Shown here piece by piece: positions 1 to 64,000 of a stretch of DNA of 64,000 nt; positions within the stretch are counted from its first letter, which is position 1, and the number at the start of each line of letters is the position of its first letter. A program made the position numbers and the translations under genes. The DNA is from Candidatus Colwellbacteria bacterium CG10_big_fil_rev_8_21_14_0_10_42_22 (GTDB lineage Bacteria > Patescibacteriota > Minisyncoccia > UBA6257 > Colwellbacteraceae). The notes below the pieces were generated by a model. That model did not search any database and was not told where the DNA came from. It was given only the letters and a program-made list of their open reading frames with translations. The stretch covers positions 59,590 through 123,589 of the forward strand of contig PFAH01000002.1 in assembly GCA_002773725.1 (NCBI GenBank). The letters run 5' to 3'.

Positions 1-491
1 TGGAGGGAAAGCTTAATATTGTCTTCTATTATCTTTTTGAATCCCTGAACCGTTGTTCGGCTATAAAGAGAAAACCCCTTATTTAAATCATCACCAGACG
101 CTAAGTAGGGCACAACGCGGGCTTTAATATAGCGTTCCAAAAACTCCACATCCACTAAGTTGCCCGGATCTTCCATGGCCACCAATATTGACCCATCTTG
201 ATTGCGTCCAAAAGGCACAGTTCTCTTCTGGCGAGCAACGTCTTCGGGTAAAAGATTTAATATATTTGTATCAATATCTTTTTCTCCCAACTGGGCAAGG
301 GGAACATTTAAATATCTCGATGCTAAGTTAAGAAAATACTCATTAGTAATAATATTTCTAGATATTAGAACTTCGGCAATAGTATTGCCGAGGCGAGTCG
401 CCTCCTCTGCAATGGAGTTGAAAGATTCTTCTGTTACTAGCCCGTCGGCTAGAAGCATTTCTTTTAATTTTGAATCTGGAATTGTAGTCAT
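1..491 (-). CDS. pilB: PilB/GspE-family type IV pilus assembly ATPase, N-terminal part (runs off the window)
   Basis: Hand translation from ATG at 491: MTTIPDSKLKEMLLADGLVTEE...LNLLPEDVARQKRTVPF...VAMEDP, a GspE/PilB N-terminal domain pattern. Lies downstream of a pilin gene. Not in the ORF track. Confidence 0.8.
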   Translation of the reverse strand, partial: MTTIPDSKLKEMLLADGLVTEESFNSIAEEATRLGNTIAEVLISRNIITNEYFLNLASRYLNVPLAQLGEKDIDTNILNLLPEDVARQKRTVPFGRNQDGSILVAMEDPGNLVDVEFLERYIKARVVPYLASGDDLNKGFSLYSRTTVQGFKKIIEDNIKLSL

Positions 492-547
492 ACTAAGAAA
501 TGGGGTGATAAAACCCTTCTTTATTCAATTTTAACACAAACCCACGT

Positions 548-1144
548 TTAGATTTTGAGCAAAAGCCAAATATCAGACTTCACGAAGGGTGAGTACCAGA
601 TAAACGTCATTAACAGAGCGGCTGTTGACCATAAATAGTAAAGGGGTAGTCTGGCATTTCTTGCCTCTTTAACCATTTCGAATATATGCCAGAACAAATA
701 TACGACCAGTATTGAAAAAAGATATATTAGAATCCCCGGATAACTAGATAGAAACATAAAGAGCCCCGCAATATATGATTCTTCTTCTTCAAATATCAGT
801 CCGCCTCTTTTAGCATTAATAGCTTCTAGGGCTTTTATAAAAATAAGGGCTAAAAGAAGTGCAATTAAATAAGGAAAAAAGAAATGATAAGAAATGTACT
901 TAAAGTAATATGTGCCCTGTTCTCCAAAAAAAAGGAATCGGCCCAACTCATTGCCTTGCCAAATTTTATATTGCAGATATGAAAGGTATGAGCTATAAGC
1001 CAAAACAGCTCCTCCAAATATATAAAATAAACGCTTCGCACGCTCAACTGCCCTAACTGAACCAGCTTGGAACAACCCCAAAACTATACCAACCGCCACA
1101 AGAACAAGGGCGGTCGGTATAAAACTAACAAAAAATTCGCTCAA
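548..1144 (-). CDS. Multi-pass membrane protein, resembling a divergent prepilin peptidase (A24) C-terminal half
   Basis: About 5 hydrophobic segments; located between pilin and pilB; FEEEE...LFMFLSSYPG...RLPL sits where A24 has GxGD...GW...IPF. Confidence 0.55.
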   Translation of the reverse strand: MSEFFVSFIPTALVLVAVGIVLGLFQAGSVRAVERAKRLFYIFGGAVLAYSSYLSYLQYKIWQGNELGRFLFFGEQGTYYFKYISYHFFFPYLIALLLALIFIKALEAINAKRGGLIFEEEESYIAGLFMFLSSYPGILIYLFSILVVYLFWHIFEMVKEARNARLPLYYLWSTAALLMTFIWYSPFVKSDIWLLLKI

Positions 1145-1151
1145 ATTGATA

Positions 1152-1703
1152 CTAGTCAGTTATAAGGTCTAACCCCGGATCGTTACCAATCTCGTAAACT
1201 GCAGCATCTGTTCCTCCATCACCACCATCTAGGTCTTCGGTAGTGGCATATTTGGTGCTCTCTAGAACGGTTGTTAACTCCCAAGTGTCAGTAGTGCTAG
1301 AGCCGTTATAACAATAAGCATAATTTCCACTGTTTGTGGGATCTATTGGCAAGACGGACAAAGGAGACCCTCCCGTAAGTTCGTCAAAATCAACATAAAC
1401 CCATCCAACGCCACCCGTTGTTCTAACAGCCGTTGTGCTAGCAGTCATAGCTTCATCGCACGCTCCCGAGGCCTGCGTTACGGTCGTCACTCCAGTACCA
1501 ACAGCGGGGCTAGAGGTTGAAACCAGATAGAGACCAAGGGCAGAATTGATACTAGACAAATCCTGCAACCTCTGTGAGTCCCTCGCCTGCTTCAAAAGCT
1601 CAGCGGGGTTTAGAACTACTACTACTGCGGAAGCCAAAACACCCAAGATGCCAATGACAATCAGCAGTTCAACTAAAGTAAAACCTTTTTTTGTTTGTTC
1701 CAT
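1152..1703 (-). CDS. Type IV pilin
   Basis: Class III signal peptide KKG/FTLVELLIVIGILGVLA with Glu5. Confidence 0.95.
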   Translation of the reverse strand: MEQTKKGFTLVELLIVIGILGVLASAVVVVLNPAELLKQARDSQRLQDLSSINSALGLYLVSTSSPAVGTGVTTVTQASGACDEAMTASTTAVRTTGGVGWVYVDFDELTGGSPLSVLPIDPTNSGNYAYCYNGSSTTDTWELTTVLESTKYATTEDLDGGDGGTDAAVYEIGNDPGLDLITD

Positions 1704-1784
1704 TTTATTAAGCTTAAAAACGACTTTTTATTTTATTACTCTTATTATACCAAATATATGGGGGGGGTGGTGGATAATTAAGAT

Positions 1785-2189
1785 TTATTTATTTACTACT
1801 TTTTTAATCTCCTCTACTAGTGTATCTATGGGCATTTGGGCTTTTACGAAATAGTTAATTACGCCTAATTGTTTACCTCTTTCAATATCGCTACTCTGTC
1901 CTAAATTAGATGTAATAATGACAGGCGCCCTATCTAAGGTTGGATCTGCCTGAATTTCTTCCAGTACTTCAAACCCCGATTTTTGAGGCAATATAATGTC
2001 TAAAAGTATCAAATCCGGCTTAGTTTCAGCTCTTAATATAGATAGCGCTTCTTCACCCGTCATAGCCCTAACTACCTTCAAACCGGCTTTTTGCAAACGA
2101 GTTGTTAGAAGGCTCGACAAAAAGGGGTCGTCTTCGACTAGAAGAATTGTCTTGTCTCCCATTTCTGCTTGTATTTTATCTTCGGGCAT
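1785..2189 (-). CDS. Single-domain response regulator (CheY-like receiver)
   Basis: ILLVEDD, PDLILLDIILP, SGFEVL, conserved K in FVKA. Confidence 0.93.
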   Translation of the reverse strand: MPEDKIQAEMGDKTILLVEDDPFLSSLLTTRLQKAGLKVVRAMTGEEALSILRAETKPDLILLDIILPQKSGFEVLEEIQADPTLDRAPVIITSNLGQSSDIERGKQLGVINYFVKAQMPIDTLVEEIKKVVNK

Positions 2190-2210
2190 ATCTCATTAAT
2201 TGTATGCTAA

Positions 2211-2244
2211 AAGAAAAGTCCGCTCAAATGAACGGACTTTTCTT
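2211..2244 (-). terminator. Hairpin terminator after the 16S rRNA
   Basis: 12-bp perfect arms AAGAAAAGTCCG/CGGACTTTTCTT, T-rich end on the minus strand. Confidence 0.7.
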
Positions 2245-2246
2245 AA

Positions 2247-2267
2247 AACGCTTTTTAGTTGTCCCAA
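2247..2267. repeat. Trailer arm of the 16S leader/trailer processing stem
   Basis: Perfect 21-nt reverse complement of 3928-3948. Confidence 0.85.
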
Positions 2268-2371
2268 GATATCTTGGCAACAAAATCTTTTAATCCAGTA
2301 ACTCTGGATAATCGAGACTTGAAGACTCCTCGATCAACATCTCCCCGATTTAGGTCGGGGACCTATTCTCA

Positions 2372-3850
<1,479 letters not shown>

Positions 3851-3927
3851 TAATTCTCTCTGAAGTTGAGCTCCAAAGGGAATAGACTTTGTCTACCTAA
3901 TGTAGATCTACCTGCCGATGGGCAGGT

Positions 3928-3948
3928 TTGGGACAACTAAAAAGCGTT
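3928..3948. repeat. Leader arm of the 16S processing stem
   Basis: TTGGGACAACTAAAAAGCGTT, complementary to 2247-2267. Confidence 0.85.
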
Positions 3949-4114
3949 CTGCTTTTTCTATAAGAAAATTCCACCTCTACAAAAGCTTATATATTTTGCC
4001 GAAGGGGCATAAGCATCTGTAGAGGTGGAACCTCTATTTCTTAAAGTTCTCGTATGTCAGTTGTCTTTATGGCTGTTCCATAATGTATAACAATTCATAA
4101 CCGACCGTCTCCAT

Positions 4115-4142
4115 ATTATATGAGTCAAATGTATGTCGTCAA
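4115..4142 (-). promoter_or_regulatory. rRNA promoter
   Basis: TTGACG-16 bp-TATAAT; a 16-bp spacer is typical of rRNA P1 promoters. Confidence 0.8.
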
Positions 4143-4143
4143 C

Positions 4144-4164
4144 CCTGCCTGCCGGTAGACAAGG
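4144..4164. repeat. Degenerate copy of the CCTGCCTGCCGGTAGGCAGG palindromic element
   Basis: CCTGCCTGCCGGTAG is identical to 20108-20122. Confidence 0.6.
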
Positions 4165-4182
4165 ATCGGGGCAAGCCCCATC

Positions 4183-4211
4183 AGAAAAGCCCCCACTACG
4201 GGGGCTTTTCT
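4183..4211 (-). terminator. Intrinsic terminator after the FN3 gene
   Basis: AGAAAAGCCCCC-loop-GGGGGCTTTTCT. Confidence 0.8.
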
Positions 4212-4286
4212 TTTAAGAGTTCGTTTTGTCTAGGACACTCACTTTACCAACACGCCTACTCGTAGGCAATGCTGGTTCAACACAGG

Positions 4287-6791
4287 TTACACTAGTGCGG
4301 CAGACCTTTTGTCACGTCCAGCGACAAAGTAACGAACTGCAAAGTAGATCAAGAGGATGAGTAAGAACAGCCACAAGATCGGGCTCGTGAAGAAATCACG
4401 CAAGCTGTCTAGAAGTAAAGCGGTGAAAGTTCCGCCAACCCTACCGCTAATCAACTCTCCAAAAGTGTGTTCGTCAATAACGGTCACAACTTTACGAGTT
4501 CCGCTGTCTGTGTATTCCACGTCAGCAGTAAAGCGGATAGTGTCATTTACATCGACACTGTTGCTTACCTCTGTGGTAATCACGAATGAATCTTGTTCGT
4601 CCGGACTGATGGTGCCGATATTAAATGTCAGCACATCATTTCGGTCATTGTCGGCATTCGGATCTGCATCAACGAAATCAAGCTCACGAGGGAGATCAAC
4701 TAACAGTTGTGCATCGGTGAAGGTTTCATCGGTGCGATTCTCGTAAGAAACTGTGTAGCTAATCTCGCGACTATCCTCAGCGCCGATTCTGTCAGCGTCA
4801 AGGGTAATTATGAGAGCTTCTATTTCTGGCTCTTCTTCTACTTCAACCGTCCTGAAAACTTCAACAATTCGGGTAACTACGTTTACTATCGGAGCTCCAG
4901 TACGGAAACTTCTAACAAAACCGTAGTCGGTACCCTCACTGTTTCTAGCTACAGCGCGGTAGTAGTAAGTAGTTTGAGAAGCGAGACCGGTGATTCTGTA
5001 GTCGAAATCGATATTATCGTTATCGCCTATATCATCGCGAGAGGTCTCCCTGTTAAGATTAGAGACACTAGTGCCCCATTGGAACCACACATCTGTGTCG
5101 TTACCATTGGCATCAACATCGCCCTCTAGAGTAGCTTCGTTTTGTCCAACTCCAGTCGGAGCCAAAGTAGTTACATCGGGCCCTTCGTCAGATGAACTTC
5201 CACCGTTTTCGTCTGTAGTAAAGCTTCTAGTAGAACCCTCATCTTCCTCACCACCGTCATCTTCTATAAAACAACGGAAGTAATACTTAGTGTCCTCGTC
5301 GAGACCAGAAATGATCTTTGTAACTATTTCATTTGTCTCTCCATCTTGAACACTTATTTTAGAGGTCTTTTCATCTAAGTCGGTGTCTTCACCCCACTCA
5401 AACCAAACATCGGCATCGTCGCCATTAGTATCAACTTCACAGCGCAAACGGGCGCTATCTTCATCTATCCTATCGGCAGACAAGGTTGTGGCGCTTGGCT
5501 TGTCGCCTGATCCACCGCCGTTATCGTCTGTAGTGAAGTTCAAAATATTACCCCTGTCTGTGCCTTCGCTATTTTTAGCTACACAGCGGAAGTAATACTT
5601 AGTGTCCTCATCCAAGTCGTCAATGTCTATTTCAACTCTTTCGTTAGTTTCATCAGCATCAACATCAACCTTAGATGTGTCTTCATCGAGATCATCGTCG
5701 TCCTCGCCCCACTCAAACCAAACTTCAGTATCATTGCCATTAGCATCTACATCACAACGCAAGGTTGCACTATCTTCGTCTACGTCAGTAGCAGAGACAG
5801 TAGTTGCCTCGGGCGCGTCTTCTGTTGGTCCGGGATCGTCATCGTCTGTAGTGAAGTTCAAAATATTACCCCTGTCTGTGCCTTCGCTATTTTTAGCTAC
5901 ACAGCGGAAGTAATACTTAGTGTCTTCGTCGAGACCGGTAGCAACTCTAGTAAAAGAGAAGGTGTCATTGTTCTTGCCAATAATTCTTACACTGGTCTCT
6001 TTATTTAAGTTGTTGCTATTCTCACCGTACTCAAACCAAGCTTCTGTGTTGGCTCCATTGGGGTCAACATCACAATGCAATGTAGCACTGTTTCTATCTA
6101 CGTTTGTAGCAGAGACAGTGGTGGCTTCGGGTGCACCCCCTGTTGGTCCAGGATTCTCGTCACCATTAACCCTGAAACTAACTACGACGAAGCCAGCGTT
6201 TCTCTCGCCGGGCTTAATATTCCCGACTGAAAGACCGCTACTATCAAGCACGTCCTCTGGGTCGCCCGAGAGAGGAACTTCGTGCACTGGGTTCCAGTGA
6301 GTGGTCTGAACAGTAGCAAGATGATCCACATCTGTAATCTTTCCGTCTCCGGTTAAATTAACAACCACTGTTTCGGCTTTCTGGGGAGCGTTATTCGCCC
6401 AGATATAACCCCTGATAACCACTTTGCGACCATCAGATGAAATAGTCGGATATATCCTCACTTTGGCACCGTTGGCTCTATCGTCACCGGTATTATTGAA
6501 AAATAATACGGCAGCAACTTTATCACCAAGTTCGGCGTTTACGCTTTGATTTTGCCAATTATAGGTTCCTCCTTGATTAGTGGAGCTCCCTACTCGTAGA
6601 AAATCATAAGGTTGAGAGCCCTGATTAAATACGGCAGCGGCGAAAACGGTGTTAATCAACGGTAGCGCTAAGTTAGCTGCCACAAATAAACCAGTTACAA
6701 TGGCTATCAATCCTTTTCTTTGACCTTTTAACAAATTAGTCATTTGTTTTTTGTATTTATTTTTAACCTTTATGCGAGCTTTATTACCCAC
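4287..6791 (-). CDS. Acidic cell-surface protein with four FN3-like repeats, a DUF11-like domain and a C-terminal TM anchor; true start may be the later MTNLLKG
   Basis: Signal peptide; four repeats of ATT.SA...ATL.C.VD.NG...WFEWG...TKYYFRC; ITYTVSYEN...LPRELDFVDA; hydrophobic C-terminus followed by basic residues. Confidence 0.85.
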   Translation of the reverse strand: MGNKARIKVKNKYKKQMTNLLKGQRKGLIAIVTGLFVAANLALPLINTVFAAAVFNQGSQPYDFLRVGSSTNQGGTYNWQNQSVNAELGDKVAAVLFFNNTGDDRANGAKVRIYPTISSDGRKVVIRGYIWANNAPQKAETVVVNLTGDGKITDVDHLATVQTTHWNPVHEVPLSGDPEDVLDSSGLSVGNIKPGERNAGFVVVSFRVNGDENPGPTGGAPEATTVSATNVDRNSATLHCDVDPNGANTEAWFEYGENSNNLNKETSVRIIGKNNDTFSFTRVATGLDEDTKYYFRCVAKNSEGTDRGNILNFTTDDDDPGPTEDAPEATTVSATDVDEDSATLRCDVDANGNDTEVWFEWGEDDDDLDEDTSKVDVDADETNERVEIDIDDLDEDTKYYFRCVAKNSEGTDRGNILNFTTDDNGGGSGDKPSATTLSADRIDEDSARLRCEVDTNGDDADVWFEWGEDTDLDEKTSKISVQDGETNEIVTKIISGLDEDTKYYFRCFIEDDGGEEDEGSTRSFTTDENGGSSSDEGPDVTTLAPTGVGQNEATLEGDVDANGNDTDVWFQWGTSVSNLNRETSRDDIGDNDNIDFDYRITGLASQTTYYYRAVARNSEGTDYGFVRSFRTGAPIVNVVTRIVEVFRTVEVEEEPEIEALIITLDADRIGAEDSREISYTVSYENRTDETFTDAQLLVDLPRELDFVDADPNADNDRNDVLTFNIGTISPDEQDSFVITTEVSNSVDVNDTIRFTADVEYTDSGTRKVVTVIDEHTFGELISGRVGGTFTALLLDSLRDFFTSPILWLFLLILLIYFAVRYFVAGRDKRSAALV
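5523..5924. repeat. Exact 84-bp direct repeat (5523-5606 and 5841-5924) between FN3 units
   Basis: Identical DNA, offset 318 bp. Confidence 0.9.
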
Positions 6792-6834
6792 ATTTAAACC
6801 CTTGACGCTTTATTTTCAAGAGTTTAGGCGTAGG

Positions 6835-6879
6835 TCCCTCCGACTATTTTGTGCGCGAACACACATTTCGTCGGAGGGA
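6835..6879 (-). terminator. 3' hairpin of GC-rich cassette 1
   Basis: TCCCTCCGAC...GTCGGAGGGA arms with an inner hairpin; no U-tract on the minus strand. Confidence 0.5.
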
Positions 6880-6935
6880 TTTTTCGGATCTTAGACAGAC
6901 CCGAATATAGCCAGGACGCTACCTACACGGAATCG

Positions 6936-8165
6936 TTACGGGATAGTCGGCTGACTACCACCACCCTCGGTGGTGGCGGACGACTCTGTCGGGATGGTGG
7001 GCTGTCCGGAGCAAGCTTCGGGGTTCTCCACCTCCGGGACGTTGAACCTATAGGAGCGACTCGTCGATGCTCCAAGGTTGTCCGTCGCCGTCACGGTGAC
7101 GGTGTGCCGACCCAAGTAGTACGGGCCATTTGCCAGAGAGAACACAACCGACCTCACGCCGTCTGGATCGGAAACGTTCGCTCCGAAGACGACCTCTGCG
7201 AAACCTTCACAATTCGTCTCCCCGAGCGTCGCCGAAATCGAGATGATTTCAGGGCCGACATTTGGGGTCGTAGTCGTGGTCGGTTCAGTGGTCGTCGGCA
7301 CCTCGGTCGTCGTCGAACCCTCGGTGGTCGTCGTTGAGCCACCACCCCCTCGGGTTGTCGGCGGTTCATAGGGCGCCGTCGACGAAGGAACCTCGCAGGT
7401 GCGGCATGGAATGCCGCACTCATTGAGAACGCCGAGCACCATCAGACGAAACTCGTCCGCTTCCCACGCTCCGGGGTGATCCAGAAGATGAGCATCGATG
7501 AGGGCGTACACCCTGTCGATGTCTCCTTGGATGTAGCCGAGCTTTTCGCTCAGCCACCCGCGAAGATTCGCGATTTCCTGGTCGTTGCCAGCCACGTCCG
7601 CCTTCAGGGCGCCAACACGCGGACCGAAGTCGAGTGTGAACCGCTCGAAGTCAGAGCGAAGGTTGGCGATGGAAGTCACGACTCCGTCGATGCGGTCGTC
7701 GACGGCGCTGATATCACCGGCATTCCGGCCGGCGATGGCGAGCGCCAACACCGTGCCAATCGTGGCGATCAAGATCGCCACGGCACCAAGACCGGCGAGG
7801 AACCGACGACCGTTCCGGCCGTGGGCCTCACCCCGCAAACGCTCATCGCGCTCGCGGTCGAGGTCTCGACGGAGCCGGTCTTCGACGGCCTGATCGGCCG
7901 CCTGGACTTGACCCCAGAGACGACCGAATGCGTTTGTGATCGCATTCGCCGTCTCTCCCGGAATCCGAGCCACGTCGGCACGGATGTCGGAGACCGCGGT
8001 CTCCACTGCATTGATACGGCGACGCGCCGACTTGTCTTTGGACATCTTGTTTCCCTTCTTTCGGGGAGCCTGACGCTTATGGTGATAACAGTAGGGCGGG
8101 TTGGTACCCACTCTAATGCGATTACCGCAGTGGGCTCCGTCCTTTCTATTACCATTGCACAGCAT
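6936..8165 (-). CDS. GC-rich ORFan single-pass membrane protein: CCCH zinc-finger-like N-terminus, coiled coils, TM, Thr-rich linker, small Ig-like domain
   Basis: Longest ORF of the islet; GAGGAGG at 8171-8177 precedes ATG 8165; C.G.RKDG..C.N...YC.HH; TM FLAGLGAVAILIATIGTVLALAIAG. Confidence 0.75.
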   Translation of the reverse strand: MLCNGNRKDGAHCGNRIRVGTNPPYCYHHKRQAPRKKGNKMSKDKSARRRINAVETAVSDIRADVARIPGETANAITNAFGRLWGQVQAADQAVEDRLRRDLDRERDERLRGEAHGRNGRRFLAGLGAVAILIATIGTVLALAIAGRNAGDISAVDDRIDGVVTSIANLRSDFERFTLDFGPRVGALKADVAGNDQEIANLRGWLSEKLGYIQGDIDRVYALIDAHLLDHPGAWEADEFRLMVLGVLNECGIPCRTCEVPSSTAPYEPPTTRGGGGSTTTTEGSTTTEVPTTTEPTTTTTPNVGPEIISISATLGETNCEGFAEVVFGANVSDPDGVRSVVFSLANGPYYLGRHTVTVTATDNLGASTSRSYRFNVPEVENPEACSGQPTIPTESSATTEGGGSQPTIP

Positions 8166-8188
8166 CAGACCCTCCTCTCTAGGGAGTG

Positions 8189-8240
8189 CTAGCATGTGCT
8201 AAGTGTCCACCATTTCTGACGGACACTTAGCACATGCTAG
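8189..8240. repeat. Perfect 20-bp inverted repeat in the cassette 1 leader
   Basis: CTAGCATGTGCTAAGTGTCC-12 nt-GGACACTTAGCACATGCTAG. Confidence 0.92.
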
Positions 8241-8358
8241 GTGTAGATTTTTTGTCCTGCTATTTTCCTATATGAATAGGTTGATAAATGTACAAAGCAG
8301 AAAGCGACAGAATTACTGCCTTTTACCTCTTATTTGGTACTTTCTACCATATGGTAAG

Positions 8359-8387
8359 TTTATACCACGACTTGACTAAAAAGTCAA
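8359..8387 (-). promoter_or_regulatory. sigma70-type promoter of cassette 1
   Basis: TTGACT-17-TATAAA with extended TG; the -35 lies inside the palindrome CTTGACT-AAAA-AGTCAAG. Confidence 0.65.
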
Positions 8388-8494
8388 GACATATGTGGCC
8401 ATTACTATTCTACCTCGTTAGAAGCAGGGCGCAAGAGTACGTCCGACAGCTCCCTAGGGGTAGCTTGATTTTAACGGGGCTCAAGTAAACGGGA

Positions 8495-8523
8495 TTGACT
8501 ATATCCCCATAATTACTGATAAT
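8495..8523 (+). promoter_or_regulatory. Probable rpmE-prfA promoter
   Basis: TTGACT-17-GATAAT. Confidence 0.55.
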
Positions 8524-8663
8524 AAGCCCGTTAAACCTTATGCCGTTAGAGATTATTATGTATTACGCATACGTAATACATAGCAAAAAGGGGTTTTAAT
8601 GAAGAATTTTAGATTTCTTTAAGCTAATCTAATCACGAAGTCATTACAAATAAGTTAAATTTA

Positions 8664-8987
8664 ATGAAAAAGGATACCCACCCAACATACTACAAAAACT
8701 CAAAAACTCTGTGTTCATGCGGGAAAACGCATGAAATTGGCTCTACTCGGGAGAAAATGGAGGTAGAAATTTGTTCTAACTGTCACCCCTTCTTCACGGG
8801 TCAAGAACGACTTGTTGATACTGCTGGAAGAGTAGAAAAGTTTAAGGCGCGACGAGCGAAGGCGGAACTCACAAAGGCATCTATTAAAAGCAGGTCTGCT
8901 TCCAAAAGAAAACCAAAAATAGCCAAAACCGAAAAAATTAAGCCCACTAAGAAACCCAAGAAGACCCCCGAAAAGACATCCAAGTAA
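8664..8987 (+). CDS. rpmE: 50S ribosomal protein L31 (Zn-binding form) with a Lys-rich C-terminal extension
   Basis: MKKDTHPTY, CSCG, CSNCHPFFTG, DTAGRVEKF. Confidence 0.97.
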   Translation: MKKDTHPTYYKNSKTLCSCGKTHEIGSTREKMEVEICSNCHPFFTGQERLVDTAGRVEKFKARRAKAELTKASIKSRSASKRKPKIAKTEKIKPTKKPKKTPEKTSK

Positions 8988-9036
8988 ATCCCCCGAAAGG
9001 CGCTTACTTTGTAAGCACCACGAGGCAGGTGGACCT

Positions 9037-9777
9037 ATGAGTGACAAAGCAATACTCGAAATAAGGGCTGGTGCGGGCGGTGACGAAGCCGCTATTTTTG
9101 CGGGCGACCTAGCCCGCATGTATCAGCGTTTCGCTGAAAATGAGGGTTGGAAATTTACTGTTTTAGACACAAGTCAAACCTCCTTGGATGGCTATAAATC
9201 TTTCGTGGCTCAAATTAGGGGTGAGGGAGTATATGAAAAACTTAGGCAGGAATCTGGAGTACATCGTGTCCAACGTATTCCTAAAACAGAAAAGTCAGGC
9301 CGTATTCATACGTCAACTGCTTCTGTAGCAATAATGCCCGTAGTTGAGGCCCAAGAAGTAGCTATTAATCCAAGCGATCTAGACGTTTCTTTCTTCCGTT
9401 CAAGTGGTCCGGGTGGTCAAAACGTTAATAAAGTAGAAACGGCCGTAAGGATAGTCCATAAGCCAACCGGGGTTGTTGTAAGCTCGCAAGCTGGACGAAG
9501 TCAACAAAGTAATCGTGAGGTTGCCCTAGAGGTCCTTCGTTCTAAACTCTATGAAGCTCAAATCGAGAAACAGGGGCAAGAGATGGGAGAGTTGAGGCGT
9601 AGCCAAATAGGATCAGGTGACCGATCGGAGAAGATTCGCACATACAATTTTCCTCAAGACCGCATCACCGATCATCGTATCGGTAAGAAGTGGCACAATT
9701 TAGAAAAAATCCTTGAAGGAGATATAACGCCCATCATTAAGGCCTTTCAAAAAGCTAAAAAGGAAAGCGAGGGTTAA
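9037..9777 (+). CDS. prfA: Peptide chain release factor 1 lacking N-terminal domain 1
   Basis: ILEIRAGAGGDEA, ESGVHRVQRIPKTE (PxT), GGQ, RSEKIRTYNFPQDR. Confidence 0.93.
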   Translation: MSDKAILEIRAGAGGDEAAIFAGDLARMYQRFAENEGWKFTVLDTSQTSLDGYKSFVAQIRGEGVYEKLRQESGVHRVQRIPKTEKSGRIHTSTASVAIMPVVEAQEVAINPSDLDVSFFRSSGPGGQNVNKVETAVRIVHKPTGVVVSSQAGRSQQSNREVALEVLRSKLYEAQIEKQGQEMGELRRSQIGSGDRSEKIRTYNFPQDRITDHRIGKKWHNLEKILEGDITPIIKAFQKAKKESEG

Positions 9778-9780
9778 AAA

Positions 9781-11220
9781 TTAACTTTCTAATAGCTTGA
9801 TATCTCTCTCGAATTGAGCTGCATGCTCTATAACGGCACGCCCATAAACATCGGTGCACACATATCTTTGCCAATTACCTCCACAATAATATCTAGCTGC
9901 CGCAGCCAACTCGTTTGATGAAGCTCCAGAATCTTTAAGATAAAGTCCTGATGCTACGAAGGCGTCCAAATTGTTCCACGGATTGGCGGGTCTATTGCCA
10001 GTTACCGCCTCCACGCGCGCCTTATACCCTATCCAAGTTGATGGAATGAACTGGGCAGGACCCATTGCGCCTCCATAAGATCCGTCTGATGTAATCGGAC
10101 AAGAGACATAAACTTTGTCCGGGTCTATGTTCAGTTCTTTTACGATTTGTAAGAATGGAGTTATATCGTCTCGTCTGGATTCTGGGGGTCCAGGCGCCAT
10201 AGCGGTCTTATAATTACACTGCCCCACATTCCTACCAAGGGCGGACTCTCTATCAAGCACAGCCAAAATAAGAGCAGCCCTCACGCCCGTTCTCTTTTCT
10301 GCATACTTAGCAAAATTGTAGGCCTCTTCAAATGTCATTTGCCCACCACCCAATAGGCGAAAGATTCTAGCTCTAATTTCAGCAGCGCTTCTTTCGGTAA
10401 CGGTTAGGAGTTGTTGGTAAGTGGCCTCTTCGCCCTTGGTCACATTAAGCAAGGTGTCTTTTTCTGACTTCACAGAATCAACTTCCTGTTTTTGCTTAAC
10501 CTGATAAAGACGAAGCGCCTCCACGTCGGATTTCTCAAGAGCCAGTATTTCTTTATGAGTAATCAACTCCTCTTGGGACTCGGCAAGCTCTATTAGGGTA
10601 TCTTTTAAGCCCTCTTGCACCACCAGAAGATCATTAACGCTAGTAAAGAAATCGGAAAGGTTTTGGTTAGCTAATAAGATTTCTAATATACCCTTTTCGT
10701 CGTCTCGGTTCATTCGTTGAACTACGTCCGAAAGGATGGTCTTGCTACGCCCGATCCTGCTCCTAACCTCTTCTATTTTTGAGGCAGTGCTTTTGATTTG
10801 TCCATTTAATTTATTTAAAGAAGAATTAATTGTATCTATCTGGCCATTAATACTGGCTATACGAGCATTGAGGCGGTTTATCTCTCCCTGAAGGGTGTCT
10901 CCCTTTTTTTGATATTCTTTAATCGTCTCCTGATATTGCTCTATCTGATATTCATACTGTTGAAGTTGGTCTTCCAGCTGTTCACGTTCTTGCTCAACAG
11001 TTAAGGCCCTAACACCTCCGCCAATCGGAGCAAAAACAGAACCGTTGGTCATAAGCACAAATCCAATAGCCACCAAAGTTCCTAAAACAGGCCTTATATA
11101 AGGAACTCGTGTCTTTGTCTTAGAGATAGGACTCAAGTTAACGCGCCCCGAACGTGGGGCAAAAACATCAACCCTCGACCCTCTCCTTATATCTATCAAT
11201 AAGCGAGGTTTGGGTCTCAT
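9781..11220 (-). CDS. Coiled-coil protein with a C-terminal lytic transglycosylase (MltB/SLT_2-like)
   Basis: TM segment, long heptad region, LAVLDRES, GAMGPAQFIPSTW, ANPWNNLDA. Confidence 0.88.
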   Translation of the reverse strand: MRPKPRLLIDIRRGSRVDVFAPRSGRVNLSPISKTKTRVPYIRPVLGTLVAIGFVLMTNGSVFAPIGGGVRALTVEQEREQLEDQLQQYEYQIEQYQETIKEYQKKGDTLQGEINRLNARIASINGQIDTINSSLNKLNGQIKSTASKIEEVRSRIGRSKTILSDVVQRMNRDDEKGILEILLANQNLSDFFTSVNDLLVVQEGLKDTLIELAESQEELITHKEILALEKSDVEALRLYQVKQKQEVDSVKSEKDTLLNVTKGEEATYQQLLTVTERSAAEIRARIFRLLGGGQMTFEEAYNFAKYAEKRTGVRAALILAVLDRESALGRNVGQCNYKTAMAPGPPESRRDDITPFLQIVKELNIDPDKVYVSCPITSDGSYGGAMGPAQFIPSTWIGYKARVEAVTGNRPANPWNNLDAFVASGLYLKDSGASSNELAAAARYYCGGNWQRYVCTDVYGRAVIEHAAQFERDIKLLES

Positions 11221-11318
11221 TGCTATTTATTATAACGTATCAAGGGCCCCCTTAGTTAGCGTCTTTGTCCCCTAAATCAGTTTTACCGATCGGGCAGACC
11301 ACCTCCTTGAGCGACGCT

Positions 11319-12002
11319 TTAGGCGTTTAGCTTGGCGGTTTTATCCTCATCATCATCTTCACCTTCTTTTGTTTCGCCATCTCTATCTTTCTTCTCGCCT
11401 TCAACCTCAATATCTTCTGGAGATAGCTCTTCCTCTAGCTCCTCCTCTTCTTCTCTCGGCTCCGTAATGCTTGCCACTACTGTTTCGTCATCCGTTAATA
11501 TTTCAAACTTAGCTCCAACTTTTAGGTCAGCCACCGTAATCGATTTACTAAAGTCATCTAAGACAGAAATGTCCACTTTTATCTCGTGAGGAATGTCTGA
11601 CGGCAATGCTTCTACTTCTACTTCATCCAAAACCTTGTTTAAGATTCCACCCAGTTCCTCAACTGCACGTGATTCTCCAACATATTCCAAAGGCACATGA
11701 GTCGTTACCTTTTTCTTTAAATCAACTTGGTAAAAATCAATGTTTAAAAGCTCGTCCGTAACAGGATTAATGTGAACTTCGTGAACTAATACCGGCCTTG
11801 TCTCTTCACCAAAAACCAAATTTATCATAGTGTTTTCTCCGGCCTCTTTATAAATTCTGGAAAAGTCGGCTTCTTTTATCTGAAGATGTTCGTTTTGGGC
11901 ACCGCTTCCATACAATTCAGCAGGAATCAAGCCATTTTTACGTAGGGTTTTTGTTTTTTTACCTAAAATTTCGCGCTTTTGCGCCTGAATCTCTAAAGTC
12001 AT
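11319..12002 (-). CDS. rplY: 50S ribosomal protein L25/Ctc
   Basis: LRKNGLIPAELYG, NIDFY, P.DIPHEI.VD, acidic tail. Confidence 0.96.
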   Translation of the reverse strand: MTLEIQAQKREILGKKTKTLRKNGLIPAELYGSGAQNEHLQIKEADFSRIYKEAGENTMINLVFGEETRPVLVHEVHINPVTDELLNIDFYQVDLKKKVTTHVPLEYVGESRAVEELGGILNKVLDEVEVEALPSDIPHEIKVDISVLDDFSKSITVADLKVGAKFEILTDDETVVASITEPREEEEELEEELSPEDIEVEGEKKDRDGETKEGEDDDEDKTAKLNA

Positions 12003-12013
12003 AGCAGGAGGGA

Positions 12014-12886
12014 TTATAGCATCCCGTTAAACAATTTCAATCTGTCTTTAACCACTTCATACACCCCCTCTTCTGATGCTGGGAAAACTTTATAAGGAGC
12101 TACTTGGGTTTTATCTTCCAACGCTCCTTCTATACCTTTGCGCCAAGCTACTCTTAATTCTGTATTTATATGAATTATGCGTATCCCCGCTTCTATGGCA
12201 GATCTGAAATCCTCGTCACTAATACCCGAACCGCCATGCAAGACCATGGGCACGCCGATTGATTTACCAATTGAACGAATCAATTCTATATCTAATTCGG
12301 GATTGGGAGTATTTTTAAACATTCCATGGAGATTGCCTACTGCTGGAGCAACTAAATCTACTCCCGTTTCTTCCACAAATCTTTTAACTTCTTCGACTGT
12401 CGGTAGCGCATCCCCACTTACCACCGCTCCTTCGGGAACTTCCTCTAAAATCTTGGATGATTTTCCTATATATCCCAACTCTCCTTCCACAAACACATCT
12501 TTGTCTATTCTTTTAACTAAACCGACCGCTTCTTTTGTTTTGTTGATATTCTCTTCTAAACCCTCGCTGGCTACGTCAAAGATAACAGCATCGTAGCCAG
12601 CCACCACTGCCTCCTTTATTTTCTCTAAAGATCTAAAATGGTCAGCATTTAAAAATATTGGATGATCTAGTTCTTTGCGAGCGTCCAAAACCATTGAGAC
12701 AGCTACGTTTAAATCTATGAATTCTGCTTCGCCTTCAGAGGTGCCAATGATTACAGGCACGCCCAACTCTTTCGCAGCTTTAGTAATGCCATGAAAAGCC
12801 GCTATGTCTGAAGTATTAAAATGCCCTAAGGCCACCTCTCTTTCTTTAGCCCACTCAAGAGCAGCTCTTAAAGTTTTTATCTTCAT
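12014..12886 (-). CDS. fba: Class II fructose-bisphosphate aldolase
   Basis: LNADH, EGELGYIG, AVGNLHG, VLHGGSG, INTE. Confidence 0.93.
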   Translation of the reverse strand: MKIKTLRAALEWAKEREVALGHFNTSDIAAFHGITKAAKELGVPVIIGTSEGEAEFIDLNVAVSMVLDARKELDHPIFLNADHFRSLEKIKEAVVAGYDAVIFDVASEGLEENINKTKEAVGLVKRIDKDVFVEGELGYIGKSSKILEEVPEGAVVSGDALPTVEEVKRFVEETGVDLVAPAVGNLHGMFKNTPNPELDIELIRSIGKSIGVPMVLHGGSGISDEDFRSAIEAGIRIIHINTELRVAWRKGIEGALEDKTQVAPYKVFPASEEGVYEVVKDRLKLFNGML

Positions 12887-13878
12887 ATTTTACAGGGCTT
12901 ATATGATTTTGGAGCTCGAGCTAAATATGACTCAAGCTGATGTTTAATTAGAAGTCCTGCCCTAGCGCCGGTTTTCTGCACTACTGCCATTGAATTAATG
13001 GGGGCTCGTAGGAGCGCTTCTTCGATAGTGCCATTGCCAGCTAAAATAGCAGTGAAAGTGCTTGAGAATGCATCTCCTGCCCCGGTTCTTTCAAATGGAG
13101 GTTTGGAATCAGGATAAATAGGCATGAACCAATAATTGCCACCCTCTTTTACGTAGGCGCCCTCTTTACCATCCGTAATCACAACTATTTTAGGACCGAG
13201 TTTAGCTAAATTGTTTAAAAGTTTCTTAATATTCCCTTCTTTGGTATTGAGAATTCTTTGCGCCTCTTCTTTGTTAGAAAAGAAAAGTTCTGTGTGACGA
13301 TATATGCCCCTTAACTTCTCCTTGCCTAATTGCATCTGGAAAGTGCCTGGCTGAAAAGCAAGTTTAACTTTTGGGTGTTTTTCTAAATATTTTTGAACCT
13401 CCTTATGAAAAGAAAGCGTATTTTCCCCAACAGAAGAAAAGTAAATCCATTTGGGCTCGCCGATGAAAGGTAAAGAGTATTTGTATGTTTCGTGTTTAAT
13501 AAGGATTGTTCTCTCTCCCTTGAAGGATAAAACGTAGTGGTAGTTGCTCTTCTTGCCTTTGTGTACCTTTATAAAATCTTTGGCTACTTTCTCTTTTTTA
13601 AACACAGCTAGGGCCTCTTCTCCGTTTCTATCGTCGCCGATATTTGATACAAAGGCACTCTTGAGGCCTAAACGGGCGGCACAAACGGCAGCGTTTGCGG
13701 CGTTGCCAACTGCTGGCACTACTTCTACGCTTTCGTAAGGTATCTTATCTGCAAAACGCATACAAATTAGTTTGTTACCGTGGTCAATACTGTGGACCTT
13801 CGCCTCTTGAAGCTTGATGAAGGCATCTGTGGTCTGATCGCCGATGGCGATGAAATCATATTTTGTCTTATTTGCCAT
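12883..13878 (-). CDS. PfkB/ribokinase-family carbohydrate kinase
   Basis: GNAANAA...ARLG, ITDGKEG, RTGAGDAF. Confidence 0.92.
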   Translation of the reverse strand: MANKTKYDFIAIGDQTTDAFIKLQEAKVHSIDHGNKLICMRFADKIPYESVEVVPAVGNAANAAVCAARLGLKSAFVSNIGDDRNGEEALAVFKKEKVAKDFIKVHKGKKSNYHYVLSFKGERTILIKHETYKYSLPFIGEPKWIYFSSVGENTLSFHKEVQKYLEKHPKVKLAFQPGTFQMQLGKEKLRGIYRHTELFFSNKEEAQRILNTKEGNIKKLLNNLAKLGPKIVVITDGKEGAYVKEGGNYWFMPIYPDSKPPFERTGAGDAFSSTFTAILAGNGTIEEALLRAPINSMAVVQKTGARAGLLIKHQLESYLARAPKSYKPCKI

Positions 13879-14869
13879 TTTTTCTTTTAATCACTCTTTT
13901 AACTGCCAATTTGATATCTTTAACAGCCATGCCATATTTATCAATCAATTCTTCGGGCTTGCCAGATTCACCAAAAACCCCTTGTATTCCAATGAATTCT
14001 TGGGGCGTTGGCAATTGGTTAGCCAAAAGTTCTGCTATCGCACTACCCATGCCACCTTCGATTTGATGCTCTTCAACCGTCACTACGGCTCCACAACGCT
14101 TAACCACATCCAAAACTCTAGTATTGTCCATAGGTTTAATAGTGTGATTATTCAAAACCAACGTTTCTATTCCTTCACTTTCAAGCTCTTTAGCTGCCAC
14201 AAGGGCATTATAAACAAGAGAACCGCAAGCGATAATAGCGCATTTGGGATCTTTTGAGTCCCAAAAAACCTCGGCTTGGCCAGGATAAAAAGGCGTATCG
14301 GGCGATGTAATGACGGGCGTTTCTTCTCTAGTATATCTAATATAGACCGGCCCCCAAACGTCGGTAGCTGAAAGGGTTGCTTTACGTGCTTCGTGAACAT
14401 CGCAGGGAACAATCACGCGCATATTGGCCATCACTCGCATAGTGGCAATATCCTCAATGGCCTGATGTGTCGCACCATCGGGACCCACACTAATACCCGC
14501 ATGGTGTCCGGCAATTTTAACATTGGCATTGTTGTATGAAATATTTGTTCGAATCTGCTCCCAATTTCTGCCCGGAGAAAAAGTAGCGTATGAAGCTATA
14601 AAAGGAATTTTACCCGAGACCCCTAAGCCAGCTGCTACACCAGCCATGTTTTGTTCCGCTACTCCAAGCTCAAAAAATCTTTCCGGAAACTTTTTAGCAA
14701 AAGCCGTGCTTTTAGTTGAATCTTTCAAGTCCGCACAAAGCGCCACCACTTCTGGATGTTTTTCACCGGCTTCGACTAGGCCTTCACCGTAACCGTTTCT
14801 AATCGGAATTTTTTCAGGATTCTTATTAAAAACCGTCTTATTTAATTTTTGTTCTCTTGCTAATGCCAT
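13868..14869 (-). CDS. Transketolase C-terminal subunit
   Basis: GVAEQNM, GPDGATHQ, TVEEH. Confidence 0.95.
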   Translation of the reverse strand: MALAREQKLNKTVFNKNPEKIPIRNGYGEGLVEAGEKHPEVVALCADLKDSTKSTAFAKKFPERFFELGVAEQNMAGVAAGLGVSGKIPFIASYATFSPGRNWEQIRTNISYNNANVKIAGHHAGISVGPDGATHQAIEDIATMRVMANMRVIVPCDVHEARKATLSATDVWGPVYIRYTREETPVITSPDTPFYPGQAEVFWDSKDPKCAIIACGSLVYNALVAAKELESEGIETLVLNNHTIKPMDNTRVLDVVKRCGAVVTVEEHQIEGGMGSAIAELLANQLPTPQEFIGIQGVFGESGKPEELIDKYGMAVKDIKLAVKRVIKRKNGK

Positions 14870-14870
14870 C

Positions 14871-15728
14871 TTAGTCGTATTCTGATCTAATCTTGCCCTT
14901 TATGCTTCTTAGTTCTTTAATAGCCCTTTCTTTTTCCTGACCGTTAGGCACCTTACCGTGCCAATTGAAATCATACTCCATAAAGCTTACTCCCTTACCG
15001 GGAATGGTGTGCGCAATTATCAAAGTGGGCTGATAGGAGATGGCTTTTGCTTCATTGGTGGCATCTATTATCTCTTCCATGTTGTGACCGTCTATGTCTA
15101 TAACGTTCCAGCCAAATGCTTCGTATTTTTCACGTAACGGTTCGAGGGGCATCACGTCCTCTGTTAAACCATCTATCTGGATATTGTTTCTATCTATGAT
15201 GGCGGTGATGTTTGAAAGTTTGTTTTTGCCGATAAACATAGCCGCTTCCCAAATCAAACCCTCCTGCTGTTCACCATCAGACATCAAACAATAGATTCTG
15301 TGTTTTTTTCCATCTAACCTAGCCGCTAAAGCCATCCCGGCTGCCTGCGATAGTCCAGCGCCTAGAGGACCTGAAGTGGCATCAATACCGGGCAAGGTTT
15401 CTCGATGGGGGTGGCCCTGCAATCTAGAATGTATCTTCCTCAAACTTTTTAATTCTTTCAGGGGAAAATAACCGGCGTATGCCATGGCAACATATTGCAC
15501 AGGAACGATATGTCCGTTAGATAAAATTAACCTGTCTCTATTTTCCCAATTCGGCTTTTTGGGATCATGCTTTAACACATGAAAATAAAGGGCGGTAAAC
15601 ACATCGGCCATACCCAAAGACCCAGCAGAGTGTCCGCTACCAGCATCTTCAAGAGCTTCAACAATCTTACGTCTAATTTTGTTAGCTGTTTTTTCTAAAA
15701 ACTCCTGTTCTTTTTCGCTTAAATACAT
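14871..15728 (-). CDS. Transketolase N-terminal subunit
   Basis: SGHSAGSL, DRLILSNGH, LQGHP, SDGE..EG..WEA. Confidence 0.95.
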   Translation of the reverse strand: MYLSEKEQEFLEKTANKIRRKIVEALEDAGSGHSAGSLGMADVFTALYFHVLKHDPKKPNWENRDRLILSNGHIVPVQYVAMAYAGYFPLKELKSLRKIHSRLQGHPHRETLPGIDATSGPLGAGLSQAAGMALAARLDGKKHRIYCLMSDGEQQEGLIWEAAMFIGKNKLSNITAIIDRNNIQIDGLTEDVMPLEPLREKYEAFGWNVIDIDGHNMEEIIDATNEAKAISYQPTLIIAHTIPGKGVSFMEYDFNWHGKVPNGQEKERAIKELRSIKGKIRSEYD

Positions 15729-16360
15729 TAGATAAGTAATTCTAATTCTCTATATGCTTGGCTCGGATCCGGACTTTCAAAGATATAACTGCCAGACACC
15801 AGTATATCAGCGCCAACACCTAAAAATTGTATAGCCGTCTCCGGATCTACCCCTCCATCTACCTCTATTTTAACACCCCGATTTTCCCCTCGCAAAAATT
15901 CTATTTTTTTAGGAGCACCAGAACTCATTTTATGTCCACTAGGACCAGCCGGAACAGTTAATAAATTCACGTAATTAAATTTATTAAGATAGGGCAAGGC
16001 ATCCTCTTTGGCGGTGTTGATATCCAAAGATGGTACCAACTCCGCACCGCCCGCTTTAACTTGCTTTATAAGGTCTTCGTTAATTTTCTCCACCGGTACA
16101 ATAATTCGCCTCGCGCCCACTCGTAACCAATCATGAACTCTCTTTTCTATATCTTCTACCATTAAATGAACTTCTATGTTTAGGCGAAGATTAAGGGTTA
16201 TGAAGTCATGCACATCTCCCCAACTTTTCGTTTTGGTATATTTACCATCTGAAACATCTATATGTATCCAACCGATAGAAGGTGGCAAAAATCTCTCGGC
16301 TAAGCGAATGTTTCTACTGGCGCCCGTGAAATCCGGGCAATTAATGGCTGGTATGATCAA
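15728..16360 (-). CDS. rpe: Ribulose-phosphate 3-epimerase
   Basis: HIDVSDG, EVHLM, IEVDGGV, VSGSYIF. Confidence 0.93.
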   Translation of the reverse strand: MIIPAINCPDFTGASRNIRLAERFLPPSIGWIHIDVSDGKYTKTKSWGDVHDFITLNLRLNIEVHLMVEDIEKRVHDWLRVGARRIIVPVEKINEDLIKQVKAGGAELVPSLDINTAKEDALPYLNKFNYVNLLTVPAGPSGHKMSSGAPKKIEFLRGENRGVKIEVDGGVDPETAIQFLGVGADILVSGSYIFESPDPSQAYRELELLI

Positions 16361-16796
16361 GGGCTTTTAGTTGTTCTATTCTTCGTTTATGGTTTTCCTC
16401 TTCAGAGAAAGGTGTTTGCATCCAAACGCTAACTGTTTTAAGAGCTACATTCGCCTCAATAAAATCAGCTCCTAAGCATAAAATATTTGTATCGTCGTCA
16501 CTTCTACTAACCATTGCATGGTCTGGCGACATTGCCAAAACGCTTCTAACGTTTGCAAATTTATTGGCGGCAATATCCATCCCCACGCCCGAGGCGCAAA
16601 CCAACACCCCCCTACTGTTTTTAGAATCCATTGAAACTCTTTCTGCTACAGATTTTGCATAGTCGGGATAATCGTCGTTCTCAAGAATCGCTTCAGCACC
16701 CATATCGTGGACGGCATAACCGCTATTTTGCAAAAGGGCTTTTATTTGTTCCTTGAGGTTAAAACCACGATGGTCGGCACCTAAATATATAACCAT
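16341..16796 (-). CDS. rpiB: Ribose-5-phosphate isomerase B
   Basis: GADHRG, DYPDYA, CASGVGM..AANK, HKRR. Confidence 0.94.
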   Translation of the reverse strand: MVIYLGADHRGFNLKEQIKALLQNSGYAVHDMGAEAILENDDYPDYAKSVAERVSMDSKNSRGVLVCASGVGMDIAANKFANVRSVLAMSPDHAMVSRSDDDTNILCLGADFIEANVALKTVSVWMQTPFSEEENHKRRIEQLKALDHTSH

Positions 16797-16802
16797 TTTA
16801 AG

Positions 16803-17819
16803 TTAGACCAAGCTTGAAGCGTTTTCGACGTGGCGAACAAGCGTAGATACATATCCGGCTTCATTGTCATACCACGAAATCACCTTAACTAAACTGCCAT
16901 CCACCACTCGAGTGAAAGCCAAATCCACCACCGCTCCATAGGGCTCACCGATAATATCAGTAGAGACCACCTGTTCGTCAGTTACTTTCATGATGTTTCT
17001 CCAGCGTGGGGAACCAGCCGCTTTTTTAAGTAAATCATTAACTTCTTTAACGCTGGTTTTCTTTTTAGAGATAAAGGTTATGTCCGCTAAAGAAACTGCT
17101 ATCACCGGCACCCTAAAAGCTACTCCGTCAAACTTACCGTCCATCTCGGGAATGGCCCTGCCCACCGCAATAGCTGCTCCGGTTGATGTGGGAACAATAT
17201 TTTGAGCTGCCGCCCTACCTTTTCTAAAATCCTTTCCCTTGGTCTCTGTGTCTACCAGTCCCTGGCTGGCAGTGTATCCATGCACGGTTGATAGCATCGC
17301 CTTTTCAATACCTAGTTTTTCAGATAAAGCAGAGATAACTGGCGAAGTGGCATTCGTCGTGCAAGAACCATTTGAAGTCAAAACCACCGATTCAAGTTTC
17401 TTTTCATTCACTCCAACTAAAACCGTAGCCCCCTCTTTACCATCAGCGTCTTTCGAGGGAGCGGTAATAACCACTCTTTTAGCCCCAGCCCTAAGGTGTG
17501 GTTTAGCTTTCTCATAGGAGTTGAAAACACCAGTTGCCTCAACCACAATATCCACTCCCAACTTTTTCCAAGGCAGTTTAGCGGGATCGGATTCTTGAAG
17601 AACCTCTATTTTCTTATTACCAATTACCAACTTCCCACTCGAAAATTTAACTAAATCTTCGTATCTACCATAAACGCTGTCATATTTAAAAAGATAGGCA
17701 AGATTTTCCGGATCTCCTAAATCATTAATAGCGACTATTTCTAAATTCTTATTATTAAGGGCCTGCCTTAAAAAAAGCCGACCAATTCGGCCAAAGCCGT
17801 TTATTGCTACTTTGCTCAT
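16803..17819 (-). CDS. gap: Type I glyceraldehyde-3-phosphate dehydrogenase
   Basis: INGFGRIGR, SCTTN, WYDNE. Confidence 0.97.
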   Translation of the reverse strand: MSKVAINGFGRIGRLFLRQALNNKNLEIVAINDLGDPENLAYLFKYDSVYGRYEDLVKFSSGKLVIGNKKIEVLQESDPAKLPWKKLGVDIVVEATGVFNSYEKAKPHLRAGAKRVVITAPSKDADGKEGATVLVGVNEKKLESVVLTSNGSCTTNATSPVISALSEKLGIEKAMLSTVHGYTASQGLVDTETKGKDFRKGRAAAQNIVPTSTGAAIAVGRAIPEMDGKFDGVAFRVPVIAVSLADITFISKKKTSVKEVNDLLKKAAGSPRWRNIMKVTDEQVVSTDIIGEPYGAVVDLAFTRVVDGSLVKVISWYDNEAGYVSTLVRHVENASSLV

Positions 17820-17837
17820 ACAATTATTATACCCTAT

Positions 17838-18302
17838 CTATTCAAATCGAATGCTAACATCTGTACCCTTTTTTATACCTAGAGCACTAGCTCTACCCGA
17901 TGCTATTTCCAACACGTAATTTACTCTCTGCGGAGAGGGATATCTCTTCTTTTTATAAAGTGGCACATTAATCTCGGGATCAACCCGGTGCTCAACTCCG
18001 ACCACTTGATTATCTTTAATCCAAATAATATCTATAGGGATTAACATATCCTTCATCCAAAACTTTCTATTTGTAGGTGAGTCAAAAACAAAAAGCATGC
18101 CTTCGTTTTGAGCTAACGCATCTTCGCCCCCCAAACCCTTAGCTTGTTGAATGGCCGTGTTTGCGACATCTACCCTAAACTCCTGCCCACTGACCACAAT
18201 GGTCGCCTTTTTATATTGCGCTTTTGGTAACCAATCGCCTCTTAGAAACCAAAAGATAAGAAACGCTGTTGCTACTAATCCTAATATATAAATGGATTTC
18301 AT
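17838..18302 (-). CDS. DUF192 family protein
   Basis: GL...GMLFVF...FWMK..LIPIDIIW...YVLE. Confidence 0.9.
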   Translation of the reverse strand: MKSIYILGLVATAFLIFWFLRGDWLPKAQYKKATIVVSGQEFRVDVANTAIQQAKGLGGEDALAQNEGMLFVFDSPTNRKFWMKDMLIPIDIIWIKDNQVVGVEHRVDPEINVPLYKKKRYPSPQRVNYVLEIASGRASALGIKKGTDVSIRFE

Positions 18303-18772
18303 TTTTTGTTTTTATATTTCAAATTATACGCCACGATACTAAAGGCGACGGCTACGTTTAAGGATTCTTTTATGCCTCCCATTGGAATCTCTAACACCTT
18401 GTCCGCTCTTTTTAAAACAGAAGCCGGCAATCCTCTCACCTCATGCCCCATCACTAGAGCGTATCTCTCGTTTTTAGGGATGTATTTATAAAAAGGAATT
18501 GAGTTGTCCGCCTGTTCAATCGCTATAACTTGGTAGCCATCTTTTTTAAGTTTGTCTAAAAGGCGAGTGGTAGAAACACGTTTTTCATACGACACGGATG
18601 ATTCTGAACCCAAGGAGGTTTTTAAAAATTTAGGTCTTATTCTCCCAAGTTTATCCAGGGGTGAGGGCGTAACTCCACAAAGATATATTTTCTCCACGCC
18701 TAAAGCATCGGCTGTTCTAAACACAGAGCCGGTGTTGAACATGCTTCTTACGTTGTCCAAAACTACTATCAT
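18299..18772 (-). CDS. TrmH/SpoU-family RNA methyltransferase
   Basis: NTGSVFRTADA, MGHEVRG, IPMGG..ESLNVAVA. Confidence 0.93.
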   Translation of the reverse strand: MIVVLDNVRSMFNTGSVFRTADALGVEKIYLCGVTPSPLDKLGRIRPKFLKTSLGSESSVSYEKRVSTTRLLDKLKKDGYQVIAIEQADNSIPFYKYIPKNERYALVMGHEVRGLPASVLKRADKVLEIPMGGIKESLNVAVAFSIVAYNLKYKNKK

Positions 18773-18796
18773 TTATCTAAATCATAACACTCAAAA

Positions 18797-18867
18797 ATAA
18801 AACAAGACCCACGTAGGGTCTGTTAGAGGAAACGGTAGGGATGAAACCCTTTCCGTTCCCTCCAACG
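18797..18867 (-). terminator. Tandem hairpins and terminator of cassette 2
   Basis: GTTGGAGGGAACGG...CCGTTTCCTCTAAC, then AGACCC-loop-GGGTCT-TGTTTTATTTTT. Confidence 0.65.
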
Positions 18868-18868
18868 A

Positions 18869-19255
18869 TTAGTCGATGGAACGAAGTCCGTTGAGGCGAC
18901 GCATCACCTCTCGTGGAATTTGGTCGAATTCTTCGATCTGAAGAATCCTTGTTCCACCGGCACAGTTGCGCTTCGTGACTCCCTTCAGGCATTCACCCTC
19001 AAGGAGAACACGGCCTGTATGACAGGAGACATCCCTCCGCAGACGGACGTCATATGCCAAGGCCCTGCCTCCAAGAAAGTTGACGGGTGGATCAAATTCC
19101 CCCTGAACTCTGCGATGGTCAGGACCATCATCAGTCCACTCGTCGCCACGAAGGCGCTGGCGCAATGCATCCAAGATGTAGCGGAAGATCATCTCTTCCT
19201 CTCCTATCGAAGGCGCATCGCCCAATCTGTAGTAGTGGGTACGTTTACTTCCCAC
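18869..19255 (-). CDS. GC-rich ORFan (cassette 2), 128 aa
   Basis: AAAGGAAG before the GTG start; promoter TTTACA-18-TATAAA at 19315-19344; terminator right after the stop. Confidence 0.65.
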   Translation of the reverse strand: MGSKRTHYYRLGDAPSIGEEEMIFRYILDALRQRLRGDEWTDDGPDHRRVQGEFDPPVNFLGGRALAYDVRLRRDVSCHTGRVLLEGECLKGVTKRNCAGGTRILQIEEFDQIPREVMRRLNGLRSID

Positions 19256-19354
19256 GGTTTTCTTCCTTTCTTCCCCGCCGTGGGCTCTCCTTCTAGCGAC
19301 AGCGCTAGATTGTTTTTATATCACATTCAATAGTTTTGTGTAAACCCCAAAAAC

Positions 19355-19384
19355 AAAAAAAAGCCGTTCCATATGGATACGGCT
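19355..19384 (-). terminator. Terminator of cassette 3
   Basis: AGCCGT.TCCA-TA-TGGAACGGCT followed by a T-run. Confidence 0.75.
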
Positions 19385-19457
19385 CCTGGGAATTGATTTA
19401 AAGACTCAATTCCTACAAATTCCGGCTTTCGGAATCTGCCCCATAGGTCTTTGGAAG

Positions 19458-19583
19458 CTATTGCCTCTCATTCAACTTCTCCTTCTCTTTCTCAGGATCT
19501 GACGCTCCCTGAAGAGCGCAGAACAGAAGGAGAAGCGCGATTCCGACAAGGAACGCGACCACTCCAAAGATGACCCATCCCAT
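19458..19583 (-). CDS. 41-aa single-TM small protein, not in the ORF track
   Basis: GGGAGGAGG then ATG; MGWVIFGVVAFLVGIALLLLFCALQGASDPEKEKEKLNERQ. Confidence 0.7.
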   Translation of the reverse strand: MGWVIFGVVAFLVGIALLLLFCALQGASDPEKEKEKLNERQ

Positions 19584-19653
19584 TTCCCCTCCTCCCAAGG
19601 GTTTTAAGGAGGGGCGACCAGCGCGGTCGCCCCTCCGGGATTATGCGAATTAC

Positions 19654-19851
19654 TTACTCGTCCGGACTTCCCAACACAAGGGTGATGTAGTAAATCCCTG
19701 CCCCCACAAGGGCAAAAATCAACGAATCGACCCAAACGTTGGCTGTCGGATTCAACTCCTGCCAACCATCCACGCTCTTAACGAGCCAAACGATGAACAG
19801 GTAGAAGGCCCCGAAGAAGAAGACCCGACGGATAAGAGAATACCGTTGCAC
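19654..19851 (-). CDS. 65-aa two-TM small protein (cassette 3)
   Basis: AGAGGA 6 nt before GTG; two hydrophobic helices. Confidence 0.68.
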   Translation of the reverse strand: MQRYSLIRRVFFFGAFYLFIVWLVKSVDGWQELNPTANVWVDSLIFALVGAGIYYITLVLGSPDE

Positions 19852-19958
19852 GATACATCCTCTCTGTAATCCGCCCGCTTTTTCACCCCGGTGGTAATGT
19901 GCGTATCATAAGAATTCCAGCGCGGAACCCTGTGCCTAGACCTTCTAGACACACGTTT

Positions 19959-19987
19959 ACACTACCATATTTGATATCCTTTGTCAA
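19959..19987 (-). promoter_or_regulatory. sigma70-type promoter of cassette 3
   Basis: TTGACA-17-TAGTGT with extended TG. Confidence 0.65.
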
Positions 19988-19999
19988 TTCACTATTCGG

Positions 20000-20070
20000 T
20001 GGACCTAGGCGGAATCGAACCGCCGTCTGCGCAATGCGAATGCGCTGTTCTACCACTGAACCATAGGCCC
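20000..20070 (-). tRNA. tRNA-Ala(CGC), CCA not encoded
   Basis: Cloverleaf; G3-U70; anticodon loop TTCGCAT; followed by CCG. Confidence 0.95.
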
Positions 20071-20107
20071 AAACTCATCTTACTAACCAAAGAAGTCGGA
20101 CCGCCGG

Positions 20108-20127
20108 CCTGCCTGCCGGTAGGCAGG
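20108..20127. repeat. Near-palindromic 20-bp element CCTGCCTGCCGGTAGGCAGG
   Basis: Self-complementary except for one pair of positions; second copy at 4144. Confidence 0.7.
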
Positions 20128-20163
20128 GATTCGTTTATCACCAAGACTAGGAAAACCCGATTG

Positions 20164-20234
20164 TCGGGCCGGGGAGAATCGAACTCCCACTACAGGCACC
20201 CGAAGCCCGCGTACTACCACTATACTACGGCCCG
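20164..20234 (-). tRNA. tRNA-Pro(CGG), CCA not encoded
   Basis: C1-G72, A73; anticodon loop TTCGGGT; GTTCGATTC T-arm. Confidence 0.95.
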
Positions 20235-20364
20235 AAGTGAGGAGATATATAAAAAGATCCTCTTTCTATATATTCCGAACAATCGGGACGAAAAGCAAAT
20301 TATTGGAAGACAATTTGCGACGGTCCGAACAGTAAACCATACAAACAACAAGACGTTTATTCCG

Positions 20365-21897
20365 CTATTTCACAAAGTATTTCTCTTTGATAGCGTCGTC
20401 AAGGCGGTCTTGTGCTTCTCTTGCCATCTCTTTTGCTTTGTCGGCCATCTTCTTTAACTTATTTTCGTCCATTTCCATAAGCTCTCGCGCTCTTTTAAGA
20501 AGCGCCTCTTCCGTATTAAGCTCCGGGCTATCCAAAACCTCTTCTAATAAAATCGCTAAAACATACCCCATTTGAGGACCGGGCTTCATACCCACTTCGT
20601 TCATAAGAACTTTCCCATCTATTTTTAATTGCTTCACGCCAACCGGCTCTTTCTTAGCCATCTCTATTTTGGCTTGTAAATCACGGAGGCGATATGGTTG
20701 AGCTTTAGGGACTCCTGAACCTATACGATCTGCTTCACGCAGTTTAACAAGATCATCTATATTCTCTACGCCCACTCTTCTTAAAAGACGTCTCACGCCC
20801 TTCTCCGTCACCACTTCGGGATCATAAACAAACATATGCTCACGCACTAAAAGAGCTACTTTTTTAATCATCTCTTTCGGGAACTTCAGGCGATTCATAA
20901 CTTCCTTAACTATCTTTTCTCCCAAGTATTGATGCTGATAAAAAGTCCAATCACCCTTTTTACCTTTCTTCGTTCTATCGCCTCTGGGGTCATCTTTCCA
21001 TTCACGTGTTCCAACCTTTCCAATGTCATGAAGAAGTGAGGATATGCGTAAATGAAGAGGAAATCCTTTTTCTACTGCGTATTCCAAAGCCCTCACGTTG
21101 TGTTCAAATACCGTATATATATGATGTTTGTTTTGCTCCATCCCCACCCCCTCTTGAAGCTCAGGTATCACTTGTTCTAAAAGCCCGACTTCCGACATCA
21201 ATCGAATCCCACCTCCCGCCCCATCTGTCATTAAAAGTTTTATTAATTCATCCCGTATTCTTTCGGGCGCTATTTCCGCCAAAGTTTCTGCCTGTTTTTG
21301 AATGGCCTTTTTTGTTTTTGCTTCAATATCAAACCCAAAACGAGCAGCAAACCTAACCGCCCTCATCATTCTCAAAGAATCCTCACCGAACCTATCCTCA
21401 GGACTACCCACCGCTTTAATGATGCCGGCCCTAATATCAGCTTGTCCACCATACGGGTCTATGATGATTTGCTCGTCCGACACGATGTCCAGGGCGATAG
21501 CGTTCATCGTAAAATCTCTACGCGAAAGATCTTCTTCAATCGTGTCTGTGAACTCCACCGCATCGGGATGTCTATGGTCTGAATAACTATTTTCTTTCCT
21601 AAAGGTGGTTACTTCGACTATGTCTAGTCCTTCTTCTTCGGAACCCGTCTTCACTAACACGGTTCCAAACTCATTTTCATAAACGCTCTCGGGGAAAATT
21701 TCTTGAATATCTTTCGGTTTAGCGCTCGTCGCGATATCCCAATCCTTAGGATTTTCTCCCATCAAAAAATCCCTCACGCATCCACCAACTAAATATGCTG
21801 AAAAACCAGCCTCTTTAAGAGCTTTTGCAAGTTCTTTAACTTCTTGAGGTAGTTCCATAGAAGTTTCTGATTCCCACAATTTACGTTCTCCTTTCAT
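20365..21897 (-). CDS. cca: CCA tRNA nucleotidyltransferase with HD domain; start at 21897 or 21858
   Basis: VGGCVRD, DWDIAT, EDLSRRDFTMNA, LLHDIGK; the ORF-track start at 21990 overlaps a tRNA. Confidence 0.9.
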   Translation of the reverse strand: MKGERKLWESETSMELPQEVKELAKALKEAGFSAYLVGGCVRDFLMGENPKDWDIATSAKPKDIQEIFPESVYENEFGTVLVKTGSEEEGLDIVEVTTFRKENSYSDHRHPDAVEFTDTIEEDLSRRDFTMNAIALDIVSDEQIIIDPYGGQADIRAGIIKAVGSPEDRFGEDSLRMMRAVRFAARFGFDIEAKTKKAIQKQAETLAEIAPERIRDELIKLLMTDGAGGGIRLMSEVGLLEQVIPELQEGVGMEQNKHHIYTVFEHNVRALEYAVEKGFPLHLRISSLLHDIGKVGTREWKDDPRGDRTKKGKKGDWTFYQHQYLGEKIVKEVMNRLKFPKEMIKKVALLVREHMFVYDPEVVTEKGVRRLLRRVGVENIDDLVKLREADRIGSGVPKAQPYRLRDLQAKIEMAKKEPVGVKQLKIDGKVLMNEVGMKPGPQMGYVLAILLEEVLDSPELNTEEALLKRARELMEMDENKLKKMADKAKEMAREAQDRLDDAIKEKYFVK

Positions 21898-21921
21898 TAT
21901 ATATGAGATTAATTTATACGG

Positions 21922-22029
21922 TCCGCGCGGGAGGAATCGAACCTCCAACCTTCTCCTTAAGAGGGAGCTGCTCTGCCGATTGTCCGCCAAAGGCGGATCC
22001 GCCTTTGGCGGAAGCTATTCAACGCACGC
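21922..22029 (-). pseudogene. tRNA-Lys(CTT) copy interrupted by a 30-bp palindrome in the D-stem plus 5 extra nt after the acceptor strand
   Basis: Intact T-arm and anticodon arm (CTCTTAA); GCT^C split by the insert; GCGTGCG pairs 6 of 7 with CGCGCGG. Confidence 0.75.
21983..22012. repeat. Perfect 30-bp palindrome TCCGCCAAAGGCGGATCCGCCTTTGGCGGA
   Basis: Equals its own reverse complement; each half is also a hairpin. Confidence 0.95.
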
Positions 22030-22031
22030 TG

Positions 22032-22104
22032 TCCGTCTCCTGGGAATCGAACCCAGAACCTTCGGCTTAAGAGGCCGCTGCTCTGCCAGTTGAGCTAGAG
22101 ACGG
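22032..22104 (-). tRNA. tRNA-Lys(CTT), CCA not encoded
   Basis: Cloverleaf CCGTCTC...GAGACGG-A; anticodon loop CTCTTAA. Confidence 0.9.
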
Positions 22105-22105
22105 A

Positions 22106-22180
22106 TGGTGTCCCCGGAGGGATTCGAACCCCCAACGGCTGGTTCGAAGCCAGCAATGATATCCATTTCACCACGGGGAC
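22106..22180 (-). tRNA. tRNA-Arg(TCG), CCA encoded
   Basis: GTCCCCG...CGGGGAC-ACCA; anticodon loop CTTCGAA. Confidence 0.93.
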
Positions 22181-22266
22181 AAACGATGTTCCCGCAAGCA
22201 ATCGCGCCACGGGGACTTTGGCTTCGCGCATTCACGATAGCAAAATCCCATACTACTAATCAATAC

Positions 22267-22296
22267 AAAACACCCCGACTTGGGTCGGGGCGTTTT
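22267..22296 (-). terminator. Intrinsic terminator of the candidate ncRNA
   Basis: CGCCCCGAC-CCAA-GTCGGGGTG-TTTT. Confidence 0.8.
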
Positions 22297-22622
22297 GGTT
22301 TCCACTCGGTGCCTTCTCTCATGAGTCTGCGAAGGGGGGTTCGCGGACTCATGAGAGAAGCGGAGAGAGGACGAACGAGATTATCATTCGTTCCCTCTCC
22401 GTTGAAGTTTGTGGGGTGGTGGATGGACGTTAATCCACTGCGCTTTGACGCCAAGCAGGCGTGGGAGAACTTGTTCCCACAGGGACCATAACTAGCGTGT
22501 GGTCGTAACCACACGGCGCTCTAGCCGTCCTCTATCCACCACCCCGGCTAATTAATCCGAATATTCAGATGAATTAGTCGAAGTAGTGGAGCCACTCCAT
22601 CGTTTCAAATTTTCAGGGTACA
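22267..22622 (-). ncRNA. Candidate ~350-nt multi-stem non-coding RNA of unknown class
   Basis: Perfect promoter upstream, terminator at the end, at least 7 stems, no credible ORF. Confidence 0.65.
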
Positions 22623-22627
22623 CGTGC

Positions 22628-22656
22628 ATTATAACACAAGATATCCATTTTGTCAA
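22628..22656 (-). promoter_or_regulatory. Consensus sigma70 promoter
   Basis: TTGACA-17-TATAAT with extended TG. Confidence 0.88.
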
Positions 22657-22688
22657 CACCTCTACTCTTTGCTCTCTATTCTCCAACA

Positions 22689-22711
22689 AAAACCGCCCCA
22701 CATGGGGCGGA
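22689..22711 (-). terminator. Intrinsic terminator
   Basis: CCGCCCCA-TG-TGGGGCGG-TTTTT after the 110-aa gene. Confidence 0.7.
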
Positions 22712-22734
22712 TGTCTTTCTATATTAAGAGTTTC

Positions 22735-23067
22735 TTAAGAAAGAATATCTCTCATCGCCAACATCTCGTTTCTCAACCTGTCATTTAGGTCATCGTAAAA
22801 AGTCGGCATAGCAGAAGCATAAAGCTCTATTTTTTCTTCCATCTCCTCCGGCCTAGCCATTGATTCTTTTAAGTCCTTAAGTTGTTCGGTGGTTAACCTA
22901 TTAAGAAGCGTGTCTAGCACAATATCGTCAAAGTGGTCCCTGATTTTTTCTGCTAACACTTTTTTCTTTTTTTCATCAAGGCCCCGTAATTCAGAACTAT
23001 CAAGCACAACTGCTATCATGCTATCAAAGTATCTTTGTACATTTTTTTCTGTTAAATCTTCTGTCAT
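22735..23067 (-). CDS. Small acidic helical protein, DUF5663-like
   Basis: 110 aa; L..LDE..K..L...I......IV...L..L...Q pattern; starts 1 nt after the upstream stop. Confidence 0.65.
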   Translation of the reverse strand: MTEDLTEKNVQRYFDSMIAVVLDSSELRGLDEKKKKVLAEKIRDHFDDIVLDTLLNRLTTEQLKDLKESMARPEEMEEKIELYASAMPTFYDDLNDRLRNEMLAMRDILS

Positions 23068-23068
23068 A

Positions 23069-25135
23069 TTAAGATGATTTTTCCGTTAATATTTCTAATA
23101 AGGTCGCCCTTGTTCTAGCTCCAAAATTCATTTCATAACCAACAGGTATCGCTCTGTGGTCAACCCAATTTTCTCCCGTTACACCCGCTTCTGGCCAAGC
23201 AATCTTAGAATCCATACAAAGCGCCCTATCTATCCTTGCAATATCTGCATTCGTAAAATTACCTTCTCCGAAGAATTGGTCTAACCATTTGTGGCTCTCA
23301 TTCCATGGGTTAGACCCCTCCATCAAAGAAAAGTTTCTTGGCAACATGCCGATGGTCTCCGGGATACCATCCATGGCGCTAAGAGCATCTTCTCCCGAAG
23401 CTAATTCGTGCATAAACCCGTTCATACCCGACATATCTAGGGCCCTACTACCAGTGAATATCTCATCTGCACCAGCCGGACCGTATATCTGATCAAGTCC
23501 CAAACCATTGCCTTCCATCACTTCAGATAAAGCGCCTTGAAACTCTAATGGTGTCGGTTCTACGCCATTAACGTCTACAAAGTATTCTCTGACGGCATCT
23601 GCTATCGAGCTACCCTCGGGAACGTCAACGCTAGCAAGCTCTCCTTGAAGAGGAATATATTCCGGAACACCAGCAAGCCCACCATCGGCACCAATATCAA
23701 TTATCGATTCTCCGGTTCCTGGAACACCAGCAATCTCCCCAGGATCAATACCACTCCCATCAGGCACACCAGCATCTCCAACCTCAATTACAATTGGGTT
23801 AGGACTACTGGTAGCTTCGGCCTCGCCTAAAAGGCCCAACTTCTTACCCAAAGCTTCCGTTCCTTCATCAACCGCCGCTCCGCCAGCCCCCCTAATCGCC
23901 TCTATTACTTCTAATGCGGCTGCCGCTAAACCACCACCAACTGCTCCCCAAATAGCACCTCTTTTGGCTGCCTTTAATATCCTGGCTCTTGTTTCACCTT
24001 TAGCAGCTCGAATTTCTGCAATCAAAGCCATCCTTTCGGCGGTCTCTGGATCAATTTCAGGCGTGCTCTCTTCACCTCCTTCAATATCCATATCCCCCAT
24101 GGCATCAACCATGCTTTCGGGAGTTTCCAACTTACCCATCTTTTTACCCAAGGCCCAAAGGAGATGTCTACGCCTATCTCTAATATGTTCAACCGCCCTT
24201 ATTCTTTCCCGTGCCTCTGCTTCCTCAAGTTGTTTTTCTAAAAGCTTCAACTCATTTTTAATATCGACTTCTGATAATTCTCCTAAACCACCCTCACCTT
24301 CATTCAGTTCTTTAATAACTCTCCTACGAGCAAAAGTTTCTGAAACTCTTTCTCGAATTGCACCCGACGCATAGCCAGCTGCAGCACCACCACCAACTGC
24401 TCCAATAAAACCACCGAAGACAAAAAAGGCCGTTCTAGCTCCTCGACGAATAACCATTCTAGCGGCGCCACCGGCAACACCACCGGTCAAAAATTCCGTT
24501 ACGGGTTTACCAAAAATTTTAGTTTCTCCTAAACGAGCGCTTAGCTTGCCAAGAAAACCCTTTCCTTCTTTATCTGCCTCGGCTTCTTTTCTAAGGGCTT
24601 CTAATAAAAACTCTCTTAGCTCCTCCGGGTTTTCAGAACGAGAGCCCTTGCCACCCAAAAGTCGATATTGTGCTTTTAACAACTCCTCGTCTGTGGCTCT
24701 CTCTACCCACGCCTCCAGAACTTTGGCTCCTTTTTTATCAATTTGCTCCCGAAGCCTAGTGGTGCCTTTAATTCCTTCTAATAGTTCTCCGCGAACGGCT
24801 TCTTGCGTAGCGATATAATCATCGAGTGATTCTAATAATCTAGCCCTAATTTCTTCTGGATCACCCGTTAGAGCACCTTTGCCCACTAATCTACCTTTAG
24901 CAAAACGAGCTACATCTTCCGGGTTCAGCATGGCCAGGGTTTCTCGCCAACCCTTCAACGATTCTAAATCAGAATATTCCCTAGCTAGTCGTTTTTGATA
25001 TCCTGAACCTATCCTAAAAGCTGGACCCTCTGGTTCTTTCTCAACTTTCGGCTCTTCAGCCGGCTCTTCCAGGTCTAAACCTTCTTCTGTATCAGAATCC
25101 TCGCTCCTTCCTCTGAATTTATCGAAAAATCCCAT
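23069..25135 (-). CDS. Large hypothetical protein with Gly-zipper hydrophobic segments and two degenerate LysM-like C-terminal units
   Basis: 688-aa ORF; GGVAGGAA, GGFIGAVGGGAAAG, GAIWGAVGGGLAAAA. Confidence 0.7.
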   Translation of the reverse strand: MGFFDKFRGRSEDSDTEEGLDLEEPAEEPKVEKEPEGPAFRIGSGYQKRLAREYSDLESLKGWRETLAMLNPEDVARFAKGRLVGKGALTGDPEEIRARLLESLDDYIATQEAVRGELLEGIKGTTRLREQIDKKGAKVLEAWVERATDEELLKAQYRLLGGKGSRSENPEELREFLLEALRKEAEADKEGKGFLGKLSARLGETKIFGKPVTEFLTGGVAGGAARMVIRRGARTAFFVFGGFIGAVGGGAAAGYASGAIRERVSETFARRRVIKELNEGEGGLGELSEVDIKNELKLLEKQLEEAEARERIRAVEHIRDRRRHLLWALGKKMGKLETPESMVDAMGDMDIEGGEESTPEIDPETAERMALIAEIRAAKGETRARILKAAKRGAIWGAVGGGLAAAALEVIEAIRGAGGAAVDEGTEALGKKLGLLGEAEATSSPNPIVIEVGDAGVPDGSGIDPGEIAGVPGTGESIIDIGADGGLAGVPEYIPLQGELASVDVPEGSSIADAVREYFVDVNGVEPTPLEFQGALSEVMEGNGLGLDQIYGPAGADEIFTGSRALDMSGMNGFMHELASGEDALSAMDGIPETIGMLPRNFSLMEGSNPWNESHKWLDQFFGEGNFTNADIARIDRALCMDSKIAWPEAGVTGENWVDHRAIPVGYEMNFGARTRATLLEILTEKSS

Positions 25136-25207
25136 TTGCTTTAAATATCATATATATAGGACTATAAATCAATTCTGTTGTCCACAATAACTGTTAAAAT
25201 AAGATAG

Positions 25208-27340
25208 ATGTCTGAGATTAAGCTACTCGACCCTTTAGAAAACGTAGCTAATGGTATTCAAAAACGTTTTTTAAACCATCTTTCACGCATGGGTATTAAA
25301 ACCGTTAAGGACTTACTTTGGCACTTCCCCGTTCGTTACCAAGACCGGTCCGAAATCTCCAATATCTCCGGACTAAAGGAAGGCGAAGAGGCCACTATTT
25401 ACGGCATTGTCCAAAGCGTAAATACTAGGCGCATCCCTACCCGCAAATTAACTCTCACCGAAGTCCAAATAGCCGACGATGAGGGCAAGGTCATGAACCT
25501 CACTTTTTTCAATCAATCTTACGTAGCTAACGCCCTCACTCCCGGTAAATCTGCCAACTTCTCCGGCAAAGTGAAAGAATATAAAGGCAAGCAAACACTC
25601 CAATCTCCCATTTACGAGTTCACAAAGGCGCGCGGAAAAGAAAAAGAAACCCAACATACTGGTCGTCTCGTCCCAATTTATGGAGAAACCCGAGGACTTA
25701 CGTCTCGCGGTATTCGCTATATTATCAAACCCCTTTTAGACAATCTTGAGAAACTCCCCGAATACATCCCAGCTAAAATATTAAAAGATTTAGGCCTACC
25801 CGATATTAACGTTGCTATCCAAGACATCCATTTTCCCAAAACACAAAAGGATGCCCTCAAAGCACTTGAAAGTTTTGCTTTTCGTGACTTGTTTCTTCTT
25901 CAGCTTCGCAATGCCGAAGAAAAACAACGCCTCCGCGAAGAACAAGCTCATCAAATTACATATACGGACAAAGAATTAAAAGAAATCTTAAGCTATTTAC
26001 CTTTCGAACTCACGGCTTCTCAAAAGAAATCCCTCGACGAGATTCTTCAAGATATAAAGATGGGGCACCCCATGAATCGCCTTCTTCAAGGAGATGTGGG
26101 CTCTGGCAAAACAATTATTGCCGGCATTGGCGCCCTCCTTACAGTTCGTCGAGGATACCAATCTGCCTTCATGGCACCTACCGAAATCCTCGCCCGCCAA
26201 CATTTCAAAACACTTATTAAATTTTTTGAAGAATACGATGGAGGCATCGCCCTTCTTATCTCTAAAGAGGCGCGCGTCTTCTACGGCGATGGACTTGAAT
26301 CAACGGTTAAAAAATCCGAACTGATTAAAAAAATCCGCACAGGCAAAGTGGGTATTGTTATCGGCACTCACGCCCTCATCCAGAAAAATGTTGTATTTAA
26401 AAACTTGGCTTTCGCCGTAGTAGATGAACAGCATCGCTTCGGCGTTGGTCAACGCGCCAACTTGGCTGGAAGTGAGAAGATTTTGCCCCATTTTCTTTCT
26501 ATGAGTGCTACCCCTATCCCACGTACCTTAACCATGACAATCTTTGGCAATCTTGATCTTTCTCTCATCAACGAACTCCCTAAAGGTAGAAAATCCATTA
26601 TCACTAAAATTGTTGATGCCAAAAATCGTAATAAAGCATATGACTTTATTCGCGAACAAATTAAATCAGATCGGCAAGTATTCGTAATCTGTCCTCGTAT
26701 TGAAGATCCCGAAGAACAAGTTGAAACTACTTCTAGGCAAAAATCTGCTTGGGCTGTTAAAGCTGTTAAAGTTGAACACGAAAAACTATCTAAAGAAATC
26801 TTTCCAGAATTCAACGTGGTCATGCTCCACGGCAAATTGAAAACCGAAGAAAAAACAAAAGCTATGCGCGCTTTCGCTGAAGGTAGGGCGGATGTCCTCG
26901 TTTCGACATCTGTGGTGGAAGTGGGAGTCGATATTCCCAACGCCACCATCATGATGATAGAGGGCGCTGACAGATTCGGCCTCGCTCAACTCTACCAATT
27001 CCGCGGGCGGGTCGGCAGGGGTGAACATCAATCGTATTGTCTACTTTTTACGGACTCTAAATCTACTCAAACCCACGAACGTCTTAAGTCGCTCGTTACC
27101 GCTAAAAACGGCTTCGAACTTGCAGAGATGGATCTTAAACTTCGTGGTCCCGGAGAATTCCTGGGGCAAACCCAAACTGGCATGCCCGACCTAGCTCTTA
27201 AAGCCCTTCAAAATCCGGAACTTCTCAAAACTGCCGAAGAGAAAACAAAAGACCTCCTCAAAGAAGACCCTCAATTCAAAAATTCTCCTCTTTTAGAAAA
27301 GAAACTCGCACAATTCAAGCGCGAGATTCACTTAGAATAG
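25208..27340 (+). CDS. recG: ATP-dependent DNA helicase RecG
   Basis: MNRLLQGDVGSGKT, DEQHRFG, SATPIPRT, QFRGRVGRG, DLKLRGPGE. Confidence 0.98.
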   Translation: MSEIKLLDPLENVANGIQKRFLNHLSRMGIKTVKDLLWHFPVRYQDRSEISNISGLKEGEEATIYGIVQSVNTRRIPTRKLTLTEVQIADDEGKVMNLTFFNQSYVANALTPGKSANFSGKVKEYKGKQTLQSPIYEFTKARGKEKETQHTGRLVPIYGETRGLTSRGIRYIIKPLLDNLEKLPEYIPAKILKDLGLPDINVAIQDIHFPKTQKDALKALESFAFRDLFLLQLRNAEEKQRLREEQAHQITYTDKELKEILSYLPFELTASQKKSLDEILQDIKMGHPMNRLLQGDVGSGKTIIAGIGALLTVRRGYQSAFMAPTEILARQHFKTLIKFFEEYDGGIALLISKEARVFYGDGLESTVKKSELIKKIRTGKVGIVIGTHALIQKNVVFKNLAFAVVDEQHRFGVGQRANLAGSEKILPHFLSMSATPIPRTLTMTIFGNLDLSLINELPKGRKSIITKIVDAKNRNKAYDFIREQIKSDRQVFVICPRIEDPEEQVETTSRQKSAWAVKAVKVEHEKLSKEIFPEFNVVMLHGKLKTEEKTKAMRAFAEGRADVLVSTSVVEVGVDIPNATIMMIEGADRFGLAQLYQFRGRVGRGEHQSYCLLFTDSKSTQTHERLKSLVTAKNGFELAEMDLKLRGPGEFLGQTQTGMPDLALKALQNPELLKTAEEKTKDLLKEDPQFKNSPLLEKKLAQFKREIHLE

Positions 27341-27354
27341 ATATCCATAAATTA

Positions 27355-27383
27355 GAGGAGCCCGACTTGGAGTTGGGCTCCTC
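27355..27383. terminator. Hairpin between convergent recG and cassette 4
   Basis: GAGGAGCCCGACT-TGG-AGTTGGGCTCCTC. Confidence 0.65.
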
Positions 27384-27390
27384 ATCGGGC

Positions 27391-28221
27391 TCATATGGGC
27401 GATTTGACCTCGGCGACGAAAGTCGCACCACCAGACCACACGGCGGGGAATCCGGCAGCGTCAAATCTGAATTCACGCGGATTGTTGACAATTTCTACGA
27501 AGGACTCGGTTTGTCCTCTGCGAAGAACTTCTCGCCGAACCTTGTCCAACACCTCCTTGGACAAGTCGCCGTCCAAGGAACGAACACCCCTCATCTTGGC
27601 AGTGTTGATGTCAAGAACAACATCGGCAGAGAAAAGCTGTTTGGGATGTTTTCCAACCGGGAACTTCGCGGACACCCCATTTTCCTTGAAGAAAATGGGG
27701 TCATAGAAGAACCACGGCCTCATGACAAATCGTTCTCCGGGGTAGAAGACCTTCCCCTGAAAGACAACGATGTGCCCCTTGCTTATCACGGGGCGAGACC
27801 AAACGGTCAGCTGGCCAGCAACTGCGACGGCTATGGAAATCAGGGTCCCATAGATAATCACCCTGGAAGCGGGCTCACTCAGGTTGGCTTATTTGGTCAC
27901 CCCAATCCCCAACACGAGCATGAAAAAGCCGAGTAGACCCGCCGCAAAGGTCGCTACACCACAGACAAATCGCAGAACATTCTGCCACCACGCTCCGCCG
28001 TAAACCACGACGGAACGAGAGAAATTTGTCCACCAGAAAAGGGGCGTCATTACCCACGTGAGAGCAACCGAACCAACAACGATCATCCAGGGTGTGAATC
28101 CCGCGTAATCGGAGCGCATCGCCACGTCCAATTGCATGAACCACGAAAGGAACCAAAAAAACCCCGAGAGCAAAACCCCCATAATGGGAGTGAACCAATT
28201 CAAACGCTTCTCTTTCTTCAC
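27391..28221 (-). pseudogene. GC-rich ORFan membrane protein (cassette 4) split by one in-frame TAA at 27889-27891
   Basis: ORFs 27889..28293 and 27391..27861 share a frame with 9 sense codons between them; GGAGG 6 nt before GTG 28221; TTGACA at 28288-28293. Confidence 0.6.
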
Positions 28222-28295
28222 AATAGACCTCCAGTCCATGTTGAATATGTGTAGAACTACGAACTTCGTACAATATTCATAATAGAATGTCAATT

Positions 28296-30848
28296 CTATA
28301 TTTCCCCATATAAAAAGCTATGTATTATATCTAGATCTTCTTCATTAATCACAGCATCCTGGTTGCTAACCAAATAAACCATCCCTCCGGTATTCCCCAG
28401 CGCCTGACTCCAAGACATATCCACCCCCTCACAAGGGATGGCTCCACTACAATTCAGCCCAATCACAAATTCTTCACCGCTCTCAACTTGATGGCCACTT
28501 TCAAAGTTTTTCTTTTTGAGATTAGTAAAATCGCCGGTCGTACTTAGATACTGAATGGAATAACTTTCTAAAATCACGGTTGAGCTACCGTTGTTTTTAA
28601 TCACTATCCTTTCTTGACCCTCATCAGCCCCTTCTACATCGTAGATGACTTCTTCTATCTCTAGGTTTAAAATTTCTTCGTTTGTATCACTCTCCCCATT
28701 TCCATTACTATCTTCTTCTAATTCTGGCGACGAGTCGCCCTCGTTTTCGTCTTGGTCTTCATCTTGATCTTCTTCTTCGGACTCATCCTCAATTTCATTA
28801 TTGCCTGAATTTTCTGACCCAGGCGTGCCCATAACTCCATTTTCGCCAGCACCAAGATATGTTTGCCACGCGCCTACCCCTGCTCTTTCCGCTGTTTTAT
28901 AGTCCGGCGAAGCAGTTCCACCGATGTTTATCCAACTAGAACCAACATCCACTACCTCGTCCACCAAGTTACATGAAGCATCAAAAAGGCGCAGATTCTC
29001 ATCCTCGTTTTGAAGAACGCCCGTATATGTATAATCAACACCCACACCTCCAATAAAATAAGAACCGTTGAGGTCATCTGTTGTTAAAATTCTTTTTAAT
29101 AGGATATATTCGTCTATCCTATCATCCGTTCCAAACTCAATTTGTATTTCCCTATTCTTATCAAGCAACTGCCACCCCGAAAGAGATAATCCTCCCTGAA
29201 TGGATGTGTATAGCTCAAACCATTCCTCATTCGTAGAAGAGGCGCTCCCCGCCCAAGCTATTTCATTTATATAAACAATGTGGGTTGGTGAACTTAAGTC
29301 ATCTTGAGAACAAAAACTAGTTTCTTCCTCTGGAGAACTTTCTATATCTGGCGAACTAGAAGAACCACTCGATCCACCAGAACCACCACCCGAAGGTATT
29401 GTAATAATTTCGGGCGTACTATTTTGACTCCTAGGTGTTCCCATTACCCCTCCATTTCCCGAACCACTATAGGTGTGCCAATTTTCAATATCGGTTCTCT
29501 CTGCAGTTCTATAGTCGGGTGAGGCGGTCCCACCAACACGATTCCAATTACTTCCCACATCGCTCACCCTATCTACTAGACGACAAGATTCGTCAAAAAG
29601 CATTAGTGATTCCTCGCTATTTTGAATTACTCCCGTATAGGTCCTATCTGCCACGACGCCACCAACTTTATATTCTTTACTTGGATCATCGGTTGATAGA
29701 ATTCTCTTAAGTAGCAAATAATTATCTATCGCATCTTGTTTATTAAAAATGATTACGATTGAGGACTCTTTATCTAACAATTGCCAGCCGTCTAAATCAA
29801 TTTCTTTGTTTGTCGGATTATAAAGCTCTATCCATTCTTCCGATGTATTTTCGCTTTTCCCCGCCCAAGCAACTTCATTAATCAATATTTCATATGTGGG
29901 CATTGATGGCACTCCTTGGGAACACAGAGAAAACTTACTGCTTATGGACTCTGCTTCTGTCTTTTGCTTATCTTCATATTCATTAACTATTTCAACCACC
30001 GCCATGCTATTCTCGCGTCCAGGCGTTCCTAAAATACTGTCAATCAAAGCACCGCTATATGTATGCCAGTCCAAATCCGGACTACGCTCCATAGACCTTC
30101 TATTTTGGGCGTCTCCCGCTAGCCAAGAACCCTCCACAATTACCTCATCTTCAAGAAGACATTCTTTATTAAACAATCTTAACCCCTCATTTTCATTAGA
30201 AAGATTTCCACTATATATCAAATCAGCTATCTCGCCCGGCACGCTATCATCGTCTGTTCGCTCAAGTAAATAGAAACTTCTGGGAAGTATGATCGACCCT
30301 TCGGGAAACAATATCTTTATTTGATCGTCTTTATCCACCAGCAGCCAACCGCTCAAATCAATTGATCTATCAGATATATTTTTAAGTTCAATCCACTCAT
30401 CGCTAGCGCTTAAATCTTCGCTGTCCAAGCCCCCCATCCAAGCTATTTCGTTTATCAAAATAGTGTTTCTTTGCGTTTTACCACCTTGGCCATAGAAACA
30501 CCTAGTACCTAAAACATTGTTTTTATTCAATGTGTCTTTCTTTTGATTAATGTGAGCAGGGGCGCTGTCTGATATAATTCTGTCCGGCTCTTTAGACAAA
30601 ACATTGTTTGGTGAGAACTGATCAACATTCACCACTTCTACAAATTGTCCTTTATTAGGAAAAATTTCTTCCCACGCTTCTAAAAAAGCGGCTAAGAACT
30701 TCGGCGGTGCGTCCATATTGCCGGCTGTATATCCAAAGATTCCGACTAGAATAATCGACGTCACCCAAAAAGTAGGCAATAGATATCCCTTAAATGAGTT
30801 AATTTTTAAAACTTCCTCGTGAAACTCTTTTCCAAGAGGCCCCTCCAT
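28296..30848 (-). CDS. Membrane-anchored lamin-tail-domain (LTD) repeat protein
   Basis: Three INE.AW.G...EW.EL...GTPG.EN units plus a divergent fourth; N-terminal TM. Confidence 0.88.
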   Translation of the reverse strand: MEGPLGKEFHEEVLKINSFKGYLLPTFWVTSIILVGIFGYTAGNMDAPPKFLAAFLEAWEEIFPNKGQFVEVVNVDQFSPNNVLSKEPDRIISDSAPAHINQKKDTLNKNNVLGTRCFYGQGGKTQRNTILINEIAWMGGLDSEDLSASDEWIELKNISDRSIDLSGWLLVDKDDQIKILFPEGSIILPRSFYLLERTDDDSVPGEIADLIYSGNLSNENEGLRLFNKECLLEDEVIVEGSWLAGDAQNRRSMERSPDLDWHTYSGALIDSILGTPGRENSMAVVEIVNEYEDKQKTEAESISSKFSLCSQGVPSMPTYEILINEVAWAGKSENTSEEWIELYNPTNKEIDLDGWQLLDKESSIVIIFNKQDAIDNYLLLKRILSTDDPSKEYKVGGVVADRTYTGVIQNSEESLMLFDESCRLVDRVSDVGSNWNRVGGTASPDYRTAERTDIENWHTYSGSGNGGVMGTPRSQNSTPEIITIPSGGGSGGSSGSSSSPDIESSPEEETSFCSQDDLSSPTHIVYINEIAWAGSASSTNEEWFELYTSIQGGLSLSGWQLLDKNREIQIEFGTDDRIDEYILLKRILTTDDLNGSYFIGGVGVDYTYTGVLQNEDENLRLFDASCNLVDEVVDVGSSWINIGGTASPDYKTAERAGVGAWQTYLGAGENGVMGTPGSENSGNNEIEDESEEEDQDEDQDENEGDSSPELEEDSNGNGESDTNEEILNLEIEEVIYDVEGADEGQERIVIKNNGSSTVILESYSIQYLSTTGDFTNLKKKNFESGHQVESGEEFVIGLNCSGAIPCEGVDMSWSQALGNTGGMVYLVSNQDAVINEEDLDIIHSFLYGEI

Positions 30849-30887
30849 TAAAAATTATTATAACGAAAACCTGCTCGGTAAAATAAT

Positions 30888-31817
30888 CTATTCTGTAGGT
30901 TGGCTAGTTATTTGATCGTAGATGTCTAAAACTGCCTTAATAGCATCACCAGCGGAGATATTATTTTGCTTATACAAAACTTCCGATGCGTCACCGGCCG
31001 ACCAAATGCCAGAGTCGGAAGATTGCATAGTTTTGTGGTTCACCACAACTTCGTCTCGCTTATTAAGTTTCACTAGTTTTTTAACAATATCTGTATTGGG
31101 CACAGAGCCGATTTCTACAAACACACCTTCTAATTTTAATTCTACATCTTCTCCGGAATTCATATCTTTATATTTGAGTCCGGACACAAACTGCTTACCC
31201 ACAATCTCTTGGATATCTACACCAAACCTAATCTCTACTTTATCGGACTCTTCTATTTTCTTTTTAGTAACCGCGTCTCCTCGAAGATGGCCGTTTTTTT
31301 CTAGTAAATAAATCTTGGAAGCATAGGGCATCAAATCTATAACCGATTCCAAACCGGCATTACCTCCTCCCACTACCGCCACTACTTTGTTTTTAAAAAG
31401 AGGTGCATCGCATGTAGCGCAATAAGCTACTCCTTTACCGTCGAACTCTTCTCCTCCCGGCACATCTAACCGACGCCTCCTACTACCCGATACAAGCAAT
31501 ATTCTCTCCGTCTCGTATTCTTTGCCATCTCTAGTCGCCACCTTGAAATGATTCTCGCCTAATTTTTTTATTTTGATAACTCTATCACCTTCTAGGAGGT
31601 CAATATCTTTTTGCGCCTTAAGATGCCCTTCCAAATTATTAGCTAGTTCAAGACCAGAAATGGATTTGGTTCCAATCCAATTTTGGATATCATCCGACAC
31701 AACTGATTGCCCGCCAAACTCTTCGGCAATCAACAGGGTTTTTATTTTCTTTCTGGCGGCATAAACACCCGCAGCCACTCCTCCAGGGCCACCGCCGATA
31801 ATAATTAGCTGATACAT
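30888..31817 (-). CDS. trxB: Thioredoxin-disulfide reductase (TrxB/AhpF C-terminal type)
   Basis: GGGPGG, CATCDAPLF, VVGGGNAG, SAGD. Confidence 0.9.
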   Translation of the reverse strand: MYQLIIIGGGPGGVAAGVYAARKKIKTLLIAEEFGGQSVVSDDIQNWIGTKSISGLELANNLEGHLKAQKDIDLLEGDRVIKIKKLGENHFKVATRDGKEYETERILLVSGSRRRRLDVPGGEEFDGKGVAYCATCDAPLFKNKVVAVVGGGNAGLESVIDLMPYASKIYLLEKNGHLRGDAVTKKKIEESDKVEIRFGVDIQEIVGKQFVSGLKYKDMNSGEDVELKLEGVFVEIGSVPNTDIVKKLVKLNKRDEVVVNHKTMQSSDSGIWSAGDASEVLYKQNNISAGDAIKAVLDIYDQITSQPTE

Positions 31818-31850
31818 GGAGTTATATTTTAACGGATGCTCTTACAAAAT

Positions 31851-31877
31851 AAAACCTCCCCATAAGGGGGAGGTTTT
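31851..31877 (-). terminator. Intrinsic terminator
   Basis: AAAACCTCCCC-loop-GGGGAGGTTTT. Confidence 0.8.
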
Positions 31878-31901
31878 ATTTAATCCGATTGAATTACTAA
31901 T

Positions 31902-32183
31902 TTAGACAACTGGAGGCGCTTCCTCTGCAGGAGCTTCCTCATCAGCTGGCATAACTTCGGCTGGGGTCTCTACTGCAGGAGCTTCGGGAGCTGGTTCTGG
32001 AGCAGCCATTGGCTCTGTAGTAGGAGCATCTATTTCATCAGCAGTAGGGGCGTCAGTAGCAGGAGTTGCTACTGGGTCCATTGCTGAATCGTCTTGTAAT
32101 CTAATGTCCATTGGTATGTTACAAACCGGGCAGACTCCGGCTTCTCTACTAATCCGCTTGCATTGTCGGCATTCGTAAGCCAT
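31902..32183 (-). CDS. Small Zn-ribbon/rubredoxin-like protein with an acidic Pro/Ala/Glu tail
   Basis: YECRQC...CPVCNIPM then a PAE-rich tail. Confidence 0.75.
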   Translation of the reverse strand: MAYECRQCKRISREAGVCPVCNIPMDIRLQDDSAMDPVATPATDAPTADEIDAPTTEPMAAPEPAPEAPAVETPAEVMPADEEAPAEEAPPVV

Positions 32184-32197
32184 AACTGCCCGAAGTT

Positions 32198-32431
32198 TTA
32201 AGCGACCTTTATTGCTTTCTCAAGCTTCGTTCGATTGAAGCCTACAAGAATCTCTCCATCAATGTCAAATACAGGCACAGACATCTGCTGTGACTTACTC
32301 ATCATTTCCTTCATGGCCTTATCGTCTTTTGTGATGTCAACTTCAGTAAAAGAAATGTTTTTTGTTTTGAAAAACTCCTTAGCCACCTTGCAGTACTTAC
32401 AAAAGGGTGTTGTGTACATCTTTATAGTCAT
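32198..32431 (-). CDS. Glutaredoxin / NrdH-like redoxin
   Basis: YTTPFCKYC, SVPV, VGFN. Confidence 0.92.
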   Translation of the reverse strand: MTIKMYTTPFCKYCKVAKEFFKTKNISFTEVDITKDDKAMKEMMSKSQQMSVPVFDIDGEILVGFNRTKLEKAIKVA

Positions 32432-32447
32432 AATCTTTCTAGTTAGC

Positions 32448-32849
32448 TTATTGAGCAGGCACTTCCTTTAACTTTTGGATAACGTTCATTACCTGACTGT
32501 CTTTACCAATCTTAGCCGTAAATATAATTTGGGCGCGGTTTAGCTGAAGTTTGTCGGGTCCCCAAAAGGCGATGAGGTTTAGGGGCACCACTTGAAGTGA
32601 TGTTTGGTCTGGATTCTCAGCATCGGCAACCGGCTGGATAACGTGGACGTCTCTCAACTCAAAATGTGGAAACCTATAGAGCTGGCCAAAGTACGTATCG
32701 CCATTAGAAAGGTGAACAGCAACATAGGGCCTTTCAAAAATTTTGTCCCAATACAAAAAACCAATTACTATCAACACGCCAATTAAAAGCACCAGTAGTA
32801 TAGCTGTTAATCTTTGACTCATTAATCCTTTGTTTATTCTTCCTGGCAT
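32448..32849 (-). CDS. Membrane-anchored hypothetical protein; start uncertain
   Basis: TM then YVAVHLSNGDTYFGQL...GP...LNRAQI; start placed downstream of the divergent flippase overlap. Confidence 0.7.
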   Translation of the reverse strand: MPGRINKGLMSQRLTAILLVLLIGVLIVIGFLYWDKIFERPYVAVHLSNGDTYFGQLYRFPHFELRDVHVIQPVADAENPDQTSLQVVPLNLIAFWGPDKLQLNRAQIIFTAKIGKDSQVMNVIQKLKEVPAQ

Positions 32850-32894
32850 GTTTATAGATTGAACACTAGTCATTATAAATCTATGATTAGAGAT

Positions 32895-34355
32895 ATGGCA
32901 AACTCCAAGTTGGGGAAATTCCTTTTTCACAACACAACTACTTCTCAAACCATAGCTAAAAACACGTTTTGGCTTTCTTTTGGTGAAATCTTTGGACGAT
33001 TCTTAAGAGTTATCCTTATATTCTCTGCTGCCCGCATTTTGGGAGTAGCGGGTTGGGGTACTTTTTCTTATATGGTAAGTATGGCAGCTATTTTAACTGT
33101 CTTTTCAGATATTGGACTCACTAGCATTGTAGTAAGGGAGGGTTCTAAAAACAGTGAATTGCGAAAAACATATTTTGCAACCTCTCTATTCTTAAAACTA
33201 ATCTTAATCTTTCTAAGTTTTCTGTTGATTGTTTTTGTGACTCCCCGCATTAGTGATATAGGTCTTTCTCCAATATTAGTTTATGCAGTCGGGTTCTTAA
33301 TGGTATTTGATGCCTTGCGCGTTTTTGGAAACTCTATTTTTAGATCTGAACAACAAATGCAATTTGAGGCCGGCACCAACATTTTTACACAAGTATCAAT
33401 ATTCAGTTTGGGATTTTATGTTCTGCTTAGAAATCCTTCGCCGGAATTATTGGCGGTAGCTTATGCGGCTGGTTCCGGTATCGGTTTGTTGGTTATTACC
33501 TTTCTAATCAGAAAATATATTAAGGTGGTTTTCAAATATTTCCGTAGAGATATTATCAAAAATATTTTGGCATATAGCTGGCCGATAGGATTTTCTGCCA
33601 TCTTTGGGGGATTAATGGTGAACATAGACACCGTTATGGTTGGTTGGTTTAGAGACGCAACGCATGTCGGGCTATATGCGGCTGCCCAAAAACCTATTGC
33701 CTTTCTTTATTTGTTGCCAGCACTTATAGCTGGAGCGCTTTTCCCAGTTTTAGCCAAGAGGGCAGAAAAGGACAAAGATGGGTTTAGGAAGGTATTGGAG
33801 AACGGAGTTGCCGCCACCCTGCTAGTTGCCTATCCAATAGTGGTTGGTCTGTTGATGACAGCCGATCAGATAGTTAATTTCGTTTATGGACAAGATTATC
33901 TTCTCTCTGCAGGTCCTTTGCGCATCTTGGCAATGACACTAATTATAACTTTTCCAAGCACCATCATAGTTCACGCCTTCATAGCATATAATCGTCAAAA
34001 GGAGCTGGTGCCGTTATGGACGATGGGCACAATTTTTAATATCTTAACCAATTTTATGCTCATACCTATCTTTGGTATTGTCGGAGCCGCCTGGACAAGC
34101 TTTTTCACTCAAGTGGGAGTAAACACTGTTCTTTGGAGAAAAATGATTAAAATCAACCCCTTTGTTGTTCATAGAAGAATGAAAACAATTTTATTAGCGT
34201 CTCTTTTAATGGCTTTAGCTGTAATGATAACTAGGTCGCTTGGATTGCATGTATTATTAACTGTGGGGGTGGCTTGTGCGGTCTATTTCGCATCGCTCTT
34301 AGCTCTTAAAGACCACACTCTTTTGGAAATTAAATCAATTATTAGAACCCAATAA
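32895..34355 (+). CDS. wzx: Wzx-type polysaccharide flippase
   Basis: KNTFW, ARILG...GTFS, DIGL, VGLYAAA, GIVGAAW; many TM helices. Confidence 0.9.
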   Translation: MANSKLGKFLFHNTTTSQTIAKNTFWLSFGEIFGRFLRVILIFSAARILGVAGWGTFSYMVSMAAILTVFSDIGLTSIVVREGSKNSELRKTYFATSLFLKLILIFLSFLLIVFVTPRISDIGLSPILVYAVGFLMVFDALRVFGNSIFRSEQQMQFEAGTNIFTQVSIFSLGFYVLLRNPSPELLAVAYAAGSGIGLLVITFLIRKYIKVVFKYFRRDIIKNILAYSWPIGFSAIFGGLMVNIDTVMVGWFRDATHVGLYAAAQKPIAFLYLLPALIAGALFPVLAKRAEKDKDGFRKVLENGVAATLLVAYPIVVGLLMTADQIVNFVYGQDYLLSAGPLRILAMTLIITFPSTIIVHAFIAYNRQKELVPLWTMGTIFNILTNFMLIPIFGIVGAAWTSFFTQVGVNTVLWRKMIKINPFVVHRRMKTILLASLLMALAVMITRSLGLHVLLTVGVACAVYFASLLALKDHTLLEIKSIIRTQ

Positions 34356-35036
34356 ATGATTCTTAACATAAACAAACCCGCCGGTATCACCTCTCACGAT
34401 GTTGTCGATAGGGTGCGTAAAATAACCGGCGTAAGAAAAGTTGGGCACGGCGGGACGCTTGATCCTTTTGCTACAGGTGTTTTAGTAGTCGGAGTCGGCA
34501 GAGAATCCACAAAAAAACTTGGCGAAATATCAAGAGGGACAGTTAAAGAATATGAGGCAACGATCGAGCTTGGTAAAACAAGCACCACCGGAGACCCCGA
34601 AGGCAAAATCATAAACACGGCTAATGAAGCAACCGTCAGTGCTATCGGTCTTCAAAGAGTTGAAGAAGTATTAGTTGGTTTCTTGGGAGAAACTTCTCAA
34701 ACGCCACCGATATATTCGGCTCTTAAAATAAAAGGTGTCCCTGCATATAAACTGGCGCGCAAAGGATTAATACCCAAACTTGAAAAAAGAGATATTAAAA
34801 TTGATGCACTAGAAATTGTTAAACATCATCCACCCTTCCTCCAAATCAGGGTGGCAGTTTCATCCGGAACCTATATAAGATCGTTAGCTGGAGATATAGG
34901 CAAAGCCCTTGGTGTTGGCGGTTATCTTAAAAAGCTCAAACGCACTCGAGTTGGGGAATACACCGTTGATCAAAGCCAAAATTTAGCAGATTTGCAAAAA
35001 GAATTTGTAAAGAGTAGTAGTAAATTAAATGAATAA
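34356..35036 (+). CDS. truB: tRNA pseudouridine(55) synthase, short form
   Basis: NKPAGITSHD, GHGGTLDPFATGVL, PPIYSALK, SGTYIRSL. Confidence 0.97.
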   Translation: MILNINKPAGITSHDVVDRVRKITGVRKVGHGGTLDPFATGVLVVGVGRESTKKLGEISRGTVKEYEATIELGKTSTTGDPEGKIINTANEATVSAIGLQRVEEVLVGFLGETSQTPPIYSALKIKGVPAYKLARKGLIPKLEKRDIKIDALEIVKHHPPFLQIRVAVSSGTYIRSLAGDIGKALGVGGYLKKLKRTRVGEYTVDQSQNLADLQKEFVKSSSKLNE

Positions 35037-36366
35037 GGGTCTTTTTAGAAAAACCTTACTTTTGTTGGGTGACTGGACGCTTCTTTACGCTTCTTTATTT
35101 GTATTAGTTCTTCTAAGGTATGGTGGGGATTGGTTGGCAAATTGGCGCCTTCACTTTAAACCTTTTTCTATCATTTTTCCCCTTTGGATATTATCAATCT
35201 ATGGAAACTATCTTTATGAAACAAGGTTTTTCAGGCAGAACCTAGATGCGCTAAGAGCTATGGGGGTGTCCATTTTTATAGCTCTTGTCACGAGTATTTC
35301 GGCATTTTACCTATTTCCACCCGGCCTCATACACCCTAGACGAAACTTGGTTATTTTTGCACTTATTTATGGTGTAACCATTGTTATTTGGAGAGCAATT
35401 TTCTATAGAATTCTTCGCAATAGCATCGAAACAAAGCTTCTCTTTTTGGGGGGAGGAAAAGAAGTCAAAGAACTCATCGTCTTCTTTAAGAAAAATCCTC
35501 ATCTTAAATACGACAATCGAGGCGTTTTTGATAAACCGCCCAGCAATTTTAAAGAAGTGACTGAAAAAATTAGCAAAGAAGGTGTCCGTTTAATAGTGGT
35601 TAAACCAGACCAAAGATCACACTCCATCAAAAACCTATTCTCGCTTCTATCTAGCGACGTGGTTGTAATTGACTTAAGCACTTTCTATGAACAAATATTT
35701 AATAAGGTAGCTCCAGGACTCGCTGACGACGCTTGGTTTATTAAAAATATGGAGAATGTCAGTTTGGGTGTCTATGAATTTGGCAAAAGAATTGTTGACC
35801 TTATAATTGGTCTTTTTGGAACCATTCTTTTTATCGTTTCCTACATACCATTGGCAATAGCTATAAAGCTTGAGTCAAAAGGACCAGTCATCTTTAAACA
35901 AAAGCGAGTCGGCAAAGGTGGTGAAGTTTTTAATATCTATAAATTTAGAAGTATGGAAGCACTCAGCCGAGATGGTTCAGCTGAAACTTCGGGAGCAACC
36001 TGGGCTAAGGTCGATGACAAAAGAATCACAACGGTTGGAAAACTTATGAGAAAAATGCGCTTGGATGAATTACCCCAATTCTGGAATATTCTAATTGGGG
36101 ATATGAGTTTTGTGGGTCCTCGACCAGAACGTCCAGAGTTTGTGGAATCACTGGCACAAAAAATTCCCTATTATAATATGCGTCACTTAGTAAAACCGGG
36201 GCTTACTGGTTGGGCACAGATCAACTACAAATACGGAGATAGCGTTAAAGATGCGGGTATAAAATTAGAATATGATATCTTCTATGCCAAAAAACGCTCT
36301 CTGACGCTGGATTTAGCAATTTTTTTAAAGACCATCAAGGTTATCTTAACTAGACAGGGGCAATAA
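35029..36366 (+). CDS. Polyprenyl glycosylphosphotransferase (WcaJ/WbaP family)
   Basis: YKFRSM, LDELPQ, GDMSFVGPRPE, KPGLTGWAQI. Confidence 0.95.
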   Translation: MNKGLFRKTLLLLGDWTLLYASLFVLVLLRYGGDWLANWRLHFKPFSIIFPLWILSIYGNYLYETRFFRQNLDALRAMGVSIFIALVTSISAFYLFPPGLIHPRRNLVIFALIYGVTIVIWRAIFYRILRNSIETKLLFLGGGKEVKELIVFFKKNPHLKYDNRGVFDKPPSNFKEVTEKISKEGVRLIVVKPDQRSHSIKNLFSLLSSDVVVIDLSTFYEQIFNKVAPGLADDAWFIKNMENVSLGVYEFGKRIVDLIIGLFGTILFIVSYIPLAIAIKLESKGPVIFKQKRVGKGGEVFNIYKFRSMEALSRDGSAETSGATWAKVDDKRITTVGKLMRKMRLDELPQFWNILIGDMSFVGPRPERPEFVESLAQKIPYYNMRHLVKPGLTGWAQINYKYGDSVKDAGIKLEYDIFYAKKRSLTLDLAIFLKTIKVILTRQGQ

Positions 36367-36378
36367 ACCTTTCTCTGA

Positions 36379-37200
36379 TTAACCTCTTTTGTAGATTGAG
36401 AAAATTCTGACCTTAATAATCTTAGGCATTAAATTGTAAAAAACATACAAAACGTTTCTTATATAAGAAAAGATTAAGTATTTGGAATACCCTGGATAAT
36501 TTTTTCCGTATTTTTTAATTAATTTGGTATTTTTTGATAACTGTTCTTTCTTGTTTTGAGAGCTAATGCCACCGCTATCTAAAAGAAAGGATGTGCAGTT
36601 ATGATTAATCCCTGCAAACTTTGCATGCCCCCCAACACGCAACCAAAGATCATAGTCCTCTAGATGTAGCGTCTCTTCAGATTCTGAATATCCTCCGAGC
36701 TTCACAACTAGATCTTTTCTAAACATAACCGATGCATGAATATAGGGATTCTTCTTTAAAATTTTCCTCCTTATCTCGCTATCCTTAGTGGCCAGCTCGT
36801 ATTTAAAAAGTTCGTTACCTACTTTATCTATGATTATTGCCCCCGTACCAACAACACCAATATCAGGATTAGAATCTAAAAACTCGACTTGTCTTTGTAG
36901 TTTGTCTTTACAATTCCACCAATCATCATCGTCTAATCGAGCAACATATTCACCTTTCGATTCTTTGAGGCCTCTATTTAAGGTTTTTTGGATGCGTAAA
37001 TTTTTCTCATTTTTAAGAACTCTAACTCGCGAATCATCAAGGTATTTCTTTTCGATAGTAGCATCAATCGCTGGACTAGAGCCGTCGTCAATGATAATCA
37101 ATTCCCAATCAACATATGTTTGCTCAAAAACACTACCAATTGCTCTGTTTATAAACTGATGCCCATTATAAGTGGGCAGGACTATAGATACTTTAGGCAT
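36379..37200 (-). CDS. GT2 glycosyltransferase
   Basis: VSIVLPTYN, IIIDDGS, LDDDD, EDYDLW. Confidence 0.93.
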   Translation of the reverse strand: MPKVSIVLPTYNGHQFINRAIGSVFEQTYVDWELIIIDDGSSPAIDATIEKKYLDDSRVRVLKNEKNLRIQKTLNRGLKESKGEYVARLDDDDWWNCKDKLQRQVEFLDSNPDIGVVGTGAIIIDKVGNELFKYELATKDSEIRRKILKKNPYIHASVMFRKDLVVKLGGYSESEETLHLEDYDLWLRVGGHAKFAGINHNCTSFLLDSGGISSQNKKEQLSKNTKLIKKYGKNYPGYSKYLIFSYIRNVLYVFYNLMPKIIKVRIFSIYKRG

Positions 37201-37887
37201 CTATTGAATAGAGGCATATCTTTCGGGAGTTCCAATATCTAAGAAGTCATCTTCTATAACGTGACCATAGCACGGTTTTTCTGCAACTATCTTCGGAAAG
37301 AAATCATACTCAATTGAGAATTTGCCATCGGGCATAGAGAGTAAAAGTTCTTTCTCAAAGATATACTGTCCAACCGATACCAAGGCCTTTTCTACTTTTT
37401 CACTTTTCTCAATAAAATCTAAAATTTTATAATCATCGCCTATAACAACAGATCCAAGATCTCTATTCTTTTGTTTCGTCAAAAGCAAGCTAAGAGCGCT
37501 TCCTTTCTCCAAATGGCTATTCAAAAAATCGTGGTGGTGAGCTTTGAAAATGATGTCTCCATTTAGAGTAAAAAACCTGTTTCCTTCGATGTGGTGTCCC
37601 GCCAACTTAATAGCCCCACCTGTTCCAAGCTCTTCTTCTTCCTTAGATATTATGAAATCTATATCCCTATATTTACCGCGAAGCTCTTTATTCAAATATT
37701 CTTCTATTTTTTCAGATAAATGCCCTGTGGCCAGAATAATCTTCTTGACTGGTCCTTGTTTGACCAAATCATCTATCATCAAATCTAAAATTGTTCCCTT
37801 ACGAGTGGGCGCTAACACTTTCGGCATATCACTTAAAACCGAATTAATCCTCGTTCCCTTGCCGCCACAAAGTATAATTGCTTCCAT
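37201..37887 (-). CDS. hddC: Heptose-1-phosphate guanylyltransferase-like nucleotidyltransferase
   Basis: LCGGKGTR, PKVL, LGTGGA, LNGD, FLDIGTPE; in a locus with hddA and gmhA. Confidence 0.75.
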   Translation of the reverse strand: MEAIILCGGKGTRINSVLSDMPKVLAPTRKGTILDLMIDDLVKQGPVKKIILATGHLSEKIEEYLNKELRGKYRDIDFIISKEEEELGTGGAIKLAGHHIEGNRFFTLNGDIIFKAHHHDFLNSHLEKGSALSLLLTKQKNRDLGSVVIGDDYKILDFIEKSEKVEKALVSVGQYIFEKELLLSMPDGKFSIEYDFFPKIVAEKPCYGHVIEDDFLDIGTPERYASIQ

Positions 37888-38008
37888 ACTCTTAATCTTT
37901 TATATAGGGTTTATCTATAATCCGTCTCAATATCGCAGTCTATATCTTTGTTGCGCGAAACGTCAATAATAACAGGAAGGGCTGTGTGGTGTTTGTAATT
38001 AAACGTTT

Positions 38009-39352
38009 TTACAATTCAAAACCTTGTGTTGAGTTAGATCTCTCTGCACCACTAAGTTCAAGCGTGGCATATCCTACAATCATACCCATAATAAACCACA
38101 GCCCCTTTAGAGTTAGTATATCAATAAATATTCCGCTAATCAGAAAAAATAAAAAAATTATTGATAGGGTTATTCCAATAAAATCTTTCTTTTTTGATAT
38201 CTTAATAGCATTCCGAGAAACTACACCAAGAAATATAATCCACAGAAGAAATCCTCCCCATCCAGCCGTAAGTGGGACTTGGAGCCAAAAGTTATGTGCT
38301 CCTTTTCCGTGCTGAATTGGGTTCCAGTTTTGGTATGCCGGGCCAAATCCGAGTGGAGACTTTATTATATTGTCTAAACCCTGCCTCCATAAATCTCCGC
38401 GAGAGATATCAAAAGAATCTATTTGAGTATCTTTATAAAAAGAGGCGTACAATTCATTATCCCCTTCTAAAATCCAATCTTTTACGACTATCTCGCGTAA
38501 ATTCTCATTGGATAGAACCGGTCTTATAGATCTTTCATATATAGAAATTTGAGTATCTTTAGGCAAAACAATAAATGCCATTGAGATCGAAAAGATAAAA
38601 AGGCAAAAAAGGATAAATATGGCTTTGGTTCTTTCTCGTGAAAATCCTTGAGATAAATACAAGATTAAAAGAAGAATAAATGATGCGACGAAGGCAAGAA
38701 TACTACCTCTTGAATTTGTCCATAAGAAAAGGGGCGTCACGAGAACAATGTGGAAAACGCCAAGCCACCGTAAATGCGATTCCCTATAGAGATATAGAAC
38801 GGAGGCAATCAAAAGGCTAATAGCAATGAAGCTCGCTGTGATATTGGGATCATCTTGCATCCCAACAAGTCGTGCATTGTCAATAAAGAAACTCTCCCAC
38901 CTTGGAACAAATGCAGCGAAAAATAACAACGGCGAGGTCAGCATCGCCAAAAGCCCCCAACGAAGACCTCTCTCGTGCCTAATAACAACATACGTTGAGA
39001 TAAAAAAGACCAGAATAGCAAGGGCGATGTTGGCGTATCCAAGATATACTTGTGGCGCAAATAATAACCATTTAGAAAACACCGATATGCTTCCTATAAG
39101 CATAAAGAGGCATAACGCACCAAGGAGCATACCATAAAGAACCCTCGTCGATTTTAAGCTATACCACAAGGAACGACTTTCCGCAGATATTATAAATTCA
39201 AATAATATAAGCAAAAAGAGGGCCACTAAAAAAACCTCGAATGGTTTTAGCGTACTCGTTAAGAAGGGTTTACCTTGTCGCCAAACAAGACTAAAAATTG
39301 TCAGAGCAAATATGGCAGGTGTTACGTAGCGACGATAATCAGGCAAGCTCAT
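38009..39352 (-). CDS. O-antigen polymerase/ligase family (Wzy_C) membrane protein
   Basis: DPN..A, TNSRG, SRGDLW, PLGFG, AHNFWLQ. Confidence 0.88.
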   Translation of the reverse strand: MSLPDYRRYVTPAIFALTIFSLVWRQGKPFLTSTLKPFEVFLVALFLLILFEFIISAESRSLWYSLKSTRVLYGMLLGALCLFMLIGSISVFSKWLLFAPQVYLGYANIALAILVFFISTYVVIRHERGLRWGLLAMLTSPLLFFAAFVPRWESFFIDNARLVGMQDDPNITASFIAISLLIASVLYLYRESHLRWLGVFHIVLVTPLFLWTNSRGSILAFVASFILLLILYLSQGFSRERTKAIFILFCLFIFSISMAFIVLPKDTQISIYERSIRPVLSNENLREIVVKDWILEGDNELYASFYKDTQIDSFDISRGDLWRQGLDNIIKSPLGFGPAYQNWNPIQHGKGAHNFWLQVPLTAGWGGFLLWIIFLGVVSRNAIKISKKKDFIGITLSIIFLFFLISGIFIDILTLKGLWFIMGMIVGYATLELSGAERSNSTQGFEL

Positions 39353-40011
39353 AATTTAGACCTCTGTGTAATCGTGGATCTCTCTGCGCCGACAACTTCC
39401 TTAATTACAAAATCTTTGCCGTCAAATTCAAGCACGGCATATCCTCCGGTTCTAAGAGCCCCGTCTCTCAAGTTTTCATGCTTTCCCAAACTGAGATGCA
39501 ATAGAAACATTCTTATAGCATACCTATGAGCGACTATTAAAACTTTTTCCCCGAGATGGCTAGTGGCTACTTCTCTTAAGTAAGTAATGAACCTATCAAG
39601 TAGTTCTTTGTCGGATTCGATGGATGGATGCGCTTTATGCACCCACCTCTCTTCAGTACTTAATTGATTATCAAATTTCTCAAACTCGTCTTTTAGAACC
39701 TCCATATATTCACCATGATTCTTGCCTTCAAATATTCCAAAATATTTTTCTCTTAAGAATGGAGACGTCTTAATTTCTATACCTCGACTTAACCTTATTA
39801 TTTCCGCGGTACGCCTTGTCCTATCTAAATCAGAAGAATAAATAGCATCAAATTTAACACCCTTAAAAACATCGGCCACTTCTTCCGCTTGTCTTTCTCC
39901 TTTCTCAGTTAACGGTGAGTTCGTGTGCCCTTGAACGATTTTATTGACATTGGCTTCGGATTCTCCATGTCGAACCAAATAGATTGTACACACCCCATTT
40001 TCTTTATTCAT
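39349..40011 (-). CDS. Histidine phosphatase (PGAM family)
   Basis: LVRHGES, YSSDLDRTRRTA, LRE..FG, LIVAH. Confidence 0.92.
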   Translation of the reverse strand: MNKENGVCTIYLVRHGESEANVNKIVQGHTNSPLTEKGERQAEEVADVFKGVKFDAIYSSDLDRTRRTAEIIRLSRGIEIKTSPFLREKYFGIFEGKNHGEYMEVLKDEFEKFDNQLSTEERWVHKAHPSIESDKELLDRFITYLREVATSHLGEKVLIVAHRYAIRMFLLHLSLGKHENLRDGALRTGGYAVLEFDGKDFVIKEVVGAERSTITQRSKL

Positions 40012-40466
40012 TTACCCAACTTGTCCTGATAATTTTTTAAGAAGTTATCGATTAGCCATGAGCTTGACTGCACTTTATCGCCACCAATGCCAGCCACCAT
40101 TTTGCACCCTATTTCTTCACAAGCCGCAATCTCAAATTCATTAGTAATACCTTTATCGCCACCGTTTACAAAAATGTCTGGCTTAACTTTTCTTAACGTA
40201 AATCCTATATGCCCATAGTCCGCATTCTTTGGATGCTCTGTTAAGACAACCCCGTCAACAGATTTTAGCGCTTTTATAATTTCTACCCTTTCTTTCTCCG
40301 GCATAAAGACATACCCCTTTTTCTTCATAAGCCAATTGTCGTTGTTTAAAATTACAACCAATTTGTTTCCAAGCTTTTTGGCCTCTTCGAACAAACGAAT
40401 ATGCCCAACATGAATTGGGTCAAACCCACCTGATACTGCTACGGTTATTTCTTTTTTTTGAACCAC
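40008..40466 (-). CDS. Cytidylyltransferase-like nucleotidyltransferase (TagD/HldC-type)
   Basis: SGGFDPIHVGH, ER.EII, KPDIFVNGGD, QSSS. Confidence 0.85.
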   Translation of the reverse strand: MVQKKEITVAVSGGFDPIHVGHIRLFEEAKKLGNKLVVILNNDNWLMKKKGYVFMPEKERVEIIKALKSVDGVVLTEHPKNADYGHIGFTLRKVKPDIFVNGGDKGITNEFEIAACEEIGCKMVAGIGGDKVQSSSWLIDNFLKNYQDKLGK

Positions 40467-40485
40467 TTAGTTTTTTATAAAACTC

Positions 40486-41472
40486 TTATTTCGGTTGGTA
40501 ATGAATAATCTGACTGCCAGAACTCTCGAACTTAAACGGGACATGAACTAAATCGCTTAAGGCCTCTCTAACTTTATCTTGGAGCTCTGGTTTAACAAAA
40601 AATAATATGAATCCTCTGCCACCAGCACCGAGCAGTTTGCCTCCAAGCGCGCCGGCTTTAGTACCCTTATCATAGATCTCATCTATTTTCGAATTCGAGA
40701 TAAGGTCGGCTAATGTTCTTTTGAGCTTCCATGTCTCGTCTAAAAGATGTCCGAAATCTTCAATACTATCGTTCTTAAATAATATTTTTTCTGCATCAGT
40801 AACTAAACTGGCCATTTTTTGAAGTTCTGTGCTTTTCTTGGGAGTGTTTTTTATTTGCTCGGCCGCTACCTTAAGGCCCATCTTAGTAGTGCCGGTAAAA
40901 AATAGCATAAGGTGGCTTTGCAACTCATCAATTCTTTGTTTTTGTAATGCTAGTGGAACCACCTCGAATTCTTCTTCTCCACCAAAGATAATTTTATTAA
41001 ATCCGCCGAAGGCGACGGCGATTTGATCCTGAATTCCCCCATCTTCTTTCAAAACGTTCCGTTCTATGTGAATAGCTTCCGAAGCAAGCTGTTCTTTACT
41101 AGGCAGATGTCCTTTCAGTGTATGTAGAGCATTTAGAAGGCCGACTGCGAAAGAAGAGCTGGAGCCCATCCCGGACCAAGCTGGTAAATCTGCAGAATTG
41201 TGAATCTCCATACCATCAGAAATATTTAAAAATTTTAAAACCTCGCGGACAACCGGATGCTCAATTTCATCAATATTTTTAACCGCCTCTATTTTAGACC
41301 AAACAATTTTATATTTATTATCAAAAAATGGCGGAAGGTAACGACAGTTAAGATAGGAATATTTGTCTATTGTCGTTGAAAGGACAACTCCTCCGTTTTC
41401 CCTATACCAAACCGGATAATCAGTCCCTCCTCCGAAGAAAGATATTCTAAATGGCGTTCGTGAAATAATCAT
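40486..41472 (-). CDS. hddA: D-glycero-alpha-D-manno-heptose-7-phosphate kinase (GHMP family)
   Basis: RTPFRISFFGGGTD, GMGSSS, GIQDQ, GGKLLGAGGRG. Confidence 0.88.
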   Translation of the reverse strand: MIISRTPFRISFFGGGTDYPVWYRENGGVVLSTTIDKYSYLNCRYLPPFFDNKYKIVWSKIEAVKNIDEIEHPVVREVLKFLNISDGMEIHNSADLPAWSGMGSSSSFAVGLLNALHTLKGHLPSKEQLASEAIHIERNVLKEDGGIQDQIAVAFGGFNKIIFGGEEEFEVVPLALQKQRIDELQSHLMLFFTGTTKMGLKVAAEQIKNTPKKSTELQKMASLVTDAEKILFKNDSIEDFGHLLDETWKLKRTLADLISNSKIDEIYDKGTKAGALGGKLLGAGGRGFILFFVKPELQDKVREALSDLVHVPFKFESSGSQIIHYQPK

Positions 41473-42431
41473 GTCTTTATTTCTAACACAATCTTTTCGT
41501 TGTGATCTAAAAACTTAATAGTTTTTTGACCTTTAAGTTTGTTTCTGAAATCCGCAACTTTTTTATTATAACTTTCTGTTAACTCAGTATCGAGCTTTCT
41601 CAAATCCTGTCCCTCTATATGCATTCTACTGAAATTACCCGCGAGCGGTAGTCCATAAGCTAAGTAACCTCTCGTGTTGAAATTAAATGTAAAATCCAAA
41701 AGTGCAGAGTTCGTCATTGTTTCTTTTGGAAATCTAGTAGTATTTCTTACATACACGTCTTTGCGCACACACATATTTTGCTCAGGAAAGGCACGGCCGG
41801 TCTTTAACCAATAATAAAACCACTTCTCTTTCTGTGGGATGTCTTGCTTGAAAAAACTGCGAAACACCATTCCAACCCGACGAGGCGTTAGTTTACGAAC
41901 TATTCGTAAGAAATGAAGAGGCGCCGATATACTATGCCAGCTCACTTTTGAAACAGCCGTAGAAATAGGTCTAGTGTTTTCTTTATATCGCTTATCTTTA
42001 AGAAACTTCGCGTAGGCATAGTGCGGACCCAATAACTTGCCGTCCTCGCTCATATTAAATGGAATTCCCCAAACCAAAGAAACCTCTGGATGTTCTTTAA
42101 GAACCTCGATGCAACGCTCAAACCAATCATTATCCAAAAATCCATCCTGACCACAAAGCTGAAACAAATATTCTCCCTTAGTAAGAGCGAGGGCTTTATC
42201 TAACCCATGCCACTGTCCCTTATCAGGCTCAGAAACAACGGTGATGTTTTTATATTTTGATGTATATTCATTTAATATATCTAAAGTTTTATCAGTTGAT
42301 GCTCCATCCATAATGATTAATTCCCAATTTGGATAAGTTTGGCTAACCACTGATTCCAGCGTCTCATGAATGAATTGCGCATCATTACGAACGGCGCAGA
42401 TAATAGAAACTAGAGGTTTTTCTGATGCCAT
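41469..42431 (-). CDS. GT2 glycosyltransferase
   Basis: VSIICAVRN, IMDGASTD, SEPDKG. Confidence 0.85.
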   Translation of the reverse strand: MASEKPLVSIICAVRNDAQFIHETLESVVSQTYPNWELIIMDGASTDKTLDILNEYTSKYKNITVVSEPDKGQWHGLDKALALTKGEYLFQLCGQDGFLDNDWFERCIEVLKEHPEVSLVWGIPFNMSEDGKLLGPHYAYAKFLKDKRYKENTRPISTAVSKVSWHSISAPLHFLRIVRKLTPRRVGMVFRSFFKQDIPQKEKWFYYWLKTGRAFPEQNMCVRKDVYVRNTTRFPKETMTNSALLDFTFNFNTRGYLAYGLPLAGNFSRMHIEGQDLRKLDTELTESYNKKVADFRNKLKGQKTIKFLDHNEKIVLEIKT

Positions 42432-43228
42432 ATTTTCGCTTCTTTAATTACCTCGTCAACACCTTGTTCTAAGGAAAATGCCGGTTTCCATGATTTTAGA
42501 AGTATTTCTGGAAAATACATCGGGGACTTGCCAGGGTTAGATCCAAGCACAACCTCTGCGTCCAATTTTTCTCCGATCAAGCTGGCAATGTGTTTAACAG
42601 AGACCCATTCGTCGCTTGTAACATCCGCATGTTTTTGACCGATATCAAACTGATGAACGAGTGCCTTGGCACAGTCCTTCACATATAAAAACTGACGCTC
42701 CTCTTCGCCATTACTCATAAGTTCAATCGTCCCTGTTGTTATGCCTTTCCAAATTAAATCGGGGATAAGGTGGCTCTTTTCACCAATTGGTTCCCATCCA
42801 TATACATTCCAGAGTCGAGCAACATGTCCCCCAAGAATCCATGTCCACATTTCACCAACACGCTTAGTTGCACCCAACGTCGTCATATTTGAAGATGGAG
42901 CCGCTTGGGAACTAACAAAAAGGAATGGTTTTTTCGTTTGCTGTAAAACTCCAAATACCGACTGACACAACCGAAGATTAGAATTCAAAATTTCGGATTC
43001 ATACTCGGGTAGATTTTCTTTTTTCCAAACTCCAACATCCCAAGCTAAGAACCAGACCCTGTCTGCCCACTCAAACTTATCAATATATTTTTCGGCCTCC
43101 CTAAGATCATGGTCATCTCCACGAGAAAGAATAGAAACTTTTTCTCCTTTTTCTTCTAAAAGAATGGCTAAATGTGAACCGATTAGCCCTCTTCCCAAAA
43201 TCAAATTTTTCCTAGCTTTTGCCTTCAT
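42410..43228 (-). CDS. NAD-dependent epimerase/dehydratase, atypical SDR
   Basis: G.GLIGSHL, RLWNVYG, ERQFLYVKD; YxxxK appears as LGATK. Confidence 0.8.
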   Translation of the reverse strand: MKAKARKNLILGRGLIGSHLAILLEEKGEKVSILSRGDDHDLREAEKYIDKFEWADRVWFLAWDVGVWKKENLPEYESEILNSNLRLCQSVFGVLQQTKKPFLFVSSQAAPSSNMTTLGATKRVGEMWTWILGGHVARLWNVYGWEPIGEKSHLIPDLIWKGITTGTIELMSNGEEERQFLYVKDCAKALVHQFDIGQKHADVTSDEWVSVKHIASLIGEKLDAEVVLGSNPGKSPMYFPEILLKSWKPAFSLEQGVDEVIKEAKIWHQKNL

Positions 43229-43333
43229 CGCTTAAATATACTACGAATTTGGGTATCTATGAGCAAGTAAATTCATTTTTATTTAAAAATCATCGATTAA
43301 ATCGACGATTTTCACCTCTTAAAAACTGTTTAA

Positions 43334-44272
43334 TTAAATATTAGACAGCCCCTCTTTAGAATCAATCTCCTGATAACCTTTAATAAGTTCTCTAATTCCA
43401 TCTTGGATAGAGTGGTCTGGTTTAAATCCAGTTTTCTCGATTTTCTCATTTGAAACAATATAGTCCCGCTTATCTGGATCTTCCCCTTCTGAAATCTCGT
43501 ATTCGAATTCCGAAATCTGTTTTTTAATTTCCTCGCAGAGTTCTTGCTTGCTTAAATTCGCGGTTGATAAACCAACGTTATACGGCTCATTTTTCATCTT
43601 CTCAAAGTTGTTCATCGCGTGAATAAACGCCTTAACAACATCCCGAACATGAATGTAGTTTCGCTTAGCGTGGGGCTGAAACACTTTCATCCTCCTCTCT
43701 TTAACCGCAGTAAATACAAAATCGTTGACCAGGAGGTCAAGACGCATCCTCGGACTGATGCCAAAAACCGTAGCAAGGCGTAAGGTTATCGCCTCTCCAT
43801 CATCTAAAAGTGCTTTCTCTGCATCAACCTTAAGTTTTCCATAGAGAGAAACTGGGTGAAGAGGGCTCTGCTCGTCACAGAAGCTTGTTCCCTCTTCCAT
43901 ATAGCCATAACCGCTATTGGTGTTTGGAAATATTATCTTCTGAGTATCTTTGTCGCGAAGCTTAATAATTAGTTCGATAGCATCGAGATTCACTCCCTTT
44001 GCCTCCTCGGGACTCTTGTCACAAAGAGGCGCACCAACAAGTGCGGCCAAGGGAATTATAAAATCTTTATCCTTCATATGTTCACTCATCAAATCTTCAT
44101 CACGAACATCTCCTTTAAGTAAGTTAAGGTTTCTATTATACATCACATCAAAGAGCGATCGCTGACCGAACATGAAGCTATCTATGACGGTTACTTCGTG
44201 ACCTAATTCTAAAAGCTTGGGAACCAATACAGAACCAATATATCCAGCGCCTCCTGTAACCAAAATTTTCAT
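43334..44272 (-). CDS. NAD-dependent epimerase/dehydratase
   Basis: TGGAGYIGS, YGKLK, LRLATVFG. Confidence 0.92.
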   Translation of the reverse strand: MKILVTGGAGYIGSVLVPKLLELGHEVTVIDSFMFGQRSLFDVMYNRNLNLLKGDVRDEDLMSEHMKDKDFIIPLAALVGAPLCDKSPEEAKGVNLDAIELIIKLRDKDTQKIIFPNTNSGYGYMEEGTSFCDEQSPLHPVSLYGKLKVDAEKALLDDGEAITLRLATVFGISPRMRLDLLVNDFVFTAVKERRMKVFQPHAKRNYIHVRDVVKAFIHAMNNFEKMKNEPYNVGLSTANLSKQELCEEIKKQISEFEYEISEGEDPDKRDYIVSNEKIEKTGFKPDHSIQDGIRELIKGYQEIDSKEGLSNI

Positions 44273-44284
44273 AGCAAATCTATT

Positions 44285-45568
44285 CTACACTTCCTTGGGA
44301 TTAATGGGAAAATAAAATTCCACTCCATCCTTAATTAGCTCTTGATTATTGGCTAAAATTTCCTTTTTGAAATTCCAGGCAAGCACGTAATAGACGTCTG
44401 GTAATTCTTTTAATTCTTTTTCAATCAGAATCTCTAGGTGCGACCCAGGCGAATAGAGCCCACGACGTGATTCGTTCTTTTCTACAAGATAATCAAGATA
44501 TTTCGAGTCGACTCCAAAATAATTCATTAACGTATTGCCTTTCACCGGAGCACCCATGCCGTAGATCTTCTTGCCTTCTGCTTTCTTTTGCTCAAGATAT
44601 GCAATATTTTCCTGCTTCATCGTTTCAAGTCTTTTCGCAAACCCCAAATATGTTTCGTATTCGTTGCTCTTATCTCTTTTCTCCTGCTCAACGTAAGCTT
44701 TGAGTTGTTCCGAGGGCGTTTTTGCGTCCCTATGTGTTACATACGCCACCATTGAACCTCCATGAGCTGGCGTTAAATAGGCGTCAAACGTAGAAAGGCC
44801 ATGACGATTCAGAAGTGTTTCTACGTTCTTTAGGTTGTAATAGAGTAGGTGCTCGTGATAAATCTGGTCAAAAGCCAAATTTTCCACAATTCGCTTCATA
44901 TATAGAAATTGAATGACGAATACTCCATCTTTTGCCAAAACTTCTTTTATCCCTTCGCACACGGAATGCAATTCTTCAAGATGGAAGAAAAATCCGGCAG
45001 CGTTAACGACGTCGAATTTCTTTCCTAAGTTTTTAGCAGATTCGAGGTTAAAAAAAGCATGCACGGTGGGAATACCAGCATCATTGGCAATTTGTGCCGG
45101 CACCGTAGCTGATTCTACTCCGAGCACGTCGTAGCCAAGGTTCTTAAAATGCTTGAGTTGGGTGCCGTCATTAGAACCAAGATCCAACACCGATTTATTC
45201 TTAATTCCGTTAAAGAATCTCCTATCGACCTCTTCTGCAACTGACTTAAAGTGGTCGCTCAATGTTTTTGTAACTCCCGATAAATAAGTATGTTCGGCGA
45301 ACATTGTCTCTTTAGGAACGGTATAGTCCAACTGTGGGGTCTTGCAGTCCATACAAAAAACAACACGTAGAGGATAGAAGGGCTCTTTGCCGACTTCTTC
45401 TTTTTTGAGAAAATGATTACCCCAAGGCTGAAAACCCAGATCGATAGCAAGTTCGAGATTCTCTGAGTCACATACTCGACAATTCTTAATCAACCTCTTT
45501 GGGTCACAAACGATGTTCTTGTAGTTCATCTTGTCCTGTATTTTAACTCGACTGAGGAGAAATCTCAT
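44285..45568 (-). CDS. NDP-sugar C-methyltransferase; start probably MNYKN at 45529
   Basis: CRVC...C..C Zn site, DLGSNDG, IYHEH, HGGS, GAPVKG, LAWNF. Confidence 0.88.
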   Translation of the reverse strand: MRFLLSRVKIQDKMNYKNIVCDPKRLIKNCRVCDSENLELAIDLGFQPWGNHFLKKEEVGKEPFYPLRVVFCMDCKTPQLDYTVPKETMFAEHTYLSGVTKTLSDHFKSVAEEVDRRFFNGIKNKSVLDLGSNDGTQLKHFKNLGYDVLGVESATVPAQIANDAGIPTVHAFFNLESAKNLGKKFDVVNAAGFFFHLEELHSVCEGIKEVLAKDGVFVIQFLYMKRIVENLAFDQIYHEHLLYYNLKNVETLLNRHGLSTFDAYLTPAHGGSMVAYVTHRDAKTPSEQLKAYVEQEKRDKSNEYETYLGFAKRLETMKQENIAYLEQKKAEGKKIYGMGAPVKGNTLMNYFGVDSKYLDYLVEKNESRRGLYSPGSHLEILIEKELKELPDVYYVLAWNFKKEILANNQELIKDGVEFYFPINPKEV

Positions 45569-46754
45569 AGAGCTCTTCTACATATCCTTTTCGCAACCAA
45601 AACGGAAAGCGATACACCCTCTTAAATCCGCCCACCTTTTCTATCACTTCGGGCACTACCAAGTTTCGACCTTCCGATCCCGGGAAAAGTGGTGCTTGGT
45701 GCTCATTATTAATGCTCAGGAAATACTTTGTAGCTTTCCTTATATCTCTTAAATATCGCTCAATCACACCTCTTTCTATTTCGGGAAAAGAGTCTTGGTT
45801 CAAAACCAATCCGTATTTCTTCTGCGGAAACAGCCAGTATGGTAAAACACGAATCACATCCTCCCGATTAGGCTCTCCATATAAGGTAATGGCTTGTCCA
45901 GGCAACGACTTAATGAGATGCCATGCAGTCATGGCGTTCATAATCGGAAGATCAAACAAAGAATAATCTTTAAATCCAAATCTTGATGTATAAATCGCAA
46001 CCTTCCCGAGACCACCTCCTATCTCAGCAATCGAGATACCCTCTTCAATATTTTTGTTGATTCTCCAAGCGGCATATAACGACCACATATCCCTGTAATC
46101 CAAGAATCCCTCTCTAAATTTCAATTTAAATAATCCCCCTTCAACGGGGGGGAGAAAAATTTCTATACCCATATATTTACTAATCTTCTCGGCAAGCATA
46201 TCCGAATCTATATACATGTTCTTTTTTTCAACATAGGGCACAACCGCCTCAAAAGGCAGAATCCCAAGCGACTCAGCCAAGGAAACCAAGATGTCTTTCA
46301 TCCATGTGAGTTCTTTATCCCTTAAAAAAGAGCTCCTCTTCAGCCTTCTATTCTCTACAACGCTCCCCGAAATCCCATAGGTTGATTTCCGACGATGCAT
46401 GTTTGCAAAATAATAAGCAAGACCTAAAGAATCTCTAGAATGCAAAAGGTCTAGAAGCTCCCCGTAATAGACTTCGTGATTATTATCCCAAGCATCAATA
46501 TAACTCTTACTAGCACCCTCTTCATCTGCAATCGCTCGATGAAATGCGGCTATGATTCTTTCGGCTATTGCCTCATCGCCGTCGCCCACTAAAATGCTAA
46601 TCTCCTCCAGCTCACCCGGTGGCACACCGTGGGGCAATTCATGAAAAAAATAATTAGTATCATATCGTGCGGTCGCACGCATCCAAATCTTTCTTACCAA
46701 AAGCCTGCCCCCCCCTTCTTCAATTATTGATTTAAATCTTTTATATGTCCTCAT
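45543..46754 (-). CDS. Putative sugar O-methyltransferase
   Basis: EIGGGLG, FDLP, NQDSFPE. Confidence 0.7.
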   Translation of the reverse strand: MRTYKRFKSIIEEGGGRLLVRKIWMRATARYDTNYFFHELPHGVPPGELEEISILVGDGDEAIAERIIAAFHRAIADEEGASKSYIDAWDNNHEVYYGELLDLLHSRDSLGLAYYFANMHRRKSTYGISGSVVENRRLKRSSFLRDKELTWMKDILVSLAESLGILPFEAVVPYVEKKNMYIDSDMLAEKISKYMGIEIFLPPVEGGLFKLKFREGFLDYRDMWSLYAAWRINKNIEEGISIAEIGGGLGKVAIYTSRFGFKDYSLFDLPIMNAMTAWHLIKSLPGQAITLYGEPNREDVIRVLPYWLFPQKKYGLVLNQDSFPEIERGVIERYLRDIRKATKYFLSINNEHQAPLFPGSEGRNLVVPEVIEKVGGFKRVYRFPFWLRKGYVEELYEISPQSS

Positions 46755-46777
46755 GAGAACAAATGATAATCTGTTAG

Positions 46778-47866
46778 TTATAGCGGCTTGCCCATCATCT
46801 TAAAGATATCCTCAAAGCGCTGTTTGGTAGAATGTTCGCGTATAGTGCGCTCGTATCCAGCCTTGGCAATTGCTTCACGTTCTTCGTCGTGCATTAAATA
46901 ATATTTGATTTTTTCTACTAAGTCCTCTTTATTCTCGTACACAACAATCTCTTCCCTTAGTTTGTAATAATCTCTCATATCATCTGCATCTTGAGTCATC
47001 TCCAATGTTCCACACGCCGGTACTTCAAAATGGCGCGATTTAACCTGGGCATTTCTTTTCATGAACCACGAACGTATGTTGTCAAAGAAATTGTGAATAT
47101 CCAGCTTGATGGGTAGGCCTCCCTCCCCAAAATATGCCCTACGGAAAAATAAGCGCACTATCGGACGCCAACCGAAATAAAACGCCGGCGTATTTAAAGA
47201 AAGGGCTATCTTGCTTCGATTAATAATCCTGATTAGCTCTTCTTGGCTAACTGGTCCCTCGGGCCAACCCACACCGCGAACAAACACATCGATACCCTGT
47301 TTTCGCAGATAATGGATGAGTTGTTCTCTTGGTTTAGACCAAAGGCCAACAAAACTGACATCGATATCTTTTTTGGCATTCTCCAACTTGTGATACGTTT
47401 CTAAATCTACACCGGGCTGATGATGAATGATGTTCTTGCATCCAATGCTTTTATACTTCTTTATCGCCCGACCATCATAAGTGAGAATCCAATTAAAACA
47501 ATCTGCAAAATGGCGACTTACTCGCTCCCAACGCCAAGTATCGTCGTCCCCAATATAAACAAGTTCTGTGGAGGTCTCGTTTTTTACCCTACAATAAACT
47601 TTTTTACCAAGATCATATTCATTGAACCCCGCTAGACATACATCTGGTTTTTTAGTCATAATGTATTCCCAAAACATTTTTCGGGCTCCCTCAATCCCCT
47701 TAGTCATAATGGCTTCGTCGATATAAAAGATGTCTGCCGAGTGCCCATGCTCTTCCGCAACAGCTTTAAGAGGTAGATATTCCAAATAGTAGCTCGTAGA
47801 ACGTCTCCCTAGATTATTCCAGCCCCTATCGTATTCGTACTTATAATTGACTAATAATATTTTCAC
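46778..47866 (-). CDS. Glycosyltransferase, CgeB/Glyco_trans_1_2 type
   Basis: DVSFVG, SKIALS, KSRHFEVPACG, EREAIAKAG. Confidence 0.85.
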   Translation of the reverse strand: MKILLVNYKYEYDRGWNNLGRRSTSYYLEYLPLKAVAEEHGHSADIFYIDEAIMTKGIEGARKMFWEYIMTKKPDVCLAGFNEYDLGKKVYCRVKNETSTELVYIGDDDTWRWERVSRHFADCFNWILTYDGRAIKKYKSIGCKNIIHHQPGVDLETYHKLENAKKDIDVSFVGLWSKPREQLIHYLRKQGIDVFVRGVGWPEGPVSQEELIRIINRSKIALSLNTPAFYFGWRPIVRLFFRRAYFGEGGLPIKLDIHNFFDNIRSWFMKRNAQVKSRHFEVPACGTLEMTQDADDMRDYYKLREEIVVYENKEDLVEKIKYYLMHDEEREAIAKAGYERTIREHSTKQRFEDIFKMMGKPL

Positions 47867-48408
47867 TCTGTGTTTATGTATTTCTCATCAGCGTCACGCG
47901 AAGATAAAATCGGATTTTCTACCGGCCAATCGATGCCAAACTCGGGGTCGTCCCACTTATACCTAAATTGTCCATCAGGATTGTAGTGTGAAGATTGTTT
48001 GTATTGGAAGATAACCTTATCGGTTAGGGCTAGATATCCATTGCCATACATCGGCGGTACTAAAATTTTCCAGCGATTTTCTTCATTCAAGTCAAATGAT
48101 TCCCATCTTCCAAACCCAGAGGACTCTTTGTTACAGTTAACCACCACAAAGAAAACTTTTCCGTGAACACATGAAACTAACTTCCATGTTTTATCGTCTC
48201 CATGGATACCGCGGAGCACATTCTTCTTAGAAACGGAAATGTCGTCTTCAACAAAATGGATTTTAATATCGTGGTCTTTATACTTTGACTCGTTATAGGT
48301 CTCAAAAAAAGACCCACGCAGATCCTCAAAAAACTCACCTCTACCATCAATGACTAGTTCAGGTTTAACAAGCAATACTCCCTCGAGAGACGTTTTTTCC
48401 ACTTTCAT
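47863..48408 (-). CDS. RmlC-family NDP-sugar 3,5-epimerase
   Basis: DLRGSFFE, VLRGIHG, KLVSC, WDDP..GIDWP. Confidence 0.88.
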   Translation of the reverse strand: MKVEKTSLEGVLLVKPELVIDGRGEFFEDLRGSFFETYNESKYKDHDIKIHFVEDDISVSKKNVLRGIHGDDKTWKLVSCVHGKVFFVVVNCNKESSGFGRWESFDLNEENRWKILVPPMYGNGYLALTDKVIFQYKQSSHYNPDGQFRYKWDDPEFGIDWPVENPILSSRDADEKYINTE

Positions 48409-48410
48409 AT

Positions 48411-48995
48411 CTATTCAAAAATTGTAGGCTTAAAAAGGCCTATCTCTACGAGTTCGCACATAATATGTCCAACAGCAATGTGCGCTTCTTGAATGTGTCC
48501 CGTAACATTCGAGGGGATATTTAATAAGATATCTACTTTATCTTTTAATTCTCCTCCACTCTCACCAGTAAATCCAATTGTTTTTGCACCCATCTCTCTT
48601 GCTTTAAGAATGCCTCGAATAACATTTCCTGCGTTACCACTTGTGCTAATCCCAATTACAACATCACCGGGACGAACAACCCCTTCTACTTGTCTCTCAA
48701 AAAGAGAATGATAATAATAGTCGTTTGAAAGCGCTGTCATAATTGATACGTTTGTATTCAATGCAACCGCGGGCAAGCTTTTTCTTTCCATTGTGTATCT
48801 ACCAATCAGTTCTCCAGCGATATGTTGAGCATCAGCTGCTGAACCTCCATTTCCAAACAGAACCAACTGGCCATTGTTTTTATAGCAATCGATAACGGCA
48901 TTAGCTATTTCAACAATAGTATCTGCGTGAACATCTACAACCTTAGTCATAACATCAACGTGGTTGCGTAGATAGTTTTCGGTTGTTTTCTTCAT
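48411..48995 (-). CDS. gmhA: Sedoheptulose-7-phosphate isomerase
   Basis: GNGGSAADAQH, SNDY, ISTSGN, IQEAH. Confidence 0.96.
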   Translation of the reverse strand: MKKTTENYLRNHVDVMTKVVDVHADTIVEIANAVIDCYKNNGQLVLFGNGGSAADAQHIAGELIGRYTMERKSLPAVALNTNVSIMTALSNDYYYHSLFERQVEGVVRPGDVVIGISTSGNAGNVIRGILKAREMGAKTIGFTGESGGELKDKVDILLNIPSNVTGHIQEAHIAVGHIMCELVEIGLFKPTIFE

Positions 48996-49066
48996 ACAGT
49001 CATTAAGTTACAAATTAACCCTTTTGACGTCAATACTTTGGGGCTTTCTTTAACTCTACGGTTTAT

Positions 49067-49576
49067 TTATTTAAACCCTCCTTGCTCCAGCAGGTCACAC
49101 CTATTTTTTAGGTGTGGGGGTATAAACCCCGCTTTTTCTAAACAATGCCTAACGTAGGGGTGCCAATTTTTGTTTATCTTTTCAAACCACTTAATTTCGG
49201 AAAAGTCGGATATACCAGATTTTTCAAAATTCATGTCTGGTTTTTTGATCAGCTTTACTAAGTAGGCCGCATTAACCGTGTGTCTCACATATCCTCCTTT
49301 AGAATTCTTGAAGATAGTTTCTTCCGTTAATAAAAACTTGGGCTCACGATATCCTGTCCTAAGGCCTAGGTCGTCTTTAAGCTTTCTCTCGGTAGCATCT
49401 AAGAGTTTTTCCCCGATTAAAACCCTTCCTCCGGGTGGCCACCATTTCCCCGCCTCTGGTTCAATTCTACGTTTCCCTAAAAGAAACTTTCCATTGTAAA
49501 CGACTATAAGATCAACACATGGAAGGGGAACAAGCGTAACAATCTTTTTATAAAGTTTCTCTGGAATTAACTTCAT
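49067..49576 (-). CDS. NUDIX hydrolase, GDP-mannose mannosyl hydrolase-like
   Basis: PLPCVDL, LLGKR..EP, W.PPGGR, HPYV. Confidence 0.82.
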   Translation of the reverse strand: MKLIPEKLYKKIVTLVPLPCVDLIVVYNGKFLLGKRRIEPEAGKWWPPGGRVLIGEKLLDATERKLKDDLGLRTGYREPKFLLTEETIFKNSKGGYVRHTVNAAYLVKLIKKPDMNFEKSGISDFSEIKWFEKINKNWHPYVRHCLEKAGFIPPHLKNRCDLLEQGGFK

Positions 49577-50619
49577 TATTTTAAACCGAGTTCCTCAAAT
49601 ATCTTTTCGAGTCGTGCTTGATATGTGTGCTCTTTTAATGCGCGCTCATATCCTGCTTTTGCAATTGCCCTTCTCTCTTCTTCGTGCTCTAAATAATATT
49701 TAATCTTCTTGATTAGATCTTTCGTGTCTTTATAAATGACTATTTCTTTGTCTGGCTCAAAATAACTTTCCATATCGTCGGCATCGCCCGTAATACAAAA
49801 TCCACCCGAACCGGTGATTTCAAACGGTCGTGCTTTAATTTGCGGAATTTTTTTCTGGAAATAGGAACGTATGTTCGGATAGATATGCAAAAAATCTGGT
49901 ACGATCAAATTTCTACGTCTTCTGAAAAAGATTTGAGCGAATGGCTTAAGGGCTAGTGCAGACATAGGTGGGTTTAAGTTCAGATTAATCTTGCTACGAG
50001 AAAATATATCAAGCATCTCAGTAAAACTTGCCCTTCCTTCAGACCATTTATAGCCACGCACAAATACATTAATATCTGCCTTCCGCAATTTATCAATTAT
50101 TTTTTTTCTATGAGACGTTTGCATGCCTACGAAAGAAACTCCTATGTTATGATTTGGAACAACAACTGACTTATAAAGTCCCGGATTAAAACCCCATTGA
50201 GAGCGAATCACGTTCGTAATGCCATATTTTGCGTAACGTTTTTTTGCCTTAGACCAAGTGGTAATTACTTTTGTAAAATGTGGTGCCCAGAATCTAGAAT
50301 AATTATCCAATCGCCAATGGTCATCAGAGAACCAAGCGACACTTGTGGTTAGTTTCTTAATTTCGTCGAGCGTTTCGGGTTCTAATTCATCCGTATACAT
50401 AAAAGCCCAAAAAAGGTCGGGTTTTTCACTCCTTACCGTATCTAAAAGCTCTTGATTATAAGCTCGCTTACCTACTTTAAGTGCCCTATCAAATGGAATA
50501 TATATAACTTCGTTCTTCGGATTACTTTTTAATAATAAATAAAAGTTGTTGTGCTCATTGGTTTTGCCAAGTTCGGGACGATAACGCTCATTCTCTAGTC
50601 CCGTAAATAGAATTTTCAT
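49576..50619 (-). CDS. Glycosyltransferase, CgeB/Glyco_trans_1_2 type (paralogue of 46778)
   Basis: DDHWR, VSFVG, SKINLN, KARPFE, ERRAIAKAG. Confidence 0.85.
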   Translation of the reverse strand: MKILFTGLENERYRPELGKTNEHNNFYLLLKSNPKNEVIYIPFDRALKVGKRAYNQELLDTVRSEKPDLFWAFMYTDELEPETLDEIKKLTTSVAWFSDDHWRLDNYSRFWAPHFTKVITTWSKAKKRYAKYGITNVIRSQWGFNPGLYKSVVVPNHNIGVSFVGMQTSHRKKIIDKLRKADINVFVRGYKWSEGRASFTEMLDIFSRSKINLNLNPPMSALALKPFAQIFFRRRRNLIVPDFLHIYPNIRSYFQKKIPQIKARPFEITGSGGFCITGDADDMESYFEPDKEIVIYKDTKDLIKKIKYYLEHEEERRAIAKAGYERALKEHTYQARLEKIFEELGLK

Positions 50620-51626
50620 TAAGATTTATATTCTTTGCCCTCTTTCTCGCGTGCATCTTTGACTTGTTTTTCTATCCACCTATAAGTCTCTTCGAGTCCT
50701 TCGCGTAATGGTTTAGATGGAGCCCAATTCAAATGATGTTTAATAAGGTCATTGTGAGAATTTCTACCACGCACACCTAAGGGGCCCTCTATGTGTTTCT
50801 TTTTTATCTTTTTACCAGCAATCTCTGCAACCATATCAGCTAATTGATTGATGCTCACCATTTCTTCAGAACCGATATTAACGGGCCCACTGAAATTCGG
50901 ATGTTTCATTAATTTGCCAATCCCATCTAAACATTCGTCTATATATAGAAAAGAGCGGGTCTGTCCACCGTCTCCCCAAATTTCTATTTCGTCACCATCT
51001 TCTACTTCAGCAATTTTTCTACAAATTGCGGCTGGCGCCTTATCTCTCCCCCCCCTCCAAGCTCCATCCGGACCAAAAATATTGTGAAATCTTGCAATTC
51101 TAACATCTAATCCATAATTACGATTAAAAGATAAGTACATTCTCTCACTAAAAAGCTTTTCCCAACCATATTCACTATCTGGATAGGCAGGATAGGCGGT
51201 ATGCTCAGCCGTGTGCGGGGTTTCTGCGTTTTCTTGATTGTATTTTGGGTAAATGCATGCAGACGAAGAATAAAAGATTCTGCCCACCTTACGTTCTTGC
51301 GCCAAAGTAAGAAGGTTTAAGTTTATAAGAGCGGAGTTGTGCATTATATTCGCATCGTTATCCCCCGTAAAAACATAGCCCGCCCCACCCATATCGGCTG
51401 CCAGCTGGTAAACCTCGTCAAATGGTCTGTCTAAAACAGCGTTCCAAACGGCCGGATCCCTAAGGTCTCCGATAATAAAATCGTCTGCAACGGTTTTCGA
51501 AAACTCTGGATATTTCAGATCAACGCCTCGCACCCAATAACCATCGTTTTTCAAGCGCTTGACTAAGTGTGAACCTATAAATCCACCCGCCCCAGCCACA
51601 ACTGCTGTTTTTTCATTTGAATTCAT
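50619..51626 (-). CDS. GDP-mannose 3,5-epimerase-like SDR
   Basis: GAGGFIGSH, LAADMGG, YSSSACIYP, YGWEK, KAPAAICRK, GVRGRNS. Confidence 0.88.
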   Translation of the reverse strand: MNSNEKTAVVAGAGGFIGSHLVKRLKNDGYWVRGVDLKYPEFSKTVADDFIIGDLRDPAVWNAVLDRPFDEVYQLAADMGGAGYVFTGDNDANIMHNSALINLNLLTLAQERKVGRIFYSSSACIYPKYNQENAETPHTAEHTAYPAYPDSEYGWEKLFSERMYLSFNRNYGLDVRIARFHNIFGPDGAWRGGRDKAPAAICRKIAEVEDGDEIEIWGDGGQTRSFLYIDECLDGIGKLMKHPNFSGPVNIGSEEMVSINQLADMVAEIAGKKIKKKHIEGPLGVRGRNSHNDLIKHHLNWAPSKPLREGLEETYRWIEKQVKDAREKEGKEYKS

Positions 51627-51648
51627 AGTGTGTATCTATTTATTTATA

Positions 51649-51834
51649 TTATTCAATGTTCTTTTTCAAGGACTTTGTGTCCGACTCTTTTATAAATATT
51701 TTCATCAAAATAGTGTTGCCTATTACCATCACCGTAAACATAGGCACGGCAACTATTAATTTTCCCGTAAAGATAATACTGACAATAAACCCCCAAACCA
51801 AAGTTGCTATTCGCGTTTTCCAAAATGAACTCAT
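51649..51834 (-). CDS. Small two-TM protein, 61 aa
   Basis: MSSFWKTRIATLVWGFIVSIIFTG...; fills the gap between genes. Confidence 0.55.
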   Translation of the reverse strand: MSSFWKTRIATLVWGFIVSIIFTGKLIVAVPMFTVMVIGNTILMKIFIKESDTKSLKKNIE

Positions 51835-51865
51835 TCTTTTGTTTCTTTCTTTGAGCTTTCTAAGG

Positions 51866-54109
51866 TTAGAGGTTAATTCCAGAAAAGCCAAACTCATCAA
51901 ATTTAATTAGACCATTTTTTAGATTATCTACGTCCGAGTCCTGAATCTCTAGAATTAATCTATCCTCAAACTGCTTTGATTGAATATCTAATAAAAGCTC
52001 TTCTATTTTGATTGCGCGCACTAATGTCTTGCGGAAATCAATTAAGTTTTTTTCTTTATAAAAGTATTTGAGGTATCTTTCTCCAATTTTCCTGTAAAAA
52101 ATTAAATATTTTCCTCTAAAAGGAATCTCGTTTTCCAAAAAAAGTTTTTCTATCTTTTCATTTGTTTGATATTCGCCATTCCAATCTATTGGACCTAAAA
52201 GAGCTGTTTCATAAAGCCCGCCCACCATAGAGTTGGGTTCTAGGGCAATTAATTCTCTGGTTGTCTTTTTGACTTCATCTAATTTGCCCTGACTAATTAA
52301 ATTTTGGGCGAGATTATAGTATAAATCTTGCCTACCCGGGGCTAAATCAATGGCTGTACGCAATTTTTCTTCTCCGACCTTGATATAATCTAACCTGTTT
52401 TGTAAGTCGCCAACGCTCTCGTAAAAATAACTCATCTCCAATAAGTGTCGTGGCTCTGCTGGCTCATTTAATATAACTTCTTCCATTAGTTTAATGGATT
52501 TGTTTATAAGGAGAGAGGCCTTGGGATTGTTGAGATTGGCAGTGGCAAAAGAAAATACCTTTGATCTAATTTCCGCTTGAGCATAATTATAAGGTAGGGT
52601 TATTCTATCTATATCCACCGTAACTCCTGTCAGATCTTTAGCTAGCAAGTGCTGAATAAACACCTTCATCTGGAAAGCTGGAATAGCGCTGTTATAGATA
52701 AAGAAAGTTATAAACAATAATGCGAAAGAGGCAAATAAATATTTTATTAGCAAAATACGTCTAGGCGAATCGAACATTGTGGGTTTATCAGATTTATTCA
52801 AATAGATAACAAAACCCAAGAACATAAATAGAGGCACGAACGTAGATACTTGATCAAATAGAAATAAATTTTGGACAAAATAGGCAGTAGCAAAAAACAA
52901 AACCGCTGTATTGATTAGTATTTTTCGCGCAACCAGTTTTTCATCGTTCTCTTGAATTTTCTTAAATGCAGAACGAAAAACGAAAAACCATATACTCATA
53001 AAAGCGACTAAACCAAACAAGCCGTGCATGGTTATCACGTCAATTAATCTGTTGTGAGCTCTGTCAAACCAAAGAGTTTCATATTTCTGAAAAGATGGAT
53101 CAAAATATTTGTTGAAAGCTATATTGAAATTATCTGGACCCCAACCAAAAAATGTCCTACCCCATCCTTCATTACTAGGCCTGATTGAATTTAAACTAAT
53201 CTTGGCAGATATAAGGCGAGATTGAACAGTGCTATCCTCAAAAGATATCTCCGACAACCTATCAAATCCAGGCACCCTATCCCAAACAGGGCTTCTGAGA
53301 GTAAGTCCGAAAATGGATATAAAAATAGCTGTTAGAATAAGTATTTCAATTGATAGGTTACGCATTCTAACGCCTCGAAACTTAACTTTCCCGGCCCTTT
53401 TCGCAAGGTATATAGAAGCAACGATTATGCCAGCGAATATGCCCACAAAAGATCCTCTAGTATTGGCAACCGCCAAACCAGCAATGACAAAAAGCATTGT
53501 TAGATAGACGGCGTAGCGCCAATAGCGCCTATCTTCATAAGCAAGGATCACAAGCCCCGCAAAAATCACAAATATAAGATACGTAGCTATAAAGGCGGGG
53601 TTTCCAACGAAAGAACCGTTCGGACGCCAACCCGTAACAATAAACATTGTTACGGCGTCTAGAGCTACCAGCAATCCAGTAAATACAGACAAAGCCATAA
53701 AAATAAGCCAATCCTTTTTTTCAAAAACTAATAAGGTTCCAATTAATAGGGCTAATAAAACCACTAGGTTCGTATACCCTTCGCCCCTTTCTATTGTGCC
53801 AAAAATAGCCCTGGTTATATTTGGAGCCGTCAAGGTGCTTACAAAAGCTAGTCCGATATAAGCAAAAACGCTTAGAAAAATATAATCTTTAAATAATCCG
53901 AAGTTAATTTTTTCTAAAAAGTTTTTTCCTTTCTTGCTAAATACAAGAAAAGTTAAAATCATCCAGAACAAAGCAACTATTAATCTCAAATATAATGTTT
54001 TTCCGAATATAAAAGGAAAAAGCGTATTTTGAGTGACTATAAGAGGAGTCAATGCTAGTGATATAAGTAACAGCTTTGCCAATTTTGTTATGCTTAGTGT
54101 CTTTGTCAT
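51866..54109 (-). CDS. O-antigen ligase / O-oligosaccharyltransferase-like protein with TPR-like tail (paralogue 3)
   Basis: FPFIFGK, ERGEG, GNP, NTRG, GWGPDNF, FDRAHN. Confidence 0.85.
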   Translation of the reverse strand: MTKTLSITKLAKLLLISLALTPLIVTQNTLFPFIFGKTLYLRLIVALFWMILTFLVFSKKGKNFLEKINFGLFKDYIFLSVFAYIGLAFVSTLTAPNITRAIFGTIERGEGYTNLVVLLALLIGTLLVFEKKDWLIFMALSVFTGLLVALDAVTMFIVTGWRPNGSFVGNPAFIATYLIFVIFAGLVILAYEDRRYWRYAVYLTMLFVIAGLAVANTRGSFVGIFAGIIVASIYLAKRAGKVKFRGVRMRNLSIEILILTAIFISIFGLTLRSPVWDRVPGFDRLSEISFEDSTVQSRLISAKISLNSIRPSNEGWGRTFFGWGPDNFNIAFNKYFDPSFQKYETLWFDRAHNRLIDVITMHGLFGLVAFMSIWFFVFRSAFKKIQENDEKLVARKILINTAVLFFATAYFVQNLFLFDQVSTFVPLFMFLGFVIYLNKSDKPTMFDSPRRILLIKYLFASFALLFITFFIYNSAIPAFQMKVFIQHLLAKDLTGVTVDIDRITLPYNYAQAEIRSKVFSFATANLNNPKASLLINKSIKLMEEVILNEPAEPRHLLEMSYFYESVGDLQNRLDYIKVGEEKLRTAIDLAPGRQDLYYNLAQNLISQGKLDEVKKTTRELIALEPNSMVGGLYETALLGPIDWNGEYQTNEKIEKLFLENEIPFRGKYLIFYRKIGERYLKYFYKEKNLIDFRKTLVRAIKIEELLLDIQSKQFEDRLILEIQDSDVDNLKNGLIKFDEFGFSGINL

Positions 54110-54169
54110 ACTAAAGATAAAGAAGTTTGCTGTTCGTGAATCATAATTATTAAAAGTTCAAGCAACTAA

Positions 54170-56443
54170 TTACTTCAAATTTATCGCATCTAAACCATAT
54201 TGATTCAAAACACTTAATGCCTGCGTAAATGTCGTCTCCCTTGTATCCACTGACCTCTTAATAAGCCCGTTTTCGGCTTGAAAATTTATAATCTCTTTTA
54301 GAGCTTTTTCTATCTCGATTGTTCGTAATATAAATCTTCGGAAAAGAGCTTCGTCTCTTATGTGGTGTGCATAGTGAAGATGGTTGCTATAGCTTTCTCT
54401 CAGATAGAGAATCTCTGCATCGTTTATAATACGATTCTTCTCAATACTATCTCCTCCTATATAAATCTTCTTTAGTTTTTCTATCGTCCCGTTGCTTCCG
54501 TTCAGGTCACTTGGCGCCAGGTAGCTAAGATAAAATATATCTATATTGGCACCCTCCGGTTCGGCTGCCCTAGCGGCGTCCATCACCTCTTTTACTTCAT
54601 CAAATCTACCCTGAAGCGTTAAGTTCTCCGCCAACATAAAAGCTGTGGTTTGCCTCCCACGAACTAAATCCATTGATTTTCTTAAATGTTCTTCTCCTAG
54701 TACTAAATACTCATTTTTTTCAAAGGCCTTAAAGGCATCGTTGTAGATAACCCCCATTTCATGCTCTCTGCGAGCCCTGTTGTCGGTTTTCTCCAACGCC
54801 TCTTCCCCTAATTTCAGCATTTGAGGAAGAATATCTGTCAGATTTTCTTTCGATAACCTATCTAGGGCACTAAAGAGCATGATTGATCTCACCTCCGCCT
54901 GAACAAAGTTATCTGGTGCGGTTACTCTGCGAACATCATCCGCATCAAGATGCTCCCGTTTCAATTCACCAAACATCGTCCTCATCTGATATGTAGGAAT
55001 AATAGAAGCCCAAATGAACAAAACGATTAATAGCACCCCCAACGTTGCTGAACCCAATTTTACGGATGTAGAGAATCTACTAATCTCAACATCTTCATTT
55101 TGGGGCTCTCTGTTCTTCACGTAATAGGTGTATGCGCTAAAAGAGAGCAAGCTAAAGAGTGGTATATAGATAGCAATTGAATCAAAGAAGAACAGGCTCT
55201 GCACAAAATAAGCCGTAACAATTCCTCCGATTGTTAAAGAAGTCCAAAATTCCTTGTTTGATTGCCCATACTCTTCCTCAGGTTTGACACTAAAGGATTT
55301 CCGGAAGAGAACGCCCCACATAAAAAGATATGCCATTAAACCAAGCACCCCATTCATAACCAACACGTCCAATATCTTGTTGTGGGCTCGATCAAACCAA
55401 GGGGTTTCAAATTTCTGGATGCTTGGGTTGTAAAACTGGTTGTGAGCATTGACATAACCCTCCAGACCCCAGCCAAATAAACTCCTTGTGGCTCCCACAT
55501 TGGCTGGGTTAATGGCATTTAAGCTTATGCCTATGTTGATTAGGCGCGCTTGGGTAGCTGGGTCTGTGCTAGAGATTTCGGCTAACCTATTTAAGCCGGG
55601 AACTCCCTGCCAAATAGAGTTGCTTCTAGTAAAGATAAATACAATTGAGAAGACGGCAATTAATAAAAGTAGTCCGGCTGATAGTTTTCTAGTATTGATG
55701 GATTTTTTGAATAGGTGCAGTTTAACGTATGGTTCTTTAGTCAACACCAAACGTAAAAGCGTGACGAGTATGGCCGCTACCAATCCCACCATCACTCCTC
55801 GAGTCCCCGTTGCAACAATAGTGACCACGGCAGTTATGGCAATCCCTCCACTTAGATAACGCCATATTTTGTTTTTATCTAAGATGCCGACTATTAAGGC
55901 AAAAAAGAGGGTGAAGAGGGCATAGGCGGCGGTCACCGCCGAATTGTCTAAGAAGGCTCCATCTGGGCGGTGAGCTCCCCCAAGCCATTCTATAAACACG
56001 TTTATGGCTATCACGCCTCCTACAAGGAGATTCACCTTGAAAAAGTTTAGCCAGTCCTTCTTATTAAAGAAGAGCAAAGTGCCAAGAAAAGATAGAAGCA
56101 TATAGATTAGTATCAAAAACCCTTCCGAACGCTCTACGTTGCCCCAGAAAGACCTATAGGGATTAACGGATAGAACGGTGCTAGCCAAGACCAAAAGCAT
56201 GAAAACCGCATAGGCAATCATCAGGGGATTAAATAATCTGCCTAATTTAAGGTGAATAGGGTTCTTTTTGTTTAGAATTCCTATAGCAAACAGCACGCCC
56301 GAAACACCTATCATAAATCGTATAAAGACCGCTTTGCCAAACATAAATGGGAAAAGAGTTCCATGGGTAATGGCAAAAGGAGTAAAAGCTAAGAGTATAA
56401 ATGAAAACTTGATTAAATTTTGTACACTAAATGTTTTTTCCAT
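54170..56443 (-). CDS. O-antigen ligase / O-oligosaccharyltransferase-like protein (paralogue 2)
   Basis: FPFMFGK, ERSEG, GTRG, GWGLEGY, FDRAHN. Confidence 0.85.
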   Translation of the reverse strand: MEKTFSVQNLIKFSFILLAFTPFAITHGTLFPFMFGKAVFIRFMIGVSGVLFAIGILNKKNPIHLKLGRLFNPLMIAYAVFMLLVLASTVLSVNPYRSFWGNVERSEGFLILIYMLLSFLGTLLFFNKKDWLNFFKVNLLVGGVIAINVFIEWLGGAHRPDGAFLDNSAVTAAYALFTLFFALIVGILDKNKIWRYLSGGIAITAVVTIVATGTRGVMVGLVAAILVTLLRLVLTKEPYVKLHLFKKSINTRKLSAGLLLLIAVFSIVFIFTRSNSIWQGVPGLNRLAEISSTDPATQARLINIGISLNAINPANVGATRSLFGWGLEGYVNAHNQFYNPSIQKFETPWFDRAHNKILDVLVMNGVLGLMAYLFMWGVLFRKSFSVKPEEEYGQSNKEFWTSLTIGGIVTAYFVQSLFFFDSIAIYIPLFSLLSFSAYTYYVKNREPQNEDVEISRFSTSVKLGSATLGVLLIVLFIWASIIPTYQMRTMFGELKREHLDADDVRRVTAPDNFVQAEVRSIMLFSALDRLSKENLTDILPQMLKLGEEALEKTDNRARREHEMGVIYNDAFKAFEKNEYLVLGEEHLRKSMDLVRGRQTTAFMLAENLTLQGRFDEVKEVMDAARAAEPEGANIDIFYLSYLAPSDLNGSNGTIEKLKKIYIGGDSIEKNRIINDAEILYLRESYSNHLHYAHHIRDEALFRRFILRTIEIEKALKEIINFQAENGLIKRSVDTRETTFTQALSVLNQYGLDAINLK

Positions 56444-56519
56444 TTCTTAAGAGCAATTACTAATTATTATATTTTGTCCTATTCTGTAGGATAACATGCC
56501 AAAAAACCAGCTAAAGAAT

Positions 56520-58775
56520 CTAAAAACTCACGCCCTCCCATCCAAACTGATCAAATAAGTTTAGGGCCTGTTCAAGCACCTGTTTCATGCTTCCCATCGG
56601 CTCATCCATAAACCCGTTAGGAATCTGCTCCGTCTGAATTGACTGGAGGATATCTTCCATCCTAATGGCCCTTGAGAGCACGCTTCTGAAGGCTCCTCCG
56701 TCGCGCTGGCGAGCATAATGGACTAGATAGAGCCTGTGCATGTTTCGGTAATAAGTAATCTCCTGCTCACTTATTTCTATATAGACGTTAAAAGCTTTCC
56801 TATTTTCGTAGAATAAATCTTTCATAAGTTCGTCTATTCCATGCGCACCACTCCAATCTAATGGAGCCATTATCATTGAATAATAAAGATTAGCATTCGC
56901 CGAACTGGAATCTGTCGCCAAAATATCATCTGCTACACCAAGCGCCTCCTCTAACCTGCCTTGGGTTATTAAGTTTTTGGCTAGCAAGAAAAGCGTTTCC
57001 TGCCTTCCCGGGATAAGTTCCAGCTCCTGTCTGAATAGTTCTTCCGCCCGCTTTATAAGCTCGGGTGATCCGCTATTCTCTCCGTAAGTTTGATATGAGA
57101 GCGCTAAAACCTCCATATTTCTCGGCTCTTGGGGCTCTAGAGAAATTATTTCTTCCATTAAGGCCCAAGATTTATTAATCAGCGGTTTAGCTCTCGGGTC
57201 GTTAATTATATCTGCGAGTGATAAAACAAGCTTTTTTCTGATTTCGGCCTGAGCATAATTGAGAGGGCTGGATATTTCGTCCATGTGCTCCATTATAAAT
57301 GTCGGGTTTTGTTTCCTTAGGCCTTCTGTAAGCTTGCTTGTCTGTCTATACGGAATAAATGCGGTTACATAAAAAGACGCCAGCAAGAACAACCCCAAAA
57401 TTACTGCTATCCATTTAGGGGTCTTGATGAATTCGTAGCTGGGTTTAGATTTTTCTCTCTGCAAAACGTAAGAAGAGAACCCCCAGAAAACAAATACGGG
57501 AACATATGTAGATATTTGGTCAAAAAAGGCCAGGTTGTGAACAAAATAAGCTACGGCAAAGAATATCATTGAGGATTTTAATAATAATTCTTTACCCTTG
57601 TCTTCATTGCTCAAAGAGGCCGTTAGGGTAGCCCTGAAGGCGAAAAACCAAATAGATAGGTACGCCACCAACCCCAACAGACCGTTCATCACAAGCACGT
57701 CCATAACTTGGTTATGTGCCCGATCAAACAATTTTGTCTCATATCTTTGAATCTTTGGGTCGAAGTATTTATTAAAAGCTACATTATAGCTATCCGGCCC
57801 CCAACCAAATAAAAACCTATCAAAACCAACACTGGTCGGATTAATCGAAGCCAAACTAATCTTAGCCGCTACAAATCTGGATTGGATTGTTTGAGTTTGT
57901 GTTGAGAGCTCAGAGAATCTATTCAACCCGGGAACTCTCTCCCAAATAGAATTATTCAATGTAAAGATGAAAATAACCCCGAAGAGGGCTAAGAGTATAA
58001 AGAGTTGAATGACCAAGTTGCGAATACTGATGTGTTTGCCTAATAGTTTGACCCTAGCTCCACCCGCCTTAACGGCTAGATAAAAAGCCGTAGTTAGTAG
58101 GGCTACTATTAATCCTAAAATAATGCTTCTTGTGTTAGAAACCGCCAGACCAATTACAGAAAGGCCTAGAACGGCATAAGAGAACTTCTTCCAACTTCGC
58201 CTATTTTCATAGACCAAAACAATAAGAGCGCTAAAGATTGCAAACAATAGATAAGCCGAAATAAACGTGGGGTTCCTAAGAAAGATCCCCTCTGCCCTCT
58301 CTCCGGTTTGTATATACGACAAAATCGTGTCCGCCGATACCATCGCCCCCGTAACAATGCTTGCTTTGAAAAACTGAAGCCACTGTTTCCTTCTAAAAAC
58401 TAGAGATGTCAATGCAAAGAAAGTGAACATGTAGAGAAGATGCACATACCCTTCTCCTCTTAAAATGGTCCCAAAGAACGACCTATAAGGATTGCCTGCC
58501 AAGAAGGTGCTGATTCCAGCTAAAATTGTAAAAAAAGAGAGGGATATAAAAATCGGACTTTTAAGAAAACTCCAGTTCAAAAAATCAACAAAATCTTTTT
58601 TCTTAAAAAGAAACATAGCTAAAAAAACCAAAGCTAAGGCGATTAAAAACCTGGTGAAAGCCACTTTAGCAATAATCAAAGAAACCAAAGTATTAGAAGT
58701 AATCACCACGGGCACAAATGCCAGTCCTAAAAGAGACCAAATTATAGTTTTTCTATAAAAAGAATCTGTCACCAT
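56520..58775 (-). CDS. O-antigen ligase / O-oligosaccharyltransferase-like protein (paralogue 1)
   Basis: RGEG, RNP, NTRS, GWGPDSY, FDRAHN. Confidence 0.85.
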   Translation of the reverse strand: MVTDSFYRKTIIWSLLGLAFVPVVITSNTLVSLIIAKVAFTRFLIALALVFLAMFLFKKKDFVDFLNWSFLKSPIFISLSFFTILAGISTFLAGNPYRSFFGTILRGEGYVHLLYMFTFFALTSLVFRRKQWLQFFKASIVTGAMVSADTILSYIQTGERAEGIFLRNPTFISAYLLFAIFSALIVLVYENRRSWKKFSYAVLGLSVIGLAVSNTRSIILGLIVALLTTAFYLAVKAGGARVKLLGKHISIRNLVIQLFILLALFGVIFIFTLNNSIWERVPGLNRFSELSTQTQTIQSRFVAAKISLASINPTSVGFDRFLFGWGPDSYNVAFNKYFDPKIQRYETKLFDRAHNQVMDVLVMNGLLGLVAYLSIWFFAFRATLTASLSNEDKGKELLLKSSMIFFAVAYFVHNLAFFDQISTYVPVFVFWGFSSYVLQREKSKPSYEFIKTPKWIAVILGLFLLASFYVTAFIPYRQTSKLTEGLRKQNPTFIMEHMDEISSPLNYAQAEIRKKLVLSLADIINDPRAKPLINKSWALMEEIISLEPQEPRNMEVLALSYQTYGENSGSPELIKRAEELFRQELELIPGRQETLFLLAKNLITQGRLEEALGVADDILATDSSSANANLYYSMIMAPLDWSGAHGIDELMKDLFYENRKAFNVYIEISEQEITYYRNMHRLYLVHYARQRDGGAFRSVLSRAIRMEDILQSIQTEQIPNGFMDEPMGSMKQVLEQALNLFDQFGWEGVSF

Positions 58776-58844
58776 TTCTAATCCAATTATAGCTAGAATT
58801 TATATTTACAAATAACAGCTAATTTTCGCCTTGATAGAAAACAT

Positions 58845-58870
58845 AGAAAGCCGCCTTTCGGCGGCTTTCT
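58845..58870 (-). terminator. Intrinsic terminator after the S-layer-like gene
   Basis: AGAAAGCCGCC-loop-GGCGGCTTTCT. Confidence 0.82.
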
Positions 58871-58929
58871 GCCAACCCATCTAGAGAAAATTCTCTAAAT
58901 GTGGATTTACTAGATAACTTAGGAATTCA

Positions 58930-60876
58930 CTATTCCTGGTCGTCCAAGAAAACCGCAGGAGTTCTAAACTCTCCAAGGTTGAGGGTGTACGTAAGAGTAC
59001 CTGTAGCATCTGTCAGGTTATACCTTAGACTGCTCAACGACATGTCTAGGTATCCATCCGCAAGGTCGTCGTCACCATCGCCAACACGGCCAATGACGCT
59101 GAACCTTTCGGTTTGACCCTCCAGTACTGTAAATGCGCTTGCACTTTCACTCGCACCACTATCGGTCCTAATGTCAGTTGTCAGCGTACCTGTGCTGACA
59201 GACGTAGTAACATTGGACTCTGTCGTTCCTGCACGAGTTGGGCTCGTAGCATCGATGAAGATACTTCCGCCCCACGCAGTTACATCAAATGTAATGGTGT
59301 ATTCAGCAGAATCGCTAGTTCCCGTAGAGGCGTTTCCAGCGGTCTTTACAGCTGTCGGAGTCCCTACAAGCGCTATGTCAAATCCTACATCACGAATCTC
59401 GTTTGCTTCACCAGCTGCCGAACCGGTTATCTGGGCATCAGCCAACTGAGTGTTAGATTCGTCTCTTACATCAACGAGAGCGGTTTGGTCAGTTTCGGTC
59501 TCTCCAAGCGTAGCTTGGATTGTGTCACCAACATCAGGGTCTTCATCCAGACCTCTAATGGTAACCTCAATCTGTCCACTGACGGTCTCGCCAGCAGGGT
59601 GAGTGAAGTTAACATCATCAAACAAGATATCCTCGTCGGTACCTACACTGATATCATCAGCATCATCCTGGTAAGAAGCCGTACCATAATCTTCCCCGTC
59701 AAGGACGAGGTAGATCTGCGGTGAAGTACCACCAGCGATGAAATCGTCAACGTCAGCACTACCCGTCACGTCAAGGTTGACGCCAAACTCATTGTATTCA
59801 AGGTCTGTGTCTCCCTTGTTCTCCAACTCGAAGTCAAGGATGGTTACTCGAGTGTTCTCCGTGGCGTGCACGTCAACTAAGTGTGCCTTGTTAACGGCAT
59901 CATTGTCAGCCAACGTAATATGGAGTTCCAAGCTACTCGCTGTAGCAAATGTCTCGAACGAGAAGGTTCGAGTACCTGTGCCTGGGTCTTCAGAAACTGA
60001 AGAACCAGCAGCGTCCATGTAACGAACTTGGGTGAAATCAACTGTCCAGGTTTCGGTTACATCGTTTGAATCGATGTTCCTAGCACCTGAAACAGCTACT
60101 ACTAATTCTCCTTTTTCACCTTCTTCAACAACTGCGCCGCTATCCAAGGCAATCGTGGACTGGAAAGCATTGTCGTCATTAAAGTCATCCGCGTCTACGC
60201 GACCAAACTCTTCTCCATCAAGCCAGATAGAGACCTCGTCAGCGTATTCCTCGAAGTCGTTGTCGGCTGTTCCTTGGTCAAAGTTGACCCTAACAGCTTT
60301 GAGCTCTAAATCAGAGTCGATGGCCTCTACTTCAAGACCGGAAACCTCTACGTCATCAGCGCCTTCGCCAACCTCTTCGCCGGACCAAGTAGAGAGCAAC
60401 TTGTAATCAGCTGAACCAGAACCACCTTCTAAACCACTAGATGTTCCAGGTGTTTCTGGTGTAGCGGGTGTACTGCTACACAATGTGTTGTACTTGGCTC
60501 TTGAAATTGGACCGAAGTATCCAACTGCTGGGGCTATACCATTGGCAGCCTGCCAAGCAGCTACAGCGGTCTGAGTGATCGGACCGAAGTAACCAGTGGC
60601 TCCACCTGCAAAGGTGAAGTGTCCAGTGCCTTGAAGATAATTCTGCAAGGTGGTTACGTCTGGACCCGTTGAACCTACTGTGAGGTCCACATTAAAGGCA
60701 TAGCAAGCAGTTGTGCTAGTACCACCTGTCAAAGCTGCCAATTGTGCTGTAAGTGTGGCAATTTGTGCCTGTAATTCAGCAATAGTAACAGCGCCAGCAA
60801 CAGGAGCTAAAACACCTGCACCAGCTAGAGACAGAACGGTAGCAATTGATATGCCTATTGTTCCTAATTTTCTCAT
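58930..60876 (-). CDS. Secreted acidic surface protein with a peptidoglycan-binding domain (S-layer candidate)
   Basis: Signal peptide, TIAELQAQIA coil, LTVGSTGPDVTTLQ.YL...GYFGPIT, beta-rich Thr/Asp body. Confidence 0.85.
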   Translation of the reverse strand: MRKLGTIGISIATVLSLAGAGVLAPVAGAVTIAELQAQIATLTAQLAALTGGTSTTACYAFNVDLTVGSTGPDVTTLQNYLQGTGHFTFAGGATGYFGPITQTAVAAWQAANGIAPAVGYFGPISRAKYNTLCSSTPATPETPGTSSGLEGGSGSADYKLLSTWSGEEVGEGADDVEVSGLEVEAIDSDLELKAVRVNFDQGTADNDFEEYADEVSIWLDGEEFGRVDADDFNDDNAFQSTIALDSGAVVEEGEKGELVVAVSGARNIDSNDVTETWTVDFTQVRYMDAAGSSVSEDPGTGTRTFSFETFATASSLELHITLADNDAVNKAHLVDVHATENTRVTILDFELENKGDTDLEYNEFGVNLDVTGSADVDDFIAGGTSPQIYLVLDGEDYGTASYQDDADDISVGTDEDILFDDVNFTHPAGETVSGQIEVTIRGLDEDPDVGDTIQATLGETETDQTALVDVRDESNTQLADAQITGSAAGEANEIRDVGFDIALVGTPTAVKTAGNASTGTSDSAEYTITFDVTAWGGSIFIDATSPTRAGTTESNVTTSVSTGTLTTDIRTDSGASESASAFTVLEGQTERFSVIGRVGDGDDDLADGYLDMSLSSLRYNLTDATGTLTYTLNLGEFRTPAVFLDDQE

Positions 60877-61188
60877 TTATTTTAATTTGTATTTTTACTT
60901 TTTAGCTTGCGCTAAAATTTTCTCAGGATCTTTTACTCCAAGAACATGCCATCGACCAAAGACAATGTTTGGAAAATCCCCTAGCAGTTTTTTGTGCCAC
61001 AACTTGCGCTAGGCAGTCGTGGACTTTTGCGGTTTTTAATTTCCGCTTGCAAGCGGGACAAGCCGCTACTTAAAGCCCGACAGGCGGACCTTTGTAGATC
61101 AACCGACCTGCCATCCTATGGTTTAAACTGCTAGAATCCTCGCGCCATATAGCGCAGAAGATAAATCCCTTTACAGGGACTTAGAGCA

Positions 61189-61217
61189 ATTCTAGTACAT
61201 CAAGCTACAAGCAACAA
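61189..61217 (-). promoter_or_regulatory. Probable promoter of the S-layer-like gene, giving a ~305-nt leader
   Basis: TTGTTG-17-TAGAAT, followed directly by a hairpin. Confidence 0.55.
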
Positions 61218-61323
61218 GCCCCCTAAAAGGGTGAGCTGTGGAAAAGCTCTTTGGCTCTTGCTTACACTTTACAACGTGCGCTTAAGCCCCTGTGTTACAC
61301 CAAAATATGGCTTAAAAACACGA

Positions 61324-62022
61324 TTATTCAAAAGTGTCAAAAATTCCTACTTTGGGGCCAGAAAGAAGAATTGTTGATCCTTCTTCTATATTTACATGAT
61401 CATTATCCTGCTCTCCTTCCTTATTATATATAGTATCTCTACCCCCCTCTTTTATGGCCTTTAAATAGCTATATGGACCCCTACTCCCAATTCTCTCTAT
61501 GCGCCCTTCCCTTATAAGAGATGATATATCATTGCGAAGAGTCCTCTTGCTAACCTCCCCGAATCTAGTCGCAAGATCGGACATACGGCAATTGCCATCA
61601 AATTGCCGTATGAATTCCAGTATTTCCGTTTGCCGTTTACTTGGCTCTTTGCCAGACCTGGTTTCATTGCCGTTTGAAATTTCCTTTTTAAACGGCAACT
61701 CTTGGCTGTTTTTCTCAAACATTCCGGATATATCTTCATCCGGCATTTCTTCCATATATTCAGCCACTAAAAGCTCCTTGAGGTTGGCGAGCTCTCTATT
61801 TAGAACACTTGTATTAATATCGCTTATTTCCTCAAGAGAATTGGCTAAATTGATTAATCTTTCCAGTTTGTGAATAGAGCTCTCGTCAACGTATGTAGAA
61901 AGCTCAACTGCCGACATTTCTAATTCTTTCCTTAAAAAGGCATGTTCAATTAATGCACTCACGCGGAAAACGGCAAAACTAATATCATGCACTAACTCGG
62001 CAATATATGAGTTCCGAAACAT
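61324..62022 (-). CDS. Hypothetical protein with a C-terminal DeoR-like winged HTH
   Basis: RQTEILEFI...VSKRTLRNDISSL...GRIERIG; TTGCCA-17-TATTTT ends 7 nt before ATG 62022. Confidence 0.75.
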   Translation of the reverse strand: MFRNSYIAELVHDISFAVFRVSALIEHAFLRKELEMSAVELSTYVDESSIHKLERLINLANSLEEISDINTSVLNRELANLKELLVAEYMEEMPDEDISGMFEKNSQELPFKKEISNGNETRSGKEPSKRQTEILEFIRQFDGNCRMSDLATRFGEVSKRTLRNDISSLIREGRIERIGSRGPYSYLKAIKEGGRDTIYNKEGEQDNDHVNIEEGSTILLSGPKVGIFDTFE

Positions 62023-62071
62023 CGGCAATAAAATACCAAACTTGCCTATAAATGGCAAGTATTAGGAAAGA

Positions 62072-63646
62072 TTATCTCAAATAGTTGAAAAGACCTATAC
62101 CAGTCATTTCTGAGGGCTTGGGAATACCCATTAATTCCAAAACGGTTGGGGCAACATCAGATATAACACCTGTATTTATCTTCTCTATCTCATCTGCTTG
62201 GGCCTCACTTTTTGGTCTTTCATATCCTCCGGCTACTACATAGATTGGCACAGGCGAAATGTTGTGTCCCGTTTCCGCCATACCCGTTCTAATATCTAAC
62301 ATCTTATCTGCATTGCCATGATCCGAAGTTATCACCATCACAGACCCCGAGCTCAAAACCGCTCTCATTAAAAGACCGACCTGTTCGTCTATATAATTAA
62401 TTGCCTTTATGGTTGCTTCAAAATCTCCCATGTGAGCCATCACATCTGCATTGGCAAAGTTGATTAATATAAAGTCGTAAACGCCTTCGTTAATGGCAGT
62501 TAATGCCCGAGAGCCAACTTCCCTCACCCTCATCTCTGGGTGCTCTGTGATTTTCGCCTCTTCTCTGGAGGGCACCACTACTCTGTATTCATTCTTATAC
62601 GGCATCTCGTGCATACCATTAAAAAAGTATGTGACATGAGCGTATTTTTGGCTTTCGGTTAATCTAAGCTGAACCTTACCCGCATCCGCCAACACCTTTC
62701 CTAGGGGCATTTCAACATTATCCGCCGGAAAGGCGATGGGTAAATTAAATCGATCGCCGTAGTTTGTGAATGTAACGAGATGAAGGTCTTTGGGAATTAA
62801 GTGTTTTTGCGCCTCCACTATGCCCATTGCCGGGTTAGCCCTCCCCCCCGCCTCCTCGTCTATAAACATTTCTGTAATTTGACGCATATTGTCCTCTCGG
62901 AAATTGAAGAACACTACACTATCGCCGTCTTTAATCTTTAATTCATCGCTTATAAGGGTTGGATTTATAAATTCGTCTGTTAAGCCCCTTTCATAGAAAG
63001 ATTCTAAAAGGGTGGGAATCGTATTTTCTCCGAGGATATTCTTTGAAACGCCCACCATCGCCTCATACGCTCTTTTTGTACGGTCCCAATGCAGATCTCT
63101 ATCCATAGCAAAGTGGCGTCCCGACAAACTGGCAATCTTTTCTTGGGGTACTTTGTTTATTAAATTCAGAGCTCCTTTGGGAGCGCTATTAATCCCGTCT
63201 GTAAAAAGATGTAGGGCAAAACCCATCTGCTTTTGTTGCATCAATTCAATTAATGCCTGTAGGTGTTCTAGAGAAGAATGGTCGCTTCCCGCACTTAAAA
63301 GTCCCACCAGATTTACCTTGGCGCCGTTTTCTTTAGCATGGTTTATGGCGCGCATGAGCTCTTCGTTTTCAAAAAAGGTTTTATCCTTAATAGCTAAGCT
63401 AATGCGTGGATAGTCCTGATATAGAACCTTGCCTGCGCCCAATGTTAAGTGTCCAACCTCGGAACTGCCCGGCTCATTCCAAGGAAGACCCACCGCAATT
63501 CCTGATGCCTGCAGGGTGCCTGCTGGATAGTTCAAACGAATATGGTTTAGATTCTTGGGCTCTGCTTTATATATAGAATTGGATGCGTCCTTCTTGCCAA
63601 CACCCCAGCCGTCCAAAATTAGTAGTACCAAAGTTTGCTTTCGCAT
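62072..63646 (-). CDS. gpmI: 2,3-bisphosphoglycerate-independent phosphoglycerate mutase
   Basis: LILDGWG, AVGLP...GSSEVGH, AMDRD, KYAHVT, TSDHGNA, DVAPT. Confidence 0.95.
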   Translation of the reverse strand: MRKQTLVLLILDGWGVGKKDASNSIYKAEPKNLNHIRLNYPAGTLQASGIAVGLPWNEPGSSEVGHLTLGAGKVLYQDYPRISLAIKDKTFFENEELMRAINHAKENGAKVNLVGLLSAGSDHSSLEHLQALIELMQQKQMGFALHLFTDGINSAPKGALNLINKVPQEKIASLSGRHFAMDRDLHWDRTKRAYEAMVGVSKNILGENTIPTLLESFYERGLTDEFINPTLISDELKIKDGDSVVFFNFREDNMRQITEMFIDEEAGGRANPAMGIVEAQKHLIPKDLHLVTFTNYGDRFNLPIAFPADNVEMPLGKVLADAGKVQLRLTESQKYAHVTYFFNGMHEMPYKNEYRVVVPSREEAKITEHPEMRVREVGSRALTAINEGVYDFILINFANADVMAHMGDFEATIKAINYIDEQVGLLMRAVLSSGSVMVITSDHGNADKMLDIRTGMAETGHNISPVPIYVVAGGYERPKSEAQADEIEKINTGVISDVAPTVLELMGIPKPSEMTGIGLFNYLR

Positions 63647-63738
63647 ATACATCCAGTTTATCACACCCACACTTCCAAAAGTTGTAAGAGTTACCCTTCT
63701 CGTGATAAGCTTTTGGGCGAAGCTAATACAACTTATTA

Positions 63739-63960
63739 ATGAACACAATTACCGTTTTGCAACTTATAGCCGGCGTCGTCACCATCGTATTGATTTTACT
63801 TCAACAACGTTCATCCGGGGCTGGCGGTCTTTTTGGCGGAGGTGGTTCGGGGGGATTCTATCAACGTCGTAGAGGAATAGAAAGAACACTTTTTATGGCC
63901 ACCATTGGTTCTGTTGCTATATTTACGTTGCTTTCAATTGCAAATCTGATTCCTAACTAA
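63739..63960 (+). CDS. secG: Preprotein translocase subunit SecG
   Basis: LILLQQR..GAGGLFGG...RRGIERTLF. Confidence 0.92.
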   Translation: MNTITVLQLIAGVVTIVLILLQQRSSGAGGLFGGGGSGGFYQRRRGIERTLFMATIGSVAIFTLLSIANLIPN

Positions 63961-64000
63961 TAATCCCCTACACCCCGGGAGAATGAAGATCTTTTTTAAG

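Follow-up and report, generated by a model that had tools for sequence, protein, structure and literature searches.

Introduction

Phage morons are self-contained promoter-gene-terminator units of odd composition that sit between conserved genes, and both Agrobacterium T-DNA and the early or host-takeover genes of phages are genes of one genome written for the machinery of another cell. To our knowledge, host manipulation by Patescibacteria is mostly unexplained, and most of these bacteria have no identified host. The anti-Shine-Dalgarno (anti-SD) motif has been detected in 48% of Parcubacteria 16S rRNAs (Tsurumaki et al. 2022, PMC9297842); the accessible text of that paper concerns rRNA only, holds that SD helices are thought not to form, and mentions no SD-led gene set. 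The accessible text on anti-SD-less organisms (Amin et al. 2018, PMC6107228) contains no match for Parcubacteria or CPR, and that on horizontal gene transfer in aquifer Patescibacteria (PMC12455944) none for 'Shine' or 'ribosome binding'. As described in the main text of a preprint, the cultivated Microgenomatia parasite OT8 sends tubes into Chloroflexota Mc4 and takes up host RNA; its codon use is complementary to that of the host and it has no phospholipid synthesis (bioRxiv 10.64898/2026.06.21.733656). The same main text has no match for 'Shine' or 'ribosome'. By analogy, a route for RNA transfer between a parasite and a bacterial host exists in principle. No description of an SD-led gene class in anti-SD-less genomes was found in the literature.

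The window (the whole stretch of 64,000 nucleotides analysed here) comes from a small groundwater Patescibacteria bacterium whose 16S rRNA has no anti-SD. It carries four SD-led islets, and such genes would be kept most likely because they are meant for translation by host ribosomes.

The four islets of the window

Islet 1 consists of the following features:

8359..8387, minus strand: promoter-like site, TTGACT-17-TATAAA, score 10/12; hexamers and spacing identical in genome G002
8189..8240, minus strand: leader hairpin of more than 20 bp, directly 5' of the SD, conserved in G002
8171..8177, minus strand: SD, GAGGAGG, GAGAGGAGGG, -12.5 kcal/mol, before the ATG at 8165
6936..8165, minus strand: gene for a 409-aa orphan, GC3 0.70, TpA ratio 0.46
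6835..6913, minus strand: 3' hairpins, z -5.6

The leader hairpin leaves the SD exposed in the centroid fold. The orthologue in G002 is syntenic, with 56% identity and an SD of GAGAGGAGGTGA at -17.4 kcal/mol. The protein has a Cys/His N-terminus (conserved in G002), one hydrophobic segment, a Thr-rich linker, and a C-terminal domain. The Atlas gave no usable match for it, and a metagenome scan returned just two weak matches, to the first 30 residues; several homology searches with this protein used the translation from 8159, two residues short of the start at 8165.

Islets 2 and 3 lie close together:

19315..19344, minus strand: islet 2 promoter-like site, TTTACA-18-TATAAA, 10/12
18869..19269, minus strand: islet 2 SD and gene, AAAGGA at 19264-19269, GTG at 19255; 128-aa soluble orphan, GC3 0.55
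18797..18866, minus strand: islet 2 3' hairpins, z -6.5
19959..19987, minus strand: islet 3 promoter-like site, TTGACA-17-TAGTGT, 9/12, weak -10
19654..19863, minus strand: islet 3 first gene, AGAGGA SD at 19858-19863, GTG at 19851; 65-aa two-TM protein, GC3 0.68
19458..19596, minus strand: islet 3 second gene, SD GGGAGGAGG at 19588-19596, ATG at 19583; 41-aa one-TM protein, GC3 0.61
19355..19440, minus strand: islet 3 3' hairpins with a U-run, z -5.8

An alternative start of islet 2, the ATG at 19192, has a stronger SD, and the second gene of islet 3 is preceded by a 12-bp hairpin. Where testable, these two islets are no assembly chimera: in contigs of two further groundwater runs, islet 2 is continuous with spoU (18281-19079) and islet 3 with tRNA-Ala (19594-20027), both with zero differences. 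Among the matches listed from other groundwater runs, no contig bridges islet 1.

Islet 4 is a split gene:

28265..28293, minus strand: promoter-like site, TTGACA-17-TACGAA, 9/12, weak -10
27889..28232, minus strand: SD and N-terminal part, GGAGG at 28228-28232, GTG at 28221; multi-TM, 110 aa
27391..27861, minus strand: C-terminal part, 156 aa, in the frame of the N-terminal part
27356..27383, minus strand: 3' hairpin, z -4.6

Relatives encode it as a single gene product of about 280 aa, with lengths of 267-285 aa in G001 and four further representatives; here an in-frame TAA (27889-27891) splits the gene. Its SD, GACTGGAGGTCT, is identical in G001, though the proteins are only about 30% alike. 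A sub-threshold Atlas match (score 0.85) is a weak lead that the family may be SPFH-like.

All five SD sites named by the original prediction are present in the sequence, its extremes of base composition (43/60 G+C at 7801-7860 and 15/60 at 13201-13260) are exact, and three starts are GTG (19255, 19851, and 28221). As it had claimed, the islets are GC-richer than their surroundings (0.58, 0.52, 0.50, and 0.52 for islets 1-4; window 0.42) and end in hairpins, with z from -4.0 to -6.5 against mononucleotide shuffles. Promoter-like -35/-10 pairs, as it described, occur at all four islets, but those of islets 3 and 4 are weak taken alone, because 80 of 400 random 260-nt windows score at least 9 (a score of 10 occurs in 7 of 400); a consensus promoter scanner listed none of the four. 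Its statement that the products are mostly membrane proteins is true, by eye, of the window but untrue of the whole class described below, in which 27% of 106 proteins have a predicted TM segment versus 32% of 1112 core proteins. The neighbours of the islets are core genes and tRNAs. Pfam, PHROGs, and NCBIfam gave no name to the islet proteins scanned (one scan went without the two small islet 3 proteins).

A genome-wide class with its own signature

The four islets belong to a genome-wide class of about 40 small self-contained genes, which confirms and extends the original prediction. Its units are dispersed over 8 contigs, and its products include lipoproteins, a PgsA-like enzyme, and HPRT. 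Of the 39 high-GC3 genes, 18 have a strong SD, against 2.3 expected from local composition; just 8 of the other 508 genes do, against 23.8 expected. Thus most core genes lack SDs, as had been proposed, and the enrichment survives the correction for composition. It is repeated in G002 and G001; gene calls come from the author's own caller, not Prodigal, and family-level counts rest on G000, G001, and G002, with G005 represented by a single contig. The motif places A at -3 to -1 before GGAG/GAGG (p <1e-8 versus anchors inside the same genes) and lies 4-8 nt from the start in 82 of 97 anchored genes. Both the motif and its spacing suit base-pairing with a bacterial 16S tail.

The class also differs from core genes in its coding regions, which avoid TpA in every frame. 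At fixed codon use, TpA at codon junctions falls to 0.47, 0.61, and 0.67 of expectation versus 1.01-1.02 in core genes, and the avoidance is limited to coding regions, stopping at the start codon. Four-fold G+C of the class is 0.62-0.69 whether that of the core is 0.38 or 0.53. Arginine codons are AGR in 33% of cases and CTC is preferred over CTG; no host was matched to either. Start regions fold at -8.8 kcal/mol versus -4.8 in core genes, a -10 box lies within 14 nt of the start in 0/106 class genes versus 282/1112 core genes, and a long stem occurs in 18/66 class versus 12/120 core leaders. No export signal common to the whole class was found. High expression is rejected as the cause of the GC3, because 15 conserved short genes show core-like codons. 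It is doubtful that RNA hydrolysis alone explains the loss of TpA, as CpA shows no depletion.

Could the SDs be a compositional by-product, in which GC-biased gene conversion or relaxed selection yields G-rich starts that mimic them? Class genes do evolve fast and bear signs of recombination. The idea is nevertheless very improbable, being largely refuted by an SD enrichment eightfold over the genes' own composition and by the narrow spacing; SD-led members with GC3 of only 0.35-0.46 exist, dN is below dS, and TpA avoidance persists at fixed codon use.

Retention, apparent conversion, and import

Eight class pairs with G002 were counted once core genes whose SDs are due to chance (five of them in one list) and the weak matches 245/577 and 415/293 had been dropped. 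In all eight, both members carry an SD at least as strong as -7.3 kcal/mol; protein identities are 28-71%, and dN is below dS. The SD is kept mostly in different letters, and four-fold sites are near-saturated, differing at 0.56-0.69 in seven of the eight pairs (core median 0.63). Simulated neutral decay gives a probability of about 1e-6 for such retention. The decay of SD sites in CPR copies that the original prediction associated with plain horizontal transfer is therefore not seen; likewise, the foreign signals of ameliorating islets should decay with distance, whereas all eight pairs keep the SD. High GC3 alone, in the closest pairs, is compatible with slow amelioration. Reciprocal matching to G002 pairs just 10 of the 39 class genes, and just 3 of the pairs are syntenic, so some pairs may be separate acquisitions.

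Two Patescibacteria-type genes appear to have switched into the class style in place. The AstE-like gene (GC3 0.75; its 277 codons include no ATA, TTA, or CTA) has a core-style copy from G001 as its sister (92/89), and the other 19 tree rows have GC3 of 0.18-0.58. However, this gene has an SD of moderate strength (-5.8) and sits on a long branch of odd composition, and the support falls short of the starred level. For the class HIT gene, the best match in 151 genomes is its own core-style neighbour.

Capture from a high-GC donor, one of the two readings originally offered, is real for some members. HPRT is 67-73% identical to Acidimicrobiia-labelled proteins, a closeness seen in 1 of 151 related genomes, and a lipoprotein of G001 belongs to a phage family (224 viral matches, 938 phage records). 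No close donor homologue was found for islets 1 and 4 or for the AstE-like and PgsA-like genes. Capture fails to explain the class, since the islet proteins have no close outside homologues in the large protein sets searched with islets 1 and 4, the SD does not decay, and native genes appear to take on the style; it occurs but does not explain retention.

A wider form of this idea, which we consider unlikely, is a shared mobile pool of phages, hosts, and anti-SD-keeping Patescibacteria: SD, codons, and TpA avoidance would be selected in SD-reading organisms and only carried along here, where fresh imports at the same insertion sites would keep renewing them. The HPRT, private to this genome, and the phage-family lipoprotein argue for it, as do the mostly non-syntenic G002 pairs and the presence of ComEC. 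In the slot between spoU and tRNA-Ala, other genomes hold genes of like design, including a similar-sized SD-led gene at the position of the first islet 3 gene in G001, G002, and G005, yet homology of the islet 2 and 3 proteins to the same-slot genes is not significant (p 0.08-0.89). Moreover, islet 1 and G002 share 90% identity in the 3' part but 46% over the first 150 residues. However, promoter, leader, and position of islet 1 are kept in G002, the families of islets 1 and 4 are tiny with no named non-Patescibacteria member, and PHROGs leave 40 of 45 class proteins unmatched; the five that match, named enzymes or domains and others, include no window islet. Of the relatives of the AstE-like gene, 15/17 are Patescibacteria-labelled and core-style. 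In a PgsA-like clade of four genomes (85/84), the SD persists along branches that are about 1-2.5 changes per site long. TpA avoidance ends at the start codon, and the C1 mobile island has neither SDs (0/14 strong) nor TpA avoidance (ratio 0.96). No locus came back from viral scans that used the SPFH, the lipoprotein of G000, or the gene adjacent to a reverse transcriptase as queries, and the shared leader pattern was not found in viral contigs.

Known kinds of mobile unit were also compared. By layout and recombinase content, the class does not look like integron cassettes: the units are dispersed, and each genome, G111 included, has one tyrosine recombinase. Phage morons were rejected too: promoter and terminator surround one gene (by sequence match; two promoters weak), but no phage or prophage location was found. 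As for DGR target genes, one class gene on contig C7 has a reverse transcriptase about 1 kb away; none of the window's islets has this.

Search for a reader of the SD

The ribosomal RNA of the window is encoded by one feature:

2373..3851, minus strand: 16S rRNA; the tail after helix 45 is GGAACAAUUAAAC, with no CCUCC

Its 3' end reads GTACGTGGAACAATTAAAC. CCUCC is missing as well in 29/29 scored 16S tails of relatives (loci with the helix-45 motif, of 30 fetched), and the ribosome without an anti-SD on which the original prediction was built is thus borne out. Altered SD pairing was rejected because core 5' ends pair with their own 16S tail no better than shuffles.

It is quite unlikely, in our estimate, that the organism's own ribosome reads the SDs through an adaptor, the class being a regulon switched at translation. 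Candidate adaptors would be a ribosomal or RNA-binding protein, a CCUCC small RNA, or an unassembled second 16S. Such an adaptor would explain SD selection with no transfer step, and Bacteroidia, according to the accessible text of PMC13000453, retain a small number of SD-led genes that are controlled by proteins. Furthermore, the assembly lacks the 23S gene, so rRNA recovery is incomplete and further loci may be absent. Against an adaptor stand the 29 tails; the canonical tail 12-mer was not found in G000, and none of 10 examined matches in relatives (34 in total) is a 16S end. CsrA is encoded in 0/25 genomes of the family (2/41 overall), which rules out a CsrA regulon. As expected under base-pairing, the letters of the SD shift in register along the canonical tail's complement. 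An adaptor also leaves unexplained both the codon and TpA signature, distinct from conserved core genes too, and the lipoboxes in a genome without Lgt. Intergenic anti-SD-like words were listed as sequence words only (33), and RNase E/G was not found in 5 genomes.

Proposed translation by host ribosomes

We put at about even the probability that host ribosomes translate the class genes, either inside host cells or, once taken up, inside the parasite, a reading built on sequence patterns. Translation by host ribosomes after RNA or DNA transfer was the second of the two readings originally offered; neither the composition-corrected SD enrichment nor the lack of SD decay refutes it, so the original interpretation has partial support. 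On this view, the genome would hold one gene set for each of two translation systems. Core starts are A-rich, weakly folded, and often nearly leaderless, and would be read as such by the anti-SD-less ribosome. The approximately 40 dispersed one- or two-gene units would be transcribed from ordinary sigma-70-type promoters, and their predicted mRNAs combine hairpins at the ends with a canonical bacterial SD, codons ending in G or C, and a scarcity of UpA steps. Selection maintains the SD though nothing found in the genome, within assembly limits, pairs with it; the most likely reader would be the 16S rRNA of a bacterial host. One possibility is that mRNA or DNA crosses into the host through a contact structure; the other is that host ribosomes enter the parasite along with cytoplasm and translate the class there, which would switch it on only during attachment. 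Captured host or phage genes and rewritten native genes would feed the class, with fast turnover.

The products would need partners that were not found in the genome: Lgt and LspA for the lipobox proteins, CdsA and PlsC for the PgsA-like enzyme, and PRPP synthase for HPRT. A missing substrate does not require an SD, because another PgsA-like clade of four genomes is SD-less although CdsA is not above the cut-off there. A TraG/VirB4-like ATPase and ComEC occur in 5/5 genomes, including one without the class; in G111, which is anti-SD-less and has both ComEC and the TraG-like ATPase, the class is almost absent from the 420 kb examined of about 560 kb.

A more specific version is tentative and on balance doubtful: SD-led, hairpin-capped mRNAs would be delivered into the host and translated as effectors, while anti-SD loss and AT-rich codons shield the parasite from translating the host mRNA on which it feeds. 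The candidate effectors would be lipid and purine enzymes, lipoproteins, and membrane and DNA-binding proteins. If true, this would be effector delivery as nucleic acid between bacteria.

Significance and comparison with known systems

A selected signal without a reader in the genome points to cross-cell translation or to a novel way of reading SDs, and either would be new biology. Since the class is easily called from sequence (SD, GC3, TpA), it offers a shortlist of candidate host-acting genes and makes the question directly testable in existing co-cultures. Codon style and captured genes may help to name hosts; Acidimicrobiia is a lead from one gene only.

The unit design resembles that of phage morons and acquired islets, and some class members are real imports; unlike in those systems, the signals persist, native genes seem to adopt the style, and the SD has no pairing partner in the resident ribosome. 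Under translation by host ribosomes, the class would work like T-DNA or phage early or host-takeover genes. In contrast to T-DNA, no borders, relaxase target, or single transferred block were found, the units are dispersed, and both partners would be bacteria. OT8, as its main text presents it, belongs to another class, has RNA flow from host to parasite only, and comes with no described host-style gene class. The loss of the anti-SD is the same as in the accessible account of anti-SD-less Parcubacteria (PMC9297842), and the SD-led class is extra here. SD-less core genes are shared with the anti-SD-less organisms covered in PMC6107228, and the maintained minority with canonical SDs is an exception to the rule given there. 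Likewise, SD-blind Bacteroidia with an SD-led rpsU, in the accessible parts of PMC7797042 and PMC13000453, combine an SD-less genome with a few SD-led genes. Their anti-SD exists and is hidden by bS21, bS18, and bS6, whereas here it is deleted, which rules out sequestration of that type; and unlike their few genes, the SD-led set here comprises about 40 accessory genes with a codon signature of their own.

A class of SD-led genes across the genome

The Candidatus Colwellbacteria genome G000 (551 kb in 10 contigs, 98% complete by marker genes), whose contig C2 supplies the window (C2:59590-123589) and whose DNA is contained in groundwater sequencing runs, carries a real class of about 40 genes with high GC3, led by Shine-Dalgarno (SD) sites that are maintained by selection. 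A custom caller, picking starts regardless of SD, yielded 598 genes, and SDs were scored against the canonical 16S tail, which we take as the anti-SD. With strong SDs defined as -8.4 kcal/mol or better and expectations drawn from start-like triplets inside the same genes, they precede 18 of the 39 genes whose GC3 is at least 0.55 (2.3 expected), whereas genes with GC3 below 0.5 have 8 in 508 (23.8 expected; Fisher odds ratio 54, p 3e-17). The original note proposed testing SD strength against GC3 genome-wide; the enrichment stays after composition correction, and it is highly improbable that composition explains the class. Strong SDs also lead 23 of 55 genes with GC3 at least 0.15 over the median in the sister genome G002 (2.4 expected) and 11 of 28 high-GC3 genes in G001 of the same genus (2.1 expected); the 420 kb examined of G111, an anti-SD-less genome of another family, show no such enrichment (1/16; 0.6 expected).

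In G000, G001 and G002, a GGAG or GAGG core lies 3-13 nt before an in-frame start in 97 of 137 high-GC3 genes. Spacing is 4-8 nt in 82 of these 97 anchored genes, A is enriched at the three positions preceding the core, and the core extends to GGAGGT only weakly (p 0.02). Later class statistics cover 106 genes picked by GC3 and SD anchor, 39 of them from G000. Gaps around class units have a median of ~160 nt versus 18-32 for others, strong 3' hairpins accompany 60/80 units versus 39/120 in the core, and a stem of at least 12 pairs stands directly 5' of the SD in 18/66 class leaders versus 12/120. Furthermore, four class genes (loci L202:330-415 (G000 C7), L082, L107, L121 (G002)) share a 23-bp leader hairpin, 8 of its 23 pairs showing compensatory changes; its core 14-mer occurs in 10/151 relatives (reversed control, 4/151), and the G000 gene behind it has no homologue in G002. 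The class gene L205 (G000 C7:51171-53441, GC3 0.84) has the sole reverse transcriptase of the genome ~1 kb away and is possibly a diversity-generating retroelement target.

The four islets

The window contains four SD-led, GC-rich coding units:

6835-8387, minus strand: islet 1, encoding a 409-aa orphan
18797-19344, minus strand: islet 2
19355-19987, minus strand: islet 3
27355-28293, minus strand: islet 4, of a protein family with a multi-TM N-terminal part

On sequence recheck, the SD sites, starts, G+C counts, promoter-like pairs and 3' hairpins originally reported all lie at the positions claimed; two promoter-like pairs score at a level seen in 7/400 random windows, and two at 80/400. Islets 2 and 3 are linked to core DNA on contigs from other runs. 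Islet 1 starts at ATG 8165, because the Cys/His N-terminus is kept in G002 and the database record has 409 aa. Against G002 (window 6936-8165 versus L060:8395-9741), it shows 46% identity over residues 1-150 and 90% over residues 291-409, and third-position differences drop from 27/60 to 18/107 toward the 3' part, for which recent exchange is possible. Islet 4 corresponds to a single gene of 267-285 aa in relatives, the window copy being split by an in-frame TAA; its block GACTGGAGGTCT is identical in G001 though the proteins are ~30% alike.

REP-like CCCGAC...GTCGGG-type palindromes recur at 22273-22290, at 27356-27383 and just beyond the 16S end. At 22180-22656 (minus strand), a perfect TTGACA-17-TATAAT promoter heads ~400 nt rich in GC and hairpins, with neither an SD-led ORF nor a real Rfam match; G001 and G002 contain part of it at 72-81% similarity, and it is a candidate non-coding RNA lying upstream of the tRNA-Arg and tRNA-Lys genes.

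TpA and codon signature

With amino acids and codons held fixed, junction TpA in class genes is 0.47, 0.61 and 0.67 of expectation in the three genomes (core 1.01-1.02), and junction TpC is 1.41-1.47. Relative to expectation, class TTA, CTA, ATA and GTA reach 0.14, 0.23, 0.39 and 0.48 (core 0.76-0.95). The depletion sets in at the start codon: coding DNA has 0.45-0.51, the preceding 150 nt 0.90-0.99. The TpA ratio is 0.14-0.68 in the window islets versus 0.69-0.88 in seven neighbours. Class four-fold G+C is 0.62-0.69 in the three genomes, while the core spans 0.38-0.53. Two tRNA-Ile genes have the rare UAU anticodon (G000 C5:185-256, C7:59721-59794); ATA makes up one third of Ile codons in core genes versus 7-11% in class genes.

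Gene comparisons suggest that native genes can take on the class style where they stand. One AstE-like gene combines GC3 of 0.75 and a moderate SD with a complete lack of ATA, TTA and CTA across its 277 codons. The genome collection contains 17 relatives: 15 carry a Patescibacteria label, one has no label and one lies on a contig labelled Gammaproteobacteria. A 20-row tree places the gene as sister of the G001 copy (support 92/89; long branch, odd composition), and the other 19 rows have GC3 of 0.18-0.58 and no SD beyond -6.9. Similarly, the best match of a class-style HIT gene in 151 genomes is the adjoining core-style gene (40%, 96 bits; next 77 bits).

SD maintenance between relatives

Class genes turn over fast, with reciprocal G002 matches for 10/39 versus 347/459 core genes. 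Once core genes assigned by mistake and two weak matches had been dropped, eight G000-G002 class pairs were left. SD conservation and dN/dS in the sister genome, proposed at the outset as a check, favour maintenance of the SD: SDs stand on both sides in 8/8 pairs, mostly in different letters (e.g. GAAAGGGG versus GAAAGGAGGG; GAGGAGGT versus GAAAGGAG), with protein identity of 28-71% and dN < dS. The share of differing four-fold sites is 0.33 for islet 1 and 0.56-0.69 for the other seven pairs (core median 0.63); in a neutral simulation at 0.65 substitutions per site, all eight SDs survive with a probability of ~1e-6. Only islet 1 and one other pair are syntenic, and thus some pairs may be separate acquisitions. 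For the closest pairs, high GC3 alone would not settle the matter, as gradual amelioration after transfer from a very GC-rich donor might produce comparable values.

Products and origins

Of 40 proteins from beyond the window, 39 of them class-like and one a core paralogue, a Pfam scan matched eight: two HIT, AstE-like, HPRT, SPFH, CDP-alcohol phosphatidyltransferase, an Lrp/AsnC domain and a weak hydantoinase domain. G000, G001 and G002 each carry a class-style PgsA-like enzyme, and neither CdsA nor PlsC was seen in them; CdsA occurs in 7/151 relatives, four above cut-off. SDs were examined in 21 of 37 PgsA-like matches, whose kin are not independent: those lacking a cytidylyltransferase-like neighbour are SD-led in 12/17 (4/5 exceptions from one clade), and the four having one are SD-less in three cases and borderline in one. 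Among the SD-led copies, several reach GC3 of only 0.35-0.45. The class includes HPRT although PRPP synthase was found in 0/5 genomes, and lipobox proteins (two clear cases by lipobox pattern) although Lgt and LspA were each found in 0/5. Given incomplete genomes these absences are unproven; scavenged substrates are possible.

Class origins are mixed. Capture from a donor, as first suggested, fits HPRT, whose nearest named relatives are Acidimicrobiia or Actinobacteria (67-73% identity) and which among 151 relatives is only in G000 besides one 41% match, and the G001 lipoprotein, a member of a widespread phage family. No comparable outside relative appeared for islet 1, with four protein clusters in all (one Patescibacteria-labelled, two unnamed), or for islet 4, with six representatives among 1.84 billion and none named outside Patescibacteria. 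That a shared mobile pool explains the class is rather unlikely; the C1 mobile island has neither TpA depletion nor SD.

Anti-SD loss and candidate readers

The 16S gene (2373-3851) ends without CCUCC, and the anti-SD is absent from 29/29 16S ends with the helix-45 motif (30 loci fetched; genus, family, order). Such loss is already published for part of Parcubacteria (PMC9297842). The tail is conserved order-wide as G(G/A)A(A/U)CAAUUAAA (loci L028-L057), with which core gene 5' ends show no pairing. Release factor 1 (9037-9777, plus strand) has only 246 aa, aligning with the PCRF profile from position 101 onward (247 aa in G002, 244 aa in G111); its N-terminal part seems absent across the order.

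An SD reader of the organism's own, of whatever kind, is unlikely. As the assembly lacks the 23S gene, a hidden rRNA locus is conceivable, but a profile search of family genomes found no CsrA, the canonical-tail 12-mer does not occur in the G000 assembly, and in relatives 0/10 examined matches (of 34) is a 16S end. Outside the family, two anti-SD-less genomes have CsrA genes above the Pfam cut-off (G039:C1:68495-69044, with two copies in G039; G040:C2:159861-160016).

We infer, at about an even chance, that host ribosomes read the class SDs. Reading inside the host cell is a tentative form of this proposal, and import of host ribosomes into the parasite an improbable one.

The class belongs to none of the known families tested, and the portions of the literature covered, mostly outside subscription journals, do not describe an SD-led gene class in anti-SD-less Patescibacteria. 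In a 2026 preprint (10.64898/2026.06.21.733656), a cultivated Microgenomatia parasite is reported to extend tubes into its Chloroflexota host (63-67% G+C range) and to import host RNA; it has no phospholipid synthesis, and its codon use complements that of the host. This makes a route and a reason for anti-SD loss available, but the RNA flow shown there is solely from host to parasite.

Follow-up and report, generated by a model that had tools for sequence, protein, structure and literature searches.

The 64,000-nt stretch of DNA analysed here, hereafter the window, comes from Candidatus Colwellbacteria bacterium CG10_big_fil_rev_8_21_14_0_10_42_22, whose genome (G000; 551 kb, 98% complete) carries on the minus strand of the window a compact unit lying between two orphan ORFs, beyond which is the divergent recG gene, and the genes for tRNA-Arg, tRNA-Lys and the CCA-adding enzyme, the last with relatives in Colwellbacteria, Harrisonbacteria and other Patescibacteria. 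No RNA run turned up among the sequencing runs that contain the stretch, and contigs from DNA runs confirm its sequence. The unit is headed by a putative sigma-70-type promoter (22628-22656, minus strand), TTGACA-17-TATAAT with an extended TG, which matches the consensus at 12 of 12 positions and has similarly placed promoter-like counterparts in two homologous loci, L064 and L068. The initial annotation had singled it out as the best promoter in the window, and it is indeed the sole 12/12 site among the 24 sites found between 14000 and 31000 and the only one of the three perfect sites in the genome that falls inside the window. Its likeness to the promoter of a cassette at 19987 is also real; that cassette (19380-19987, minus strand) has, under the sister promoter, two ORFs for small hydrophobic products of 65 and about 41 aa, Shine-Dalgarno (SD)-like words and folded flanks. 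Judging from the promoter position, transcription would be expected to start near 22621, leaving an unpaired 5' leader (22600-22621, minus strand) with the word GUACCCUGAAAA, which we take to resemble boxA; L068 has a similar 5' word. NusB is encoded in G000, and no Rho was found in this 98% complete genome.

At its other end, the unit closes with an intrinsic terminator (22262-22297, minus strand; pairing probability 0.99). The terminator had been likened to the hairpin of another cassette, and a 10-mer is in fact common to it and the hairpin at 27370, but the terminator is a dispersed palindrome, since the same palindrome recurs after the 16S gene and on contig C4, making three places. A separate promoter-like site, TTGATT-18-TATCGT (22234-22263, minus strand), whose -10 word is kept in 4/4 homologues, precedes the genes for tRNA-Arg(TCG) and tRNA-Lys(CTT) (22031-22180, minus strand), identified by tRNA detection and fixed as downstream neighbours at the homologous loci. 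A 9-nt complement links the loop region of the unit's RNA with the T-arm of this tRNA-Arg and is mostly tied up in stems. Two further observations concern the tRNA region: upstream of tRNA-Arg (window 22171-22216; L041, L064, L068), 4/4 homologues have duplicates of its 5' end, with varying inserts between them, and a second tRNA-Lys(CTT)-like copy (21921-22020, minus strand), missed by ARAGORN, has its D arm split by a 30-base perfect palindrome at 21983-22012.

The minus strand of the unit (363 nt) has a predicted folding energy of -173.4 kcal/mol (z -12.2), equalled by 0 of 100 shuffles; z is -12.2 for the 3' 200 nt and -5.2 for the 5' 200 nt. In the window copy the opposite strand folds equally well (-173.3 kcal/mol; z -14.9 against -10.9), and the sense strand folds better in 3/3 homologues. 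Strong folding alone is not exceptional in G000; in a survey of 309 intergenic windows of 200 nt, 303 of which were scored on the best strand with 8 shuffles each, 19 of the 303 reached z below -8. The main stems proposed in the initial annotation are borne out by mean pairing probabilities of 0.75-0.99, and the terminator is present. On the minus strand, the predicted fold runs from a hairpin in the variable 5' part (22545-22580; 0.75), which is not conserved, through a long helix around three small hairpins in the variable 5' domain (22413-22545; 0.83), to hairpin A (22361-22401; 0.93) and hairpin B (22313-22360; 0.94). The latter is a 21-bp stem with a loop of six cytosines (C6; 22334-22339) closed by an A-U pair and unpaired in the predicted fold with probability 1.0; it is followed by a 14-nt linker, GCACCGAGUGGAAA (22299-22312, minus strand), that is invariant in the homologue alignment. 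Two other elements fared poorly, namely a closing helix of 22585-22590 with 22301-22306 (pairing probability 0.21) and an alternative pairing of ATCCAC at 22433-22438 (negligible, 0.02).

No Rfam family matched the unit at the gathering threshold, and at E up to 10 just tRNAs and chance hairpin matches appeared. The absence of hallmarks of the four housekeeping RNAs reported earlier stands: the unit has no RF00023 match, tRNA-like ends or tag frame, while the tmRNA of G000 lies on contig C7 (131 bits); it has no RF00010 match, and a full-length match to RNase P RNA is on contig C3 (64.4 bits, E 5e-20, below cut-off); RF00169 and RF01854 (SRP RNA) have no match anywhere in G000, in which, at 98% completeness, no SRP54-domain protein was found either; and the multi-hairpin fold, with no RF00013 match, is not the single rod with a central bubble of 6S RNA. 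We note separately a probable short 6S RNA on contig C8 (about 13745-13870, plus strand; L040), with an RF00013 score of 28.7 bits (below cut-off), a closing stem and its own promoter and terminator. The window RNA has no hammerhead core, and no self-cleaving ribozyme family appeared in it in Rfam at E up to 10; resemblances to pistol, twister, T-box and tracrRNA were unsupported by eye and had no Rfam match at E up to 10. An 84-aa ORF (22260-22514, minus strand) is judged spurious from homologue and Pfam searches, in which it had neither a homologue nor a Pfam match. It is broken in 3/3 homologues, by an in-frame stop in G367 and by a frameshift after the hairpin plus upstream stops in L064 and L068. 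Pairing rather than this ORF is what is conserved, in keeping with the non-coding nature first proposed.

Homologues were recovered from genome G367 (L041, its 5' end cut by the contig), genome G401 (L064/L073, counted once) and a metagenome contig (L068), along with a 59-base match in run X9; L067, a repeat of the window sequence, was left out of counts. The three long homologues sit upstream of tRNA-Arg, with L064 and L068 directly opposite recG. Common to the homologues are hairpin B with its C6 loop, the linker, a terminator and the tRNA promoter. Hairpin A is shared in shape: its structure and closing CGGAG/CUCCG-type ends are kept in four homologues while its inner sequence is free; it is absent directly upstream in the X9 copy. 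The 5' 220 nt, by contrast with this 3' module, showed no similarity in any of the 6 pairings of four homologues (p 0.10-0.86), and the full homologue units all fold strongly (z about -7). The view of the whole ~350 nt as one conserved class was thus too broad, the 5' part being unrelated folded sequence. As judged from these comparisons, the conserved part is the 3' module: the 21-bp C6 hairpin, the linker and the terminator.

In 4 orthologues, 97% of the stem cells of hairpin B are paired, and 3 of 17 pairs (5 cells) changed on both sides; this covariation is suggestive only, because shuffles reach the observed pair count in 95 of 500 cases and the cell count in 4 of 500. When two rows of the second type of unit described below are added, the C6 loop and its closing A-U are invariant in 6/6 aligned copies and 15 of 19 stem pairs have changed on both sides, a result that is partly circular because the second type was picked for having the C6-hairpin shape. 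Across both types the stem cells include 7 G-U against 4 unpaired. An unpaired tip that stays the same, carried by a stem whose sequence is free to change, is what one expects of a binding site.

Among the genomes searched, the module turned up in a single genus. BLAST of the unit against 401 order genomes returned one real match (G367), with short matches, mostly to the terminator or promoter, in 23 other genomes. Model R1 matched 4 of 53 family genomes, three of this genus and one a weak match without a C loop; the match in G391, with a similar stem but no C-rich loop, was not counted. Model R2 had matches in 3 of the 53 family genomes and, among 150 order genomes, in G000 alone; the joint pattern occurred in 2 of 401 order genomes. 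Phage and plasmid collections gave no match. Among viral contigs, the two joint patterns had 0 matches, 120 linker-only loci included none with the hairpin (by filter), and 21 loci with the helix pattern included none like the domain (by eye); one of 8 loop-pattern loci had a C6 hairpin (L377/L385). This last locus, on a phage-like contig (L385 5980-6040, plus strand), is a 17-bp C6-loop hairpin with no linker.

G000 has 18 hairpins with C-rich loops, and stems of at least 20 bp occur in just two of them, both with an exact C6 loop closed by A-U. The second belongs to a unit on contig C4 (33130-33430, minus strand; L313; z -6.5) that comprises a promoter, an unrelated 24-bp C6-loop stem, a linker and a terminator. 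Its linker, GCA-CCC-loop-GGG-AAA, is a looser form of the one in the window; by chance, about 2 in 10,000 hairpins would have a loose linker match beside them, for a motif that was defined after both had been seen. In this unit the C6 hairpin follows the promoter immediately, close to the 5' end, and ORFs of at least 60 aa are absent. No Rfam match exceeded the cut-off. G367 has a copy that is 81% identical with the loop intact, and no copy was found in G401. Elsewhere in G000, on contig C6 (about 49680-49740, plus strand), a hairpin with a C-rich 12-nt loop lies between a promoter and a tRNA-like gene. We consider it probable that the stretch in the window encodes a non-coding RNA whose C6 module is under selection.

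The reading that we prefer, tentatively and by analogy, with somewhat less than even confidence, is that of a small RNA that acts by base pairing, in the manner of 6C or RsaE, and whose transcription, stability, action in trans and targets we infer. The stretch would be a non-coding RNA gene in its own right, about 360 nt long and transcribed separately, whose C6 loop would pair with G-rich single-stranded stretches of other RNAs and whose 5' part would be exchangeable folded cargo. The likeliest targets would be messages of GC-rich accessory genes, carrying SD-like G runs that core genes lack, and pairing with the loop would lower their translation or target them to RNase III, in the way of C-rich-loop RNAs of Gram-positive bacteria; RNase III is encoded in G000. 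We prefer base pairing because the closest worked cases pair C-rich loops with mRNAs. The 6C RNA of Actinobacteria is reported to do so (PMC6486639), and RsaE and the small RNAs with a UCCC motif in Staphylococcus aureus are reported to block initiation by pairing with mRNAs (PMC2790875).

The comparison with these RNAs also has limits. The window RNA has the 6C-type feature of a hairpin loop of six cytosines; 6C is an actinobacterial RNA of about 93 nt that has multiple C-rich loops (PMC6486639), whereas here a single C6 loop sits on a stem of 21-24 bp in a unit of 290-380 nt and is followed by a fixed linker, and the Rfam 6C model gave no match at E up to 10. RsaE likewise has a conserved unpaired C-rich motif and is reported to be stable and independently transcribed (PMC2790875), but the motif is A-CCCCCC-U here and UCCC there, with no sequence match; moreover, RsaE hosts use SD pairing, unlike the organism of the window, whose 16S rRNA lacks the anti-SD. 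A hairpin with a CCUCCU-type loop beside dprA does not occur in G000, and 30 dprA loci of the class gave one weak match. On the base-pairing reading, then, the RNA works like C-rich-loop small RNAs yet is a member of neither 6C nor RsaE.

The translational setting both motivates and weakens base pairing. The 16S 3' end has no CCUCC (the anti-SD) in G000 (window 2340-2400, minus strand), G367 or G062; a published survey puts the share of Parcubacteria with the anti-SD motif at only 48% and does not settle what this entails (PMC9297842). In a crude ORF set, an SD-like word stands ahead of 10 of the 24 ORFs whose GC exceeds 0.5, against 14 of the 440 others. Predicted loop pairing at gene starts is -4.7 kcal/mol for 53 GC-rich genes against -2.3 for 510 others, a preference that we attribute to composition because the interiors of such genes pair about as strongly (-4.5 kcal/mol, against -3.8 in others). 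The loop complement is avoided at core-gene starts and is not enriched at cassette-gene starts. For the linker, the genome offers no convincing antisense partner (6 further sites, allowing up to one mismatch). Also counting against base pairing, C6 fits AGGAGG worse than CCUCCU would, the homologues are few and related, and, where the ribosome lacks anti-SD pairing, blocking an SD may matter little.

The slot opposite recG provides the main case for another reading. The initial annotation had suspected that the RNA is part of a cassette programme, and the unit does fit the promoter-to-terminator layout of cassettes in this lineage. G406 and G307 have a promoter at the same point opposite recG, and downstream of it come a small ORF, which is optional, a type III hammerhead that scores 34-36 bits against RF00008 (below cut-off), a long hairpin, the word GGAAA and a terminator. 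These hammerhead cassettes of two sister genera thus share with the window unit the recG slot and a succession of promoter, variable cargo, long hairpin, GGAAA and terminator, and differ from it in that the window RNA has no hammerhead core and that their long hairpin has an AU-rich loop. At the sister-genus loci L074 (951-997) and L076 (1290-1344), the hammerhead is followed by a long hairpin with a common UGUACACUU in its loop, GGAAA and the terminator. RF00008 matches occur in 6 of 53 family genomes. G000 itself has three type III hammerhead-like motifs, below cut-off (C10 9749-9803, C4 52576-52615 and C2 29088-29127; L257, L264, L265), each of which follows GC-rich small ORFs.

That sister genera fill the slot with hammerhead-ended cassettes favours a role in cis, in which the module would be a 3'-end element, either a stabiliser or an RNase III processing site, of a swappable promoter-cargo-terminator cassette whose window cargo happens to have no protein gene. 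It is in line with this that the 5' cargo differs even in G367, although its RecG is 94% identical over 443 aa, that an SD-like word accompanied by an ORF of 4 codons persists in L064 and L068, and that the three hammerhead-like motifs of G000 end GC-rich cassettes. A stabiliser, however, needs no invariant loop or linker, and in the C4 unit the hairpin lies behind the promoter with no ORF of at least 60 aa; we regard a cis element as the chief competing reading, if on the unlikely side.

The cargo itself may be traded among cassettes. The 12-mer that closes the long helix of the window unit recurs in G062 (L262/L272) at equal distance from the promoter and with a matching partner strand, and the comparison of G062 with the window 5' domain (p 0.013, the best of 10 comparisons) gives a hint that 5' domains might be drawn from a shared pool. 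In G062, contig C2 (L262 1470-2050, minus strand), we observed an ORF-poor, RNA-like unit of about 570 nt (z -11.6), with a large multi-stem domain, that ends in a hammerhead and terminator; it had no Rfam match over the cut-off.

Alternatively, the RNA could be a decoy or scaffold whose C6 tip and linker bind a protein that recognizes C-rich RNA, the stems just presenting them. Invariant single-stranded letters on a stem of constant length and free sequence would suit such a role, as would the consensus promoter and the lack of any antisense partner found; no candidate protein is encoded nearby, however, and with Rho not found either we consider a decoy unlikely.

Less probable again is that the hairpin acts as DNA, as a repeat or as an insertion or recombination site for cassettes, with transcription incidental. 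Cargo is replaced just upstream of the module, the terminator is the dispersed palindrome, and an order-wide repeat with the same 12-mer around its loop adjoins serine-recombinase-like genes in 3 genomes. Against this, the module is single-copy per genome at a fixed locus, both units have their own promoter and terminator, the G-U pairs favour one strand, and the order-wide repeat has a 19-nt loop and no linker, so that we rate a DNA element as very improbable. The repeat in question is a GC-rich hairpin (L232-L235, L244, L246, L248, L251-L254) with two C6 runs in the 19-nt loop; it forms inverted pairs 1.7-2.4 kb apart in three genomes, and several copies lie beside serine-recombinase-like genes.

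It is also conceivable, at long odds, that the C-rich tip replaces the lost 16S anti-SD and helps the ribosome to start on SD-led imported genes. The invariance of the tip and the coexistence of an anti-SD-less 16S with GC-rich accessory genes that carry SD-like words speak for it, but no ribosome-binding feature was identified, G062 and other family members lack the anti-SD or gave no module when searched, and no precedent was found in the literature searched. Finally, a message for the 84-aa ORF or a mini-peptide is largely refuted. There is an open frame at 22514-22260, and each of the three full-length copies has short ORFs accompanied by SD-like words, but these mini-ORFs vary from copy to copy and the longer frame is the spurious one dealt with above.

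A bolder reading, to which we give only a slim chance, would be that C-rich-tipped free RNAs took over SD reading in a lineage without an anti-SD and act as a genome-wide switch that silences imported SD-led cassettes or delivers them to the ribosome. We found no published description of the window RNA in the literature searched, which covered main texts only, so that the motif may figure in a supplementary table; small RNAs of Patescibacteria are essentially undescribed in that literature. The window RNA offers a compact module, with a free stem, a fixed loop and linker and two units per genome, in an organism with no anti-SD but with SD-led accessory genes. Should the loop prove to recognize SD-like runs, it would reveal how such cells distinguish imported messages from their own.
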